Assembly (NCBI GenBank): GCA_951406725.2 | Contig: OX597828.1 | Location: 7,378,001 to 7,442,000, forward strand | Origin: Octopus vulgaris | Lineage: Eukaryota | Reading direction: 5' to 3' | DNA length: 64,000 bases | In this document: positions 1 to 64,000 of the stretch, piece by piece | Layout of the letters: the number at the start of each line of letters is the position of its first letter | Numbering within the stretch: the stretch's first letter is position 1 | Notes under the pieces: generated by a model | Databases searched by the model: none | Told to the model about the DNA's origin: nothing | The model's input: only the letters and a program-made list of their open reading frames with translations | Program-made: the position numbers and the translations under genes

Positions 1-224
1 AAAGTACTCATGATAATGCAAAGCGTTTCGTTGATAAAAAGCACAACATGGCGTTTCGAGGTAAACACATCGGTGTATATGTATTGACAGTAGTCTGTCA
101 TTTTATCTCTCTCTCTCCCTCTCTACCCCCCTTTATACACATGTACGTTTGAATGTTTGTGCGCTTGAGTGTATGCGCATGTACGTATGCATCGTATATG
201 CGGTTGAGAATGTGCTCAATATAT

Positions 225-299
<75 letters not shown>

Positions 300-302
<3 letters not shown>

Positions 303-598
303 GAGGCGCAATGGCCTAGTGTTTAGGGCAGCGGACTCGCGGTCGCAGGATCGCGGTTTCGATTCCCAGAACGGGCGTTGTGAGTGCTTATTGAGCGAAA
401 ACACCTAAAAGCTCCACGAGGCTCCGGCAGGGGGTGGTGATCCCTGCTGTACTCTTTCATCACTCTTTCTCCCACTCTTTCTTCTGTTGGCCAGCTCGCT
501 TAGCCAGAGGGGTGGCGTCATTCGAAGGCTAAAACAATGCGAACGCATTGTGACCAGCGATGTGTAACAACATCTGATGGTCTGGTCGGTCACATGAT

Positions 599-605
<7 letters not shown>
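300..605 (+). mobile_element. tRNA-derived SINE, family A, full length
   Basis: Head GTGGAGGCGCAATGGCCTAGTG..GGTTTCGATTCCC has A/B-box-like motifs. The same head and body recur inverted at 9137-9389; the body recurs at 63810-64000. Flanked by (TA)n. Confidence 0.85.
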
Positions 606-646
<41 letters not shown>

Positions 647-662
647 AGCATGTGCTCAATAT

Positions 663-693
<31 letters not shown>

Positions 694-1615
694 ATATGTA
701 TATATATGTATATATATATATATATATATTTATATACACACACACACACAAGCACATAGTTCAATATGACATGTGTATAAGTACATATTTAAATGAATAT
801 CTATGTCTATATATATATATATTATATAGCATATATATATGTATATCATATATATATATATATATATATATATACGCATACACACACACGCACATATAGA
901 TATATATATGACCATGCGTGCGTGAGCGTGTATGAGCGTGTGCGTACGTATATATGTACATGCACACACACACACACACACCACATGCACACACACACAC
1001 GCACGCACGCACGCACAAATATATGCATCTGTCCTACCGATTGTATCCAAAAGTAAGAACACCGCCTTAGGGGCCGATACAGCTGGAAATGGGAGACGTC
1101 TCTGGTGTTTCTGTAAAGATGCAAAGGGTCGGAAGTGTCACCGCGAGGCATCTCGTCCAGCACTGTAACAGTTCCCCTAATCCATCGCCTTGGATTGGGG
1201 CTTTGTTAATGACCCCGAAAAGATGAAAGGGGAATTTGACTTTCAGCCGCGGAAAGAAAGAATTTAAACAAATGCTGCAAGGCTTTCGAGACATTTGTCT
1301 ACGACTCTATCAGTTCACCACCTCTCTCACCCTCTCTCTCTCTCTATTCATATATATATATATATACATGAATATATGAATATATATATATATTTGTGTG
1401 TGTATAAACATATATATATATGTGAATAAGCACGCACGTACAGACCTTATATATAAAGTGAATTCGATATGTATATTTACACACAAACACACACACACAT
1501 CTATATGCATGTATGTATGCATGTCTCTCTCCTTCCCCTCTCTCTCTCTCTCTTTCTCTTTCTCTCTATCACTTCTTCCCTCCCTCTCTATCTCTCTCTC
1601 TTTATAAATATATAC

Positions 1616-1653
<38 letters not shown>

Positions 1654-2061
1654 ATAAACATACGTATATTATACCCAGTTTGCCTTAATATATATGTGGT
1701 GCTTATACTACAAGAAAGAAAAAAAACAGGCCTCGCCCTTTGCAGATAACAACTGAAGAATAGAAACAGGAAAGACCCGAAGTATTCATAAAATTAGGTC
1801 ATTGTGGAATCCCTGTTTCCAGAGTGAATACCTGTAATTATAATTCTATCCTACTTTGAAATATAAGCAGGAATGTAACGCAAAGGTATGATCCTTGATA
1901 AGTATCAGAAAACCCTACTCAACTCCATTGAGTACTAAACTAGATATTGTTTGAAATAATATGTATACATTTGTTACGAGGCTTTCTGGGGGTCGATTTA
2001 TTCGACAAATTCTTCATGGCCTCAGTTAAAAGACTGATACATGTAAAGGAATATATATATA

Positions 2062-2289
2062 TATTTTATTGCCCACAAGGAGCTAAACACAGAGAGGACA
2101 AACAAGGACAGACAAAGGGATTAAGTCGATTACATCGACCCCAGTGCGTAACTGGTACTTAATTTATCGACCCCGAAAGGATGAAAGGCAAAGTCGACCT
2201 CGGCGGAATTTGAACTCAGAACGTAATGGCAGACGAAATACCGCTAAGCATTTCGCCCGGCGCGCTAACGTTTCTGCCTGCTCGCCGCC
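2062..2289 (-). mobile_element. tRNA-derived SINE, family D monomer
   Basis: Minus strand reads GGCGGCGAGC..GCAGAAACGTTAG..GAGTTCAAATTCCGCCGAGGTCGACTTTGCCTTTCATCCTTTCGGGGTCGATAAA; more than 15 related copies in the window. Confidence 0.9.
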
Positions 2290-2343
2290 ATATAACTATG
2301 CATGTTTGAGGGTGTGTGCGTGTCTCTGCTTGAGAGTGTGTAT

Positions 2344-2383
<40 letters not shown>

Positions 2384-2615
2384 TTGTGAGTTTATTTTGA
2401 CGTCACTCGATTGAAATACCAATATCCCGTATCTTAGGATCTTTGCCACATGTGTACTCTGTACGTGAACGTGCAAACGCACGCGCACACATCCACACGC
2501 ACGCACGCATACACTCACTCACACCCCTACACACAGGTAACATAGACAGATACACACATAGACTCAGACACCATCCTATCGTCCCATTTCAACGTACATA
2601 ATCTTCATAATCGTA

Positions 2616-2643
2616 TGATGACGACGACGACGCCAACGACGAC

Positions 2644-2685
<42 letters not shown>

Positions 2686-2762
2686 CATGATGATGATCAT
2701 GATGATGATCATGATGATGATCATGATGATGATGATGATGTGATGATGAGGCGATGATGATG
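2616..2762. repeat. (GAT)n/(GAC)n microsatellite
   Basis: Read directly from the sequence. Confidence 0.95.
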
Positions 2763-2992
2763 GCGGTAGCAATGACACTGTCAGTTGGGAATTAGGTTCG
2801 GCATTTCATTGTTCTGAGTTCAAATTCCATTGAGAGACTACTACTTGTCATTCCGACTCACCTGGGATCGATATCTTAAGTCCCAATGAATGCCAAAAGC
2901 AACTGTAAGTTTGATATGTCATTGTTTTTTCGCTTTTTGCTATATTTATTATCTTCCGACCTTTCTTTCCCTCCTCTCTACTCTCTCCCTCT

Positions 2993-3072
<80 letters not shown>

Positions 3073-3457
3073 GGAGAGAGAGTGTGGGAGAGAGTGAGAT
3101 TGCGAATAGAGATATTAATAATGTCTAGTTAGATATTCGCGTATATTTACCTGCATGCAAAAATGTACCTGCGCATATACGTACGTGTATGTATGTATGT
3201 ATGTATGTATGTATGTATGTATGTATGTATGTATGTATGTATGTGTGTATGTATGTATATATACATGTACACACACACACATATGTACATTCATGTAAAC
3301 AGGCATTTACGTGTGCATATATATATAAGTATGTATGTGTGCATGTATGTATGTATGTACATACTTACGCATGTATGTATACAACAAAGGCATATATACA
3401 TAAATGTATATATGTATATACATACATACATATATACATACTTATATATATATATAT

Positions 3458-3498
<41 letters not shown>

Positions 3499-3501
3499 TA
3501 C

Positions 3502-3556
<55 letters not shown>

Positions 3557-5604
3557 TATATGCATATATATATGTGATAGTGTCTCTACTTATATAAGTG
3601 CCTACCTGGGCATATATGCATATATATATATGTGATGGTGTCTCTACTTATATAAGTGCCTACCTGGGCGTTAGTGTACGAGTGTGTGTGTAGTTAAATG
3701 TGTGCATGCTTGCATGTGTCTTGATAATATATGGAATTGGTTATACATTCTCTACCAGCAGACCTAAATACAAAATAATACTCCGTCTGGACAGATATAT
3801 GAAATATGGCGTCTCAAAGGGGGAAGAAACCAATCCTTTTTACTGATACAACAAACGCATTGATTTATCGCACTTGTTGGAGACAGGTGGAATTCTGATT
3901 GATTAAATCAGCTGGAGACATATTGTGGATGGGCCGCATTGTAGTGTAATATTGCTGATTACAAAACACTATCGTTGTGCTGATTTTCACTAAAAGCTCT
4001 GATTTGGATTTATTTTTCAAGTTTGCTTTACCTCTGAGGTTTGGTTATTCTTTGAGCAAGCTATTGGTAAATTGATTTATAACATGGGTACAAGGTCACG
4101 TATATGGTGTTGTGTGTGGGGATCGTGAAATCGATTAGAGAACTGCAACCATTGTCCTGTTTTCTGTAATATTTTTTTTTCTATTTTTGTTTTGTTTGTG
4201 GGGCGCCCAAAGCCGACAAAAAATGTTTTCAATAAATTCAATTCAAACTTTAGTAAAAGTAAAAAAGTACATAAAACACCACTCGCCCTGTCTGAAATAC
4301 AAACTATCAAATACTAGCTTAAAAGATGCACTTGTACGGACTTTAAAGCTGCCGTGGAGCGCTAATTGGGCCTGTGGCCCAAAACTAAAGAGGTCTATTT
4401 TCCTCTTTAGGGGACAATAAATAAAGCATTTATCGGTACCCTGTCAATATTGTATTACTTTAAATTCAGCTTAAATGAAAAACTTGTATGTTCACAAATT
4501 TCTGGAGTTTTTATAAAATTTGAATTGTTAGCGTATAACAAATCCTCACCCAGACCTGATTCCAATGCTGGATGTTCAAGAACCAAAATGAAAGGCAGAT
4601 GTTCAATCTCGGGATCATCCTGATAGATATAAGAAGTAAAAATAGATTACATAATGTGACTGGGATAAAGAAAAAAAACCCGCATGACTGAATGCAGAAA
4701 TATCATCGTGATTCAAAAAAAAAGGACCTGTAACCCATTTCTAGGCTACATGAGTCTTATAAGTTCTCAGTTATACTTTTTTTATAATCTCCTCTCTGGA
4801 AGGATGAAGAACGCAATTACAAAACGACGATTTATAGACTTATAGCTTACAAAAAATAAACGTAACAAGATAGTATATGGCGTATTCTCTGACGCTATAT
4901 CAAGTCTGTCAGTTATGATGCAAAGTATTACAAAGTTGTAATAAATCATAAGAGGGTATCAGGTGTATTACACGTCCAACATTAGTGTCTTTCTGTTCGT
5001 AAGCTTTCGTGACATGAAAATGTCTAAACAGGCTTAATATACATATTATAAGTTTACATAACATTCAGTGTTATGTAGGTTAATAATATACATAATATAT
5101 GCTTGTTTCAATGTACATTTCTCGAGTGGCTTTCAGTTCAGTCAATTTGCATCACTTTATGTAAATTTATTGCTATTAACGTGTGGCTCTCAACCTTCTA
5201 TATTTCAACAATCCTTTCACATTTCATAGAACGCTCTTTCCCAATGTTTAGTATCAAAAATTGCTCATAATACACTTGTATGCATAGGCAACCTCGCAAT
5301 CAACTTTTGGAAGAAAAAAGGCCACTTACAAAAACACACAGTATACAGACATATAAACAAGCTTAAAAAGATATATATTCAAGTACATGCAAACCTAGAA
5401 GCATATTTACCCGCGTACTGAAATACAGAAACCCACACTAACATAAATATGTTCGAGTATATACTGATTGTTTATATAGACAAATGCACTTATAAAACGT
5501 ATGTCTATGTATATGATATACATATATTATACGTGTATGCACACACACATACACACACACACACATATTTACATATATACATACATCTCTCTCTATCTAT
5601 CTCT

Positions 5605-5696
<92 letters not shown>

Positions 5697-5721
5697 GTAT
5701 ATATATATGTATATATATATA

Positions 5722-5930
5722 GGTTTGTTGAGTTAGAGGTAGAAATATTCTCTAAGGAATAGAAGTATCCATTACACTACTGGTATATTACCTATGTTTA
5801 ACCATGGGTATACATAAATTTTAGGTAAAGACAAGGTTAAAATGGGTTTATCAAGAATGAAAGTTTAAAGAAAACAGAGAATAAAGAAGTATGTTGTTCA
5901 TCAGTACTTCTCCATTTTCTGTTTTCTTTA
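5722..5930. mobile_element. Small fold-back-terminated element between (TA)n and (CA)n, probable Penelope-like pLTR remnant
   Basis: 26-bp inverted repeat 5866-5891/5905-5930 (3 mismatches) whose loop contains CTGATGA on the minus strand. Confidence 0.45.
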
Positions 5931-6293
5931 CACACACACACACATGCACAAAAGGGAGTGTATGGGAGTATGTGTGTTTGCGCGTATGAGTATACGTTCA
6001 TGCAAGTCTTTGTGTTAATGCATCTATAATCACACAAATATACATGCAAGCATTAAACTACCACTCAGCTAATTCACCCTAAGCTTGTAGCTGGGAAGCT
6101 TGTGAATATATGCGTACGTACACACTTACAGTATATAATTTCATTCAAAATTGACAAATAGATAACATCAATGAAAAATGGTACGTACAAGAAATTAACA
6201 AATGAAACGACGACAACCATAAGAAATGTAACTAAATAACGGCCATAAACAATTAGAAACGAAGCATAAGTTAATGTAGGGTGCAGTAAGTCA

Positions 6294-6383
<90 letters not shown>

Positions 6384-6409
6384 ATACATGCTTATGCATA
6401 TGTACATGC

Positions 6410-6530
<121 letters not shown>

Positions 6531-6987
6531 ATCAAATAGGGTAATAACATAAATTATTATTACCAGTGGCCTAGCACAAAAGACAAATTAGTCATTAGAC
6601 AATATATTATTCATATAGAAATATAATAAAAGGCTTCCAAATAAGGAAGCGTAGTGCTAGAGACACAAAAAGGGATAAATTCAAGGAAGGAATGAAAATC
6701 AAAAACATTTACCATTAAAGATATATCCCAGACTGATCAGTTTCTACCTCTTTCTAGTAAACAGACAGAATATATTTGCTAAGGCAAGGTTCGTCAGTAG
6801 GAAGCCTTCTTAATCCTAGATGTACAGAGCGTTAGAGCACGTGTAGATCTAACGGTTTGTATATCTTAACTTTCCAAACCTCCGCGCAGACGCAAAACAT
6901 ACCCGGCGACATAGATTTTAATTTTCATTCCTTCCTTGAATTTATCCCTTTTTGTGTCTCTAGCACTACGCTTCCTTATTTGGAAGC

Positions 6988-6993
<6 letters not shown>
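6531..6993 (-). mobile_element. (TA)n-embedded Penelope-like pLTR element with partial inverted duplication
   Basis: ~75-bp inverted repeat 6625-6700/6917-6993; hammerhead at 6726-6802; (TA)n on both sides. Confidence 0.7.
6726..6802 (-). ncRNA. Type I hammerhead ribozyme
   Basis: UCCUA-CUGACGA-ACCU..AGGU-A-GAAA-C-UGAUCA-GUC-UGGGA: stem I UCCUA/UGGGA, stem II ACCU/AGGU, palindromic stem III. One extra A precedes GAAA. Confidence 0.75.
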
Positions 6994-7062
<69 letters not shown>

Positions 7063-7166
7063 ATATATATATATATATATATACATGTACATACATACAC
7101 AGGTACACATATATCAATCTAGCTAGTGTTATAGATAGCAAATGCATGCATACTCCTATACATACA

Positions 7167-7260
<94 letters not shown>

Positions 7261-7264
<4 letters not shown>

Positions 7265-7470
7265 ATCCAAACAAGAAAACACAAAAAAACAAAAAAACAC
7301 AACAACGCAAGGACGTGGAACAAATAAAGTATTATTGGACGCTCAGGAAAGAAGGGAAGAAGGAGGGTTTAACGTTTCGAGCGGAGCTTTTCGTCGGAAA
7401 CATAGGAGAAGGAAAGATCCCGAGAAGGGAAGACAGAGGAAAAAAAATCGCCAGCGGTACTCACGAGGTC
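7261..7470 (-). mobile_element. Short non-autonomous Penelope-like element with minimal hammerhead (7367-7401)
   Basis: GUUU-CCGACGA-A-AAGC-UCC-GCUC-GAAAC-GUU-AAAC (U4C plus one stem II mismatch). Abuts (TA)n and is related to family E. Confidence 0.6.
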
Positions 7471-7543
7471 AGGGTACCGCACGAGTGGAATTATATACGA
7501 AAGAAGGTTTGAAAATGCAATTTTAAGATGTCTATTTACTTTA

Positions 7544-7609
<66 letters not shown>

Positions 7610-7806
7610 GCATGTACATATAAATTAGCATGTATATAAACATGTATGAATGTATAATTAATTAATCTTTTGTTAATAAATAATTGTAACCCTTACACTG
7701 CTATTCGAAAACTTTGCTAGCCAGACTATTACTTTGGTTTTTACCTATCCTTTAAATTACATTCCCCACACACGCATACACACACACACACACATACATA
7801 CATACA

Positions 7807-7837
<31 letters not shown>

Positions 7838-7887
7838 GTATATATATATATATATATGTGTGTGAGTGTATGTAATTATGTATAACC

Positions 7888-7965
<78 letters not shown>

Positions 7966-9136
7966 ATGTATGTATGTATGTATGTAGAGTTAATATCCAT
8001 AGATAGTGAACCGGAACAATAAACATGTGATGACCAGACAGAACGTACTGCTCTCCAAAAAATACACACGTAAATGTTACAAACCATCGCCGCCTCAAAC
8101 ACTCTTGCCACCACATCGACGAGACCCACCGCTGCCACCAATTCCAAAGCCTTCACCGCTGCCGTGACGAGCAGCACCACCAGCAGCGACAGCAGCACCA
8201 TCACTTCCACAATTATTATTTACCACCAGCATCAAGATATAAACCACGCATCATCCTCTCCACTATAGATGACGGTATGCCATTACTGTCAGCAGCACCG
8301 CATCCAGATAACAGTATGCCACCGCCGCCACCACCACCACCACTACCACCAGCACCAACAACAACAACAACAACAGAAACAACAATGGCTGTAAGTAAAA
8401 TAACAACAAAACAACTGCAACAACTTCTAGAATATAAAGAAGAACATCGAAATCAGCGGAAAATCTACAAAATAAAAATGAAAAAAAAAGCTGCCCTACT
8501 TATATCAATAACATCAATTGCATCCCTTCCACACTCTTCATCCCATTCATAATCTTTGTGATATCACCAGCATCATCATGTCAATCGCCACCGTCGCCAC
8601 CACCACCGCCGCCACCACCATCACCACTGACAAGATCTCCACTACGAACGACTACCACCGACATCATGCAAACAACAATACGAAAAGCTTCGTAACCACC
8701 ACTACTACTAATACTAATACTACAAGACGACCAATGCTGCTGCTGCTACTACTACTGCTACTACTGTCGCAATCATAATTATATTACGGCCAACGAGAGG
8801 TCGTTCAAGTCGTCGCTCGACCTGCTAGAAATAAAAACCAAATCACACCTTACTCTCTTGAAAACGATATCTGATACGTCATAGTCCAATGTAGTTTAGT
8901 TCCAAGATACCTGAGAATTCTGCTACCCTTCCTGTAAAATGTGGCTTTTGCAGGAATGCTATTTATCGTAGGGCTCCTTACACTTATTACCATTGTTCCA
9001 TCAAGCAAGAAAAACCACATATAGGAAACTCGATGTCGTTATTCGATCTGTAGAAATAGCACCCAAACCGTCTTTTAAAATGTGCGGTTTAGGATAGTAA
9101 AAGTCTGTGTTCTCTATTCGTGAAAAAAAACGATAA

Positions 9137-9389
9137 ACGTATGTGTTCCCCCACCCCACCCCAGCTGGACGAGATGCCAGTCCATCGCAGCGTTACTCAA
9201 GAAACAGGAAGAGAGAGAAAGTTGTGGTGAAAGAATACAACAGGGGCCGCCACCAACCTCTGCCGGAGCCTCGTGGAGCTTTTAGGTGTTTTCTCTCAAT
9301 AAACACACACAAAGCCCGGTTTGGGAATCGAAACCGCGATCCTCCAACCGCGAGTTTGCTGCCCTAACCACTGGGCCATTGCGCCTCCA
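9137..9389 (-). mobile_element. Chimeric SINE: family A head/body with family B-type tail
   Basis: Head and body match ~300-485; the remainder matches the B tail (CCAGCTGGACG.GATGCC.GTCCATCGCAGC on +). Confidence 0.8.
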
Positions 9390-9651
9390 TTAAAATAAAT
9401 GCGCCCTTTTAAATCCTAGCCACGCTCATGGGCCCAGTTTCCCGGTTTCAATGGCGTATGTGTTCCCCAGCTGGACGGGATGGACGCTGAGTTCACCGCA
9501 GCGTTACACATTTTTGCCAGCTGAGTGGACTGGAGCAACGTGAAATGAAGTGTTTTGCTCAAGAACACAACGCGTCGCCCGGCCCAGGAATCGAAATCAC
9601 AATCTTACGATCATGATGCTGACACCTAACCACTAAGCCACGCGCCTCCAC
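9390..9651 (-). mobile_element. tRNA-derived SINE, family B
   Basis: Head GTGGAGGCGCGTGGCTTAGTGGTTAG..TTCGATTCC; homologous to 41994-42250 and 48772-49029. Confidence 0.9.
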
Positions 9652-10129
9652 GTTCTCTATTCGTAGTAAAAAAACAAACAAAAAACAAAAAACAAAAATC
9701 ATTTTGATCATAGCTAGAAAGCCTTTCATCATAGGATTTACTCATGGAAGGAAGAGGAGCAAACAACAGCAAAACAATACAGTGAGCAGTTACGAGTTCG
9801 TTTGAATTGCAAGAAATAGCTGTCCATATACGCATTGTATATCATAGTCTTAGTATCCTATCTCTAGCAACAAAACACTGTAAATATGGTTGGAAAGCCG
9901 TGACTACCACGTTGCGTTGTTAAGTATTTTATCAATATTCTGCGCAAACAGGGTTAGATTGATATGGAATTAAGCAACAATATACCCTCCATGTTTTTGC
10001 GTTTTATTTTTTCTGCAGTAGCCATTAGCTAAATCAACAAAGTAAGATTGAATCAAGAGAGATATCTCTACTCAACAGTTATTCTCCGACGAAGTGGTGC
10101 GGAGGAGAAGTTTCCAAACATAGAGATAT

Positions 10130-10540
10130 CCTCCAGTCAACGATGAAGCCTTCAGCCATTTACGTCATCTCTGATTAACAAGAGGAACCTCCAGTGAACT
10201 AGGATGAAACTGCTCAGCGAGGCTTGAGAGAACTAAGGATCAAGTGAGCCATCTAAGTAGTGTAGAACCAACAGAGACTCCGCCAGCCAACTACGAAGTC
10301 ACTTGTGAAACACAAAACCTCCAGCCGGCGAGGGCGCCTATACTTACCCAGAGAATAAGGGAAACAACGGGGAAGCCTTCAGTCAAGAAAGGTATCTTGA
10401 ACCTGCGAGAAGGCTCTCAGCTAACGAGGAAAGATGGGATCGATTAAAGTCTCCAGTCAACTAGGGTAATTTGAAACAGTGAAGAAGACTTTAATCAAAT
10501 AGGGAGTCGCATTGAATTTCTAGGAACCCTTAGCCGAATC
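10130..10540. repeat. Decayed ~19/38-bp tandem repeat
   Basis: Motif CCTCCAGYCAAC(T/G)AGG recurs at ~10130, 10188, 10280, 10318, 10376, 10414, 10450. Confidence 0.55.
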
Positions 10541-10609
10541 TAACACAAGTGTCCTCTAAATTCTTGAAAAAGATTTAATTAGATTAATGTAATAAAAAAT
10601 ACTAAAAGG

Positions 10610-11000
10610 ACCAACACCGGCACCACCATCCCAAACATAGCTACCATCGTAACCACCATCATTGCAACCCCATCCACCACCACCACCACCACCACCACAA
10701 CAACAACAACAACAACAACCAAGATAACTACCACCACAACCACCACCAACAACCACCACCATCACCATATTCACCACCACTGTAGCTTCCATCACCACAA
10801 TAACCACACTCACAATCATCACCACAATAACCACCATCGCTATAACCTCCACCACCGCCATCACCACCACCACCACCACCACCAGCACTACCATCATCAC
10901 TGTCACCGTCACCATAACTACTACCACCACAACCTCCACCACTACCACCACAACCTCCACCACTACAACCTCCGCCACTACCACTACAAACACCACTAGC
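10610..11000. repeat. (CAC/CAA/CAT)n low-complexity tract
   Basis: Read directly; it produces the poly-Val ORF 10556-11017. Confidence 0.9.
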
Positions 11001-11229
11001 GGATGCAGCATTAGCATCCCCTTAACCTACTCAGCGTTACGCCATGTTTCACTGACAGAATGACAAAACTGACGGTCCGAGACAAGATATCATTGAGAGT
11101 TACCTTCTTGCGTCTCTTCCAACGTTTCGGTTGACTGACTTAGATGCCTTTATCAGGTTCCACGTTTCCACAGTAAAACAGAGTCTGACATAAAATCATC
11201 AGCAGAGAATAAAGAATTCAGAATCCCTC

Positions 11230-11230
<1 letters not shown>

Positions 11231-11283
<53 letters not shown>

Positions 11284-11365
11284 TTCTTCTTCTTCTTCTT
11301 CTTCTTCTTCTTCTTCTTCTTCTTCTTCTTCTTCTTCTTCTTCTTCTTCTTCTTCTTCTTCTTCT
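11231..11365. repeat. Compound (CAT)n(CTT)n microsatellite
   Basis: Read directly from the sequence. Confidence 0.95.
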
Positions 11366-12375
11366 CCCTTATTCGCTGAGAAATTCCCAGAACACTTAAC
11401 GCTGTCTGGTTATTATTTAGGAATTCGAAAATCGTGAAGATTGGGTTAGTAAACCCGTATGTAAACCCGTCGGAATAGTCATTTTAGAGGAGAGCATGAC
11501 GGGAGTGACAGAATCACTACAGCCCCAGACCAAATGTTTCATATAGTGTTTAGTTTTATGATACGTGAGTTCAAATCCTGTCTGAGTGGAACTTTCCTTT
11601 ATTCCGTCTGTATCGATAAAATAAAATACAAATCCAGAAATAGAATCGATATAATCCAATATACCTTTCCACAAAAATTTACACCCTTAGAAATTAATAA
11701 CTATTAGGTTTTATCCGTCGCTACGCTGCCGGTAAAGATATTTGTTAATTTTGCATGTACCATCTTTTAATAGTTGACTGTTAAGTAGTGAAAGTCTCGT
11801 TAGTTACTGTGGTGACAACACTTTACATATCTATCTTGCACACGTACGCACGCGCACACATACACACACTCACACACAATGTCAATTTCACTGTATTTCT
11901 CTCTTAATAACGACAACATCAGCAACCTGTGGTTGTAGTGAACGTCTTTCTTTAAAATATGTGTTGCGTAGTCTCTATGTTGAAAGACATACAGAAGCAA
12001 AAAGACACACACAGACACACACACATACACACACAAACACATACATACACACAAACACACACATACAAACAAAAGCAGAACCAAAAAGTAACTATCTCTA
12101 CTGTAATATAGTGAAAGTCTATTTGTTTTTGATGTCTGTGTTGCGTTGTGTTGACAGACTTACACTTAAAATTTCTGCGTATTCAAAGCACTATCAATAT
12201 ATCACACCCACTCAATATCACAATTTTTCTTTCTCAATAGCAACAACATTCTCTCCTCCCCGTTTTTCACAGTACCGCTAATTACGGTGACGTAAGTACA
12301 CCAACATCAATTTTTCAAGCAATAGTCACACACAGACACAGACACACGCGCACACACATCTATCTATCTCTTTAT

Positions 12376-12453
<78 letters not shown>

Positions 12454-12616
12454 AAACCATGTGGCTCTTTTTTGTTACCATCGACCGAATCTATACACAA
12501 CGTTTTAATCGGTTCGAGAGACATGACCTAGCCAGCTACAATGTGGTTGAGAAGGAAATTCCTTAATTCAGACCGCCGTGTTGTTATATATATATACATG
12601 TATATATGTACATACA

Positions 12617-12677
<61 letters not shown>

Positions 12678-13049
12678 ATTCTTGAAAGAGAATCAAAAAG
12701 TAGAAAGTTCGGTGAATCAATGCATAAGTAGAGCTTCAAAGTAATCAATCACACCATTGGCGTTAATGTGAGGCCTTATACCAATTCTTTTACTTGCTTC
12801 ACTCATTAAACTGCAGCTAGAGAAACACTACCGTTTTTCAAGGGGTTTTAGTCAATTGTATCAATAGCTATACTACTTGGCATAAAGGAAGATATTCCCG
12901 TATCCATACGTTTTCTTTCTTCCCTCCTTCCTTCCTTCCTTCCTTCCTTCGTTCTTTGTTTTGTTGGTTTGTTTCTTTCCTTCTTTCGTTCCTGCGTTCT
13001 TTCCTTCTTTCTGTCCTTCTTACTGTGTGTATCCTGTGTTATATATACA

Positions 13050-13452
13050 AACCGAGAGTTATACCAGCCCTCCCCGACCCCGCACTGGACATCACTGTCC
13101 CGTTCCAAAGGTCCCATCCATCTCGTCTAGAGTCAGGACCAAGTTCAACATCATCTTCTGTGGGTGAAGATGTTTTCAAGAAGCAACTTGGCTTTCTCCT
13201 CTCCAAGATACCGAATGAACCTACATTACGGCAGGAACCTCAAAAAGGATCGCAATATGAAACTTCCTTCAATCACAAAACAATCTTCATTAAAAGTGGA
13301 TAATACCGCCGTTGCATCAACCTTTAAGCTGAAACGAAGAAAAGAATTAAAAAAGATTAAAAGAATATATCCTGGAGTCGATTTGTTCGATTAAAACCCT
13401 TCAATGTGGTGTCCCAGCATGGCCGCAATCCAATCACTGAAACAAGTAAAAC
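13050..13452 (+). pseudogene. Old CR1-like LINE 3' fragment followed by a SINE C-type tail
   Basis: VPKVPSISSRVRTK and DVFKKQLGFLLSKIPNEPTLRQE match VPRIP and GFFKTKLDLFLSGVPDEPTSRQE of the 23919-24987 LINE. The tail GGTGTCCCAGCATGGCCGCA follows. Confidence 0.65.
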
Positions 13453-13766
13453 ATGAACAATTAAAAATCGTCATGGTTTACTTTGTGCTATAATTATCCA
13501 GTGTGTCTTTCCCTCTTTCTTATCAGGAGGACGTGATTTGAAGATTTTGCTGCTGTATCTAACTGGTTGAGTGACTGTGTATATGTGTGTGTGTGTGTGC
13601 ATGTTTATACATACACATCTATATGTATGTACGTTATGTATGTATGTATGTATGTATGTATGTATGTAGGGAGGGAGGGAGGGAGGTATCCGTAAGTATA
13701 CGTATTTCTGAAATTTGAGGACGATTTAGTGGCTATTTCTAGCAAGTCGCTCTCTCTTTCTCTCTA

Positions 13767-13807
<41 letters not shown>

Positions 13808-14079
13808 TTTCTCTCTCTCTCTCTCTCTCTCACTCTGTCGACCATACACAGAACTTTATATGACTAAATTTAGTTTAACCGGTTATTATTTTACCTACTG
13901 AAAATATTGAAGTATCTTAAACATTTGCCGACATAAAAAGCTGTATTTGGAATTTGTTTGACTGAAAACTAGAGCATCAGGCTCGTGTGTCCTGATATTT
14001 CGGGGGAAATGAGCTAACCATTCACATTAACCGTTGCCAGATAATATATCGTGAGATTATCGTTACCGAATACTTATTC

Positions 14080-14920
14080 GTTAGGGCGTCGGAGAAAATG
14101 CATCGCGTTATTTGTTCCGGGTCTTTACGTTCTAAGTTCAAATCCGACTAATATCAATTTCACCTTTTCATCGCTCTTGGGTCGATAAAGTTATATGGAA
14201 CCAAGAACTCAAGTTATGGGATCAATATAATCGGCTAATCCTTATATCCAAATTTCTGACTCTTTGCCCATTTCAGAAATTAAGGGCAATGGCCTGTAAA
14301 AGCGTTAGAGCGTTGGAGAAAACGCTTTGCATTATTTATTCGGCTTTAAGGTGTTGAGCTGGCAGAGTCATTAGCACACCGAAATAAATGCTTAGCGGCC
14401 TTTCTTCCGACTCTTTACGTCCTGTGTTCAAATTACAACGAGGTCAACTTGGCATATCATCTTTTCGGGGTCGATAAAATAAGTATCAGTTAAGCATTAG
14501 GATCCCTGCAATCATCTAACCCAACCCCCTAAAATTGCTGGGCTTGTGCCAAAATTCGAAGCCATTACTCATACCGGCTAAAGGTTCTGAGATGGCAGAA
14601 TCGTTAGCGCGTCGGACAAAATGCTCAAAAGCATTTCGTCCGTCTTCATGTTCCAATTTCAAATTCCGCCGAGCTCGACTTTGTCTTTTATCCTTTCTGG
14701 GTCGATAAAATACCAGTCGAGTATTGGAGTCGATGTTATCGACTAGCACCATTTCCCCAAAATTCTGGTCTTGTGCCTAGGAGTATTTGTTCCGGCTATC
14801 TAAGTTCTGAGTTCAAACAACACCTGGTTGAACTTTGCCTTTCATTCTTTCGAGATTGCTAAAAGAAAGTAACAGTGAAGTCAAGGACTGTATTCAGTAT
14901 GATTGACTAATCCCATCCTC
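14080..14920 (+). mobile_element. Cluster of old, diverged family D SINE copies (about 4 units)
   Basis: Repeated GTTCAAAT..CTTTCATC.TTTCGGGGTCGATAAAA cores with the older tail CCCCAAAATTGCTGG.CTTGTGCC. Confidence 0.75.
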
Positions 14921-17900
14921 GTGATATCTGTCCTGGTATCAGTTTAATAAATTACTATTTAACTGAAAATAAAGTTAATACGTGCAAATAGGCCTCCTGT
15001 GAAAACAACTGTTTAGTCAAATGGAAAAAACAATGTCCTTTTTGAAGTGCGTTAAGCTGCTCTATTGTTATCTCAGACTTACTTAGGTAGGTAACCTCTT
15101 GTCGCCAACTTACTGACTTAGTTCGATGGCTCTTATTTATGATGGTGACCAATTTATTGTAATATACCGCTGGCATTCTTTCATCGATGATTCCCATGAG
15201 AAAGGTGGTGCAATATGTGAAGAACTTTGAACCTGCCGTGATATTGAATTCTATAGACACAACATGAGTTTAGTAACTAACGTCATGATTTAAAATTGTT
15301 TCCATAATGCCAGTTAAGTGTGTTCTTGTCTTCTTGTCGACTTCATCACGAGTGCAGTGGACAAGCTGGTTGTCAAAACATTGCATCGCTTATCTTTCGC
15401 TTTCTCTAACGATTCAGTTTTAAAATATTAACAATTTCTTTCTTTTTGTTTTAACTATTTTGATTAAACAGAAATAATACTAACTACTTCTATACTCTAT
15501 CTACACCTTGGTGCTATAATTCATTGCTTGTGTTTTATTATTTTAGTTACCAATACAAGGCAAGTACACCAAGTACCAATGCAGCTGAAAGGACAGAGCC
15601 ATTATATGGTCGTTCGACTTACTAGAAATAGCAACCAATCCGTTTTAAATCGTACTTTACAATCTTTAAACAGTAAATTAATTGAGTAATTAAGGCATCT
15701 GATGGGAGAAAAAAAACAACAACTTTGCGCTGTTTATTCGGGATCATTGAATTCCGCGTTCAAATCCCACCGAAAACAACATTGTGGGGTCGATAAATGA
15801 AATATTGATCTAGAGCGGTGAATAGCAGTTCCAGTTCCCTGGGCTCCGAGTCCAAATATCACTGTGGGCTGCTTGAGTAGTAGACTCAATCTAAACGCAT
15901 TTTAACACTATCACCCGGTCTTTAGCTGTGTTGAGTAGGGTTCAGTCTGTTTCAGTTATCATAACTGAGTCGGGACTCCCGTCTGGTCATACCTTCTTCC
16001 TTTCCTCCTGTCACTCATGAAGGCCCAGAGACGAGTCACAGTCTCATAAAGCGATAAAAAGTAAAAAGGAAGGCGCACTAAATTAGATACTCCTAGATAT
16101 GCACAAAAATTAGCATTGTTACAGTTTTAATGGAAGACAAATAAATTCCACTTAGAAGATAAGCTTGCGTCAAATTAAGCGTCATGGTCTTTTCGATATA
16201 TCTTTAAAGAATAACTTCATGAAATGAGGACAATAGAAATTTTTGTATACATTCATTCTGTTTCAAGGAAACCCTCGATTGGGCATTTACGTGGTGTATT
16301 CTTGTAGGATCCTTGATAGTGGGTCCACGTTTAGATATTGCAGACCACGTCAGCGGAACATGAATAACCCCAAATTAGCTGATCAATAAACATAAACTTC
16401 TCCAAAAAAAAAAAAAAAAAGAAAAAAGGATTCTTTTTTAATCTTTTATCTTTGAATTGTTTGACATTCAGCCATTACACCGTGACAATATTGGGCCACC
16501 GAACTGAAGAACTTTTTAGTCGAATGAATCGACCCCAGTTAGATGAATAATTATTTTTGGCAAGCAATAATAAATATGGTAAAAAAAAAACCCAACTATT
16601 GCAATAAAGGAAATAACTCAAATGAGCCGATGGCATGCTTTTAAGATGAACCAAGTACGTATGGATGTACAGAATGGACTTAGGCACTAATAAAGATGAA
16701 TTTTCTCCTTAAATATAAGAATTGTTTTACAATTATTTATAGACTGAAATTATCTCCCTCATCGTGAATTACAAATGAATACCACTCCTTCTCTCTCTCT
16801 CTACATCTCCTCCCTCTCTGTATGAGTGAGTGTTTGTCTTCTCCGACAAATGTTCAACTAATTGAGAATTTTTGCGCATGGCATTTAGCACGCAAGCACC
16901 TACATAATCTCAATCCATACCAATGGCTTATTTGAGCTATTTCCTTTAGTTCAATTTTATATTTATAGGCATATGTATACAATATCATTTATACCCTTTA
17001 TTCGTAAAGTGAGTGCTACATAGCTTTTGCAGGGCGTTGGGTTTATTTCAGTAAGTGTTATTAACGAAGGCATTCCTGAGGCACATTGGTTTCGTTAACA
17101 ATAAACCATATTGACATTTCCTGTGTTATTATGTTCTACAAAATTGTATGACCCATTTTCAGGGTGTATCTGTTAAGTATGGCATGCAAACGCCAAGTGT
17201 TCGGGTCAAAAAAAGAAAGAAAATATTTGGCATCAGCGTTTCTATTGTTTAGCCCAAGGTCAACCTGGTCGACGAGACTTATGGTTAATTGCTTTCCAGC
17301 CGTAAAAACCGCATTGTTTTTAACGGCATAGTGTATCTAGAACAACATTATCCAAAGTATCTCTCTTTGTTTTAAGATGATAGGGTCTAATTTGCGAGAG
17401 ATTTGACGTAGAAGCTCATCCGTTGGTTCGTTTTTGATATTCAGTCCTCCAATTTTCTTCCTTTCCTTCTAAGCTGTAATGGAAGATAATTTATCCCTCA
17501 AACTGTATCCTACATTGGACATGTGGTAGTCGTAGCAAATGAAAGGAACCGTCAGGATTCGAACACCTTTGGTCATAAATATATTCGATCTGTTCTGAAT
17601 TGGTAATAAACAACAACAAGAATAACAACATAAAGCTTATGTTCAGTGCCAATCTTTACCGAAAGAGATGTGATTAACAGCATATTACTATGACATAACA
17701 ATTCAGCGTTTAAAAGGTGTTTGGACAGATCTGATAATTCTTCTTCGTTTAAGTTTAGACAGAATCTATCAAACTTGTTGTTGATGTGGTTGGCACTATC
17801 CTCTTTATTTGTCTGTCAATAGCTAGGATTTCCTCCAGTGCCTACTGAAGTAATCCAAACTTGAGGGCCAATAATAGTACTGAAAATGTAACGTGGCATA

Positions 17901-17964
17901 TTGATTTCTGTTCATATGGAAAACTTCAGATTATCAGCACAATCTTGAATATATGCATGCGTAA

Positions 17965-17980
17965 GCATGTACGTACGTAC

Positions 17981-18011
<31 letters not shown>

Positions 18012-18340
18012 TGTATGTATGTATGTATGTATGTATGTATGTATGTATGTATGTATGCATGTATGTATGTATGTATGTATGTATGTATGCATGTATGCAT
18101 GTATGTATGTATGTATGTATGTATGTATGTATGTATGTATGTATGCATGTATGCATGTATGTATGTATGTATGTATGTATGTATGTATGCATGTATGCAT
18201 GTACGTACGTACGTATGTATGTATGTATGTATGTATGTATGTATGCATGTATGCATGTATGTATGCATGCATGTATGTATGTATGTATGTATGTATGTAT
18301 CAATGCATGTAGGTATCTATGTATCTATGCATGCATGTAA
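17965..18340. repeat. (TATG)n array with interspersed CATG/TACG units
   Basis: Read directly from the sequence. Confidence 0.95.
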
Positions 18341-18410
18341 GAACGTACATACGTATGTGTGTATTATGTACATATGAGTGTGTGCAACTGTTGTACCAGT
18401 ATTCACTTAA

Positions 18411-18469
<59 letters not shown>

Positions 18470-18533
18470 CGCACATATGTTTGTGAGTGTGCATTTGAAT
18501 GTGTGTGTTAGTGTATCTGAGTGTGTGTATGTC

Positions 18534-18806
18534 TGTGTGATATAAAACTTGCTTCCCAACCACATGGTTCCGAGTTCAGTCCCACCGCGTGGCACCTTGA
18601 GCAACTGTTTTCTACTATAGTCTCAGGCTTACCAACGCCTTGTGAGTGAATTTGGTAGACGGAAACTGTAAGAAGCCTGTCGTATATATATATATATATA
18701 CATACATATACATATGACTATGTACGTGTGTCTGTGTTTGTTCCACCACCATCGCTTGACAACCGATGTTGGTTTGTTTATGTCCTCGTAGCCTAGCGGT
18801 TCAGAA
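18534..18806 (+). mobile_element. tRNA-derived SINE, family C (3'-truncated)
   Basis: GCTTCCCAACCACATGGTTCCGAGTTCAGTCCCAC..CACCTTG.GCAA..TCTACTATAG head/core; internal (TA)n. Confidence 0.8.
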
Positions 18807-18807
18807 C

Positions 18808-18845
<38 letters not shown>

Positions 18846-18858
18846 GTATGTATATATA

Positions 18859-19220
18859 GGCGCAGGTGTGTTTGTGTGGTATATAGCTTGCTTACCAACC
18901 ACTTGGTCCCAAGTTCAGTCCCACTGCGTGTCTTCTACTATAGCCTCGGGCCGACCACAGCCTTGTGAGTGGGTTTGGTAGACGGAAACGGAAAGAAACA
19001 CGTCGTATATATATATATATGTGTGTGTCTGCTTGTCCCCCACCATCGTTCGACAAGCGATGTTGGAGTGTTTACGTCACCCGTAATTAGGGGTTCGCCA
19101 AAAGAGAGCGAGAGAATAAGTACTAGGCTTACAAGGACTAGGTCCTGGGGTCGATTTGTTCGACTAAAGGCGGTGCTCCAACATAGCCACAGTTAAATGA
19201 CTGAAAAAAATATAAAAGAA
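18859..19220 (+). mobile_element. SINE family C
   Basis: Homologous to 23502-23918, including the tail GGCGGTGCTCCA..CACAGT.AAATGACTGAAA. Confidence 0.85.
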
Positions 19221-20147
19221 CAATATAATATATATGTATGTATGTGTGTGCATGTATGTATGTATATGTATTATGTATGTGTGTGTGCGCGTGTGCGCGC
19301 GCAGTACATGCCTACATACATATATACATACATGTATACATACATACATACATACATACTTACATACAAACATATATACATGCATGCATGCATACATACA
19401 TACATACATACATACACACATACATACATACTTACATACATACATACATACATACATGCATACATGCATACATACATACATACATACACACATACATACA
19501 TACATACTTACTTACATACATGCATGCATGCATGCATGCCTACATACATACATACATACATACATACATACATACATGCATACATACATACATACATAAA
19601 TACATATATACATACTTACATACATACATACAGTACTGAAATATATGGTAAACAATTTCCTTAATTTTCCTTTCTTTTATTTTTTATTTATTTCTTTTTA
19701 TTTTGCCCTGTTAGACTTCTATGAGAATATGTATAGCTGTATACAATCTTTACAAACAACTCCCTCCAATTAATTAATAGTACGCTACGGAGTGTTTGGA
19801 AGTGATTTTAAAAGGAAGACATATATATTTGATACATGTATAATTTATCTGCGCTGTGACAAGTTGGAAAGTATTTACAGCAAATGACCGGACAGAAAAA
19901 GCGATCAGTTGAATTAGTAACTTGTCTCATTAAACTTTCAATAACGTCTGTTCTTTATGCTTCTATGTTTGTATGTATGCTTATATATCTGTGTATATCC
20001 ATGTATTTGTGTATTTTTATTTTCTATTTAGTATCTATTCGTCTGTTTATCTATCTATTAATCAATTTCTCTTTCCCCTATGTGTCAGTCTGTCTGTCTG
20101 TCTGTGTGTTTGTCCCTCTTTCTCTCTCTCTCTCTCTCCCTCTTATA

Positions 20148-20190
<43 letters not shown>

Positions 20191-20240
20191 TTGACCCAAC
20201 ATTTTGTTGGGTGAAATACTGGACGTGCTCGACCATTATT

Positions 20241-20430
20241 CGCCATGATAGATCGGTAGCCTTTACACACATTTTTTTCTCTCCTTGTTTCTTTCTGAGT
20301 TCCTTTCTGTGGAAGAGCGTAGGCTCGAAACGTTAAAAACTTTTTCTATTCCTGAGCGTTATACTAATACATCTGTTTGTTCTCTACACCACCTGTCTTC
20401 GTCTTTTTGGTTTTTTACGTGAATTCTCCC

Positions 20431-20432
<2 letters not shown>
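20241..20432 (+). mobile_element. Family E: ~190-bp (TA)n-associated element with minimal hammerhead variant (20303-20338)
   Basis: CUUU-CUGUGGA-A-GAGC-GUAG-GCUC-GAAAC-GUU-AAAA; five homologous copies in the window. Confidence 0.75.
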
Positions 20433-20529
<97 letters not shown>

Positions 20530-20949
20530 TATATATAACTCTCTATCTATTTGTTTCTCTCTCTATCCCCCCCTCTCTCTCTCTCTAAATGTCTATCTAT
20601 CTATCTTCCTATAGGTAAATATATCATTCAATTTAGTGCATTGATTGTATATAAAGGGATAACCAATTTGGCTCAGAGGTGAATTTCACCAACAGCTGAG
20701 GTGATTCCACTGCATAACCACTTGAGTTTACGTATTTTCCATAGCTTTGTGTAACCAAAGAATTTTGAGCGAATTTTGTTTGATTACAATATTTCACTTA
20801 ACCTTCTTATATGGAAAACGCGATTGTAATCGAGTTTAAACTACTTAATATCTACCGGTTTCCCTATTTGTCTTCCTTATTTACTTTTAAGCAATAGCGT
20901 TTTGATTTTCAATGACATTTCGTTCGATATTTTCTAGATCCTTCCCTAA

Positions 20950-22151
20950 CAATATCGTAAAAGAGGTTCGTTGCAGTTACCAATAGCATCAATAGTCGAA
21001 ATATATAAGTTGGGGAAGATACGGACGGTCATGATGCTGAGAGAATCGAAGGATATGGAAATCAGGCGTAACCCACCAGAGGTGAAAATAGCCAGGAAGT
21101 GGAAAGCAGAAGCAGAAACTGACAACATCTTGTCTTCTCTTATACACAGAGATATGGTGGGAGCAACGCAGAACCATCGGAAAGGATTTGGTTTTGGCGC
21201 AGATCAGTTCAGACCGTTTGCAAGCATGATGCAGTGTGAACGCAGATCTGTTGTTAGCAACAGCGTCAAAACAAGAGAAGCAGAGAGAAGAGGGCTTCAT
21301 TTGATCCGATGTGTTCATCAAGGTCAGATGACGAGATGGGAAGAACATGTTGAGAGGAAGATAAGTTGGGATGAGATGTGGAAGTGGACGACATCTCGGC
21401 TGAGTTTCCTGATTCGTTCATCTTATGATGTTTTGCCATCACCTACGAATCTAGTAAGATGGAACGTCTTAGAGAATGACATCTGCAAATGTGGAAAGGT
21501 CGGTACACTAAAACATATTCTTTCCAACTGTTCATTAGCATTGAACAGGTACACATGGAGGCACAACTTGGTCCTTAAGGTTATCTTCAATGCTATAAAG
21601 AACCAAATTCATCTCAACAACACTGAGGAAAAATCGTTAAAAGTACCATCAAGAGAGTTCATTACCTTCGTGCGATCAGGTCAGCAGATCCGTTTCAAGA
21701 AGAAGACCAAGAAACTTCCTGAGAAAAATGAAAAGTGGAACGGCTATTGGGAAGTAACTGCAGATTTACCTGGGTGCCAGATTTTCTTTCCCATCCCAGT
21801 TTCGAAAAAACCAGATATTTTGATGTGGTGTGAAAGAAAGAAAGTTGTAAATATAGTCGAACTAACGGTTACTCACGAAGATAATATGGACGCCGCTCGA
21901 GCTCGAAATTAAACCGTTATGAAAACCTCCTCGAGGAATGTGAAGACGCAGGCTGGAAAGCGGAACATTTTCCTATCGAAGTCGGATGTAGAGGGTTTGT
22001 AGGACACAGCGTGAGACGACTGTTGTTATCGTTAGGCCCAACTCATCGTAAAGTCAATACCACCATGACTGATATCCAATCTACAGTGGAGAAGGCTAGC
22101 CACTGGATTTGGTTAAAAAGAGACGATGAGCGATGGCTAGAAGTATATTGA
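20950..22151 (+). pseudogene. 5'-truncated RLE-type non-LTR retrotransposon (HERO-like): post-RT region, CCHC knuckle and restriction-like endonuclease
   Basis: ORF 20971-21912 has CKCGKVGTLKHILSNC, RYTWRHNLVL and KPDILMW..IVELTV.HE. After a 1-nt frameshift at ~21907 it continues LNRYENL..GWK..FPIEVGCRGF..EKASHWIWLKR to TGA at 22149-22151. Clade assignment is from recalled motifs. Confidence 0.85.
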
Positions 22152-22171
22152 GTTCTTCATAACCAGCTGAT

Positions 22172-22298
22172 CTAGCAAGCGGGGCCTCATATCAGTGAGG
22201 GGGGCCGGTGCGCATTGATGCCGTCGAGAGGTAGGCCCCGAAACGGCGCGCATTCTCTCCTGATGACCCTATACACTTGCTAGCTTCCGATATACGGA
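22172..22298 (+). ncRNA. Structured retrotransposon 3' UTR containing hammerhead core segments in non-canonical order
   Basis: Closing helix CTAGCAAG/CTTGCTAG; GCCGTC|GAGAG (22220-30); GGCCCC-GAAA-CGGC (22234-47); CTCTC-CTGATGA-CCCT (22255-70). Confidence 0.6.
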
Positions 22299-22379
22299 GT
22301 TTTTAACTGATAGCACTTGCATGTGCAAGTTGTTTGCAAGACATATATTCACTGCAAAACTTCATGTATGAATATATGC

Positions 22380-22416
<37 letters not shown>

Positions 22417-22518
22417 TATATATATATATATGAATGTATGTATGTGTGGGTGGGTGTGTATGTATTTATATACACACGTTCGTATATATGAATATATATA
22501 TATATGTATACATAATTA

Positions 22519-22885
22519 ATAATACCAGGGTAATAAAGATTTTAGAAACTTTTACTACCAGTAAAAATAATTTACTATGCGAAGTCTTCATCAACAGGGA
22601 CGCCATAGATTAAATATATAAACAACGAGGCCAATCCAGCATGTGTCTTATTGCTTATACATTTTAATTTTTGTCAAATCTACTGCGCTGTTGATGAAGA
22701 CTTCGCCTAGTAAATTATTTTTATTTACTAAAATAAGTCAGAAACGAGGGTCCAGGAAAGAGATGGTAAATGTTTTTCTTTTTCATTCCCTTCGGGAATT
22801 TATCCCTAAGTAGTGGTTTGGACTTTAGCTGTTCTTTCTAGCGCAGAGGATTCCTATGATGGAAATCTCTTAATGTGCTTAAATG
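22519..22885 (+). mobile_element. (TA)n-embedded fold-back element with degenerate hammerhead (22688-22755)
   Basis: 36-bp inverted repeat 22562-22597/22688-22723 (1 mismatch); CUG-UUGAUGA-AGACUU..AAGUCA-GAAAC-GAGG-GUC-CAG. The 3' part resembles 6937-6990. Confidence 0.6.
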
Positions 22886-22904
22886 TACACTGTATATATA
22901 TATA

Positions 22905-23098
22905 TGATAGATCGTTAGCCGCTCGCACATTTTTTTCTCTCCTTGTTTCTCTTCCTGTCTTTTTTGTGTCCCTTTCTGTAAAAGAGCATAGGCTCGAAAC
23001 TTAAAGGATTTTTTCTATTCCTGAGCGTTATACTAATACAACTGCTTGTTTTGTGCACGACCTGTCTTCGTCTTTTGCTTTTTTCGTAAACTCTCCCT
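22905..23098 (+). mobile_element. Family E element (hammerhead variant 22972-23007, decayed)
   Basis: Homologous to 20241-20432. Confidence 0.75.
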
Positions 23099-23501
23099 AT
23101 ATATATATATATATAAGGCTTTCGCTCCACACACGCCAGCTCTGTTTTATTCGTCTCTATCAATCGAAAGATACCTGTTGTTATTTTGTTGTTGTTTGTA
23201 TTTGTATGTGTGTAACGTTTTCTCCGTTTTTATTTGTCTTTGTTGTCGTACACATTCGCTTACTTTCTCCCCAAATATTTAATGCTCTAAGCTTAGATTT
23301 TTGGGGCCAGCCAGATCTGATCAGCCTCAAGTGTAACAGGGCGATACTGTAAGAAAGATTTGGAAACTTGACTGACGAGAGATAACAGCGAAAGACCCGT
23401 CCTTGTTCTTCCTGTCCGTTTCTTTTTATTGTTTTTCCTGTCCGTCATTGTATCGTCTATCTGTCGTCTTCTGCATATTTTGTTCAATATTATATATGTA
23501 T

Positions 23502-23661
23502 GAGTGGCTGTGTGGTAGGTAGCTTGCTTACAAACCTCATGGTTCCGGGTTCAGTCCCACTGTGTGGCACCTTGGGCAAGTGTCTTCTACTATAGCCTCG
23601 GTCCGACCAAGGTCTTGTGAGTGGATTTGGTAGACGGAAACTGAAAGAAGCCCGTCGTATG

Positions 23662-23718
<57 letters not shown>

Positions 23719-23918
23719 TTGTGTGTCTGTATTTGTTCTCCCAACATCGCTTGACAACCGATGCTGGTGTGTTTACGTTCCCGTAAATTAGCAGTTCGGC
23801 AAAAGAGACTGATAGAATAAGTACTAGGCTTACAAAGAATAAATCCTGGTGTCGATTTGCTCGACTAAAGGCGGTGCTCCACCATGGCCACAGTCAAATG
23901 ACTGAAACAAGTAAAAGA
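23502..23918 (+). mobile_element. SINE family C, full length
   Basis: tRNA-like head TGGCTGTGTGGTA..GGTTCCGGGTTCAGTCCC, internal (TA)(TG)n, LINE-like tail. Confidence 0.9.
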
Positions 23919-24982
23919 GTCTTGGGGCCACTGATGTTTATAGTGGCCCTTTCAAACATGCCTTCAGTTGCTACGATGACCACCCTTGCTAGCTATGCAG
24001 ATGACACAAAAGTCTCTCACGCAATACAAAACCCTGAAAATATTGCGCATCTGCAACAGGAGTTGGATACAATATACAGGTGGGCTGAGGACAACAACAT
24101 GCAGTTTAATGCAGGTAAGTTCCAGGCCCTGCGCTACCGGCACACAAAGGTAAACGACGTGTAGACTGGATACACTGGCCCAGGAAGAATTGCAATCCCT
24201 GAGTCAAAATCAGTGCGTGACCTGGGCATTGACATGAGCAATGATGCATCTTTCCAAGTGCATATTGCTAATCTGGTGATAAAATGCAGACGGCTAGCTG
24301 GATGGATTCTCCGAACTTTCAGAACAAGAGAGAAGGAGACACTGATGGTCCTATGGAAAACATTCGTCCTCATCCGCTTGGGCTACTGCTCCCAACTGTG
24401 GTCACCACACAATATAAAACTAACAGCAGAACTCGAAGCAATTCAGAGAAGCTACACAAAGAAAATCGTCTCAATGCAAAATATCAGCTACTGGGAAAGA
24501 TTGAAGGTATTAAACCTCTTCTCCCTAGAGCGGAGGCGGGAGAGATATGCGGTGATATGCATCTGGAAAATCCTGGAGGGTCTTGTCCCAAACTTTGGCA
24601 TTCAAAGTTACCCTAACCGCAGAATGGGGCGCCACTGCATGGTGCCAAGGATTCCAAATCACCATCAAAATACAGGTCCAGATACTGCAACAGCTTGGGT
24701 TTCAGAGGACCACAGCTCTTTAACATCCTCCCTAAATGCCTAAGAGACTTACATGGTGTGGATGTGGGTTTCTTTAAAACTAAACTGGATCTCTTCTTGT
24801 CGGGAGTCCCAGATGAACCTACCTCACGACAGGAGACGCAGATGCGGGCAGCAGCATCGAACGCCCTTGTTGATCAAGTGCCACGTATCAGAGGTGGATT
24901 CACAAATTAGTGTAGCTCATTCAGCGGTGGTGCCCCAGCATGGCCGCGGCCTTCGGGCTAAAATATTTTTAAGGATTTAAGG

Positions 24983-24987
<5 letters not shown>
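23919..24987 (+). pseudogene. 5'-truncated CR1-group LINE (RT C-terminal half plus 3' UTR)
   Basis: VLGPLMF..YADDTK..LQQELD..W..NNMQFNAGK, VRDLGI, YCSQLWSP, LEAIQR, YWERLK.L.L.SLERRRER. In-frame stop at 24162-24164 and a frameshift near 24655; ends in TTTAAGGA repeats then (TA)n. Confidence 0.9.
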
Positions 24988-25041
<54 letters not shown>

Positions 25042-25361
25042 ATACAGACACACACACACACACAAACATATATACATACAATAGTATACATGCACAAAAT
25101 TATCTCCCTTGTTGCACATATGCAAATGAAACCTCATCTCTTCGAGGGCCTTCTGGTCTTCCAAACTCAGACTTTCGCAATAAAATTTGACAGAGAAAAA
25201 CACGTAGATTTTTCGTTACTTCAGTCTATTTTTTATTTGAAAAGAAAGGCTTAATCTTAGAACGAGGAAGCCACTTTCCTTTAATCTTGTATACAGCATT
25301 AACCCGGTAATTACATTCCGTTTTCACTTTGCTCTTACACTATTTTTGGTCGTACATTTCG

Positions 25362-25453
<92 letters not shown>

Positions 25454-25668
25454 ACAAACGTTTATTTCTTTGTCATTTCATTTTCTTAGTTCCGCTCTGT
25501 ACTCGACTAGTGCTTCGTTCTGAAGCATATGTATATTAAAATCTACTCTACGTTATTAAGATAGCAATCCGAATAATAGATAGTCAGATAGATAGATAAA
25601 TAGATAGATAGATGGACATACATACATACATACATACATACATACATACATACATACATACATACATG

Positions 25669-25812
25669 TAACCACACGCGTGCTTTCCTCTGACTAATTT
25701 TACTTCTCTCTGGTTCTTTCATCTTTCCTCTTTCTGACGAAGAACCATGCTTGAAACGTTACTCACTCTTTTTTCCATATTGAGCGTCAGCCTAATACAT
25801 ACACTGTGCTCG
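25669..25812 (+). mobile_element. Decayed family E-related element with hammerhead remnant (25731-25763)
   Basis: UUU-CUGACGA-A-GAAC-CAU-GCUU-GAAAC-GUU followed by TGAGCGTC..CTAATACAT, as in family E. Confidence 0.5.
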
Positions 25813-25932
25813 TATATACATACATACATAAATGTATATACATATATGTATATATATATATATGTGTGTGTGTGTGTATGTATATAGATATATATGTAAT
25901 AAAACTTACTTGGAGTATGTATGTATGTATGT

Positions 25933-25963
<31 letters not shown>

Positions 25964-26571
25964 TATATATATATATATATATAAACACATTTTATACATA
26001 TACACAAATACAAACCGGAATAAGTGGTTATTACTGTTTCTTGTTCACTAGGAACAAAATACTTTCCATTGTTGACTTTTTAAGACTGCGAAGTTGGCAA
26101 GAATTATCACGCATCACCACAAAAAAAAAAAGAAGAAAAAAAGAAAGAATAAAAGAAAAGGAAAACGTTGTTTGTCGAAAGACGATGCCAAAACCATTTC
26201 CATCAGGAACCATTCCTTCGCCTTAGTCTGTTAATACAACAACTATCACAAACAAATATCTTGATATTTTAATTGTACTAATTAACTATACATTAACTGG
26301 AAATAGTTTGTATGTTAGTTCTTTAGAGTTTTTCGGTTTCCATGTTTTGTTTTTTATTTGTGTGTTTGCACGAAAAACTATTTTGTTTGCTTATTATGTT
26401 TTTTAATTAAAAAAATAATTTCTGCTATTTCCTGTTGGCGTACTGTTTCTGTCATTTGAACTCGTGCAGGTTTTTTGACACTAATAAACCAGAAGCGAAC
26501 GAATTACATTTTGTGATTTGCGTTGAAATATACGAATTGTACGGGATAATTTTACATTCTCCTTCTCTCCT

Positions 26572-26608
<37 letters not shown>

Positions 26609-27660
26609 GTCTTCCTCTCTGCTTTCTGTCTGTCTCTTTCGCTCTCTGTCAATGTACGCTTTAGTACATACACGCACAGACATACACACATATTCCCTCT
26701 GTTTTGTGTGTGTGAATATGCTAATATGTGTCTGTGTGTGTGTGTGCATGTGTGTCTCTGTGTGTGTGTGTGCGCGTGGGTGTGCATGTGTGTAGATATA
26801 TACACATATATTTATATATATATATATGTTTATATACACATATGTGTGTATATATATATGCATACATGTGTGTCAATGTGATAAACTACGTTTACAACGT
26901 ATAGGTAATTTATCAAACGTAATTGTCATCTGCATCAGGACGCTCATCAGAATTCAGAACATGTAGATATCAACACACACACACACACGCCCACACACAC
27001 GCACACAAACACACACACACGCCCACACGCGCACACACACACACGCGCACACTCGTAGAACTATACTCGCGTCCACATACATGGACACATCAGTCTTTAC
27101 AGAAACATCCACATACATAGAGAAATAAAGATTCGCACGTATACATAAAGAGCGTTACAAAGACACACAAGCTATGTTGGTTTCCTGAAAGCATCGTTGG
27201 TTTTACTGTTTTGCTTGTGGTGTATTTAGTTCAATGTTTCAATGTTCTACGTTCAATTCCCATAGGGAATATCATCCTTACACAAACGAAAGATAAGACA
27301 AAGAAGCAACAGGGTTGCACTTTCGATTTAATTAGATTTTTCTCCCCCGATAAACGAGGGCGCTTCTACTGAGACCCACGAGAGTGATTCTGCGTAGGCA
27401 CTTAATTTGTCCAACGTCATTTCTTCTTGAAAAAACTGTATATCATTTAATACAAAGGCCACCATTTTGAAGTCGTAGATTAGTGACTTAGAAACCCTTT
27501 GCTTTTTATATTTGATATTCAATAAGCCCCTGCTTTTATTTCTTACTTCTAGTATACTTATATTATATCCTACAGTAAGAAGCCTGCCGATTTCCTAGAA
27601 ATAGCAGCCATATCTACGTCAAATTTTGAAAAAGAAAATGACACATTATATATATATGTG

Positions 27661-27692
<32 letters not shown>

Positions 27693-27876
27693 AGTGGAAT
27701 TCTCTCTCTGTCTTTTCTCCCACCCTCTCTCTCTCTATTTATCTATCTATATATATACATACACATACACACGCAATCCACTCAACATATTTTATATAAG
27801 CGTACACACACATATATACATATAAATATATATTTACACATTATCTATCTATCTATCTATCTATACGCACACACAC

Positions 27877-27939
<63 letters not shown>

Positions 27940-27964
27940 TACAATAATAATAATAATCATAATA

Positions 27965-28376
27965 GCTATATAAATGTATCTGTCAAGACCTACCATAACA
28001 TAGAAATGGGCAAAATGTGGAACCTGAAGGATAAAACAATACCTGTTGTCATACTTGCCCTTGGAATGATAGCAAAAGGGGCTGATTGCTACCTAGTTCA
28101 GATACCAGAAAACTCCCAAATGGCACAAATTCAAAAGATAGTGCTCAAGGGAACTGCCCATATCACACGTAAAATACTATGGAATCTAAAATTTTAAAAC
28201 AAACTCATAATTTTCTTATATTTTCTTAAACATTCCCTTGAATAATACTATGGGCAAAACCAAATATATGACACCCTTGGCATAACACCAACATGAACTT
28301 CTAACTTGTTGTCTCTTGAGGTCTCTGGGTGAGACTTGGAGCCAACTTGTACAAATACAAAGCAAAAATCAAACAT
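27965..28376 (+). pseudogene. R4/Dong-like RLE LINE 3' fragment inside (TAA)n
   Basis: IEMGKMWNLK..TIPVVILALG..IQKIVLKGTAHITRKIL matches the R4-clade endonuclease C-terminus. (TAA)n lies on both sides (27878-27960, 28377-28505). Confidence 0.75.
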
Positions 28377-28391
28377 ATAATAATAATAATG

Positions 28392-28471
<80 letters not shown>

Positions 28472-28544
28472 AACAACAGTAATAATAATTATAATAATAA
28501 TAATAAGGATTATTATGATGTAGCATTAGCATTACCTTTAATTC

Positions 28545-28579
<35 letters not shown>

Positions 28580-28583
<4 letters not shown>

Positions 28584-29339
28584 GGTTTGCTGTGCTTGAA
28601 AAGATATGTCAAGCTAAATAAGAGCGTGGTTATCCTTGTATACAGTTTGTCCACTACATCCCTCTCCAGCAGACCCTTTCTTACCTTGCGGATTCGTGGC
28701 CGCTGGTGTCACGTAAAAGGCACCCGTACCGGTGCCGCGTAAATGCACCCGTGCCGGTGCTGCGTAAAAGCACCCAATACACTCTATAAATGGTTGGCAT
28801 CACAAAGGTCAACTAGCCGTAGAATCCATGCCAAAGGCGGCGAGCTGGCAGAAACGTTAGCACGCCGGGCGAAATGCGTAGCCTTATTTCGTCTGCTGCT
28901 ACATTCTAAGTTCAAATTCCGCCGAGGTCGACTTTGTCTTTCATCCTTTCGGGATCGATTAAATAAGTACCAGTTACGCACTGGGATCGATATAATCGAC
29001 TTAATCCGTTTGTCTGTCCTTGTTTGTCCTCTCCGTGTTTAGCCCCTTGTGGGTAGTAAAGAAATAGGTATTTCGTCAGCCGCTACTTTCTGAGCTCAAA
29101 TTCCGCCGAGGTCGTCTTTGCCTTTCATTCTTTCGGGGTCGATAAATTAAGTACCAGTTACGCACTGGGGTCGATGTAATCTTTGTCTGTCCTTGTTTGT
29201 CTCCTCTATGTTTAGCCTCTTGTGGGCAATAAAGAAATAAGAATCCATGCCAAAACAGGCACGGAGCCTGGCCAGCTCTTCAGCCGGTCAGCTTCTGTCG
29301 AACCGTCCAATCCATACCAGCATGAAAAACAGATGTTAA

Positions 29340-29370
<31 letters not shown>
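28580..29370 (+). mobile_element. SINE-like element with (GAT)n tail, interrupted by a family D dimer
   Basis: Internal GGTGCC.CGTAAAAGCACC repeats. The sequence resumes after the TSD AGAATCCATGCCAAA and ends GTTAAA(TGA)n. Confidence 0.6.
28836..29239 (+). mobile_element. Family D SINE dimer (full unit plus headless unit)
   Basis: 15-bp TSD AGAATCCATGCCAAA at 28821-28835 and 29240-29254; internal junction AAATAG|GTATTTCG at ~29067. Confidence 0.9.
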
Positions 29371-29371
<1 letters not shown>

Positions 29372-30604
29372 ATATTTTAATTGAACCACTACGCATCATA
29401 CTCCTGATTCTGACCAAGTTAAATTCCTTGGTGCTGACGCCCCATAATAGCTTGGCCCAATGGTTAACATAAGTAAAAATGTTCATAATCTTGCTAGCAG
29501 CCTTAGTTGGTTTCAGATTTTGGCAGAAGGCTAGTAATTTCAAGGTAGCAATAAGTATTCAACCGGTATTTATTTTATCGACCCCGAAAGGATGAAAAGC
29601 AAAGTCGACCTCGGCGGAGTTCGAACTCACAACCCAAAGTCGGAAGAAAAGCCGCTGTTTCTTTTTTTTTTATGGTAACGATTTTGTCAGCACATCGCCA
29701 TAATTTTGATATTAATATTGATTTAAAAGAAATATATTGCACCATACAATCCAGCGTTGTAGCAGAACCTTTGGCACCTTGCTCAAAATACATTGCGGTA
29801 TTTCTTCCATCTTTATGTTCTGAGTTCCGAGGTCGGCTTTGTATTTTGTCCGTTGTCTTTCATTCTAAAATAAATACTAATCAAGCTCTGGAGTCGATGA
29901 AATCGACTTACCCCTGTTCCCAAAATTGCTGACCATGGGCCAAAATTTTAAGATAATATTCAAATTTTAAAATGACAACAAAAGAATAAAAAATCCTAAA
30001 CTGAACACGCCAGGGCTGAAATTTGGAAAAACTGAAGACTACTAAAAAAAGAAAAAAAAGGAATGCTTCTAAATGGATAGAAAGTTCCATTTTATTGTAG
30101 TCTTTAAACAGAGAACTACCGTCCTAGTTTTTGACTTGTAGTGATTAAGAAAATAGGTCAGTAACATCATTTGGGCTCAAACACCTCCCCTCACCTCTAA
30201 GGCATTAAGGGCCAAAAGAATATTTGTTCACAGCTGACATTAAAACATCTCAAGTGATATTCCCATCTTCTCTGACACGTTAAATGTTTTTAAAAAAAAG
30301 CTATTTCATACTCATCGACAAGAAAAAACTCCTTGAGTTCCATTCTAAACTCCTAATTAAAGCGAATATCTGAATTTAATAAAAAAAAAATTATATATTC
30401 ATTAAAGATTTTTAATCTTTGTCTTTTATATTTTTTTTATATATCTTTTTTTTTTCACCGGTAATTTTTATCCTGTCTTACAGAGGAATAACATTAATTT
30501 GAAATAGACGTGGTGCATGCAAAACTGTACGAGAAAACAAAATGAGTAATTGAAGAAAACTGTACGAAAATGTTTATGTATGACGCATGCATGCATATAC
30601 ATTT

Positions 30605-30636
<32 letters not shown>

Positions 30637-30641
<5 letters not shown>

Positions 30642-31122
30642 TTTCAAGTTTTGGTACAAAGCTTGCAATTTTGACGGAGGGAATAAACCGATTACATCGC
30701 CCCCTGTGTTCAACTGGTACTTGTTTTATCGACTCCCAAAAGATGCAACGTAAATTCGACCTCGGCGGAATTTCCACACTGAACGTGAATATGAACGAAA
30801 TACCTATTTCTTTACTACCCACAAGGGGCTAAACACAGAGAGGACAAACAAGGACAAACAAACGGATTAAGTCGATTATATCGACCCCAGTGCGTAACTG
30901 GTACATATTTAATATACCCTGAAAGGATGAAAACGCAGAGAGGACAAACAAACTGATTAAGTCGATTATATCGACTCCAGTGCGTAACTGGTACTTACTT
31001 AATTGACCCCGAAGGGATGAAAGGCAAAGTCGACTTCGGCGGAATTTGAACTCAGAACGTAACCGTAGATGAAATACCACTAAGCATTCTGTCCGTCATA
31101 CTAGTGATTCAACCAGATCGGT
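30637..31122 (-). mobile_element. Family D SINE array (old copy with younger units inside)
   Basis: Old-type tail at 30637-30680, junction GAAATAC|CTATTTC at ~30803, diverged head at 31070-31122. Confidence 0.8.
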
Positions 31123-31147
31123 GTATTTGTGTGTGTGTGTGTGTGTG

Positions 31148-31204
<57 letters not shown>

Positions 31205-31545
31205 ATTGCTGGTAGGAACATCGTATTTCAATATGCAAGAATATATAGTAACGAGTGTATTAAAGGTTTATAAGCCAATGCTGTGCCCCACCCGTGCTAG
31301 CAGTACAATTAAATCACATTTTGAAGTTATTTCTAAAGATTTCCTATGGAATTTAGAGCCAGCATAAAAGTTACCTCGTTTCGTTTACGAACACGTCTAA
31401 GTAAACAGTGCGACCGAAGACAGAAAAATAGTTATTGGGTTTATATACAAATATTAGGAGTTGTTAACTATCCTTCAGCACAACACCCAACTCATTGACC
31501 GTCCATTAAACAATGTATTCGTGGATGGTTAATGGGTTGGATATA

Positions 31546-31590
31546 TGTCCTGAAGAAGGTACAAGAACTCCTGAAATATGCATATACACC
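31546..31590 (+). ncRNA. Type I hammerhead, slightly decayed
   Basis: UGUC-CUGAAGA-AGG..CCU-GAAA-UAUGCAUA-UA-CAC; palindromic stem III; stem I is imperfect. Confidence 0.5.
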
Positions 31591-34201
31591 TAATGCCTAC
31601 AAAACGAACATTTTGAGCATTCCCCTAGAACCCTTTTCAAACCGCAAAATATGAAAGGATTATCGATCTCAATATTTAGTTTATCAAGATCCGGAAGGAG
31701 GACCGTTCTCACAGTTCCACTGTTGAACACCCTCGGTGTGGGGCATTTTTAATGACACTTAAAAGAGAGAAAGTAAAGTGACTTCGACAGGATTTGAACT
31801 TAGAGCGTAGACAATAACAATAAATACTCGATTCAGTCCAACTATCTAACGACACTGCCAATTGGCCATGTGTGTATATATGTGTATGTGTTTTAGGCTT
31901 GTGTAAGAATATGCAGGATTTGAGCTCAAAGTGTAAAACGCCGAGGCAAAGACGCTGCCAAGCATTCAAATCGGAGATCCCACAAATTCTTATTCGCCGT
32001 CAATGGCAAATGCGATAACGATATATCCTAACCAGTGTTATACCTCGATATATATGAGATGGTTATTACATATCCTTCTCGTGTATATCGGGTATGTTCA
32101 GAATGACGTTGTAGAATAAAGATGTCATTGCAATTGATGTTAAAGGAATGACAGAATCACTAGAGCGTCGGACAAATCTCTTGCGGTATTTGTTCCGGCT
32201 ATGAAACTCTGTTGTAATATAACCTGGATTGGGTAAAAGTGCGTGCGGACAGGCGTGTGTGTGCGTGCGTGCGTGCGTTATTATGTTGTTGAGTCCTGAT
32301 CCGAAAGATCTGAAGATGCAATATATTTCAGCCTTGACTTCCCGTTCTTCTCGTTAGACGATCATATCTTAATCATTACGTTGTTCTATTTTCTTCGTTA
32401 GTGCCTTGTCATTTGAAGGAAATTTAGCTACTATTTCAAGCAGATTTTACATCGAAGCTCCATTATTAACTCCCGTGCGTTTGTGTGTTTGTGTGTGTGT
32501 GTTTGTGTGTGTGTGTGCAAGCGTGCGTGCATGTGTCATATGTATGTGCATGTGTATGCGTGTGTGTGTGTGCGCGCATTATCCTTTTGTCAGGAGGGAG
32601 GGTAATACTCATGACCTTTAGAGGTCATCCGAGTCAAATGTATGGGAGAAAAGTATCTTCAACCTGAAATTCTAGCCCGAATGCTTGCAACAGTGTGATG
32701 TCCGCTCAAGGTAATGTTAAATCATGCGGTCAGTTAAGTCAACAGTCTAGCCCCGCTTTGGTGCGATTTGAAACCAGAATACAAAGAGTTTGAAGATATG
32801 CTGTAAGACATCCGCCCCCAACGTTCTTACAGTTCCACCCTTGAACACCCTCGGTGTGGGGCATTTTTAATGACACTTAAAAGAGAGAAGGCAAAGTGAC
32901 TTCGACAGGATTTGAACTTAGAGCGTAGACAATAACAATAAATACCCGATTCAGTCCAACTGTCTAACGACACTACCAATTGTCCGTGTGTGTATATATA
33001 TATGTGTGTGTGGTTTAAGCTTATGTGTAAAAGTGATGTGGTATCTTATGTGTTTTGTGTGCGGGCATGCATTCCTAAATTTGAGCTTTGAGTCTGTACG
33101 TGTATATGTGTGTATGTTTGTATAAGTTTGAGTGTGTGTGATCGTGTATATGTAAATGTAGCTATGTTTATGACAAAATAAACTATGCATTTAAAATCAC
33201 ACACTAAGACAATCCTTACTGTTGGCGGTGGAGCCAGATAATGTCAATAATGAGGTCATGAACTCCGGTCAAAATTGTTCACTGTAACAGGACGTCACCA
33301 CAATAAAATAAATATTTAGGAATCTGTTGAGGAAGAAAGAAACAGGTCTTCTTTCCTTTTGTTGAAAGTTGGATAAATAGCCTCTAATTTCACCCGTACG
33401 CCTTGCTCAACTTATTTTATCAACTAAGGCAGCAGTTGCTGGAATGGTTGTAAGTATATTGAAGACTTGGAATATTACAAAAGCCTAAATACAGGTCGAA
33501 TATGCTGAGATAAAAAAAAAAAAAAAAGTGAATATAAATAAATTACAATGAACATACAGTATTATTGAACGAGTTATGTTGTTTATCAATATCTAGAACA
33601 ACTACGGGATATAACTCCAGGCATGTTTCTCCGTTAACGAAAATCATCAGAAGGAAAGTAGCGTGCCCGTAAAATAGCTAAGATGTTTGGAGACACATAA
33701 CTACATAAATACAGAGAAATGCATATTCACTGATGAATTCTTTACAAACTGAGTAATTCTGAAACATCGCACATAGTGATAAACGTGCGTATACACATTA
33801 ACACACTCACATATACTAACACATACACACAGAGGCACATATTCACATATACACACTCACAAACGATAGATAATATGCAAGTGCACTCACGAAAGTTTTT
33901 ATAACAAGGGGTATCGACATTTTGATCTGATATTATAAGCCCTAACATGCATACATACACACATACACACATACCTGCATACATACACACTCAAACATAT
34001 ATACATATCTATATATAATCGGAAGAGGATGCGTGGCGTTCAATCATACAATGATATAAATTATATATGCATATATGTTACAGAGAGAGTAAATTTACTA
34101 CTATCATGTTCTTAAGAATGAAATCAACCCCTCTGTCTATATAACTACTCTCTTTATAATGTTGGCAAACGAAATAGAGATAAGAATGTGCATTGTCTGT
34201 T

Positions 34202-34244
<43 letters not shown>

Positions 34245-34253
34245 TATAGAAGG

Positions 34254-34304
34254 AGCTTCTACAGGACTAGAACTGTTTCATTCAAGAGAAATCATCAGGA
34301 AGCT
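34254..34304 (-). ncRNA. Type I hammerhead ribozyme (left inverted copy)
   Basis: AGCUUC-CUGAUGA-U-UUC-UCUU-GAA-U-GAAA-CAG-8nt-CUG-UA|GAAGCU. Confidence 0.75.
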
Positions 34305-34419
34305 AGTTAACAAGAATTGTATTGGCATTTATACATTTAGGCAGGTTTAAAGGGGTGGTGGTGGGGGACATTTTGGGGGTAGGCATAGCGCAAAAATATC
34401 ATACTTGGGGGAGTGGTCA

Positions 34420-34507
34420 TATATATATGTGTGTAAGTGTGTGTATATATGTATGTGTAAGTGTGTGTGTGTGTGTATGAGTATGTATGTATGTATGCAC
34501 ACATGTG

Positions 34508-34544
<37 letters not shown>

Positions 34545-34619
34545 GTGTGTATGTATATGTATGTGTGTGTGTGTATATATATATGTGTGTGTGTGTATGT
34601 GTGTATATGTATATGTATG

Positions 34620-34666
<47 letters not shown>

Positions 34667-34697
34667 GTGTGTATGTGTATGTATGTGTATGTATATG

Positions 34698-34744
<47 letters not shown>

Positions 34745-34881
34745 ATGTAAATATATATGTATATATGTGTGTGTATGTGTATGTGTATATGTACATATAC
34801 GTGTACGCTCGTGTGTTTATGTATATGTAGGTACGTAGAGTTATGTATGTATGTATGTATGTATATGTACATATGTGTAAG

Positions 34882-34924
<43 letters not shown>

Positions 34925-35300
34925 AAGTTTATATGTATGTATCCGTCTGTATAATGGGTAACTGCACGTATATATACTTAATATTTATTATTTATTTTTT
35001 GAGTATGCATGTATGTATATGAATAACTGCACGTATATATATTTTATTATTTATTTTTTGAGTATGCATGTAAGTATATGAACATAAGGAGGCGCGTGTG
35101 TGTGTGTGTATGTGTAAGCATATGTATAGATATATGTATACTTTTACGCATGTGTGTACTTATGTGTATATATGGATGCGCGCGTGTGTGTGTGTGTATG
35201 GGTACGCAGGTATATGTGTATGTGTGTGTATGTATATGTGTATGTATGTGTGTGTGTATATATGTATATGTATGTATGTACATGTATGTATGTGTATATG

Positions 35301-35331
<31 letters not shown>

Positions 35332-35459
35332 GTATGTGTATATGTATGTATATGTATGTGTATGTATGCGCGTATATGTATGTATATGTATATGTGTGGG
35401 TGTGTGTATGTGTATATATGTATGTATGTATGGGTGTATGTATATGTATGTATATATAC

Positions 35460-35515
<56 letters not shown>

Positions 35516-35914
35516 TTGTATGTAGGTGTATATGTATGTGTGTATATATATTTATTGGTGTATATGTATGGACTAGTCTTCTAAGCGTGTAGACATGAAT
35601 CTGTAGGTACGCGTACGTATGTGTATATATGTGAATGTATGTAGATGTATGTATGTATGAATATAACGCGTGCGTTCGTGTATGTGTATGAGTGTACGAA
35701 TGAGTGAGTGTGCGTGCTAATGAGTGTGCGTGCGTGAGTGAGTGCTTGTGTTCGAGTAGAAAGATAAATGGACTTGTTGTCGTAGCCAAGATGCTTGTGA
35801 CCCGCGGTCAAAGATAACAAAAGTAATAAATGAAGATAATAATAAAATTAAAATTAGGGAATGGGTTTGTATTTGTATGTATATGTGTGTATGTGTAGGT
35901 ATGTATAGGTACAC

Positions 35915-35980
<66 letters not shown>

Positions 35981-36213
35981 GTGTATATATGGACTTGTGT
36001 GTGCATGTGTGTATGTAGATATGTGTGTGTATGTGTGTATGTGTATGTGTGTGTATGTATATATTTTGTGTGTATATGTATGTGTGAGCGTGTGTGTATA
36101 TATACATATGTGTGTGTGTATATGTATGCATATATATGTATATATATATATATATGTATATATATGTATATATATATGTATATATGTGTGTGTGTGTGTG
36201 TATGTATGTTGTG

Positions 36214-36252
<39 letters not shown>

Positions 36253-36280
36253 ATATATATACATATGTGTATATGTATAA
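34420..36280. repeat. ~1.9-kb compound (TA/TG/TATG) microsatellite tract
   Basis: Read directly; includes an internal ~50-bp direct repeat at 34958-35013/35024-35072. Confidence 0.9.
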
Positions 36281-36486
36281 ATGAGAATCTCCTTATTTAC
36301 CTAAAACTCTATTCTTCTATAAATTTTTTATTCTTTTATTTATTCTTTTATCTAATTTACCACTGACTCCTTGACCACTCCCCCAAGTATGATATTTTTG
36401 CGCTATGCCTACCCCCAAAAAGTCCCCCACCACCACCCCTTTAAACCTGCCTAAATGTATAAATGCCAATACAATTCTTGTTATCT

Positions 36487-36537
36487 AGCTTCCTGATGAT
36501 TTCTCTTGAATGAAACAGTTCTAATCCTGTAGAAGCT
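36487..36537 (+). ncRNA. Type I hammerhead ribozyme (right copy)
   Basis: Stem I AGCUUC/GAAGCU, core CUGAUGA 36493-99, GAAA 36512-15, stem III ACAG/CUGU, predicted cleavage after GUA at 36531. U-U occupies the first stem II pair. Confidence 0.8.
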
Positions 36538-36621
36538 CCTTCTATATAATAAATTAATTTTACTCTGCTATGTATTGAGTACCTTATTTACTGTGGTTAA
36601 CCCCGAATCAACCCGGGACCT

Positions 36622-36657
<36 letters not shown>

Positions 36658-36659
<2 letters not shown>

Positions 36660-37320
36660 TGGCAGCCCCCTCGTTATCGAGTATGGCCATTGCACGAAGC
36701 TTAATCAATGTTGTTATCGTGCAATGCCTGTGCAAGAAGATTTTTTTAAAGAGAGGAACGGCTGTGAACCGAGTCAAATTCACTCACTAAGCAACACCAG
36801 CCATAATCCGAAAAGAAGAACAAGTCAACATCATCGGTAACCACTGAGCCGCAAGTTTTATATCGGAGTTATCCCAGTTACCTGAGATACCTTCTCCTCG
36901 AAGGATGCCCTAACAAAGGCTAGGAGTTCACTCCCAATGGTTTAACCGCGCGATCGAGTATTCAGTCCGATTATTTCTATGTTCCCGCGCATGAAACAGC
37001 CTTAAGACATTTATTGAATGGCCGTTGACTCTCAAGAGTTCCTCCGCCCTTTGACCGGTTTTGTTTTTCATCCTGCAGGATGTCCAATAAACACCCTCCT
37101 CACTAGGCAAGCATGGTGGGGTTGCCGGTTTAGTCACCGACGACCCGACCATGCAACAGGTTGTACTGGGTTACATGTTACCAGTAGCACTCGAAAGTGA
37201 CGACGAGCAGGACTTATGAGTCGACCATAGAAGCAACTCTGCTACATCCACAAATGGTCTGCATGAACAGGTAGGCCTACAACCGTTATGGATAAACGAG
37301 CAACGGCTTGTTGAGACCTT
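36658..37320 (-). mobile_element. Non-coding RTE-derived non-autonomous retroelement
   Basis: Bounded by (TA)n. 37015-37195 is homologous (inverted) to ~49340-49520, and 37197-37320 is nearly identical to 47563-47686. Resemblance to RTE 5' UTRs is from memory. Confidence 0.55.
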
Positions 37321-37329
37321 ATATATACA

Positions 37330-37857
37330 TATACATATACATATATATGAGCTAAGTTCAGGAAGAATAGTGTTCAAACTTTTTGGTGGATCCAAAAAGA
37401 GAGAAAAGGTGATTTCTAATAAGGATTCATCATATTCATGATAATCAGCCAAAACATGTAATAAGAATATGAAAATAATATTTAAGGAGATTCGTTATAG
37501 CTATATAAAAATATACCATAAACAAGTATAAAAAATGGAGAAAAGATGTTGAAACAGAAATAGATTTATTATAAAACTGGATTCAATGCATACGTACATT
37601 TCGAAAAACAATGCAAAAATGTAAGAAAAGGTTTAAATCATAGTTATTAAAATTTTAATTGAAAGTAAAAAATTAAAATTAAAAATATAAATAAAAATAA
37701 AATTTAATGTCCTTCAAAAGATTCATCACTGAGGAAAACGACAATGCTTAAATTAAATTTTAAATCTTATTTTTATTTTTATTCTTAATTCAATATCTCT
37801 TCATATTTTACTTGTTTATGGTATTTTGTTATATCTATAACGAATCTCCTCAAATAT
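37330..37857. mobile_element. AT-rich (TA)n-embedded fold-back element
   Basis: ~50-bp inverted repeat 37478-37528/37809-37857 ending at (TA)n. Confidence 0.5.
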
Positions 37858-37903
37858 ATATATATATATATATATGCATATATACATACATATATGTACA
37901 TAC

Positions 37904-37996
<93 letters not shown>

Positions 37997-38384
37997 CATA
38001 CGTGGGCACAGGACGTCACGAAACGTGTACAACAAAAAAGATACGAAGTACGAGTCCAAGGAATATGAACTATTTTTACGAACAACGAAAGAAACAAATG
38101 GAAAACAAAGCAAACGTCATAAAGAACGACCCTTCATCAGTTGTTGGCTGTTTTTCTAGTTTCGTATTTCGAGCATTTAACAGCAATATACGCTTTCGAT
38201 AAAACAGTTGCTCCCGCAAAGCAAATTAAATAAAATTTGGGATTTTGCGGATGGTGAAAATAGGTAACACACACAGGACAGTGAGAACAAACAGGAAGGG
38301 CTGCTAAGCCTAAATGAGGTTGTGGTGGCGAACGCGTAAATCAAAACAGGATAGGAGATACATATGCATATGTATGTCGATATG

Positions 38385-38442
<58 letters not shown>

Positions 38443-38625
38443 GGGAGAGTTCACGAAAAAAGCAAAAGACGAAGACAGGTGGTGTACAAAACAAACAGAT
38501 GTATTAGTATAACGCTCAGGAATAGAAAAAGTCTTTTACGTTTCGAGCCTACGCTCTTCTACACAAAGGGACTCAACAAAAAACAAGGAGTGAAAAAACT
38601 GTGTGTAGTGGCTACCGATCTATCA
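38443..38625 (-). mobile_element. Family E element (hammerhead variant 38533-38568)
   Basis: CUUU-GUGUAGA-A-GAGC-GUAG-GCUC-GAAAC-GUA-AAAG. Confidence 0.75.
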
Positions 38626-38862
38626 CATATATATATATGTATGTATGTATATTTATGTATACATATATACATTTGTGTGTATGAAATTAATATTGTAAAA
38701 TAATATCAATTTGAACCAGTGGTCAGAATACGTAAAAAACGTCCGAGGATTGTAAATTATATTTAAGTATAAATAAGAGAAGGGACCACTAGGTGGATTC
38801 GTTGTATGCTGAAAATGACGTCTACTTAGTGGTCATTGCTCTTATATATATATATATATATA

Positions 38863-39287
38863 TAAGTAGGTGAATGAATTATCCTAGTATTGATAATTCG
38901 GTTAATCGATACCTGGGTAGGAAATTCACGTCAAAAAACACGGTTGAAGCTACAAGCCAAGGGCAGAAACCCCGTGTTCTTGTGTGGTAATTTGTGTGTT
39001 TTCTTTATATTAATAAATGAAAGAATGGAGTCGAACGAAGATTTTAACAAAATTCCTTTACTCTCAACACATGTTTCGAAGACTGCATACTCTTAATTCC
39101 GAAGGAATAAAGGGTGCATTATGCCGTCTTCTCATCAGGAAAGACAAGGAACCTCTATCAGCCTCAAGACGAACAAAAACTTTTTTATGACTGCCTACAT
39201 GGAATTAAGAGTATGCAGTCTTCGAAACATGTGTTGAGAGTAAAGGAATTTTGTTAAAATCTTCGTTCGACTCCATTCTTTCATTTA

Positions 39288-39294
<7 letters not shown>
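38863..39294 (-). mobile_element. Penelope-like pLTR element with hammerhead (39061-39143) and 94-bp inverted terminal duplication
   Basis: CUUUC-CUGAUGA-GAAGAC..GUCUUC-GAAAC-AUGU-GUU-GAGAG. 39201-39294 is the reverse complement of 39007-39100; homologous to 43438-43777. Confidence 0.8.
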
Positions 39295-39368
<74 letters not shown>

Positions 39369-39399
39369 TATCATTTATCTTTTTACCTCTTTCAGACAT

Positions 39400-39766
39400 T
39401 AGACTACGACTATGCTTGAGTAATTTTAAGTCGAATAAATCGACCTCGGTTTTATAAAGCGTGGTATTTATTCTATCGATCTGTTTTGTCGACCCGTTAA
39501 TTTACGGGAACGTAAGCATACTAACATCGTTTTCAAGCGGTACTGGTGGGGGGGGGAAACACAGACACAGAACACAGAACATACACACATACACGCGCGC
39601 ACACGACAGGTTTCTTGCAGTTTCTGCCTTCAAAGTCCGCTCATAAAGATTTGGTCCACCCGAAGCTATAGTGAAAAACTCTTGTCCACGATACCACGCA
39701 GTGATATTGAACCCAGAACCAAATGGTCGGGAAGCAAGCTTCTTACCACACAGCTACGCCTGCGCC
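39400..39766 (-). mobile_element. SINE family C, diverged
   Basis: Homologous to 23502-23918. Confidence 0.75.
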
Positions 39767-39928
39767 AAAGCAGTAAAGCATTCCCTAATGGAGTGACACT
39801 ATACCTTTAACAGCGTGAAATATATTATTTCGATTTGAGAATACAAGCCGACAAGGGCAAAATCTTGAAGTCACAGCGAACTCAAAATAATTAATTGACA
39901 TATATCCATATACTGATAACTGTATATC

Positions 39929-40161
39929 TATTTCTTTACTACCCACAAGGAGCTAAACACAGAGGGGACAAATAAGGACAGACAAAAGGATTAGGTCGAT
40001 TAAATCGACCCCTGGTGCGTAACTGGTACTTAATTTATCGACCACGAGAGGATGAAAGGAAAAGTCGACCTCGGCGGAATTTGAACTCGGAACGTAACGA
40101 CAGACGAAATATGGCGACGCTTATGGCACGGCGTGATAACGTTTCTGCCAGCTCGCCGCCT
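39929..40161 (-). mobile_element. Family D SINE monomer
   Basis: 20-bp TSD TATACTGATAACTGTATATC at 39909-39928 and 40162-40181. Confidence 0.92.
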
Positions 40162-40456
40162 TATACTGATAACTGTATATCAACGCGTGAATCATCGGCA
40201 TCTCAAAGTCTAGTATCATATGAGTATATTTAATTTAATATCTGTACACATAGATGGAAGTTTTTCCTTGTCTAATTTAGATATTTAACTCAACCCTTCT
40301 ACTATCGTGACATTAACATTCATATATAAATAGGATATCACATTGCATATGTAATGAAAGATTGAATTTAATAATTTCATGATTTGATAATCATATAATG
40401 AGTACAATCCTGTGGGTGTCTGTCTGTGTCTATCTGCGTGTGAATACTGATAAACA

Positions 40457-40551
<95 letters not shown>

Positions 40552-40606
40552 GAGAGAGAGAGAGATTGAGAGAGATAGAACCACACAGAAAGGCAGATAA
40601 GTATAT

Positions 40607-40683
<77 letters not shown>

Positions 40684-41096
40684 CATACATACATTCATAC
40701 ATACATAAATACATAAATTTATATATATATGTACATACATACATAAATATATGTATATATATATATAGCACTCATGGATGCAAAATATTCTTTATATTCA
40801 TACATACATATATATTTATGTAAATATAAGTTCCATGTATGTATATATAGGTGTGTGTGCAAGTATATATATTTATATATGCACTCAACGACATATGCAT
40901 AATATTCTTAATTTTTGTCATATGGACACAAGAAAATATATGTCGTATATATGTGTGCGTGTGTCTGTGTGTGCAGGTGTACGTGCGTTTATATATATAA
41001 ATATATTTAAATACGCATATATATGTGGGTGTGTGTCTATCTGCGCCTGTGTGCTTGTAACATGTTCAGTAAACACACACAGATATATATATTGGA

Positions 41097-41150
<54 letters not shown>

Positions 41151-41755
41151 TATATATCTATGTATGTATATGTATAAATATACATACATTCATACAATCG
41201 TTCATACATACACAAATCCATCCATACATACATGCACGAACACTCACACACACACACACACACACAAACATGCGCACGCAGTTACACACACGGACTTCGT
41301 AAAATTTCCCATGGGGACTTTCTACATGAGGAACATATTGCTAAGTGCATGTTATAATACTAGTGGTGGTGAGCCACAAATAATTTTTAATTAACTGAAA
41401 TTCCAGCCCTAATTAGAAAATAAAGAAGACGACGAAATAAGAGATTGCTGGAGTTAATGAAATTTTATCGTCGCAAATGGCAAGGGAGAGATCTCCAGGA
41501 ATTTAATTCATTCAAAAAATATTTTTAATGGCGATATGCCGGGGTGATGGAGTAAATCTGAACTTTGGTAATTATGGTGACATCAACGTACAGGTTTTAA
41601 TCTTAGAGGAAGTCTTCGGAAACGTGTCGTCCGTTTAATGCCTGCAAAAATTTAGAGCTACTAAAAATAATCTTTTTCACTATGAGTGCTGTATAGCTTC
41701 CATTATAGGCAGTATTTGATGGTTCCCTATTTTGTGTTGGGTAATTTTGGTAAGA

Positions 41756-42257
41756 GTGGAGGCGCGTGGCTTAGTGGTTATGGTGTTGAACTCATGATCA
41801 CAAGGTTATGGTTTCGATTCCTGGACTAGGCGATGCGTTGTGTTCTTGCGCAAAACGTTGCTCCAGTCCACTCAGCTGGCAAAAAGGAGTAATCCTGCAA
41901 CGGACCGGCGTCCCGTCCAGGTGGGGAATTTCTACGCCACTGAAAACGGGAAACCGGCCCTTCTGAGCTTGGCATGGCTTGAGAAAGAACATTGTGGAGG
42001 CGCCTGGCTTAGTGGTTAGGCTGTCAGCATCATGATCGTAAGATTGTGGTTACGATTCCTGGAACGGGCGACTCGTTGTGTTCTTGAGCAAAACACTTCA
42101 TTTCACGTTTCTCCAGTCCATTCAGCTGGCAAAAATGAGTAACGCTGCGATGGACAGGCGTTCCGTCCAGCTAGGGAATACATACGCCATTGAAATCGGG
42201 AAACCGGGCATATGAGCCTGGCTAGGCTTTAAAAGGGCGCATTTATTTATCATTTTA
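41756..42257 (+). mobile_element. Head-to-tail pair of family B SINEs (41756-41992, 41994-42250)
   Basis: Two GTGGAGGCGC.TGGCTTAGTGGTTA heads. A 13-bp TSD AATTTTGGTAAGA lies at 41743-41755 and 42258-42270; a family C head fragment follows. Confidence 0.85.
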
Positions 42258-42601
42258 AATTTTGGTAAGAAGCTTGTTTCCCAACCACATTGTTCCGGTT
42301 TCAGCTCCACTGCGTGACACCTTGGTTGAATGTCTTCTAACTATAACACTGCAATCTTAGTACATTGAAAGATAGAGGCAATAGTTATGGTTGCATTGCC
42401 TGTGGTTATACGTCTGCTCAGTCTAGGCTAGTACTTTGCAACATTTTCTCACTTGCGGTATACTTGTATTCTTTTCAAAATTCGGCGGCACACCTGAAAT
42501 AAAAATATATCTAAAAGTATAGGGGACAAAAATATATATTCAGTTTACACAACGGCACACTTAGAATCGTTTTGTGGAACACAAGTGTGCCACAGCATAC
42601 C

Positions 42602-42833
42602 TATTTTGTTACTACTCACAAGGGGCTAAACACAGAGGGGACAAACAAGGATAGACACACGGAATAAGTCGATTACATCGACCCCAGTGCGTAGCTGGTA
42701 CTTAATTTATCGACCCCGAAATGATGAATAGCAAAGTCGACCCCGGCGGAATTTGAACTCAGAACGCAGCGGCGGACAAAAAAAAAACACAAAACATTTC
42801 GCCCGGCGTGCTAACGTTTCTGCCAGCTCGCCG
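42602..42833 (-). mobile_element. Family D SINE monomer nested in a probable hAT/Charlie-like terminus
   Basis: 8-bp TSD AGCATACC at 42594-42601 and 42835-42842. The flanks join as GTGTGCCACAGCATACCGATCGAGGAGCACTG. Confidence 0.8.
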
Positions 42834-43380
42834 TAGCATACCGATCGAGGAGCACTGGGCTAGGCTAATCTAGTACTCAATTAAGTACAATAACAACACA
42901 CATACATACACACACACGCATACATACACGCACGCACACACACACACGCATATATACACGCACACACACACACACACGCGCGCGCGGATACATACACGCA
43001 CGCACGCACACTTTCTACATACACTTAAAAAATATGCACAAACACATGCAAGCAAGTGCATGTCAGACTGCTTCATAAATATACATGTAGACGCATATGG
43101 ACATGTGTTTGTATGCATGTTTTTGTCTGTGATGTGTTTGTGATTGTATAGGTGTGTGTTTGTTAGTGGGCGTGTGCACATCATATATTAACAGGGGGAA
43201 ACAAGAGAGAGAGAGAGAGAGAGAGAAAGAGAAAGAGAAAGGGAGAGAGGGGGAGGAAGAGGGAGAGAGATACCAAGAGATTACTATTCTATATCTCATT
43301 CTATATACAGGTGTACACATGTATGTATGTGAGGGTGTATGTACATCTGTACAAGCATATATATATATACATATATATAC

Positions 43381-43439
<59 letters not shown>

Positions 43440-43636
43440 AGTAGGTGAATGAATTATCCTAATATGGAAAATTCGGTTAACAGATACCTGGGTAGCAAAT
43501 TCACGTCAGAAAACACGGCTGAAGCTATATATCAAGGGTAGGAACACCGTGTTCTTGTGTGTAAATTTGTGTGTCTTTTTTTATATGAATAAATGAAAGA
43601 ATGGAGTTGAACAAATATTTTAACAAAATTCCTTTA

Positions 43637-43719
43637 CTTTCGACACATGTTTCGAAGACTGCATACTCTTAATTCTGAAGGAATAAAAGGTGCATTATGC
43701 CGTCTTCCCCTCAGGAAAG
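43637..43719 (-). ncRNA. Type I hammerhead with A9G core mutation
   Basis: CUUUC-CUGAGGG-GAAGAC..GUCUUC-GAAAC-AUGU-GUC-GAAAG. Confidence 0.65.
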
Positions 43720-44147
43720 ACAAGGAACCTCTATCAGTCTCAAGACGAACAAAAACTTTTTGATGACTGCCTACATTGTGCCCACAATGATAATGATTGT
43801 TTTTTAAAAATAATCCGTTATAAGCAATTACGTCAAAATTGGTTGGAAGGAGGAAGTACTAAAAGTAGGAAGGGAACCGAAAGTATGCTGTATTAATGGG
43901 GATGCGCGGGTGTCTGCTTTCGTTAATGAGTGTTTGCTTTCATTAACGAAAGCAGACACCCGCATCCCCATTAATACAGCATACTTTCGGTTCCCTTCCT
44001 ATTTTTAGTACTTCCTCCTTCCAACCAATTTTGACGTAATTGCTTATAACGGATTATTTTTAAAAAACAATCATTATCACTGTGGACACAATGTAGGCAG
44101 TCATCAAAAAGTTTTTGTTCGTCTTGAGACTGATAGAGGTTCCTTGT

Positions 44148-44230
44148 CTTTCCTGAGGAGAAGACGGCATAATGCACCTTTTATTCCTTCAGAATTAAGA
44201 GTATGCAGTCTTCGAAACATGTGTCGAAAG
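44148..44230 (+). ncRNA. Type I hammerhead ribozyme, canonical core
   Basis: CUUUC(44148-52)-CUGAGGA-GAAGAC..GUCUUC-GAAAC-AUGU-GUC|GAAAG; predicted cleavage after 44225. Confidence 0.85.
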
Positions 44231-44277
44231 TAAAGGAATTTTGTTAAAATATTCGTTCAACTCCATTCTTTCATTTA

Positions 44278-44351
<74 letters not shown>

Positions 44352-44439
44352 TATATTAATTATATATATTATTTGTTATTTGTTATTTATATATACATAT
44401 ATACGTATATACATATATGCGTGTGTGTGTGTGTATGAT

Positions 44440-44623
44440 TGTGTGTCTGTGTTCGTCCGTCACCACCGCTTGACAACCGATGTTGGTGTGTTCACGTCCA
44501 CGTAACTTAGCGGTTCGGCAAAAGTACTAGGCTTACAGAGAATAAGTGCTGGGGTCGATTTGTTCGACTAAAGGCGGTGCTCCAGTATGGCTGTAGCCAA
44601 ATGACTTGAACAAATAAAAAGAG

Positions 44624-44625
<2 letters not shown>
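44440..44625 (+). mobile_element. SINE family C, 3' half
   Basis: CACCACCGCTTGACAACCGATGTTGG..GGCGGTGCTCCAG tail. Confidence 0.8.
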
Positions 44626-44674
<49 letters not shown>

Positions 44675-44703
44675 CCTTAATCCTTATATATATATATATA
44701 TAC

Positions 44704-44754
<51 letters not shown>

Positions 44755-45090
44755 GTATATATATATATGCATATATGCATATGTATATACATGTACATAT
44801 ATATATATACACATATATATACATATATCTGTGTGTGTGTATGTATGTATGAAGGGTTGCGCAGGCAGAACACACCAAAGAGAAAAAGTCAGACGAAAGC
44901 AGAGTAAACGGGAAACTGCTTTCGTCTAACTTTTTGTCTTTGTGTTCTGTCTCTGTTCAACCCTTGATATATCCATGTAGCGCAACACACACCCTGTTTG
45001 TTTACTTTATACATACATACACACACATGTGTGTATGTATGTTCTAAAATCTACACAGTCTTGGTTTTTTTATCTCATTACGAAAAAAAA

Positions 45091-45137
<47 letters not shown>

Positions 45138-45139
45138 TG

Positions 45140-45179
<40 letters not shown>

Positions 45180-45984
45180 GTTTGTATGTACGAATGTGTC
45201 AATACACATGTGTCCATGAATTGCGTGTATATGTGTGTGTATATGTGTGTGCGTGTGTATGTTTATATGTACATTATTTTTTGCAAGAAAAAACTGTTTA
45301 TATCGTTTGATATCAGTAGTGACACAGATACCAGGTGTGAATACACAGTCAACAGGTCATGTGTCAGAGTTCACTAGGTCAACTCCCGGACCACACTTGA
45401 TGTGGTGGTCCACTACATGACCTGCGTTTCATTATTCTCAATAAGAGAACGTACAAGCGTGGGAGAAAGGATTATATAGTAAAATGGAAAAGAGGTAATG
45501 TTAGGTATTTGTGTATGTGTATGTGCGTGTGTGTGTGTGTTTGTGTGTGTGTGTGCCTATGATAGTTTATGTATGTCTTGTAAGTCATTCTGTGTGCTCA
45601 CCAATCTCTGTGTGATTGTAAAATTAGACTTACAGATACATGCATGCACACACAGATACTTATGAGTGTATGTACACATATTTATATTTACATACACACA
45701 TATTTATGTCGGCGTGTATGTACATATGCTTACTTCTTTGTAAGTGTATGTGTGTGTGTGTGTATGTGTGTGCCTGTGCTTTGTTGCATATGTGTATTAG
45801 TCCTTGTCCCTCTGCGTCGTGGCATAAAATAAAGTATCTTCATCAAAAACACAACATACAGCCCGGTCGAGGAATCGAACCCACTAACTCATAATTGTGA
45901 ACCCGACTCTTTAACCACTGAGCCATGTGCCTATATATTCTCGAGCAACACACTTTACTTTTGGTATACGTGTATGTATGTGTG

Positions 45985-46033
<49 letters not shown>

Positions 46034-46039
46034 ATGCGT

Positions 46040-46300
46040 GCTAAACTCAATGAACAACAAAAGAAGAAAACAGACAGCACAAGAAGGTTTAGACCTAAAA
46101 ACTGCTGTTAATAAATGATCACTTAAAATGAAGGGGAAGAGGCTTAACGTTTCGTACGTAAGTCCTTCATCGGAAGAAAGGGAAAATATGTGGGTGATTG
46201 AGAAGTAACATCACTAGAAGCAAAAATACTGATGAGGGCTTAAGGACCAAATGGAGATGCATTCTGTGCAAGAATGAAGGTAAGATGGGTGGTTGTATAT
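46040..46300 (-). mobile_element. Decayed Penelope-like 3' end with minimal hammerhead (46143-46176)
   Basis: CUU-CCGAUGA-A-GGAC-UUAC-GUAC-GAAAC-GUU-AAG; layout like 7261-7470. Confidence 0.5.
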
Positions 46301-48660
46301 GTGTGCGCACGTGTACGTGCATCACGGTATGTATCTCTCCTCTTATTGTATTATATGTGTATATTGTGATACTGATAAATGGAAGTGTGAAATAGCTGTT
46401 ATGTATGATACAGCTGTGATGTCTCTTTATATTGTGGGATATCTCTATTGCGATTGTGTGTCTATAATATGATCTACTATGCGTGTATTGTTGATAATCG
46501 ATGTGGTACAAAAATATAACACGCGTTGGAAACTACGTCATTTTGTACGCTCCCTGTGCTGGAATTGTTTTTGTTTTAAGACTTGTGCATGTGTGTCTAT
46601 ATTGTAACCTCTTTCACCAAGGCTTTCGCTCAACAATACAAAATTAGCTTTCTAAAGATAAATATCAGTAGTTCTCAAATTATGCGTTATAAGGGACGTT
46701 ATGCACCTTAGACTTTTAAAAAAATCTATTACAGCTTTAGAAATCCATATTTATGAATTCATAGTTTTATTATATACAACAATGGTGGATACTTTTCCAA
46801 ATTTTTTATTTAAAAAATTTAAATTTAAAATAGTTATTTTTAATTGCCCTTGCGAAGTTCTACATGAATTTTTCATTTGACCTCCCTTGTGCCTCAATGT
46901 AAAAAATAAACAAAATGAGAATCATCATACGCTGTGGTCATTTGATCGACTAGAAATGGCGAACAAAGTCCCTCCAATTATATTCTATCGTCTTAAATCA
47001 GTCCGAAAACTTTGTAGTCTGATATATTTTAAACGTTGCAATGATCGCGACTGTAATGCTTTTTTTTTTCTCACAGGTTTGCTAAATCCTCTTGATCTTG
47101 GCTAAATCGCAACAATACTTTCTACTATGGACACAAATCCAACACTTTTCTAGGGAGGAGAAATGAATTACATCGATCCCAAAAGAATGAAAGGCAAAGT
47201 CGAGTTCAGCTTCCACCAAGGTCGACTTTACTTTTCCTCCTTTCAGGGTCGATAAAATATAAATACCATTTGAGCACTGGGGTCAATATAATCGACTTGC
47301 TCATCCTGCCTTGTGTCAAAATTTGAAATCAATAAGTATCACAGTTATTTTCTATCCTGTAGAAACATGATAATGTATGCCGATTGGCTGAGTCATCAGA
47401 GCGTTGGATCTTCTTTTCCAGCTCTCTGCACTCTGATTTCGAATCTTACCAAAGTCACCGTTTCCTCTCATTGCCGCAGTGTCGATAAACAAAGTGCCTA
47501 TCCAGGGGTACTGGATTTTCAGAAATTTTAGGGTGTCGATTGAACTCAAAAACTCCACCCAGGTGACGATGAGCAGGACTTATGAGTCGACCTTAGAAGC
47601 AACTCTGCTACATCCACAACTGGTCTGCATGAACAGGTAGGCCTACAACCGTTATGGATAAACGAGCGACGACTTGTTGAGACCTTCATCCAGCAACAGA
47701 ACAACAATGGCTGATTGAAAACGGATAGCTTATTAACAAAATTGTGCCGGTGTACCGGTTTCATTGTCATTTAGTCTCGGCCAACACTTTTCTAGGGAGG
47801 CACAAGGGAGGTCAATAAACTAGACTTATCAACGTTGTTCTAGCACTGGTCGTTTCATCCTTTATTTCAGCCATGATACATCTAGGACTACAGTATCCTT
47901 CTTTTCCATCTGAGGACAAATTGCTTGATATTTCTTGCAGGTCTAGTGACCTCGTACGGACAATATCATTGGCTCATGTATGGATGTGTAAGAATATGTG
48001 AGTGAGTAGGTAAGTGTGTGTTAAGTGTGTGTATGTGTTTACACAGCTGCCATCTGACAAAGTTTTAATTAATAAATGAGGGTTAAATATTCTCCGAAAC
48101 TCCCTCTCGCTATCTCTCTATAACTATCTTACTTCCCTCATTCCACCTTCTCTCTCTGTCTCTTTATTTTTGTCTTCACATCCGTCCGTTCCATCCTTCC
48201 GTTGCTATAATGTTATGTCCGATGACAAACAACATATTAAAAAGGTTTGTCATAGCAACAACACCCGAAATCACGTGATCTAGTCTGTCCACTAGATAAC
48301 TTGATGCACACATCATTCTTACCTGCTCAGGTAAACTAAATTGTCAATCATAAATATCAAATAGCTATTGCTATAGTTACTTATCGCACTAACAACCTAT
48401 GTTACTTACTTATTCATATAGGTACTTAGATACGCGTGTGCACACATGCATACATAAACGAATATACATACTCGTACATATAATCACACTCTACGTCAGT
48501 GAGAGAATGTATGCGCACACACACGCACACACACACATACATCTAACAATCATCCATTCATATACACAGCGTGGATCGATGTTTGTATGAGTATATCTGT
48601 ATACACAATGTATAAGGCTATATATATGTAAATATATATACGTATATATACATGAGCGCA

Positions 48661-48704
<44 letters not shown>

Positions 48705-48771
48705 CGTATATCCATACATATATATCTATATGTACATATGTATCAATGTGTGTGTATACACACACATGATA

Positions 48772-49029
48772 AATAAATAAATGTGCTCTTTTAAAGCCTA
48801 GCCAGGCTCATGGGCCCGGTTTCCTGGTTTCAATGGCGTATGTGTTCCCCAGCTGGACGGGATGCCTGTCCATCGCAGCCTAACTCATATTTGCCAGCTG
48901 AGTGGACTGGAGCAACGTGAAATGAAGTGTTTTGCTCAAGAACACAACACGCCGCTCGGTCCAGGAATCGAAACCACAATCTTACGATCATGATGCTGAC
49001 AGCCTAACCACTAAGCCATATGCGCTTAC
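48772..49029 (-). mobile_element. SINE family B
   Basis: Homologous to 9390-9651. Confidence 0.9.
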
Positions 49030-49160
49030 ACAGACACACACACACACACACTTTATTATTTAAGCTGCAAAGGCATCACAAAAATATCGCAAAAAACTGC
49101 TACTTAAAGTTTCGCACTCCCGTATGTATATACGTATGTAGAGAGAGAGAGGGGGGGTGA

Positions 49161-49204
<44 letters not shown>

Positions 49205-49296
49205 GTGTTCTGTAGTTTGGTAAGATTGAAGGAAAAAGAAACAAAGATAAATAATGAAATACATATGAACCGCAGTGAAATTGGGATATCGCCTTC

Positions 49297-49720
49297 TTAA
49301 AGTGATGTCAGAGATCCCATCACTGACTGGTGAGACCTGCTACTGATCTTATCTAAACCTGTACAATGTGTTCTATGGTCGAGTGGACGGCGACTAAACC
49401 GCCTCACCACCATCCCACTTAAGCAGCTTGCTACTCGAGTGAGGAGGATGTTTGGACACCCTACAGGGCTGAAAACAAGACCTGTCGTGGGGGAGGAAGA
49501 GCTCCTTATGGGCCAACGGCTATTCAGTTGGGGAAGGCAATGGCAAACCAACCTTGCCAAGAAAACACTATAAGAAAGTCAGCAGAAAGTAACGCAGTGG
49601 CTTTATCCGATTGGAAAACTGGCGCTTGGCCGGGAAGACCGTCGTACTGACATCAACGTGCTGCGGAAAGCTTCCGATACATGACGAAGAAGATACGACC
49701 GCTGTAAAACTGGGGCTTTG
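49297..49720 (+). mobile_element. RTE 5'-UTR-like interspersed repeat
   Basis: GGTCGAGTGGACGGCGACTAAACCG..GTGAGGAGGATGTTTGGACACCCT..CCAACGGC is homologous to 37015-37195 (minus strand). Confidence 0.5.
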
Positions 49721-49793
49721 CCTCCATCATATCAACCGTAGAACTATTTCACTGTGATACTGATTTTATCGTCCTCGAAACTCAAAATCATAA

Positions 49794-50013
49794 CCTTTTA
49801 GCATTTACATTACCCTATCAAATGTAACGTTTATTCATTTGCATTGTTTTGAATTAATCATTATTATCTCATGGCTTCGAAATTTTTTATGTTATGATCA
49901 TTTATTTTTACAGTAACATTGAATGGTAGGTGTGAGAGACCAGACCTCACTGGTTTGAACATATAATTGGTTGAAAATTTGGGCCGGATATTGTCGGTCT
50001 AAATGCTAAGGAG
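49794..50013. mobile_element. piggyBac-like MITE
   Basis: (A)TAA-CCTTTTAGCATTTA ... TAAATGCTAAGGAG-TTAA: short TIRs with TTAA-type flanks. Confidence 0.55.
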
Positions 50014-50887
50014 TTAACGTAACCTGGAGGTTAAAGGAGGTACTCAGAATATAAATATTCTGACTTCAACTGTTCTTGAACTCACATTTGTTTTACATCT
50101 TTTCGGAATTGATTCGTATAAACGTCGATGCAGTGTAATGGGAGAATAGCTAGGGTTTCAAGTGTGATGCCTTGCAGAACCTTTGTATTCTGAATACATG
50201 TACTTATCTTTATTGGAGTCCTGTCAAAAGTTATCTTATTACGAAAGCGCAACATCGTGTTCCAGTCATCAAATAAATAAATAAAGAAAGAAAGAAAGAA
50301 AGGGCCGTAAATATTCATTCAGAATTGAATAAAATCTGTAATATTGGTTTCTAATTTTGTCAGTAATTTCGGGGGAATGGATAATTTGATTACATGTGCC
50401 CCAGTTTCAAGTGGTTGTTGTTTTATCATCCTCGTAAGGGTGAAATATAAAGTCGACCCCGGCGACATTTTAACTGAGAACGTAAAGACAGAAGTATTTT
50501 CCCCCGGTTGATAACGATTCTGCCAGCTCACCGCCTTAAATTAAATCTGTAATATTACTGAGCAGGTAGTTCTCGATCACATCTCCCCTAATTCATGTGG
50601 GAGAAAGTGAGATTCTTTTACTCATTACATATTCTTAAGATAATTTTATTCAAATCTTTTTTCAAATACTGAGCACTCCGTCTTTTGTTTTATGGTCCTT
50701 GCTCAACCATCTGTCTGTCTGTTTGTCTGTCTGTCTCTCTGCATACTCACACACATACAGATATGTGTGTGATATACATACATACATACATACATACATA
50801 CATACATACATACATACATACATACATACATACATACATACATACACACACACACATATATATATATATATATCACCATGATATATC

Positions 50888-51073
50888 GCCATGATAGATC
50901 GCTAGCCACTACACATTCTTTATTTTCTCTCCTTATTTCTTTCTGTGTTCCTTTCTGTGGAAGAGCGTAGGCTCGAAATGCTACAGACTTTTTCCCTTCC
51001 CGAGCGTTATACTAATACATCTATTTGTTGTCTACACCACCTGTCTTCGTGTTTTTTTTTTTTTGTGTGAATT

Positions 51074-51076
<3 letters not shown>
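50888..51076 (+). mobile_element. Family E element (hammerhead variant 50951-50986, decayed)
   Basis: Homologous to 20241-20432. Confidence 0.75.
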
Positions 51077-51130
<54 letters not shown>

Positions 51131-51132
51131 TA

Positions 51133-51336
51133 CGAGGTGGTGCTAAAAGTTCCTGGGTAAAAGAAAATACAGGAGGATCAAATAATTATGATTTTATACA
51201 ACATATTGCTATCTCAGAATCATACGCTGATTGCAGCGGTCCTCCAGTTTTTGTAAACCCTGTAAAAGAACCCAGAAGGTTGGGCCTCCAGCCAGGCCTT
51301 GCGCGATACCCTTGAAGCCAGGAACTTCTCAGCACC
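51133..51336. mobile_element. Tc1/mariner-type MITE
   Basis: TA-CGAGGTGGTGCTAAAAGTTCCTGG ... CCAGGAACTTCTCAGCACC inverted termini; the outer right end is missing. Confidence 0.65.
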
Positions 51337-51595
51337 GATACATGTATACACACACACACACACACAGAGACAAACACATACACACACACAAACAAACACA
51401 CACACACACACAGAAATAAAGGAAAAGTGTCATAGATAGATGAGTAGGAAAGAATTGGTAAAAGGGATGAATGGCTCACTCATTGTAAGGATTAATGAGT
51501 TGGTATTTTAGTAGGTAGGATAGTTCGGTACGTAGACACATTGATGCAGAGAGAGAAAGGCAGAGGAGTATGAACAAAACAGGTCCTTACACACA

Positions 51596-51666
<71 letters not shown>

Positions 51667-51734
51667 GCACAACTACACCCACGTAATCACACACACACAC
51701 ATATACATACGCATTTACTCACACAAAACATAAA

Positions 51735-51776
<42 letters not shown>

Positions 51777-52464
51777 TAAAGAACGATAAGTGTGTGTGTA
51801 TGTGTGCGTGAGCGCGTGCGCGTGAGCGCGTGCGCGTAAGTGTGTGTGTGTGTATACAGAGCAAGAGTGTCAAATGCGTTTGGTCAGGATATTGATAAAT
51901 TGTCACTTCCTATTTTTTATGTTGAGCATAACAGCGAACCTCCTCATATAATAAATAATGTTCTATATTTTATAGCGCACTGAGTTATATAACGTCTATC
52001 TTATAGTATCTTCACCCCTTTCAATGCCAGGTCCCTTTTAGAAATAGTGCATATCTCCTCAATCAATTTCTGATAATGTAATTGGCCGAGTCCCGTAACT
52101 CCTTTGATGTAAACCTCATTTTCGTGTGTTACAAATGATATTATTAAACATGCTTTTTAAGGTCTAAGTTCTGTCGTTATATATTCTATTCTCTAAGCAA
52201 TTCACAGAATTGCTTAGAAGTGTAACAGCTAGTTATTTGGAAGACAACAATCATTACCATTTCAATGGGCTTGAAGAAAACTATACGATTCCTTTAGAAG
52301 GTATCTGTCTGCCTAAACAAGCAATCTTAACGTCAGAAAAGTCGACCATACGAAATATAATTATTACTAAAGTTATTTTTGCTGAAGAACGAGACGACAA
52401 AATGATTCTACACAGTTTCGCAACTTACTGGAAGTACTTTCAGTCACTGGTTTAAAACTATTCT

Positions 52465-53245
52465 TTTTTTTTTATTACCCAAAAGGGGCTAAACATAGAG
52501 GGGAGAAACAAAGACAGACAAACAGATTAAGTCGATTACATCGACCCCAGTGCGTAACTGGTACTTTATTTATCGACCTCGAAAGGATGAAAGGCAAAGT
52601 CGACCTCGGCGGAATTTGAACTCAGAACGTAACGGCAGACGAAATACCTATTTCTTTACTACCCACAATGGACTAAACATTGAGGGGACAAACAAGGGCA
52701 GACAAACGGATGAAGTCGATTACATCGACCCCAGTGAGTAACTGGTACTTTATTTATCGACGCCGAAAGGATGAAAGGCAAAGTCGACCTCGGCGGAATT
52801 TGAACTCAGAACATAAAGTGAGACGAAATACCTATTTCTTTACCACCCACAAGGGGCTAAACATAGAGGGGACAAACAAGGACAGACAAACGGATGAAGT
52901 CGATTATATCGACCGCGGTGCGTAACTGGTACTTTATTTATCGACGCCGAAAGGATGAAAGGCAAAGTCGACCTTGGCGGAATTTGAACTCAGCACGTAG
53001 CGCCAGACGAAATACCTATTTCTTTACTACCCACAAGGGGCTAAACATAGAGGGAACAAATAAGGACAGACAAACGGATGAAGTCGATTATATCGACCCC
53101 AGTGAGTAACTGGTACTTAATTTATCGACCCCGAAAGGATGAAAGGCAAAGTCGACCACGGCGGAATTTGAACTCAGAACGTAACGGCAGACGAAATACA
53201 GCTACGCATTTCGCCCGGCATGCTAACGGTTCTGCCAGCTCACCC
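52465..53245 (-). mobile_element. Family D SINE tetramer (one headed unit plus three headless ~184-bp units)
   Basis: The junction GACGAAATAC|CTATTTCTTT occurs at ~52647, ~52831 and ~53015; head at 53195-53245. Confidence 0.92.
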
Positions 53246-53780
53246 TATCGGTCACAGTCTCTCGTTTAGTTTGGTAGTTATTTTATCGATCTCCTACCTA
53301 ATCTCTAAGTTACGCTTTTGATAGGGATGAATCTCTATACATAAAGAACCCCAGTAAACGTAAACATGTTGTTTCTATCCACCAAATTTCATTCGCATAG
53401 CACTTGTCATTCCAGGGCTAAAACAGAAGTGTGGGATATTAAAATCCATCCGATCAGGAATTAAGTGGTGCTGAAGCGATCTTATTACGCACAATGCCCT
53501 GCCATACATACATACATACATACATACATACATACATACATACAGACATGCATACATACATGCATAATCTATAAATACCTACGTACATACACACGCGTGT
53601 GTGTATGTGTGTACATGTATGTGTGTGTATATATACATATATTGACATACACATGATTACTCACGCCCAAAACTTCTACTGGGTACTTCTACATACATAC
53701 ATACATATATATATATATACAGTGTACATTTAAACACATAAGAGATGTCCATAACAGGACATCTGACTCGCTAGAAAGAT

Positions 53781-53837
53781 TAGTTAAACTACAAACCACT
53801 AATAGTTGTAATTAGAAAGTGGTTTGTAGTTTAACTA
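53781..53837. repeat. Perfect 20-bp inverted repeat
   Basis: TAGTTAAACTACAAACCACT (53781-800) / AGTGGTTTGTAGTTTAACTA (53818-37). Confidence 0.85.
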
Positions 53838-54520
53838 CTCTATATTAATTAATGATATATATATATTTATTTATATGTTCAAAAGCTAAGATTGCAGACT
53901 GTTGCTACAAGTTTGCATCCAACCGTTAGCAATGTAATATTTTCGACGCAAAATCCTGAGTGATAACTCAGTAGCTCAGATAACGAATAGCTAAGCTCTA
54001 TTTCTTTGAGAATCGCTTACACCAAGAACATGTTCTACCTTGACTACCTAGGAAACGTCATACCACTCTCAAAGTTCGTTTGTAAATAAAGAGACAAAAC
54101 CGAGACTAATGGCATTTCATGGACGTTGTTAGATAAAGTCCATACGTGTTAGAGAAGGTCAAATACTGCTCTTATGACTCACGGAGAAATTCTACATCAC
54201 CTGACATCTGATTATTTTGTAAAGAGTAACAAACTAATTTTGACTTGCTTACACTTGTTCAAATGATCGCGAAGGTATCCTCCCGGCAACCGCTGACGAT
54301 TTACATTGCTAATAATCTCAAAACTCCTTTTATTGCATTCAGAACAATTGGCATGGACTGACATCTGACGGGTTGAATAAACTGAGGCTCGGTGATATTT
54401 ATTACTTGTTTACTTTAAATAAATTAACATACATATGGTTACCCACGCCAACAACTTCTACTTGGTACTTCTAAATTTTGTACTACATTATATACAAAAA
54501 TGTGTGCCTGCATGTCAAGA

Positions 54521-54771
54521 CGCCATGATAGATCTTTAGCTACTACATACTTTTTTTCTCTCCTTGTTTTTTTCTCTTCTTTTTTCTCTCCTTTTTTTCT
54601 CTCCTTTTTTCTCTCCTTGTTTCTCTCCTTGTTTTTTTCTGTGTATCTTTCTGTCGAAGTGCGTAGGCTCGAAACGTAAAAGACTTTTTCTTTTCCTGAG
54701 CGCTATACTAATACATTTGTTTGTTTGTACTCCACCTGCCTTCGTCTTTTGTTTATTTTCGTAAACTTTCC

Positions 54772-54773
<2 letters not shown>
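54521..54773 (+). mobile_element. Family E element (hammerhead variant 54647-54682) with internal TTTTCTCTCC expansion
   Basis: CUUU-CUGUCGA-A-GUGC-GUAG-GCUC-GAAAC-GUA-AAAG. Confidence 0.75.
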
Positions 54774-54848
<75 letters not shown>

Positions 54849-55359
54849 TCTATGTGTAGGGCTATAACCTATCTTCAGAAGTATCTAAATTCTAGTACCA
54901 GCATTTCGCCAGTTAATAGTTTATATTACTGCCTCATAATAATACTGGTACGAAATTGTTCAATAAGATTGTGATTATACTTCTTACATGCAGTACTGAG
55001 TGTATCTTTCTCACTTTCCCTTTTTCCCTTTCACTTCCTCTTAAGAATCGTTTCAGGATTTTATTACGAATAAGATGATATGCAGTGGTATATCGTTACA
55101 GTGATATTACATATAATGATATTTTATCACGGTGTTATTTTCGTCAAAACGCTAAAACGAAGTTAGTATAAGACGGCAGCAATCTCTCGTTACTGAATAA
55201 CAATGATAGGAACTCGCTCGATATGGGAGCAATAAATTGCTGCGCGCTTACAAGACAGGGTTATTCACTACCGCAACATCTTAGGCTTTTCGTACATGAA
55301 TCCTGTCTGAAACGTGGAGATGCGACATCACACTGACCTAACGTCCCCATAAATTCTTT

Positions 55360-55570
55360 TCACAAGAATGAAGAAAACAAATTTGAGAGGGTATGACCAT
55401 GTAAAAAGATCCAGTAACCATGCAAAGACGGTTCTTCCAGGAACTGATAAAAGAGAAAGAAGGAGAGGTGGACAGAGAAATGGCTGGATTGGGCAATATC
55501 AAGAAATAAACAAATAAATCAGTTGCGGGGACCCGAGTCCTGCAATACAACCAGGTGGAGAAGATTGGTA
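55360..55570 (+). pseudogene. Old RTE-clade LINE C-terminal fragment
   Basis: MKKTNLRGYDHVKRSSNHAKTVLPGTDKRERRRGGQRNGW resembles the RTE motif KLRWYGHV.R....K.IL.G..G.R.RGR..W. Confidence 0.6.
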
Positions 55571-55932
55571 TACAGTATATACAGTATATCATAGCTGTAC
55601 CGCCCTTCTAATCGACCGGAAGCGGAAGTTCAAGAAAGAAATATATCCCAATACGGCAGTGGTATTTTATGTCACTTATACAAAACACTATTGCCTGAAC
55701 AATGGTGCAAGCTGTTTGACAAGTTTATACAACATAGATTCACTGCTAAAGATGTTAAGACCTATAGTAAAATTATACATTTTGGTTTAGAAAGAATTGT
55801 CTTCACATGTTGTTTCATTGACTGATATAAACGGATTACGAGTGTCAATAGCAATTAACCAACAGTCTTGTTACACATTACCTGATCACGCATACACGCA
55901 AGCATGCACACACACACATACACACACACACA

Positions 55933-55964
<32 letters not shown>

Positions 55965-56266
55965 TACACACACACACAATACGTGCACAAACGCCCACAC
56001 ACAATATGTATGTATGTCTAAATATTTGTATCTATGAGTATGTATATATGTAAGTGTATGCATACATGTATGTGTATGTGTATATATATATGTTTAAATT
56101 ATGTGTATGTATACACGAAGAGACACACACATATGCATATGCATATATGCATGTATTGTATATATATGTACATACACATGAATGTGTCTGTTCGATTTGA
56201 CATATATCTACCTACATCTAACAAATTATTTATGTGGATACGTATATATTTATGCATGTGTGCTTC

Positions 56267-56289
<23 letters not shown>

Positions 56290-56316
<27 letters not shown>

Positions 56317-56830
56317 TATATACATGCACACACACACACATATAATACATGCGCTAACACATATATATATATACACTCACACACATACACAAACACATAT
56401 ATACATGTACACACACACATAATACATGCGCTCACACATATATATACACACACACATACACAAACACATATATACATGCACACACACACACACAATACAT
56501 GCGCTCACACATATATATATACACACACATACACAAACACATATATACATGCACACACACATATAATACATGCGCTCACACATATATATACACACACACA
56601 CACATACACAAACACATATATACATGCACACACACATATAATACATGCGCTCACACATATATATACACACACACTCACATACACAAACACATATATACAT
56701 GCACACACACATATAATACATGCGCTCACACATATATATATATCCACACACACACATACACAAACACATATATACATGCACACACACACAATATAATACA
56801 TGCGCTCATACATATATATATATACATACA
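56290..56830. repeat. Minisatellite of ~7 units of ~70-80 bp built from CA/TA microsatellite blocks
   Basis: ACAAACACATATATACATG(CA)n.TAATACATGCGCTCACACATATAT is repeated. Confidence 0.85.
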
Positions 56831-57306
56831 CACACATATACAAAATACATATATAACATTATATATATATATCTAATGAATACAATTAGGAAAGAAATAA
56901 CGAATAGATTCTATTTGAGATTGACATTCATTCAGTTATAGTTGAAAGCACTTGTCACATGTCAGAGTAGTCGATCACTAATTGGTTAATTTCAGTTACG
57001 TGCTCAACAACAACAACATCAACAAGAATGACACTTCTCAGCAAACCAGCTTCAACATTACTGGTATCCTTTTTTTTTTGTTTTTATCTAATTATGTCGT
57101 TAACAACAACTCGAGATGTGGTCAATGTTTTAAAGCTACAAATTCTTTGTGTCTTGTGGTATATATAAACGCTGTTGATGCTGTTGTTGTCGTCTTGTTG
57201 ATTGGTTGGTTGATTGGTTGGCTGGTTAGTCGGCTGGCTGTTGTTTGTAGCAGCAGTGGCAGTATTATTCTGATTCTTTGTCTTTGTTGTTCTTTGTTGC
57301 TATTGG

Positions 57307-57536
57307 GAGCTGGCAGAAACGTTAGCACGCCGGGCGAAATCCGTAGCCGTAGTATTTCGTCTGCCGTTATGTTCGGAGTTCAAATTCCGCCGAGGTCCAC
57401 TTTGCCTTTCATACTTTCGGGGTCGATTTAAATAAGTACCAGTTACGCACTGGGGTCTATGTAATCGACTTAATCCCTTTGTCTGTCCTTGTTTGTTCCC
57501 TCTGCGTTTAGCCCCTTGTGGGTAGTAAAGAAATAG
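57307..57536 (+). mobile_element. Family D SINE monomer
   Basis: GAGCTGGCAGAAACGTTAGCACG..GTAGTAAAGAAATAG. Confidence 0.9.
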
Positions 57537-57817
57537 GATATTGCTCTTCTTGTTCATTGACGTCAGAATCAAGACCACGATGATAATTCCCTCCAAAACT
57601 GTTCCTCACCACGATTCTCAAGACAATTCATTTAGAGTATGATGATGATAAGGAGGAGGATATTATGATGATGTCAACAACTGCTAACACGGAACCACAG
57701 CAGTAATAGTTCCGTGGAAAGAGACATGGGAGACCCTGTGAGACCTTTGACAGCAGGTTGCTATCCGTGCTCACGGAATTAACCCAAGCAAGACCGAGAG
57801 CCTTGAGAAGTAAAATG

Positions 57818-57890
<73 letters not shown>

Positions 57891-58259
57891 TACCAGGCTG
57901 TGGCTCACATGGTTTCTGATCTTAACTGATTGGAAGCGTTGTCTTGTACATGTTTTGTCTTAGTGTAAAATATGGGCTACAGCAAGTATTCTGCTCAATG
58001 CCACAGATTTGCTTGTCAGTTGTTTGACCATAGCCAGTTGAGCATGTTCCTTGGTGGCTGACAATATGTGTATCTCTGATCACAAGCAGAAGTAGTGGGG
58101 GGGGCAGCATGGCCATGTGTTGAGAGGAGTTATTAGGGGTTTGAATAGTTCACCTCTGGAAACATGGGTGTTTCGTTCATCATCCTTAAGCATTCTTTAT
58201 TCAGGGTCCTTTGAGCGGGATTGGCTAACTATTCTGCCAGGTCACTATCTTTTATTTGT

Positions 58260-58960
58260 TTTTAGTTTATGCACAAGGCCAGCAGTTATGAGAAAAGACT
58301 ATCAGTCAATGGTTCATAAGTACTTGACAGGTAATTCATTTTATCGATCACGCAGGGATGAAAGGTAAGATTAAAGTTTAAAACATAGACAGCTGGAAAA
58401 ATACCTATTTCTTCACTACCCACAATGGGCCAAACAAGGACAGACAAACGGATTAAGTCGATTATATCGACCCCAGTGCGTAACTGGTACTTAATTTATC
58501 GACCCCTAAAGGATGAAAAGCAAAGTCGACCTCAGCGGAATTTGAACTCAGAACGTATCGGCGGACGAAATACCTATTTCTTTATTACCCACAAGGGACT
58601 AAACATAGAGGGAACAAACAAGGACAGAGAAACGGATTAAGTCGATTACATCGACACCAGTGCGTAACTGGTACTTATTTAATCGACTCTGAAAGGATGA
58701 ACGGCAAAGTGACCTCGGCGGAATTTGAACTCAGAACGTAACGGCAGACGAAATACCGCTAAGCATTTCGCCCGGAGTGCTAACGTTTCTGCCAGCACGT
58801 CGCCTTTATAATTGTAATTTATGGTAGAGATTTGAAACCTCCACTTGCATGTTATGTTACTACTTCTAAATACCCTTACCTACTGGGCCACCAAAGCAGC
58901 AACACAACTGGAAAAATACCGCTGAGTATTTTATCCGATGCTCGAAAGATCCTGGCAAAT
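58260..58960 (-). mobile_element. Old family D SINE split by a younger D dimer (58406-58806)
   Basis: 13-bp direct repeat CTGGAAAAATACC at 58393-58405 and 58908-58920. The old body lies to the left and the old head to the right. Confidence 0.8.
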
Positions 58961-59149
58961 AATAATGATCTCTTTTATATGATGACAATAATTCTTTCTA
59001 CGGATAACCTACTCCGCTTTATGGAACTGGAAGAAGCTGACATCGACTTAGCTAAAGAGAAAATGCCTGCTTTTTCTCTTTTCACCGTGCAACCTCTGTC
59101 GCCATATCCACCAGACTGGAGAACTCTGCCTACCCTTGACTGTCAAAGG

Positions 59150-59560
59150 AATGATAATAATGCTTTCAAATTTTGACACAAGGTCAGCAAGTTCATGTGA
59201 GGGCACTAATTGATTACATCGACCTCAGTGCTCAACTGGTTCTTAATTAATCAATCCCGAAAGGATGAAAGGTTAAGTCGAGCTCGGCGGAATTTGAACT
59301 CAAAATGTAAAGACGGACGAAATGTTACTATGCATTTTGTCCGGCGTACTTAACGACTCTGCCACCTCATCACCTTAAAAGACATGATAATAATCCTTTC
59401 CACTCTAGGCACAAGACCTGAAATTTCGTGGGAGGAGGTAAATTGATTATATTGACCCCAGTGCGGAACTGGTACTTATTTCATCGACCCGAAAGGACGA
59501 AAGGCAAAATCGACCTCGGTGGTATTTGAACATAAAGACGGACGAAATGCCGCTCACCAA
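59150..59560 (-). mobile_element. Two older family D SINE copies
   Basis: Core ATCGACCCGAAAGGA.GAAAGG.AAA.TCGA.CTCGG with the old-type tail. Confidence 0.75.
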
Positions 59561-59652
59561 CTCAAAAACAATGATAATAATAATACTCCTTTCTACTATA
59601 GGCACTAGACCTATAGTAGAGTAGATATTAAAGTTGTGGTCGTCTTCTTTTT

Positions 59653-59720
<68 letters not shown>

Positions 59721-60132
59721 ACTACTACTATTATCCGAGACCTGATCCATGGGCTCGTCTCTACGACGTGGTCCTGGGAAGGTCTTTTGTTTTTAATTTA
59801 AAACTTAGCAGTTACCTACACAAACATGTTTCACCTCTTCACCTTGGAATGAAAAGAACCAGCACAGTTTCTCACAGGCAAAAAACAACTAAACGACGGA
59901 TGTGTTGCCATCAAAATGCAAAGAAAGAGCTGCAAGAGATATCTCAAGTCGTCTCGTCCGACACTCTACCGACTCCGTGAATCCACCGCCCTTGACGGAC
60001 GGGGATCCTAAACGGGGGTAAAGGCAAATTTGACAAGGGTGGTATTTGAAGGAAAACGGCGGAGAGCTAAAATGAATAAGCATTTTATCTCACAATCTCA
60101 AGACTCAGTCAAAGCTGCTGCTGCTGCTGCTG

Positions 60133-60170
<38 letters not shown>

Positions 60171-60608
60171 GCTGACGTTTTATTCAAACTGCGTTACTCT
60201 CAAATCGGTCAGATTTAAATAATAAACCTTGTACAACGTAGTAATTTCTTGATAATGTCTGAAGGTTATAAAATAAGACACAAGACATTGCACTCATGCA
60301 TAAATTTATATATCTGGTTAACCTATCCATCATTAATAACTGAAAGTAATTACTGCGCTCATTCCATATTATCTTCTCACTCGAATTAAAGGAAGAAGAG
60401 GGCAAGGAATAGTAAATAATCGATACTCTATAGTCTAGATTGAGCGTTAGTATGGTTATATGGATAATAAATTTGCTTTGCAAATGACGATTTTCCTGGT
60501 TCGATCTCACTACGCTTTGCAACTGAAATTTGCTCGAGGGAATTGAATGGAAGGAGTTTGTGCGTATTACCATAGAATATAAGTGTGTATACTATTCGAT
60601 ACTATTTA

Positions 60609-60658
<50 letters not shown>

Positions 60659-60683
60659 TAGATAGATAGATAGATAGATATAT

Positions 60684-60754
<71 letters not shown>

Positions 60755-60820
60755 GATATATGTATATATACATACGTATATATGTATATATATATATATG
60801 TATATATGTATATGTATATG

Positions 60821-60856
<36 letters not shown>

Positions 60857-60984
60857 TGTATAGTGTTTTTATATGTATGTCTTCTCATGCATATACTTGC
60901 ATATCTAGTCATGCTCATATATACTTAGATGATAAAATTCTGGAACGTTTTACAGTTTTCTGTTTGTATATATGTATGTATGTA

Positions 60985-61325
60985 TTCTTTTATTCTTTTA
61001 CTTGTCTCAGTCATTTGACTGCAGCCATGCTGGAGCGCCACCTTAAAGCAGTTTAGTCGAAGAAATCAACCCCAGAACTTATTCTTTGTAAGCCTAGAAC
61101 ATATACCATCGAGTCTCTTTTGCCGAACCGCTAAGTTACGAGGATTAAGCACACCAGCAACGATCGTCAAGCGATGGCGGGGATGCACACACACACACTT
61201 ACAATGGGCTTCTTTCAGTTTCCGTCTACCAAATAAACTCACAAGGCTTTGGTCGGCCCGGGGTTATAGTAGAAAACACTTGTCCAAGATGCCACGCAGT
61301 GCGTCTGAACCCAGAACAACGTGGT
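60985..61325 (-). mobile_element. SINE family C
   Basis: Homologous to 23502-23918. Confidence 0.85.
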
Positions 61326-62274
61326 CTATGTACCTATGTACCTATGTTCTCTTTCTCTTTTTAACTTAAAGTAAACTTTGACCGGCCACCACCTTGTTGG
61401 CAAGGTCGGGGCTGGAAACTATCTTGTTCTAACCATCATCCTTTCAGACCTGACGTCTTGCAGATTTTCAGTCACATAATCATATGTAGTTAAAGAATTA
61501 AGGATTCGCTTTCACTCCCCAAGATCCCAAGTTCACCCATACTTTGCTCCAGACGTTGGTATACATCCCTTGTAGATCCTGTATGTATGTATGGTGTATG
61601 TATGTATGTATGTATGTATGTATGTATGTATGTATGTATGTATGTATGTGTATGTATGTATGTATGTGTGTGTTTGTATGTATGTATGTATACATATATG
61701 TATGTATGTATGTATGTATGATGTATATATGTATATGTATGTGTGTGTGTATGTGTATGTATGCATGTATATATATGTATGATGTATGTATGTATGTATG
61801 CATATATGATGTATGTATGTGCATGTATGTATATATATATATGTATATGCATGTATGTATGTATATGTATGTATGTGTGTGTATGTATGTATGATGTATG
61901 TATGAATGTATGTAAGTATGTATATGTATGTATGTATGTTTCTGTGTATATATACACACACAGATATATACGTCGTGTTTAGTATTATATTCATATTTAT
62001 AGCCGCAATCACACAAACGCACACCCAATGCCATATGCGCACGCGTGTACGTGGTTGTGCACGTTTATATGCACGTATGTGTATGAGCTTGTATGCGTAT
62101 GTGTGCGCGTACGTACATGTGTGTATCTAGAACGTCCCGTTTTCAAAATAAATTTCTTTATTTTGGGGCTACAAGCTTCAGGATATAAAAGTATATACGC
62201 GCACAGATATACGCAGTCTCGCACAGATGATACACAAATACGCACTCAAAGTCACACTGACACACATACACACA

Positions 62275-62389
<115 letters not shown>

Positions 62390-62605
62390 CACATTAAGAC
62401 GCGTAAATATATGGGTATGCATGAATGCACACACACACACACATACACACAGATACAAATTTACGTATATATGCATGCATATATTATATATATATTCATA
62501 TAGACACATATATACACTCACATGTATGTTTATGTATATATATATATGCGTGTGTATATATATATATCATATCTATTTATATATATCCATATCTATTTAT
62601 ATGCT

Positions 62606-62652
<47 letters not shown>

Positions 62653-63045
62653 GCGTGTGTATGTGTGTATGCGCGTGTATGTGTGTGTGTATGTATAATC
62701 AGCTAACTCATCTATTCCAACAACATTAACAACGCTAACAACAATAGCAAAAACAACAACAACAACAACAGCAACGATGTCCATCTACATTGTCCAGAAA
62801 AGGCTTAACAATAATGGAATGTAGAAAGTGTTAAGTTAACCTTTAGAGGCACACTGTAATTTATTCTGAAATGTCTCCAATGTGTTCTTAATTGACAAGG
62901 CAAACGTGTCGAGGAATACTACAGCTGTCCTTTACTGTCCAGTCGTCTGGTGGCCGAAACAATACATGCTTCAGAAAATAGCTGACCGTAATGCTTCACC
63001 TAACTATCAACTCTATTTCTCTTTCTTTCAACTCTTGCTTTCTGT

Positions 63046-63076
<31 letters not shown>

Positions 63077-63144
63077 TGTCTACTCAGGCCATTATATTGT
63101 CCAGCCGGACATCAACAGTTCCTGTTGTTGTTTTTGTTATAATT

Positions 63145-63213
<69 letters not shown>

Positions 63214-63275
63214 GTGTGTGTGTATCTGTCTGTTCAGTTATATATATTTTACAACCTTGTCATATACGGAAATGC

Positions 63276-63340
<65 letters not shown>

Positions 63341-63487
63341 CAAACACACACGCGCACGCGATACACACACAAGCATGTATACATTTACACACACATGTAT
63401 ATGTACGTATGTACTTATGTATGTATATATATATATATATACACAATAGATACTCTATATGTGAGTGTGTATTTGTATGAATATATT

Positions 63488-63537
<50 letters not shown>

Positions 63538-63809
63538 TATATCTATATATATATTACGTATAATCATACAAATTACGAGTGCATTACTTTTGTTTTGTTT
63601 CAATACTCTTCTGTTTTACACAATGTGTTCATAGATATTTAGCCAAAACGCTATGTAAAGTCAGCTATAATAGTTCTGTCTTTATATACAGTATCTTTAC
63701 GCACAGAAAGTTTGAAATCAACCGGAGTAGTTTCAGTCTCATGTCGGAGTTGCATCGGCGAGTGATTCCCTCTTGTAGTGTGTACGAGAATACTGTCTAT
63801 AAGGAGAGT

Positions 63810-64000
63810 TTCCTTCTCGAGCCACGCTTGGCTCATAAGGGCCGGTTTCCCGGTTTCCTTCGCGTATAGGTTCCCCACCTGGACGGGATGCCGGTCCGTC
63901 GCAGGTGAACTGCAAGATGCAGGAGGAAAGAGTGAGAGAAAGTTGTGGCGAAAGAGTCAGCAGAAATTTGCTATTACCTTCTGCCGGAGCCGCGTGGCGC
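63810..64000 (-). mobile_element. SINE with family A body and B-type tail, cut by the window end
   Basis: CTGCCGGAGCC.CGTGG body plus CCGGTTTCCCGGTTTC..CTGGACGGGATGCCGGTCC tail. Confidence 0.8.

Follow-up and report, generated by a model that had tools for sequence, protein, structure and literature searches.

A shared A6U change in the hammerhead motif of a dispersed octopus repeat of likely Penelope-like origin

Penelope-like elements (PLEs) of animals carry minimal hammerhead ribozymes of type I (Cervera and de la Pena 2014; PMC4209133). These motifs have a short stem I, an extra nucleotide that separates position 9 from 10.1, a G10.1-C11.1 pair, a 4-bp stem II ending in GCUC with a tetraloop, and a GAAA-CG-U-H segment with a loopless palindromic stem III; the 5' side is U-rich and they are mostly dispersed single copies. 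The extra nucleotide is present in 54 of the 56 tabulated motifs, and is A in about 30 by hand count (PMC4209133 supplement). All 56 have A6, and the descriptor used fixed the catalytic boxes, so that U6 was undetectable (PMC4209133). Even canonical PLE hammerheads are slow and protein-assisted (PMC4209133, PMC11167929), and their role is debated, the views being tandem-transcript processing, an unknown role or parasitism (PMC8557442). Neptune and Naiad PLEs show a microsatellite insertion bias (PMC8557442). PLEs account for 6.83% of the Octopus vulgaris genome, in 190 families.

The 64-kb stretch of O. vulgaris DNA analysed here (the window) contains a dispersed repeat, family E. Its five copies of about 190 bp are 78-91% identical (9-22% pairwise difference), and homologous copies were found at each of the five sites proposed from a sequence-only reading:
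20240..20430, plus strand: copy a, with (TA)n next on the 3' side
22904..23097, plus strand: copy b, with (TA)n runs on both sides
38442..38625, minus strand: copy c, with TA-rich microsatellites on both sides
50886..51075, plus strand: copy d, with (TA)n runs on both sides
54521..54773, plus strand: copy e, followed by (TA)n

Copy a has 52 additional nt at its 5' side (20188-20239), themselves preceded by another (TA)n, and copy e contains a T/C-rich tandem expansion at about 54552-54637. (TA)n lies on the 3' side of all five copies and a TA-rich microsatellite on the 5' side of four, and no convincing flanking direct repeats were found at the five copies outside simple sequence. Microsatellite insertion without a clear target-site duplication is a feature that family E shares with PLE pseudo-LTRs. 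The copies occur on both strands in unrelated flanks, and are five separate insertions ending in (TA)n. No tandem units, and hence no retrozyme arrangement of at least two consecutive complete hammerhead units, were found in the window; the closest copies on the same strand are separated by 2.7 and 3.7 kb of unrelated sequence. These two pairs were considered as pseudo-LTRs around an ORF and rejected, the intervening DNA holding microsatellites, a LINE remnant and further repeats, without any Pfam match.

The previously proposed consensus is the majority consensus of the five motifs, and U6 and an extra A before stem II, both claimed for all five, were found in 5/5 copies:
20303..20338, plus strand: motif of copy a, U6 at 20310, extra A at 20314, ACGU intact, U17
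22972..23007, plus strand: motif of copy b, U6 at 22979, G8A, palindrome lost (ACUU)
38533..38568, minus strand: motif of copy c, U6 at 38561, C3G, otherwise as the consensus
50951..50986, plus strand: motif of copy d, U6 at 50958, C15.2U, U16.1C, stem I mismatch
54647..54682, plus strand: motif of copy e, U6 at 54654, one U-U mismatch in stem II, stem I of 5 bp, ACGU intact

The extra nucleotide between A9 and G10.1, the G10.1-C11.1 pair and GAAA are each present in all five copies. Stems I and II, GAAA, ACGU and the NUH site are all perfect in the consensus, which thus has the palindromic loopless stem III, and U16.1 plus H17 are kept in 4/5 copies. The ACGU palindrome had been described in all five, but is intact only in copies a, c and e (3/5), the others having ACUU (b) and AUGC (d). 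The hammerhead box CUGANGA with A6 was found in no copy. Besides U6, three of the five copies have another defect at an essential core position: G8A in b, C3G in c and loss of U16.1 in d. Copy a has the most intact core, with a stem I of just 3 bp, and copy d has a predicted 7-bp hairpin spanning the core.

The extra A and the absence of a loop from stem III had been taken as non-canonical; both are hallmarks of animal PLE minimal hammerheads (PMC4209133). With two of the three flagged features already described, and with genomic copies that resemble any decaying repeat, the overall surprise is modest, and A6U is the sole unusual feature among them. The closest tabulated motif, from an Acropora digitifera Neptune element, has the layout of family E: a 4-bp GGGC/GCUC stem II, a tetraloop and a C-G-U-H stem III (PMC4209133).

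Three related motifs had been reported to keep A6, and all three do. They are listed here with a downstream box:
7367..7401, minus strand: relative f, A6, U4C and G10.1A, downstream box as in family E, (TA)n flanks
25730..25764, plus strand: relative g, canonical CUGACGA core, broken stem I, downstream box as in family E
46143..46176, minus strand: relative h, A6 and U4C, stem II differs
20350..20371, plus strand: downstream box (TGAGCG...TAATAC), common to the five family E copies, f and g

The relatives hold CUGACGA or CCGANGA in the same register as family E. U4C, a second lesion in the CUGA turn, occurs in two of the three (f and h), and stem I of f has a compensatory G-C pair. A minimal-hammerhead descriptor with 2 core mismatches allowed matched 5/8 motifs, missing copies b and d and the motif at 25731, and gave 0 matches in each of 10 shuffled windows. 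When a profile from the eight motifs was searched for a ninth member, none was found (next best E=2.3). The downstream box was considered as a conserved element (2/110 vs 61/621 differences, p=0.003), but was rejected on a scan permutation p of 0.24.

The RNA layout and the insertion site make it likely that family E represents the 3' end, or pseudo-LTR, of a Neptune-like Penelope retroelement; the assignment draws on these two features because no PLE ORF was found beside any copy. In the search for an RT plus GIY-YIG ORF, scans of 24 and 19 frames near the copies gave no Pfam or protein match; their sensitivity was low, as the LINE remnant at 20950-22152 likewise lacked a meaningful Pfam match (its best named matches were in Octopus bimaculoides, at 83% covering 41% of the query, and in Argonauta hians, at 57%). 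Truncated copies would be without an ORF. Upstream of copy a and of motif h there was a weak resemblance to the C-terminus of GIY-YIG, which was not significant and was not used. The approximately 400 nt upstream of h gave no significant protein match, and the ORF upstream of h no Pfam or protein match.

Eight short words had 0 occurrences in the curated Naiad (Octopus consensuses), Chlamys and Hydra sets (PMC8557442 supplement), a weak exact-word test. The best 150 of the 406 Rfam matches for the window were microsatellite-driven and included no hammerhead, and no Rfam hammerhead model matched copy a at E up to 10 (2 matches, neither a hammerhead). When chance translations of the repeat were sought in protein sets as an indirect census, 0/29 candidates passed, and 1.84 billion proteins yielded 3 marginal matches, seemingly unrelated on reading. 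Bacterial and archaeal genomes gave 0 matches to the 26-nt motif and one match to a 20-nt word, which had no core upstream and was judged to be chance; phage records gave no match.

The earlier suggestion that the family amplified with U6 already present was borne out. The five copies form one clade apart from the A6 relatives (support 92/98), and independent decay is rejected for the shared U6 because its p is about 1e-6 or less (1.2e-6 or less for independent origin in five copies). Within the clade there are at least two weak subgroups, with U6 in both, and the splits conflict (ad 4, bc 4 and de 3 columns).

Stems I and II had been expected to be better kept than the flanks, and this did not hold among the five copies in the window: 4/80 cells differed in the stems vs 63/731 in the flanks (Fisher p=0.39). 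The whole motif was likewise no different from the flanks (15/180 vs 63/731, p=1.0). Stem II plus its loop had 2/60 differences and GAAA 0/20, with p=0.22 for stem II against the flanks. When family E is compared with f, g and h, motif identity is 72, 69 and 61% vs 42, 48 and 41% in the flanks (p 0.002-0.04), a conservation that may predate A6U. Over the eight motifs, stems I and II were paired in 84% of cells, with 3 pairs changed on both sides; pairing scored above every slid register, and 47/500 shuffles were as high.

Within the 36-nt motif, N7 and position 17 are the only places with changes common to at least two copies, and active hammerheads leave both of these junction positions free (2/6 free vs 0/30 constrained columns, p=0.024 by Fisher's test; 1/120 if restricted to the 16 junction positions). 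The pattern was spotted post hoc in five copies, with p of 0.01-0.02. The constrained columns were not significantly lower in shared changes than the flanks (0/30 vs 11/149, p=0.22). The confinement to N7 and 17 hints at residual activity in the source element.

In folding models, U6 pairs with A15.1 at a probability of 0.42-0.98, depending on which of the four bases is at N7, against 0 for A6, and is predicted to sequester the palindrome. With U6, the energy gap between the double-hammerhead and monomer folds shifts in no single direction, being higher for N7=U or A and lower for G or C. Stem II forms at a probability of about 0.78 in the consensus fold. Pairing of GCUC with a downstream GAGC was dropped at a probability of 0.03.

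The sequence-only reading had offered two options, an active natural variant or a fold kept for reverse transcriptase recognition after loss of catalysis. A third fits best, namely a crippled ribozyme carried along by an element for which cleavage was dispensable. With slightly better than even confidence, we propose that the family E source element carried a crippled hammerhead and spread nonetheless. By analogy, U6 likely cripples self-cleavage: single CUGA-turn mutants have low activity (PMC9901934), and A6C cut the rate of one ribozyme in 0.3 mM Mg2+ about 10^5-fold (3.55e-6 vs 0.3 per min), with activity kept in Mn2+ (PMC7151607). An ancestral PLE hammerhead would have changed from A6 to U6 on the stem lineage of the family, which would have removed the CUGA-turn purine and, if the models are right, closed the junction through the U6-A15.1 pair. 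Target-primed reverse transcription by a PLE RT/GIY-YIG protein may then have placed copies of the RNA in TA microsatellites; these copies, 5'-truncated or non-autonomous, would have decayed neutrally. The source element probably spread despite its likely crippled ribozyme because insertion would not need cleavage. Insertion by an anole PLE protein in vitro was unaffected by C3G and G8C, RNA-seq ends at the cut site were absent (PMC11167929), and Naiads spread without canonical hammerheads (PMC8557442). The present copies are not expected to cleave, because they are lone monomers with further lesions.

It is possible, though on the unlikely side, that the U6 motif was instead a slow working ribozyme in the source element, cleaving as a dimer through ACGU with help from PLE protein or Mn2+, with the rest of the core selected after U6 arose. 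The perfect consensus elements and the restriction of shared changes to N7 and 17 would suit such a ribozyme, post hoc and drawn from five copies with conflicting splits as the latter statistic is. A natural A6C ribozyme is active, its rate being first reported as <0.1 per min and rescued by Mn2+ to 0.3 per min (PMC3088659, PMC7151607), the anole PLE hammerhead cleaves only with protein (PMC11167929), and a viroid with a natural U4C stayed infectious, as cited in PMC3088659. Tolerated core variants are ascribed to tertiary contacts (PMC3088659), however, from which minimal motifs appear to be free (PMC4209133), and both the predicted sequestering of the palindrome and the absence of tandem copies from the window argue against slow cleavage.

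That catalysis was lost and the stem II/GAAAC fold selected as a PLE reverse transcriptase binding or initiation signal seems doubtful. Stem II and GAAA are nearly invariant and are kept in relatives with three different core states, and stem II is predicted to form in most of the ensemble, but its conservation over the flanks and the covariation of the eight motifs are both non-significant. In the anole PLE, the one such element to be reconstituted, an RNA that began at +20, beyond the core and most of stem II, could still act as template, and initiation took place at a distinct AC-rich stem-loop some 110 nt inside the ORF (PMC11167929); because the +20 RNA still templated, this option is weaker than that of an active variant. 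It is very improbable that U6 is shared only locally, through a single regional source or homogenisation with A6 genome-wide, or that the motif is not hammerhead-derived. Examination covered one 64-kb window and copy a has no Rfam hammerhead match, but the unrelated flanks, the occurrence on both strands, the 9-22% divergence and the presence of U6 in both subgroups speak against a local origin, and the descriptor matches (5 vs 0 in shuffles) and the relatives' cores in the same register against a non-hammerhead one.

A family amplified with an uncompensated A6 change is a natural experiment on the role of hammerheads in PLEs. If U6 is dead, cleavage was not needed for spread in vivo, which would extend the in vitro result from one element; if protein or Mn2+ enables it to cleave, current descriptors are too narrow for the core that is tolerated, and PLE hammerheads are undercounted in censuses. 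A tentative conjecture, more probably wrong than right, is that an octopod Penelope lineage relaxed the CUGA turn on more than one occasion (by A6U in family E and by U4C in two relatives; 7/8 related motifs in the window), with hammerhead-type constraint persisting on its source elements. The result would be natural ribozymes in high copy number, inactive by themselves and dependent for cleavage on the element's protein or an unusual cation, which all searches that fix the catalytic boxes would miss.

Family E differs from the animal PLE minimal hammerheads, whose layout it otherwise shares, in having U rather than A at position 6 and no linked RT/GIY-YIG ORF. Like animal non-LTR retrozymes (PMC7229834; bioRxiv 10.64898/2026.07.22.740005), it is short, non-coding, hammerhead-bearing and PLE-related, with solo monomers common; active non-LTR retrozymes form tandem arrays of at least two consecutive complete hammerheads, whereas only monomers of family E occur in the window. 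The anole Poseidon element PAc, with its protein-assisted and in vitro dispensable cleavage, is the mechanistic model applied here (PMC11167929), although PAc has a canonical core and is a full-length coding element of the Poseidon clade. The natural A6C hammerhead of phage Bcep176 also has a pyrimidine at core position 6 (PMC3088659, PMC7151607); it has C rather than U and is a single phage ribozyme found active as a monomer, whereas family E is multi-copy, of likely retroelement origin, and has the minimal dimer-type layout. The U3-A8 minimal hammerheads of Schistosoma Cercyon, with about 1,300 matches, are likewise a PLE family amplified with a variant core (PMC4209133), but U3-A8 is a compensatory pair that preserves structure, while the A6U change of family E is uncompensated.

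Family E, a dispersed repeat of about 190 bp, was represented in the window by five copies, each carrying a hammerhead-shaped motif:

20240-20430, + strand, copy a (motif 20303-20338)
22904-23097, + strand, copy b (motif 22972-23007)
38442-38625, - strand, copy c (motif 38533-38568)
50886-51075, + strand, copy d (motif 50951-50986)
54521-54773, + strand, copy e (motif 54647-54682)

The five copies were 78-91% identical in pairs and diverged by 5-13% from their majority sequence. All are lone monomers that end in (TA)n, four of the five have a TA-rich microsatellite on the 5' side, and the sequences flanking them are unrelated to one another. The majority motif was the consensus given by the sequence-only reading, with U in place of A at core position 6 (U6) and an extra A in every copy; the ACGU palindrome, which that reading had assigned to all five, was kept in three. 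U6 was, as had been proposed, in place before amplification: it is inherited from the family E source, because five independent A-to-T changes at the observed divergence have a probability of 1.2e-6 or less and the five copies group as a clade (support 92/98) apart from three relatives that retain A6, at 7367-7401 (-), 25730-25764 (+) and 46143-46176 (-). A profile built from the eight motifs found no further member in the window.

Each copy bears a further defect beyond U6: a stem I of only 3 bp in copy a, G8A together with a lost palindrome in copy b, C3G in copy c, loss of U16.1 in copy d and a mismatch in stem II in copy e. As lone monomers with these extra lesions, the genomic copies would be unlikely to cleave under any reading. 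In copy d, clustered changes at 50951-50990 (+) let the 3' arm pair with the core over 7 bp (a hairpin of -13.9 kcal/mol), possibly through a quasi-palindrome template-switch event. Two of the A6 relatives, 7367-7401 (-) and 46143-46176 (-), carry a second change in the CUGA turn, U4C, and the turn is altered in seven of the eight motifs. A T-to-C change at this site makes a CpG, the reverse of usual decay, so U4C may be inherited too. A TGAGCG...TAATAC box at 20350-20371 (+) and equivalent positions, 18-25 nt past the cleavage position, is common to family E and the relatives at 7367-7401 (-) and 25730-25764 (+), although no more than 42-48% of the flanking sequence matches.

The inserted A and the dimer-only stem III, which had been described as non-canonical, proved ordinary for the minimal hammerheads that sit in pseudo-LTRs of animal Penelope-like elements (PLEs) (Cervera and de la Pena 2014, PMC4209133), since 54 of the 56 example motifs in the available part of that paper have an extra nucleotide (about 30 as A, by hand count) and its Acropora digitifera Neptune motif has the layout of family E. 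All 56 have A6, though under a descriptor in which, as the authors point out, the catalytic boxes were fixed. A6U is the sole non-standard feature of the family E motif, which, lacking A6, is not classed as an active hammerhead. No report of A6U was found among the hammerhead papers listed, octopus included, nor by words of the motif sequence, and the A6U paper listed concerned twister ribozymes, a coverage outside which the likeliest sources (Lunse et al. 2017; Arkhipova et al. 2017) fall.

Within family E the motif had changed as much as its flanks (15/180 versus 63/731 differences, p=1.0). Stems I and II, which the sequence-only reading needed to be the better kept, were not significantly so inside the window (4/80, p=0.39). 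These differences mostly reflect neutral decay after insertion and are a poor guide to the source. Between family E and the three relatives the motif was better kept (26, 25 and 22 of 36 matches, versus 50, 58 and 49 of 120 in the flanks; p 0.002-0.04), and this conservation may predate U6. Covariation over the eight motifs was not significant (47/500 shuffles). Changes common to at least two copies occupied 13 columns, of which the two in the motif were N7 and position 17.

The window has a G+C content of 36%, with abundant microsatellites and interspersed repeats, and PLEs form 190 families and 6.83% of the O. vulgaris genome (PMC13282606). Other elements in the window were:

20950-22152, +, LINE remnant: 3' portion, with frameshifts, of the ORF of a non-LTR retrotransposon, by protein matches
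23787-24743 and, presumably, 12821-13303, both +, remnants of another LINE
2054-59554, 15 intervals, commonest interspersed repeat of the window, with a four-unit, 184-bp tandem array at 52467-53199
43440-44305 and 38865-39290, second PLE-like family, fold-back, between (TA)n runs (cores 44153+ and 39138-)
36372-36542 (+) and 34249-34419 (-), third family, canonical CUGAUGA core
33650 (-), 33730 (+), 23372 (+), 11155 (-) and 22550-22733, CUGANGA...GAAA-like pieces and an inverted repeat

The protein search with the first LINE remnant gave 117 matches from 922 candidates; the best named were from Octopus bimaculoides (83% identical, covering 41% of the query) and Argonauta hians (57% identical, covering 99%), with unnamed proteins at 61%. 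From its motifs we take it to be of the restriction-like-endonuclease type. In the second LINE, 23787-24161 matched RVT_1 (E=2e-5), and 12821-13303 presumably belongs to it by resemblance. The commonest repeat we assume to be SINE-like. About 60 nt past the stop of the first remnant, 22209-22275 (+) holds hammerhead blocks in the non-circular S-G-C order, with a GUC site, GAAA, a perfect CUGAUGA, and stems I and III of 6 bp each. This locus is single-copy and the window's only S-G-C match (60 shuffled windows gave 0.18 matches per window over all block orders, none S-G-C); stem II fits uncleanly, the fold z-score was 0.9 and no Rfam match was found. Such hammerheads are described, in the available part of PMC10085705, only outside known genomes. 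The second PLE-like family has 350-nt arms, 95% complementary, and canonical CUGANGA cores with a 6-bp, long-looped stem II and a palindromic stem III. The third, whose stem III is looped and whose stem I has 6 bp, might work as a monomer. The remaining pieces all failed the hammerhead descriptors and could be the ends of older PLEs.

We judge it somewhat more probable than otherwise that family E came from a Neptune-like PLE, or from a non-autonomous derivative of one, with a hammerhead that A6U would have crippled; this source would still have been copied into TA repeats, and its copies would since have decayed. A deep mutational scan measured low activity for single changes in the CUGA turn, with rescue only for a C3-G8 swap (PMC9901934). 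In the one PLE to have been reconstituted, cleavage was lost with C3G and with G8C while insertion went on, and no RNA-seq ends fell on the cut site (PMC11167929); Naiad PLEs have multiplied without hammerheads of the canonical kind, and a preference for microsatellites is described for both Neptune and Naiad elements (PMC8557442 and preprint). Folding models paired U6 of the family consensus with A15.1 at a probability of 0.42-0.98, depending on N7, versus 0 for A6, and such pairing would bury the palindrome; the argument is weak, because the cost of a double hammerhead over two monomers showed no consistent shift with U6 (1.3-5.7 versus 0.9-5.3 kcal/mol). Counting against a crippled source, N7 and position 17 are positions left free in active hammerheads, and shared changes fell in 2/6 free versus 0/30 constrained columns (p=0.024; 1/120 within the junction), a post hoc pattern from five copies with conflicting splits. 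The 0/30 was not significantly lower than the 11/149 of flank columns (p=0.22).

That pattern would suit a slow ribozyme in the source, assisted by protein or Mn2+, a reading we hold possible but doubtful. The reconstituted PLE required protein for cleavage (PMC11167929), and a natural A6C ribozyme cleaved at under 0.1 per min (PMC3088659). When A6C was put into a fast ribozyme, the rate was 0.18 per min in Mn2+, but at 0.3 mM Mg2+ it was 3.55e-6 versus 0.3 per min (PMC7151607). That the fold was kept for RT recognition seems improbable: a template from +20 still worked in the reconstituted element, whose ORF begins at stem II (PMC11167929). A local or non-hammerhead explanation is very improbable; a relaxed hammerhead descriptor matched five of the eight motifs, against none at all across 10 shuffled windows. 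As to a PLE origin, a low-sensitivity search for an RT or GIY-YIG ORF in the neighbourhood of the copies came up empty, and exact words gave no match to curated Octopus Naiads.

The finding is real; two-thirds of it had been described before, and the other third, A6U, is a new if modest variant that lets an open question be tested. Family E is probably of PLE origin; its motif has the shape of a PLE minimal hammerhead and descends from one, and, set beside the available part of bioRxiv 10.64898/2026.07.22.740005, the family is not a retrozyme array.

Follow-up and report, generated by a model that had tools for sequence, protein, structure and literature searches.

Hammerhead ribozymes with a non-circularly permuted strand order have already been published, as the initial annotation of the locus described here had indicated (PMC10085705). 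In that work, Eckert et al, 2023 cut the hammerhead into the blocks C, G, and S, each assumed to be uninterruptible, and validated type SGC. According to the accessible parts of the report, genomes of known organisms were without the motif save for one bacterial type-GCS candidate.

The motif analysed here is located in the 3' UTR of a LINE within a 64,000-nt stretch of Octopus vulgaris DNA, which we term the window. It has the same core as type-SGC (HRIMA-1), type-CSG, and type-GCS hammerheads and the same mutually crossing stems I, II, and III; with type SGC it further shares the S-G-C order of the core words and a short linker between stem I and stem II (PMC10085705). In contrast, the strand following CUGAnGA, which forms stem II in the Eckert types, is engaged elsewhere: Stem II takes its 5' strand from upstream of block S, and a predicted P1/P2 junction stands in place of the A9-G10.1 bond. 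The break in block C falls between A9 and G10.1, which puts the motif outside the six arrangements of Eckert et al. Moreover, their examples, as far as the accessible text describes them, stem from metatranscriptomes, metagenomes, and one bacterium, keep block C intact, and have no tie to a retrotransposon, whereas the LINE motif is part of one (PMC10085705).

Host LINE and split-core motif

The LINE copy in the window spans about 20953-22344 on the + strand, the strand of all features given below. It is dead, being 5'-truncated and frameshifted, and its ORF carries one 3-nt and one 1-nt deletion. The remaining 3' third of the ORF (20953-22151, stop at 22149-51), which by inspection contains the CCHC finger and restriction-like endonuclease region, is 98% identical to positions 2343-3735 of the unit in the full-length copy L032. 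This complete element has a unit of 3737 nt with a single ORF of 1175 aa. Its best solved-structure matches are R2 proteins, and its named protein homologues come from fishes and lancelets. Pfam detects just RVT_1 on the full ORF; the CCHC finger and endonuclease motifs were assigned by us from inspection and are presumed to be such. Judged by its sequence, the element is a restriction-like-endonuclease non-LTR retrotransposon, with a single ORF in which the RT precedes the CCHC finger and endonuclease, and with 5'-truncated copies. It is a putative HERO element, a label that stems from the initial annotation. Insertion flanks of 100 sampled copies are varied, several being (TA)n, and target-site duplications occur in 11 of them, several of these within simple repeats. 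The varied flanks fit the insertion habit of HERO elements, described in the accessible text as mostly non-specific with some microsatellite preference (PMC4640811).

The family is young: A 26-nt tail pattern occurs 1021 times exactly in the genome, corresponding to more than 1000 copies. The 30 nearest genomic copies are 98-100% identical and consequently yield no covariation. Downstream of the element, the window contains ORF fragments that by inspection resemble another, decayed LINE-type reverse transcriptase (23787-24743). In the 5' UTR of L032 (2300-2420), L086, L089, L094, and others, three to four short GGAAAGAC-type repeats are kept across very diverged families, with a possible role in translation or protein binding.

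The initial annotation had placed all three hammerhead core strands behind the LINE stop codon, enclosed by a closing stem, and these elements are all found: GCCG-UC-GAGAG at 22220-30, GGCCCC-GAAA-CGGC at 22234-47, CUCUC-CUGAUGA at 22255-66, and the outer closing helix P0 between CUAGCAAG (22172-79) and CUUGCUAG (22276-83), which delimits the domain at 22172-22283 and has similar predicted helices in relatives. The core comprises GAAA (G12-A15.1, 22240-22243), invariant in the alignment of relatives, and CUGAUGA (C3-A9, 22260-22266), invariant except for N7; these two words served as search anchors, the NUH cleavage triplet did not. Stem I pairs GAGAG (22226-30) with CUCUC (22255-59) over 22226-22259 and is backed by covariation. 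Stem III, within 22208-22253, is formed by GCCG (22220-23) and U22224 with A22243 and CGGC (22244-47), as seen in the sequence, in relatives, and by covariation; its extension GUGCGC (22208-13)/GCGCAU (22248-53) was assigned by inspection. From U16.1-C17 and the NUH rule in relatives, cleavage is predicted between C22225 and G22226 (22224-22226). The 3' tail (22284-22344) reaches to the insertion end, about 119 nt beyond the predicted cut.

Stem II is formed by GGGGCC (22201-06) and GGCCCC (22234-39), spans 22201-22239, and shows compensatory changes in relatives, with the G10.1-C11.1 pair kept. Its 5' strand lies upstream of the cleavage block, giving the strand order stem II 5' strand, cleavage block, GAAA block, and stem I with CUGAnGA. 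Both CCCU and GGCCC had been proposed to pair with AGGG-GGGCC. This holds for GGCCCC with GGGGCC, whereas the most likely partner of CCCU (22267-70) is GGGG (22181-84) rather than AGGG (22198-201). The resulting helix P1 (22181-22270) uses the strand right after A9, which reads CCCU in the window copy and CCCC in most genomic copies. Hairpin P2 (CCUCA-UAUCAG-UGAGG, 22185-22200) is placed flush between P1 and stem II in the predicted folds. When the core was forced open in folding, this layout of a helix and a flush hairpin appeared in 25/31 relatives compared to 21/1860 flank shuffles, two of the 33 relatives having too little flank; in 6/31 the junction is not predicted. A9 and position 10.1 are not joined directly; as the strand after A9 pairs upstream and P2 abuts stem II, a helical junction replaces the A9-G10.1 bond.

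Two other assignments were rejected. A canonical type-SGC stem II using the strand after CUGAnGA pairs in 41.8% of cells compared to 38.2% in shuffles, with the first pair present in 3/34 sequences and at least four pairs in 2/33. An upstream CAGUGA, considered as a second block C (type CSG), belongs to hairpin P2 and is not conserved in most relatives.

The order is non-circularly permuted and, in agreement with the initial annotation, is not that of type I, II, or III. In the suggested Rfam search, neither hammerheads nor other ribozymes were detected, be it in the region itself, the whole window, 14 relative loci, or nine loci first scored as motif-less. A descriptor of the arrangement, composed after the motif had been seen, matches once in the window, at the motif, and in 0/40 dinucleotide shuffles of the window and 0/20000 shuffles of the local 161 nt. 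Plain MFE folding of the region, a method that cannot model pseudoknots, does not contain the motif (z -0.29). A viroid hammerhead reportedly tolerates one extra base at the A9/G10.1 position. Insertions into the hammerhead core are covered in PMC3088659, with none at A9/G10.1 in its accessible text, and in the literature searched we found no report of a hammerhead opened between A9 and G10.1 that was shown to cleave.

Conservation and covariation in relatives

Relatives were collected by alignment of the C-terminal protein part, keeping the best 80 of 278 confirmed stretches, which gave 79 metagenome loci with 29-54% identity; their contigs are collapsed repeat assemblies. Other families of the octopus genome were seen through the protein search alone. 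No relatives were found among viral contigs, and prokaryote genomes gave a single 809-bp contig without the 3' end. After leaving out 11/79 loci with less than 120 nt past the stop, 68 UTRs were usable. In the 330 nt behind the stop, 47/68 carry GAAA and then CUGAnGA, compared to 1.3% in shuffles. Stem I, stem III, and the upstream stem II are also present in 41 of these 47 anchored loci (41/68), compared to 1.5% of 9600 upstream shuffles; an upstream stem II of at least four pairs by itself arises in 38% of shuffles if its placement is free.

The cleavage block was located through pairing alone, with neither U nor H imposed by the search. Nevertheless, the triplet is NUH in 33/33 non-redundant relatives: The doublet is UC in 14, UU in 12, UA in seven, and UG in none, so that N17 is never G. 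N7 varies freely (U 18, C 9, G 3, A 3), and the 10.1-11.1 pair is G-C in 27 and G-U in four. In a MAFFT alignment of these relatives and the window (34 sequences), 93.1% of 332 cells pair compared to 66.7% in shuffles and 36-48% in slid registers, percentages that are inflated because the set was picked with the pairing descriptor; the sequences are also related to one another, as a tree of them shows. Two-sided changes occur at 9/10 pairs. For stem I, three pairs were tested, with 98% of cells paired and every pair changing on both sides. Two pairs of stem II were testable, and compensatory changes are seen at the pair next to 10.1-11.1. Stems I, II, and III with covariation surround the CUGAnGA, GAAA, and NUH core, and the relatives bear out the initial annotation: The core is kept and the stems change in a compensatory manner.

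A model built from this alignment was applied to the window plus 43 loci, most of which the alignment does not contain. It found further motif copies, some 600-750 nt from the stop, and also matched older families of the octopus genome. A subclade that had seemed motif-less mostly carries the motif at the end of a 600-750-nt UTR, and this class was dropped. L071, L076, and L093 represent a lineage with such a UTR and the ribozyme near its far end. The model gave no match in L083, L093, L098, L100, L103, L131, L138, and L139; of these, the sequences of L093, L103, and L131 terminate before the UTR is complete, and that of L083 part-way through the motif.

The hammerhead-like fold is almost certainly real. 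The motif is real and clade-wide and apparently undescribed. Conservation and covariation across diverged relatives back the earlier proposal of a rearranged ribozyme, with cleavage as its predicted activity, and self-cleavage after C22225 appears likely. The same proposal had named a recognition fold for the RT as an alternative. The fold would then be hammerhead-derived but non-cleaving in vivo and serve as a 3' UTR handle for the element protein, and its position suits a LINE recognition element. However, the conservation obeys catalytic rules, with N7 free, N17 free but never G, and G8 and G12 fixed, which makes a non-cleaving recognition fold less likely than a cleaving ribozyme.

Terminal repeats and the replication template

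The initial annotation overlooked head-to-tail terminal repeats of the element, which give the ribozyme a role. The 27-mer at the 5' start has 26 genome-wide matches. In front of 25 of them lies a piece of the element's own 3' end, 21 to 1973 nt long (24 of 25 if only independent loci are counted, as L054 and L055 share flanks). In full-length copies, the tail passes into the 5' start without a gap at the seam, and the seam has one fixed spacing in all tail-preceded copies printed. Of the upstream pieces, 21/26 extend beyond the cut site and none ends at it. Both repeats were available at 19 loci, where the upstream copy matches the downstream one in 119/125 subfamily-site comparisons, compared to 64% across loci. 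Thus, both repeats were made together from one kind of template, as in LTR elements.

Run-on from the tail through the 5' UTR into the ORF start is also present at 10/79 metagenome loci, and four more carry the motif at both unit ends; as these assemblies are collapsed, they prove only that the seam exists. The unit is also covered by assembled contigs of four sequencing runs, three presumed to be RNA and one DNA, and two contigs begin in the tail and cross the seam; as ends, strand, and circles are not readable from contigs, these were left out of the evidence. No locus with two complete units was found among those examined. Few are expected, because about 26 of more than 1000 copies complete one round.

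The upstream pieces might have inserted independently at a later time, with the 5' start of the element as their target, since the last tail bases overlap the first start bases at the seam. Yet 25/26 starts have a piece in front of them, nearly always a single one that matches in subfamily and is of similar age, and just 2/96 sampled 3' ends sit at such a site, which renders this origin extremely unlikely.

Insertion 3' ends were scored in 96/100 copies. They peak 3 nt beyond GCAAGA, scatter across the seam by up to 9 nt, and keep matching the 5' start with 0.49-0.77 per base across the next five bases. This bears on the non-cleaving handle. In such a scheme, the RT would form the repeats by jumping from the true 5' end to the 3' end of another RNA at the seam; the staggered insertion 3' ends, however, stand against the fixed spacing of the seam in all tail-preceded copies printed. 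In its favour, copies read straight across the cut site, and two lineages retain the seam without a detected hammerhead (L098/L100 and L139). Cleavage of a linear RNA about 119 nt from its 3' end would moreover part the priming end from the ORF, a puzzle given the copies that read through. Overall, we regard the non-cleaving handle as unlikely. The read-through puzzle is resolved for a cleaving ribozyme by the upstream 3' piece that full-length copies carry.

L139 (1142-1620) has the head-to-tail seam, and in its UTR neither a hammerhead nor an Rfam match was detected. L100 (2745-2885) and the same stretch in L098 contain, between the ORF end and the 5' repeats and hence in the slot of the hammerhead, a stretch that we call twister-like on the strength of consensus words. 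A descriptor written after seeing this stretch matches 0/3000 shuffles and only L098 and L100 among 79 loci; its cleavage strand departs from the consensus and there is no Rfam match, leaving the twister-like stretch as a lead only.

Alternatively, the ribozyme may cleave while the unit RNA stays linear, with the RT priming internally, reaching the 5' end after about 119 nt, and continuing by an end-to-end jump on the cleaved 3' end of either the same molecule or a different unit RNA. End-to-end template jumping is a property of the R2 RT, and the repeats, the seam, and the subfamily match would be explained without a ligase. With such jumps, numerous copies should end at the cut, and a few additional bases would be expected at this point. 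In contrast, one of 100 unbiased copies (L271) starts exactly at the cut site and 90 continue past it; a pile-up of 5' ends at this site was looked for in the 100 sampled copies and is absent, and 0/84 motif-spanning copies carry an insertion as a scar. We therefore judge a linear template with jumps to be quite improbable, despite the start of L271. This low frequency of starts at the cut is compatible with a circle and equally with no cleavage.

Long linear transcripts could instead span the upstream piece and the whole unit and be inherited as such. Cleavage would then only trim or regulate a part of these transcripts, perhaps to initiate cap-independent translation, which self-cleavage alone can drive (PMC13725137). 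Three young loci share a 5-G run upstream and a 6-G run downstream, a point in favour of such inheritance. The G-run is hypervariable, however (among 84 copies, a single position has 15 deletions and 25 insertions), so that the 5-G/6-G difference was dropped as a marker, and one young locus shows the reverse pattern. Upstream pieces passed on in this way could only shrink with each generation and the repeats would drift apart, whereas they are subfamily-matched. Inheritance through long linear transcripts is consequently very unlikely.

The template has no break at either the predicted cut or the seam, and the upstream repeat does not erode but is formed anew; all three features follow from a circular unit RNA. 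From these sequence patterns, we lean towards circular unit RNA as the template of reverse transcription. A ribozyme that cuts over-length transcripts to units, which are ligated into circles for rolling-circle reverse transcription, is on balance the best explanation overall. Once its upstream 3' piece measures at least about 175 nt, a copy would carry two ribozymes 3737 nt apart, transcribed from an upstream, putative promoter. Cleavage by both would release a unit RNA with a 5'-OH and a 2',3'-cyclic phosphate, whose ends might be joined by a host tRNA ligase such as RtcB; in vitro, RtcB circularises hammerhead-cut retrozyme monomers, according to the accessible text of PMC7229834. The element protein would then nick target DNA and prime internally about 119-125 nt downstream of the ligation site. 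Most cDNAs would end after a few hundred bases, while the few that complete the circle would continue into another round and thereby restore the upstream ribozyme. What look like the 5' and 3' ends of the element would mark the internal priming point and not RNA ends. Translation of the circular unit RNA would have to be cap-independent, and self-cleavage by itself can drive such translation in other systems described in the accessible part of PMC13725137.

Several further copies deviate from the complete unit. L042, L046, L048, L056, L061, and L063 have internal deletions, each different, with the upstream repeat kept; these are likely RT skips and possibly seeds of non-autonomous retrozyme-like derivatives. 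Among the sampled copies (L175-L274), 55/100 end 200-500 nt upstream of the tail pattern, close to the lengths of upstream repeats, and some of them may be solo repeats from recombination. In L078 (2005-2514), two head-to-tail elements that are only about 70% identical are joined via the usual seam, representing an inter-family template switch or a chimeric assembly.

Taken to the clade level, the evidence leaves a broader proposal evenly poised: The whole clade of autonomous LINEs may replicate via a protein-coding circular RNA made by a seventh, split-core hammerhead permutation, with the annotated 5' and 3' ends as an internal priming site and the rolling circle rebuilding an LTR-like repeat in each generation. 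If true, a hammerhead architecture would exist outside the six permutations thought possible, and non-circular permutations would be present in a eukaryotic genome in more than 1000 copies, invisible to Rfam. This LINE group would be seen to replicate through a circular template instead of a linear RNA whose 3' end is defined, LINEs would be linked with retrozymes and viroid-like circles, and a gene-insertion system templated by circular RNA might result. Even without the circle, a covarying fold and near-universal terminal repeats demand an explanation.

Comparison with known retroelements

In the literature searched, we came across neither the motif nor any HERO element described as having hammerheads, circles, or terminal repeats; the repeats could be mentioned in Repbase Reports, subscription journals, or bioRxiv supplements, which lay outside this search. 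The accessible parts of PMC4640811, PMC13580325, PMC6155905, PMC11662667, and bioRxiv 10.64898/2026.07.22.740005 do not describe the motif.

The proposed cycle resembles that of animal non-LTR retrozymes (PMC7229834) and plant LTR retrozymes (PMC4918200), in which tandem hammerheads cut out a unit RNA; this is circularised and, presumably, reverse-transcribed. Retrozymes are, however, short, non-coding, and non-autonomous and use type I or III hammerheads (PMC7229834), whereas the LINE is 3.7 kb long and autonomous and encodes its own RT and endonuclease in the 1175-aa ORF. Penelope-like elements are likewise autonomous and carry a ribozyme in their repeated end (PMC6155905). Unlike the LINE, they have a GIY-YIG endonuclease, an RT of a different lineage, and minimal hammerheads of ordinary order, as far as the accessible text goes (PMC6155905). 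R2 is related through its single ORF with RT and restriction-like endonuclease, and its ribozyme frees the element RNA from a longer transcript (PMC13580325). In contrast to the hammerhead motif in the 3' UTR of the LINE, R2 is described in the accessible text as having an HDV-like ribozyme at its 5' end, a linear RNA, and specificity for rDNA (PMC13580325).

Follow-up and report, generated by a model that had tools for sequence, protein, structure and literature searches.

At positions 52465..53245 of a 64-kb window (the whole stretch of DNA that was analysed, 64,000 nucleotides), four units of about 184 bp follow a single SINE head, and the joint between successive units recurs base for base elsewhere in the window. 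The locus raises the question of whether this joint was made once, in a dimeric master copy, and then spread, or whether it marks a site at which copies were inserted repeatedly. A sequence-only reading of the window had named four candidate routes: (a) repeated self-insertion with an in-register 5′ join, (b) template jumping by the reverse transcriptase, (c) circular RNA copied by a rolling circle, and (d) one ancestral dimer combined with unequal exchange.

A SINE Family with Young and Old Subfamilies

The window is animal-like and rich in microsatellites. Its SINE family is interspersed and non-coding, with many copies of 100 to 600 bp; 45 profile-hit rows were obtained in 64 kb, about 20 of them substantial, and depth is very high in three contig sets. 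The young group lies 3.8-9.2% from its own majority sequence, and older groups have other tails; young and old subfamilies are distinguished at 33 diagnostic sites, for which solo copies alone were used. TSDs of variable length (15, 19-20, 8, and 13 bp) are present at four of the seven young loci tested. The head is tRNA-like, with A- and B-box-like words recognized by eye; ARAGORN returned no tRNA and Rfam no match. A long head hairpin is predicted (z −1.55 and −2.47), and the base at which units are joined, herein the head site, lies at the boundary of its loop and 3′ arm. Folding at the junction (z 0.75) and in the tails gave no significant hairpin, a small predicted tail stem-loop included. 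Within the window no tail-only match to a LINE was found, and neither of the two LINE fragments present has the tail of this SINE. The solo young copies are as follows:

39928..40161, minus strand: 19-20-bp TSD beginning with G at the tail
42600..42835, minus strand: 8-bp TSD beginning with GGTAT at the tail
57307..57537, plus strand: ends in GG, no clear TSD; reference for the contig alignment
2065..2290, minus strand: has the other type of tail; its 3′ end runs into (AT)n and is lost there

Octopus SINEs have a tRNA-like head and a conserved central block and reside in a microsatellite-rich genome; the octopus CORE-SINEs OR1 and OR2 were reportedly described by Ohshima and Okada in 1994 (cited in PMC4824008 and PMC4758252). 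The family studied here resembles octopus SINEs in head, central block, and genome and may be an OR-type CORE-SINE. A motif search in two supplements of PMC4824008 gave no match. The divergence of the young copies is close to the distance (0.065) at which the accessible text of PMC13282606 places a SINE burst in O. vulgaris.

Two head-loop variants occur, one at 2242, 29797, 58757, and 58920 and the other at 28885, 53200, and 57345. One variant keeps GG before TATTT; the other lacks it and could be a poorer target. Both are frequent in other assemblies.

One Junction Sequence at Four Loci

The junction AAATAG/GTATTT corresponds to the 12-mer AAATAGGTATTT, which has seven exact matches in the 64-kb window:

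29062-73, plus strand
30798, 52642, 52826, 53010, 58399, and 58568, all minus strand

When one mismatch is allowed, the window holds these seven and one unrelated one-mismatch match, against a mean of 1.20 in shuffled sequence; none of 100 shuffles reached eight. The recurrence of the junction at the seven positions first noted is therefore borne out. The description of these positions as independent loci does not hold, as the seven junctions fall into four loci.

A Tetramer and a Dimer of Young Units

The array of four units behind one head proved to be correctly described and lies on the minus strand; TRF reports 4.0 copies with a period of 184 and 91% matches over 52467-53199. Its parts are as follows:

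53200..53244, minus strand: tRNA-like head of the tetramer, with an A-box-like word and the 5′ arm of the long head hairpin; no tRNA by ARAGORN
53016..53199, minus strand: unit 1, with body and tail of the young type, probably the unit that was inserted
52832..53015, minus strand: unit 2, headless, 5′ rare allele as in unit 4 and 3′ allele as in unit 1
52648..52831, minus strand: unit 3, headless, a mosaic like unit 2
52458..52647, minus strand: unit 4, at the end of the array, probably the body of the original host, with different alleles in its tail

No TSD was found around the array. Pairwise differences among units 1-3 (7.1-8.7%) are smaller than the summed divergence of each pair from the majority sequence (10.3-13.6%), which points to a shared history. 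At alignment column 146, on the 5′ side, a rare allele is common to units 2, 3, and 4, and at column 191, on the 3′ side, another is common to units 1, 2, and 3; units 2 and 3 also have the tail of unit 1. Neither allele is found in the other units of the window (8-9 compared). The column-191 change corresponds to A>C at 57472 of the solo reference copy, and the sole place with A>C at 2% or more in each contig set is 57413, so the column-191 allele is local. If the two units of a dimer recombined unequally, a hybrid of the kind seen in units 2 and 3 is what one would expect; the match to this prediction has flaws, since units 2 and 3 disagree at columns 165 and 180 and no single clean crossover explains them. 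The array may have begun as a dimer of units 1 and 4, with local unequal exchange later raising the number of units to four. A test of the four units as a single clade fell short of rejection (p-AU 0.079), and the tree does not establish one. The first ∼40 nt of unit 3 (52790-52831) score 0.0 bits, neither young nor old, and are possibly a remnant of an old host.

A dimer at 29 kb was confirmed to be bounded by a TSD, as previously claimed:

28836..29239, plus strand: dimer, with head and unit to 29067 and a headless unit of a different allele lineage from 29068
28821-28835 and 29240-29254: the two copies of its 15-bp TSD

The second units of this dimer and of that at 58.6 kb have different tail alleles, each of which is also found in solo copies. 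The word “satellite,” applied earlier to these arrays, is an overstatement: the longest has four units, and the units of the tetramer are 7-11% apart.

Old-Subfamily Hosts Are Split at the Junction

Five of the seven junctions lead into young headless units. Those at 30803 and 58404 had been read in the same way; there, the sequence after the junction is instead an old-subfamily body with an old tail (tail log-odds for young versus old of −50.6 and −46.0 bits, respectively), and at both the head of the old host lies upstream of the young insert. The 31-kb locus comprises:

31078..31119, minus strand: head of the old-subfamily host, three of three diagnostic sites old, −7.0 bits
30804..31077, minus strand: body and tail of a young copy, fitted in register into this host, +13.2, +8.0, and +88.1 bits
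30640..30803, minus strand: old host body and old tail, resuming at the junction, −3.5, −9.1, and −50.6 bits

The young piece starts in register at the head site and leaves no scar. A 90-bp internal tandem duplication (30851-31022) lies inside the young insert. The 58.6-kb locus comprises:

58908..58960, minus strand: head of the old host, ending in the upstream TSD copy (58920-58908)
58806..58907, minus strand: ∼100 bp of additional sequence on the 5′ side within the TSD, found once in the window
58406..58805, minus strand: young head, unit, and headless unit in the old host (junction 58574/58573)
58250..58405, minus strand: downstream TSD copy (58405-58393, holding a T5 run) and old host body

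Here, the young insert is flanked by an exact 13-bp TSD, GGTATTTTTCCAG, the first base of which is the junction. In the extra 5′ sequence (58806-58907, minus strand), visual inspection shows words like an A box and a B box, and there are two hairpins; this sequence may derive from the 5′ flank of the source locus, read from a polymerase III promoter further upstream. A probable older example lies at 14.3 kb:

14296..14923, plus strand: host head (14296-14347) and host body (from 14782)
14348-14565 and 14583-14781, plus strand: two full-length old SINEs in this host, with different tails

Position 14782 had been noted as an old-subfamily analogue of the junction; with moderate support, it is better described as the resumed body of an older host that holds two nested full-length SINEs. 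The locus carries a diverged duplication at the same head site, and scoring does not resolve the subfamily of the host head. Clean old-host cases number two, with this one probable. All host-head calls rest on the profile and diagnostic-site tests; a pairwise-score test of the same heads was mixed, being old at 58.9 kb, young-leaning at 14.3 kb, and young-leaning at 31 kb over a stretch that includes young bases. A TSD over long range was considered for the 17 bp that are identical at 14784 and 32187; this reading was rejected, as the copies are in the wrong order and a sibling at 14109 has the motif. At 32149-32203 (plus strand), an old head ends 17 nt past the same head site with no downstream body in the window; it is possibly another insertion at the head site.

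Old hosts split at one base, with an exact TSD at the junction in one of them, indicate that the junction is a DNA insertion site within SINE heads and that it has been reused. Of the eight young loci, two have their insertion at this base of an old SINE; were insertion uniform, with ∼20 such sites (a rough count) in 128,000 strand positions, P would be about 7e-7. The outer 3′ end lies at non-SINE sites in the other six, unlike the R2/RLE-type non-LTR pattern in which nearly all insertions share one target; targeting is a bias and not a rule.

The Seven Post-Junction Pieces Do Not Form a Single Lineage

Phylogenetic analysis used a tree of 23 rows and 185 columns, with the partial 31-kb 5′ piece and the partial old 47.2-kb copy omitted. 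One clade for all seven post-junction pieces was rejected (p-AU 4.5e-7); the right-hand monomers are not the one lineage expected of a dimeric master. One clade for the five young headless units, in a tree of the 13 young units in which no branch was starred, was not rejected (p-AU 0.155). Descent of every headless unit from a single clade, which the sequence-only reading had set against repeated events, is accordingly excluded for the seven pieces and stands unrejected for the young five. Together with the distinct tails of the dimers' second units, the rejection means that a single dimeric master is insufficient.

Insertion at the Head Site and Its Alternatives

We consider it probable that the junction is an insertion site in the SINE head, likely reached through pairing of the RNA 3′ end with nicked DNA. 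Young copies are found at the same base (5′-..GC/GGTATTT) whether the family member that receives them is old or young. Route (a), in which self-insertion recurs and the 5′ end joins in register, draws its support from the order of parts at 31 kb and from the TSD at the same base at 58.6 kb. The solo tails that reach AAATA continue with G, GGTAT, and GG (n = 3), the first two of which open their TSDs; the window frequencies of these continuations are 0.18, 7e-4, and 0.03, and such continuations are what 3′-pairing-guided priming predicts. The word GGTATTT occurs 27 times in the window, seven times at the junctions, and 6 of the other 20 occurrences are SINE head sites, so longer pairing would favor SINE heads. 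The old hosts are the decisive evidence; they were missed in the sequence-only reading, as was the overlap of solo-copy 3′ ends with their targets.

In the proposed mechanism, the RNA tail, likely continuing GGUAUUU, would pair with nicked target DNA and prime the copy (TPRT). The new cDNA would anneal to the homologous host head, or the doubled head would collapse later, to give head, unit, and headless unit; loci bearing the junction would act as sources, so that the junction would reproduce itself, and whole dimers may be copied too. Both steps resemble those of LINEs: for L1, as few as four matching nucleotides suffice for priming (Monot et al. 2013, PMC3649969), and annealing is often how the 5′ ends of LINEs are joined (Yamaguchi et al. 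2014, PMC4245944). The likeness lies in 3′ RNA-target complementarity and 5′ cDNA annealing, both of which we infer here; the LINE cases in the available portions of those papers involve poly(A)/T-tracts, 5′ microhomologies, and dispersed sites, whereas the site here is fixed and lies in the element's own family. By this analogy the in-register 5′ join fits the annealing pathway of LINEs, and later collapse of a doubled head would look alike. Judged by sequence, the GGTATT of the tail could be a native LINE-derived end or could have been captured from the first junction, as the data fit both. The anatomy of the loci is solid; clean cases are few, and pairing is a putative step.

A more speculative extension, which we regard as possible and would not favor, is that the SINE is self-homing: its RNA would carry its own target, site preference would be set by RNA-DNA pairing instead of by an endonuclease, and old copies would be turned into source genes. 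Landing in register in a dead relative would rebuild a promoter from the host head. The host T-run at the site (58.4 kb; old-type contig consensus) would act as a polymerase III terminator and would end the RNA exactly within the targeting sequence. Such a cycle, if true, would seed SINE-derived satellites with fixed unit boundaries.

The main rival to pairing-guided insertion is a preference of the partner LINE endonuclease, or of chromatin or local structure (the head hairpin or RNA polymerase III factor binding), for the head site, with RNA-DNA pairing incidental and the later steps unchanged. We judge it unlikely, while recognizing that the site does lie at the loop/3′-arm boundary of the long head hairpin (z −1.55 and −2.47), that the site was also used, by different tails, in the probable older event at 14.3 kb, and that the window contains an RLE-like LINE fragment at 20950-22150 (motif by eye, no Pfam match). 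Against these points, most insertions are at unrelated sites, the length over which solo targets agree with the expected RNA continuation varies, and the old tails end in (T)ATT, which is also able to pair with the site. The present sequences do not separate pairing from endonuclease preference. Less likely still, as the explanation of the junction, is that one or a few dimeric masters made it once and that dimer retrotransposition and unequal exchange spread it. TSD-bounded young dimers at 29 and 58.6 kb, the unrejected clade of young headless units, the lack of a T4 run in 9 of 13 young units (making polymerase III read-through possible), and the local expansion seen in the tetramer are all in keeping with dimeric masters; yet these cannot produce old-subfamily bodies past the junction with their own heads upstream, and they sit badly with the different tails of the two dimers' second units and with the rejected clade of all seven pieces. 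As the sole cause, a dimeric master is refuted by the old-host loci, unless these are products of gene conversion. Route (d) fails as the only origin and retains two parts: dimeric sources may have contributed to some dimers, so that a master probably contributes without being sufficient, and unequal exchange seems to have built the tetramer.

In the template-jump model, reverse transcriptase moves from SINE RNA cleaved in the head loop to the 3′ end of another SINE RNA, and SINE RNAs with 5′ ends at GUAUUUCG are expected. It would yield TSD-bounded dimers of two lineages, as at 29 kb, and the junction does fall at a hairpin loop; however, it offers no account of a TSD that starts at the site or of an old head upstream. 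Template jumping is not needed and cannot split hosts in DNA, so route (b) survives as a possibility for young-young dimers, and as the general explanation we find it very improbable. A circular RNA or DNA of ∼184 nt, copied by a rolling circle or integrated by homologous recombination in the manner of retrozymes, would suit the constant 184-bp period and the identical junction, and short tandem monomers of similar size are known from metazoan non-LTR retrozymes. Rfam, ribozymes included, gave no match at E ≤ 10 in 52400-53300 or at gathering score in the whole window, neighboring units carry different family-wide alleles, and integration would place the switch between young and old anywhere, whereas in both clean cases it lies within 10 nt of the junction. 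Lacking a hammerhead or other Rfam match, and having SINE anatomy and mixed ancestry, these arrays differ from retrozymes; an undescribed ribozyme in the units is possible, and route (c), which these results leave unsupported, is the least credible of the four alternatives weighed here.

The Junction Recurs in Other Assemblies

All locus-level cases come from the one 64-kb window. To look beyond it, contigs of three public runs (X1, X14, and X7; X14 is only guessed to be RNA) were aligned to the solo copy at 57230-57700. The counts are of sequence variants and not of copies, cover X1 in part only, and do not imply transcription. Among the 15 best of 176 joints, the exact joint from 57536 to 57352, from the tail back to the head site, is present in 19, 22, and 19 contigs of X1, X14, and X7, respectively, and in 46, 33, and 35 when four near-identical rows are added. 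The other main tail joint leads to a full head (21, 4, and 18 contigs); in X1 and X7, such full-length tail-to-head joints are about as common as the exact joint, so insertion at the self site is not the sole nested geometry. In X14, 182 contigs extend beyond the tail, and their consensus is the junction (agreement 0.69). Among 12 of 491 between-letter rows, the sequence in two picks up again precisely in register despite diverged host letters (16 and 21 letters), and that in a third runs on into the old-type CATTTCG, as would be expected if the host supplied the sequence after the tail. A raw-read run (X22) was uninformative: 18 of 12,895,792 records aligned, most less than 90% alike and one with the joint. 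Searches for the SINE motifs in viral, metagenome (two scans), and prokaryote genome collections gave no match.

Relation to Known SINE-Derived Arrays

Tandem arrays derived from SINEs are known from squamate reptiles (SINE-derived satellites, sSat; Vassetzky et al. 2023, PMC10702118) and from the HCD SINEs of the bivalve Scapharca broughtonii, which form TSD-(SINE)n-TSD arrays (Martelossi et al. 2024, PMC11481361); the available text of both proposes unequal recombination as the origin. Like sSat, the arrays described here consist of tandem partial-SINE units with a longer terminal unit that runs to the SINE end, and they share recurrent unit boundaries and short, heterogeneous loci. Unlike sSat, their unit includes the whole tail and they reach at most four units; long homogenized arrays are not seen in the 64-kb window, where units are 7.1-10.9% apart. 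A defined target base, a TSD at the junction, and an old-subfamily host do not appear in the accessible sSat text, and all three are present here. The bivalve arrays, also built from tRNA-derived SINEs of a mollusc, likewise have one complete head, repeats head-truncated at a fixed position, and a single TSD; their internal units are tail-truncated as well, whereas the internal tails here are complete, and the mechanism discussed in the accessible bivalve text is unequal recombination, in contrast to self-insertion into other subfamilies.

Arrays of this shape, in squamates and a bivalve, and both LINE chemical steps are already known. That such arrays are seeded by a SINE inserting again and again at a single base within its own head, in different subfamilies, is apparently undescribed, and an earlier description is possible: a literature search found no paper on self-insertion or same-site nesting, with most subscription journals outside its range. 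How satellites start and why unit boundaries recur are left open in the available sSat text (PMC10702118), and a fixed self-target would be a concrete first step from interspersed SINE to tandem array. Such a target would further provide a natural example of target bias guided by RNA in a retroelement that is non-autonomous, and a way in which chimeras of subfamilies arise (“mosaic” SINE evolution). Repeat annotation and dating call for caution, since a nested in-register copy combines a head of one age with a body of another.

Other Repeats in the Window

Several further rearrangements involve old SINEs. A tail-to-head run of old SINEs (old tail, head-deleted copy, and full copy) lies at 59158-59620 on the minus strand. 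A fragment of an old SINE is contained in a local direct duplication (31700-31900 and 32820-33020, minus strand), and a stretch at 34324 (plus strand) is duplicated in inverted orientation at 36467 (minus strand). At 47171-47335, the 5′ part of an old SINE is replaced by an inverted copy of its own central block.

The LINE fragment at 20950-22150 (plus strand) is C-terminal, with zinc-knuckle-like and restriction-like endonuclease motifs seen by eye and no Pfam match. A copy of a second SINE family (23500-23920, plus strand) is directly followed by a 5′-truncated CR1/L2-like LINE (to 24975; RVT_1, E 2e-5), the 3′ end of which resembles the second-family SINE tail by eye; the pair (23500-24975) is likely a SINE-LINE partnership combined with an insertion at the SINE tail. 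A protein search with the reverse-transcriptase fragment of this LINE (24165-24740) gave 109 matches, the three named ones being crustacean, with 45-49% identity.

What the first reader, a model, noticed from the sequence alone, without database searches (positions are those of the whole stretch)
58260..58960. SINE D inserts into the anticodon-loop position of its own older copies
Seen: an old, diverged D copy is split exactly at CG|GTATTT. Its body lies at 58260-58405 and its head at 58908-58960. A younger D dimer (plus ~100 bp of unexplained sequence, 58807-58907) lies between 13-bp direct repeats CTGGAAAAATACC. The site is the loop/3'-arm boundary of an 11-bp hairpin (GGGCGAAAUGC-6nt-GUAUUUCGUCU) at the anticodon-arm position of the tRNA-like head. 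Solo D insertions are followed by similar targets (GGTATG at 42601, GGATAT at 57536, AGAATC at 29240, GATATA at 39928). Inference: the mobilising endonuclease's preferred site occurs inside the SINE itself, so the family self-targets.
Basis: partly seen in the sequence, partly recalled or inferred. Interest (0 to 1): 0.8.

Follow-up and report, generated by a model that had tools for sequence, protein, structure and literature searches.

The report
SINE inherits target from read-through RNA
A short jumping repeat in this animal genome lands again and again at two five-letter spots inside its own older copies, and its two variants prefer different landing sequences, likely because the RNA that runs past each copy's end pairs with the cut DNA, which would make target choice heritable through RNA rather than set by the enzyme alone.

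Summary
The nested insertion is real. An older relative of SINE D is split at C|GGTATTT by a D dimer plus a second tRNA-like repeat, between exact 13-bp duplications. It recurs genome-wide: 97 exact matches, outer copies older (0.83 vs 0.92 identity, n=25).

The 'anticodon loop' is not the main cause. An antisense GGTACTT site in the body is hit about as often (1.05 vs 1.31 per 1000 sites). The same hairpin reading GGCAT is hit less (0.42). Ordinary targets have no hairpins, and their GGTAT bias (~500-fold) covers the ~130-fold hotspot.

Endonuclease alone is doubtful. T-tailed copies duplicate GG-starting targets (22 of 40), CA-tailed copies never (0 of 12). Each variant's target matches the sequence that follows its tail in multimers. 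The tail-sharing L1-group LINE shows GGTAT in 0 of 21 ends.

Best reading (0.6, inferred): read-through RNA anneals about 5 nt to the nicked target, so preference is inherited and self-insertion builds multimers (61 of 129 events). Main rival: a second LINE with a GGTAT endonuclease. Alu has a comparable self-insertion hotspot; this is a new variant.

The parts
58921..58957 (-). Head of the older host SINE (old family sharing head and core with D)
   Evidence: nhmmer E 1.3e-7 to a profile of 76 old-type copies
58908..58920 (-). 5' copy of the 13-bp target-site duplication; begins GGTATTT on the minus strand
   Evidence: exact match to 58393-58405
58807..58907 (-). Repeat E: second short tRNA-like element with A-box- and B-box-like motifs, carried 5' of D
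   Evidence: 42 genome hits; 5' of D also in L002, L004, L007, with duplications around E+D in L004 and L007; relaxed ARAGORN calls only
58575..58804 (-). Young D unit 1, full length, T-type tail
   Evidence: 93% to the natural reference copy L056:1586-1816
58746..58773 (-). Head hairpin of unit 1; its own unused GGTATTT site starts at 58757 (reference position 48)
   Evidence: sequence and fold
58406..58574 (-). Young D unit 2, headless, starts at reference position 48, T-type tail
   Evidence: 86% to the reference copy
58393..58405 (-). 3' copy of the target-site duplication, directly after the D tail
58250..58392 (-). Body and old-type tail of the host SINE
   Evidence: nhmmer E 1.9e-12
28836..29239 (+). 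Comparison: T-48-CA dimer moved as one unit; 15-bp duplication starting AGAAT
52467..53244 (-). Comparison: D tetramer, every junction at position 48; no duplication found

Best explanation
D is a tRNA-type SINE that shares its 3' tail with an L1-group LINE, inserts preferentially at GGTAT-like sequences and so lands at two such sites inside its own relatives; the preference is likely set by read-through RNA that pairs about five bases with the nicked target. Shown: nesting, age order, the sequence preference, its coupling to tail variant, the shared tail, multimers moving as units. Inferred: (1) D has no four-T terminator, so transcripts run on into whatever follows the tail. (2) The LINE protein binds the tail and nicks with loose specificity (G is avoided at -1, A is common at +4). 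(3) Priming succeeds where the freed DNA end pairs with the RNA just past the tail. (4) The new copy is then followed by the same motif, so its progeny inherit the preference. (5) A founding insertion at position 48 of an older copy gave tail-GGTATTT templates, which explains both the GGTAT lineage and the headless multimers. The CA lineage keeps the LINE-like AGAA preference, which matches D position 15.
For: Left (target-derived) duplication copies in non-D flanks start GG in 22 of 40 T-tailed vs 0 of 12 CA-tailed events (p 5e-4), and AG/AA in 2 of 40 vs 7 of 12 (p 2e-4); swapped-flank false rate 19 of 2297. First-100 genome lists, hand-counted: GG 54 vs 11 and AG 5 vs 39; without GGTATTT rows, GG 35 of 81 vs 3 of 92. 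Internal junctions follow the same split: T tails go to position 48 in 88 of 150; CA tails go to position 15 in 13 of 46 and to position 48 in 2 of 46 (arrays make these non-independent). The match to the position-48 sequence is enriched base by base for 5 nt. LINE 3' ends with a near-identical tail: GGTAT 0 of 21, AGAA 6 of 21 (hand count; p 0.001 vs 14 of 40); 2 of 8 fetched LINE ends sit on D position 15. Dimers or trimers with a T first unit and a CA-type last tail are followed by GG in 0 of 11 (hand count; duplication verified for 3), so era alone does not explain it. No T4 run in the reference copy. Precedent for RNA-target pairing: PMC3649969, PMC7265360 (passages).
Against: All evidence is correlative; no RNA 3' ends were seen. 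Only one LINE subfamily was sampled (21 ends), so a second partner with a GGTAT endonuclease is not excluded. The -1 bias (C 20, G 4 of 56) cannot come from RNA pairing, so the enzyme contributes. About a fifth of T-type and a third or more of CA-type ends fall in TA-rich sites that match neither junction. The CA set with verified duplications is small (12). GGCAT hairpin sites are still about 40-fold above uniform (10 hits), more than their rarity in ordinary flanks (1 of 40) predicts, which leaves room for a structural or longer-homology effect. Both internal hotspots lie at or in a hairpin 3' arm. Two of 40 nests at GGT sites had CA tails.
Confidence: 0.6

Rival explanations
1. Endonuclease only: two partner LINEs, one cutting at GGTAT and binding T tails, one cutting at AGAA and binding CA tails. 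The junctions at 48 and 15 are consequences, not causes.
For: Many Tx1-clade LINEs are target-preferring and pass this to SINEs (PMC4494074 passages). There is a base bias at -1, outside the duplication. Several LINE-like families share variants of the tail.
Against: The sampled LINE carries both T (12) and C (9) tail variants and none of its 21 ends is GGTAT, whereas D copies with the TA tail have GGTAT in 6 of 12 verified duplications (hand count). The variants differ at one stem base. No GGTAT-flanked LINE was seen.
Confidence: 0.25
2. Structure-guided targeting: the hairpin at the tRNA-like anticodon arm (as extruded DNA or by long RNA-DNA homology) attracts insertion beyond what the five-base motif gives.
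For: The cut is at the loop/3'-arm boundary; the antisense site is also in a small hairpin arm. GGCAT hairpin sites keep about 40-fold enrichment. Single-headed young-plus-old heterodimers are common (15 of 129 events are T-48-old) and their heads carry old-family letters (10 of 22 vs 12 of 92, p 0.0015), which suggests further hidden nests.
Against: GG-start targets outside D have no hairpin excess (n=23, p 0.97). The measured hotspot (~130-fold) does not exceed the motif bias (~500-fold in T-type). Overall head divergence of the heterodimers is not significant (p 0.15, n=11). No tRNA call at normal thresholds.
Confidence: 0.1
3. The pattern comes from events other than targeted insertion: 5' template stutter, unequal recombination or gene conversion between abundant copies.
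For: Most position-15 pattern hits (21 of 23 distinct loci) are not duplication-bounded nests and look like repeated short heads. Position-105 hits include tandem runs. L056 and L067 carry extra heads. A 24-unit array on C5 shares private variants.
Against: At position 48, 20 of 25 second parts lack the young tail, outer parts are more diverged, and 19 of 25 duplicate non-reference letters. Antisense nests (13 of 14 with the repeat) cannot arise by stutter. The GGTAT bias is seen in non-D flanks.
Confidence: 0.05

Closest known systems
Alu-in-Alu insertion hotspot (Levy et al. 2010, PMC2836564; abstract and passages)
   Same: A SINE inserts at a single nucleotide inside its own copies; their model invokes the target's T stretch and the poly(A) of the inserted Alu.
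   Different: There the site is the A-rich linker, in sense orientation. Here the motif is a mixed sequence, there is a second antisense hotspot, and two variants of one SINE prefer different motifs.
RNA-target annealing in L1, R1Bm and SART1 priming (PMC3649969, PMC7265360; passages)
   Same: A few terminal base pairs between RNA and the nicked target favour priming; read-through target sequence improves accuracy in R1Bm as cited there.
   Different: There pairing reinforces an endonuclease-defined site. Here it would shift a non-autonomous element away from its LINE's own preference and be inherited through the flank.
SINEU and Tx1-Mar (Kojima 2015, PMC4494074; passages)
   Same: SINEs with target preference for another repeat, tandem insertions, and RNA-derived 5' additions (as with E here).
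   Different: SINEU and its LINE share the target; D's T lineage and the sampled LINE do not.
Tandem SINE multimers and SINE-derived satellites (PMC10702118, PMC11481361; passages)
   Same: Multimers and arrays built from part of a SINE after one complete head.
   Different: Those papers' passages attribute them mainly to unequal recombination. Here unit boundaries coincide with insertion hotspots, and 13 of 56 duplication-bounded events are multimers.
Octopus tRNA-derived SINEs OK, OR1, OR2 (Ohshima and Okada 1994; citation seen only)
   Same: Recalled resemblance of D to octopus SINEs; a lead only.

Membership tests
tRNA-derived SINE | Short, interspersed, many copies | tested here: met
   231-nt unit; 46,645 and 13,512 exact tail matches
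tRNA-derived SINE | Internal A and B boxes | tested here: met
   Motif matches at reference 11 and 73 (motif definitions recalled)
tRNA-derived SINE | Head homologous to a tRNA, with the hairpin at the anticodon arm | tested here: inconclusive
   0 of 205 heads at ARAGORN score 90 or 100; 50 calls at 80, the commonest register putting the loop at the anticodon position without a nameable anticodon; no Rfam tRNA hit
tRNA-derived SINE | Variable-length target-site duplications | tested here: met
   56 of 116 events, 8-21 bp; control 0.8%
tRNA-derived SINE | 3' tail shared with a LINE | tested here: met
   Last ~45 nt match 3' ends of RT-coding elements
tRNA-derived SINE | Transcribed by RNA polymerase III | not testable with these tools
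   No raw RNA reads were offered
Tx1 clade (partner LINE) | APE endonuclease, RT and C-terminal zinc domain; L1-group affinity | tested here: met
   RVT_1 and weak zf-RVT in L089; full-length homologues carry PF03372, PF00078 and PF13966; homologue P0004 is closest to L1 ORF2p (E 7e-68) vs R2 (1e-21)
Tx1 clade (partner LINE) | Groups with Tx1 rather than L1 in an RT tree | not tested
   No named Tx1 references were available; the Tx1 label is recalled from motifs
Tx1 clade (partner LINE) | Sequence-preferring insertion | tested here: inconclusive
   AGAA in 6 of 21 ends, the rest varied
Octopus OK/OR1/OR2 SINEs | Sequence identity to the published families | not testable with these tools
   Paper and consensus sequences not held

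The most novel reading that the evidence does not exclude
A non-autonomous SINE has reprogrammed its partner LINE's target choice with its own read-through RNA. Each insertion's duplicated target becomes the guide for the next generation, so target preference is inherited in cis by lineage. One self-insertion started a feedback loop that homes the family into its own relatives and seeds multimers and satellites.
Probability: 0.45. Interest if true: 0.75.

Novelty: new variant of a known kind. Interest (0 to 1): 0.55.

Why it matters
How much the endonuclease and how much RNA-target pairing decide where non-LTR elements insert is an open question, studied mostly with poly(A) tails, where the two signals coincide. 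Here two variants of one SINE, tens of thousands of copies each, and their tail-sharing LINE show different mixed-sequence targets, which separates the signals in a natural experiment. If pairing is the cause, target choice is steerable by a few RNA bases past the tail, and self-insertion offers a direct route from SINE to multimer to satellite. If a second LINE explains it, the finding reduces to an ordinary self-insertion hotspot like Alu's.

Tried and rejected
Empty allele: contigs of 7 runs were laid. The first call was swamped by repeat copies; in the second no run showed an orthologous empty site (X11 laid nothing; X12 and X13 only other SINE heads). This is no evidence either way. Position-15 pattern count (43) rejected as a nest count: 2 of 23 distinct loci had the duplication. 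Position-105 control (56 hits) could not be inspected; several are tandem runs, so it is used only as an upper bound (0.14 per 1000). E+D junction count gave 0, but the allowed gap was one base too short even for L002, so it is uninformative. Same-RNA re-copying as the origin of dimers: unit 1 and unit 2 are no more alike within than between events (p 0.3-0.8), so it is not supported. Rfam and ARAGORN at normal thresholds found nothing in the window; three weak snoRNA hits were ignored. Earlier scan notes: none. The Albertin 2015 paper was not held. Literature searches for a prior description listed none on this SINE's targeting; subscription papers and repeat libraries in supplements (Bonar 2026, of which part 1 of 3 was read) were not seen and may name the family.

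Full report
Setting. The window is G000:C15:7378001-7442000 of a 2.8-Gb animal genome. The repeat resembles octopus tRNA SINEs (recalled, untested). Positions 'ref n' refer to one natural young copy, L056:1586-1816, 231 nt. The unbiased sample is 1.664 Mb in 15 blocks including the window.

The locus. On the minus strand the order is: old head, 13-bp repeat, repeat E, full D, headless D from ref 48, 13-bp repeat, old body. The repeats are exact, and head and body sides each match a profile of 76 old-type copies (E 1e-7 and 2e-12). The cut is C|GGTATTT. D ends in AAGAAATA and the duplication starts right after it, as in copies whose duplications start with other letters. E has 42 genome hits and A/B-box-like motifs. 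It precedes D in 3 of 9 other loci fetched, and in L004 and L007 a duplication encloses E+D. The E-D junctions differ, so repeated 5' addition is as likely as one master (inference). Independent runs hold the filled allele; no empty allele was found.

Recurrence. A pattern of the ref 46-56 motif, up to 13 bases and a D head gave 97 matches, control 0. Of the first 30 loci (29 distinct), 27 had an inner tail followed by the repeated site. In a stricter pass, 25 were scored (4 dropped for no tail in range, 1 as duplicate). Outer head and body were 0.83 and 0.82 identical to the reference, inner 0.92 and 0.93; 20 second parts lacked the young tail; 19 duplicated a non-reference letter. A few outer values rest on short alignments, and some all-young cases are probably head stutters.

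Position controls, as hits per 1000 estimated sites, against a uniform expectation of 0.0099: ref 48 GGTAT 1.31; antisense GGTACTT near ref 136, 1.05 (154 hits; 13 of 14 distinct loci with the repeat); ref 48 with GGCAT 0.42 (10 hits; 3 of 3 inspected are nests); ref 15, 0.48 but only 2 of 23 true nests; ref 105, 0.14, uninspected and partly tandem; ref 74, 0.01, none of 4 a nest. Site numbers come from the 1.66-Mb sample (14 to 236 counts), so the ratios are rough. Only six positions were probed, not the whole consensus. Nesting is thus strongly non-uniform but not confined to the head hairpin.

Target preference outside D. 56 of 116 terminal events had a duplication (control 19 of 2297). T-tailed events start GGTAT in 14 of 40, about 500-fold over background, which covers the roughly 130-fold hotspot. 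Enrichment is significant for five bases and not for the sixth onward. GG-start targets show no hairpin excess (p 0.97). Base -1 avoids G and favours C, a likely enzyme signal.

Coupling to the tail. T tails (T 13 bases from the end) and CA tails differ in target: GG 22 of 40 vs 0 of 12; AG/AA 2 of 40 vs 7 of 12, read on the left, target-derived copy. Genome lists agree (first 100 rows each, all on C1, hand-counted, duplications mostly unverified). Internal junctions split the same way: T to ref 48, CA to ref 15. Nests at GGT sites had T tails in 38 of 40; the two nests at ref 15 had CA tails. Both units at the finding's locus are T-type.

Partner. D's last ~45 nt match the 3' end of elements with RT and zinc-domain frames whose full-length homologues have an APE endonuclease and resemble L1 ORF2p; Tx1 is a recalled label. 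Copies are 90-95% alike, similar in age to D. Of 21 LINE ends none is followed by GGTAT and 6 by AGAA; 2 of 8 fetched ends continue into D from ref 15. The LINE behaves like the CA lineage.

Mechanism. The simplest account of a preference that tracks what follows the tail, and that the sampled LINE lacks, is RNA-DNA pairing at priming (inferred). D has no four-T run, so transcripts would read through. Pairing with the nicked strand has precedent in L1, SART1 and R1Bm (passages of PMC3649969 and PMC7265360; co-transcription also cited in PMC4494074). An inner copy transcribed into its host's remaining body gives a head-body-tail-body template. Multimers are 61 of 129 young events, and 13 of 56 duplication-bounded events are multimers, so they move as units. 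Units within a dimer are not more alike than between events. Long arrays probably grew in place (inference from shared variants). Single-headed young-plus-old heterodimers may be seamless nests; the evidence is mixed (p 0.0015 on two diagnostic letters, p 0.15 on overall divergence, n=11). The main rival, a second LINE with a GGTAT endonuclease, was not excluded.

Known cases and novelty. A single-nucleotide self-insertion hotspot is published for Alu (PMC2836564), and SINE multimers and satellites for reptiles and bivalves. Nine searches listed no report of lineage-specific, flank-inherited target choice in a SINE, nor of this family's targeting; closed-access papers and repeat libraries were not seen. 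Verdict: real, recurrent self-targeting by primary sequence; the anticodon location is probably incidental; the tail-coupled target shift is the new part. New variant of a known kind, interest 0.55.

Noticed in passing
window 58807-58907; L002, L004, L006, L007: Repeat E, a second short tRNA-like element (relaxed calls mostly Thr), occurs alone, in clusters (L006) and joined 5' of D with differing junctions.
   Followed up: partly
L090 about 1477-8050 (G000:C5:60091477-60098050): Arrays of 184-bp headless D units (24-mer and 7-mer) sharing private variants: a SINE-derived satellite with boundaries at the position-48 hotspot.
   Followed up: partly
L204-L207, L210-L211, L225-L229, L056, L067; tandem hits: Short D heads (about 25, 62 or 118 nt) repeated in tandem 5' of full copies; many 118-nt ones end at a T run, suggesting template jumps onto prematurely terminated transcripts.
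   Followed up: partly
L281, L285: The partner LINE's 3' end runs directly into D from position 15; the two loci share about 1.9 kb at 93%, so they may be one source or independent nests.
   Followed up: partly
C3 block + 29257; L002; rows AGAAACT: CA-type ends often fall at AGAAACTG, apparently one site inside another abundant repeat family of this genome.
   Followed up: no
e.g. C15 block + 96197, C7 block + 90413, C5 block - 80835: A pyrimidine-rich repeat family with a related 3' tail is almost always followed by TATC microsatellite, suggesting a microsatellite-associated LINE.
   Followed up: no
old-type copies: About half of old copies read GGCAT at position 48-52 (a perfect hairpin, weaker target), while 0 of 44 scored young solo copies do.
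   Followed up: partly
window 59212-59376, 59439-59554, 14356-14876: Further old-family copies with at least two different old tails, often in tandem clusters.
   Followed up: no
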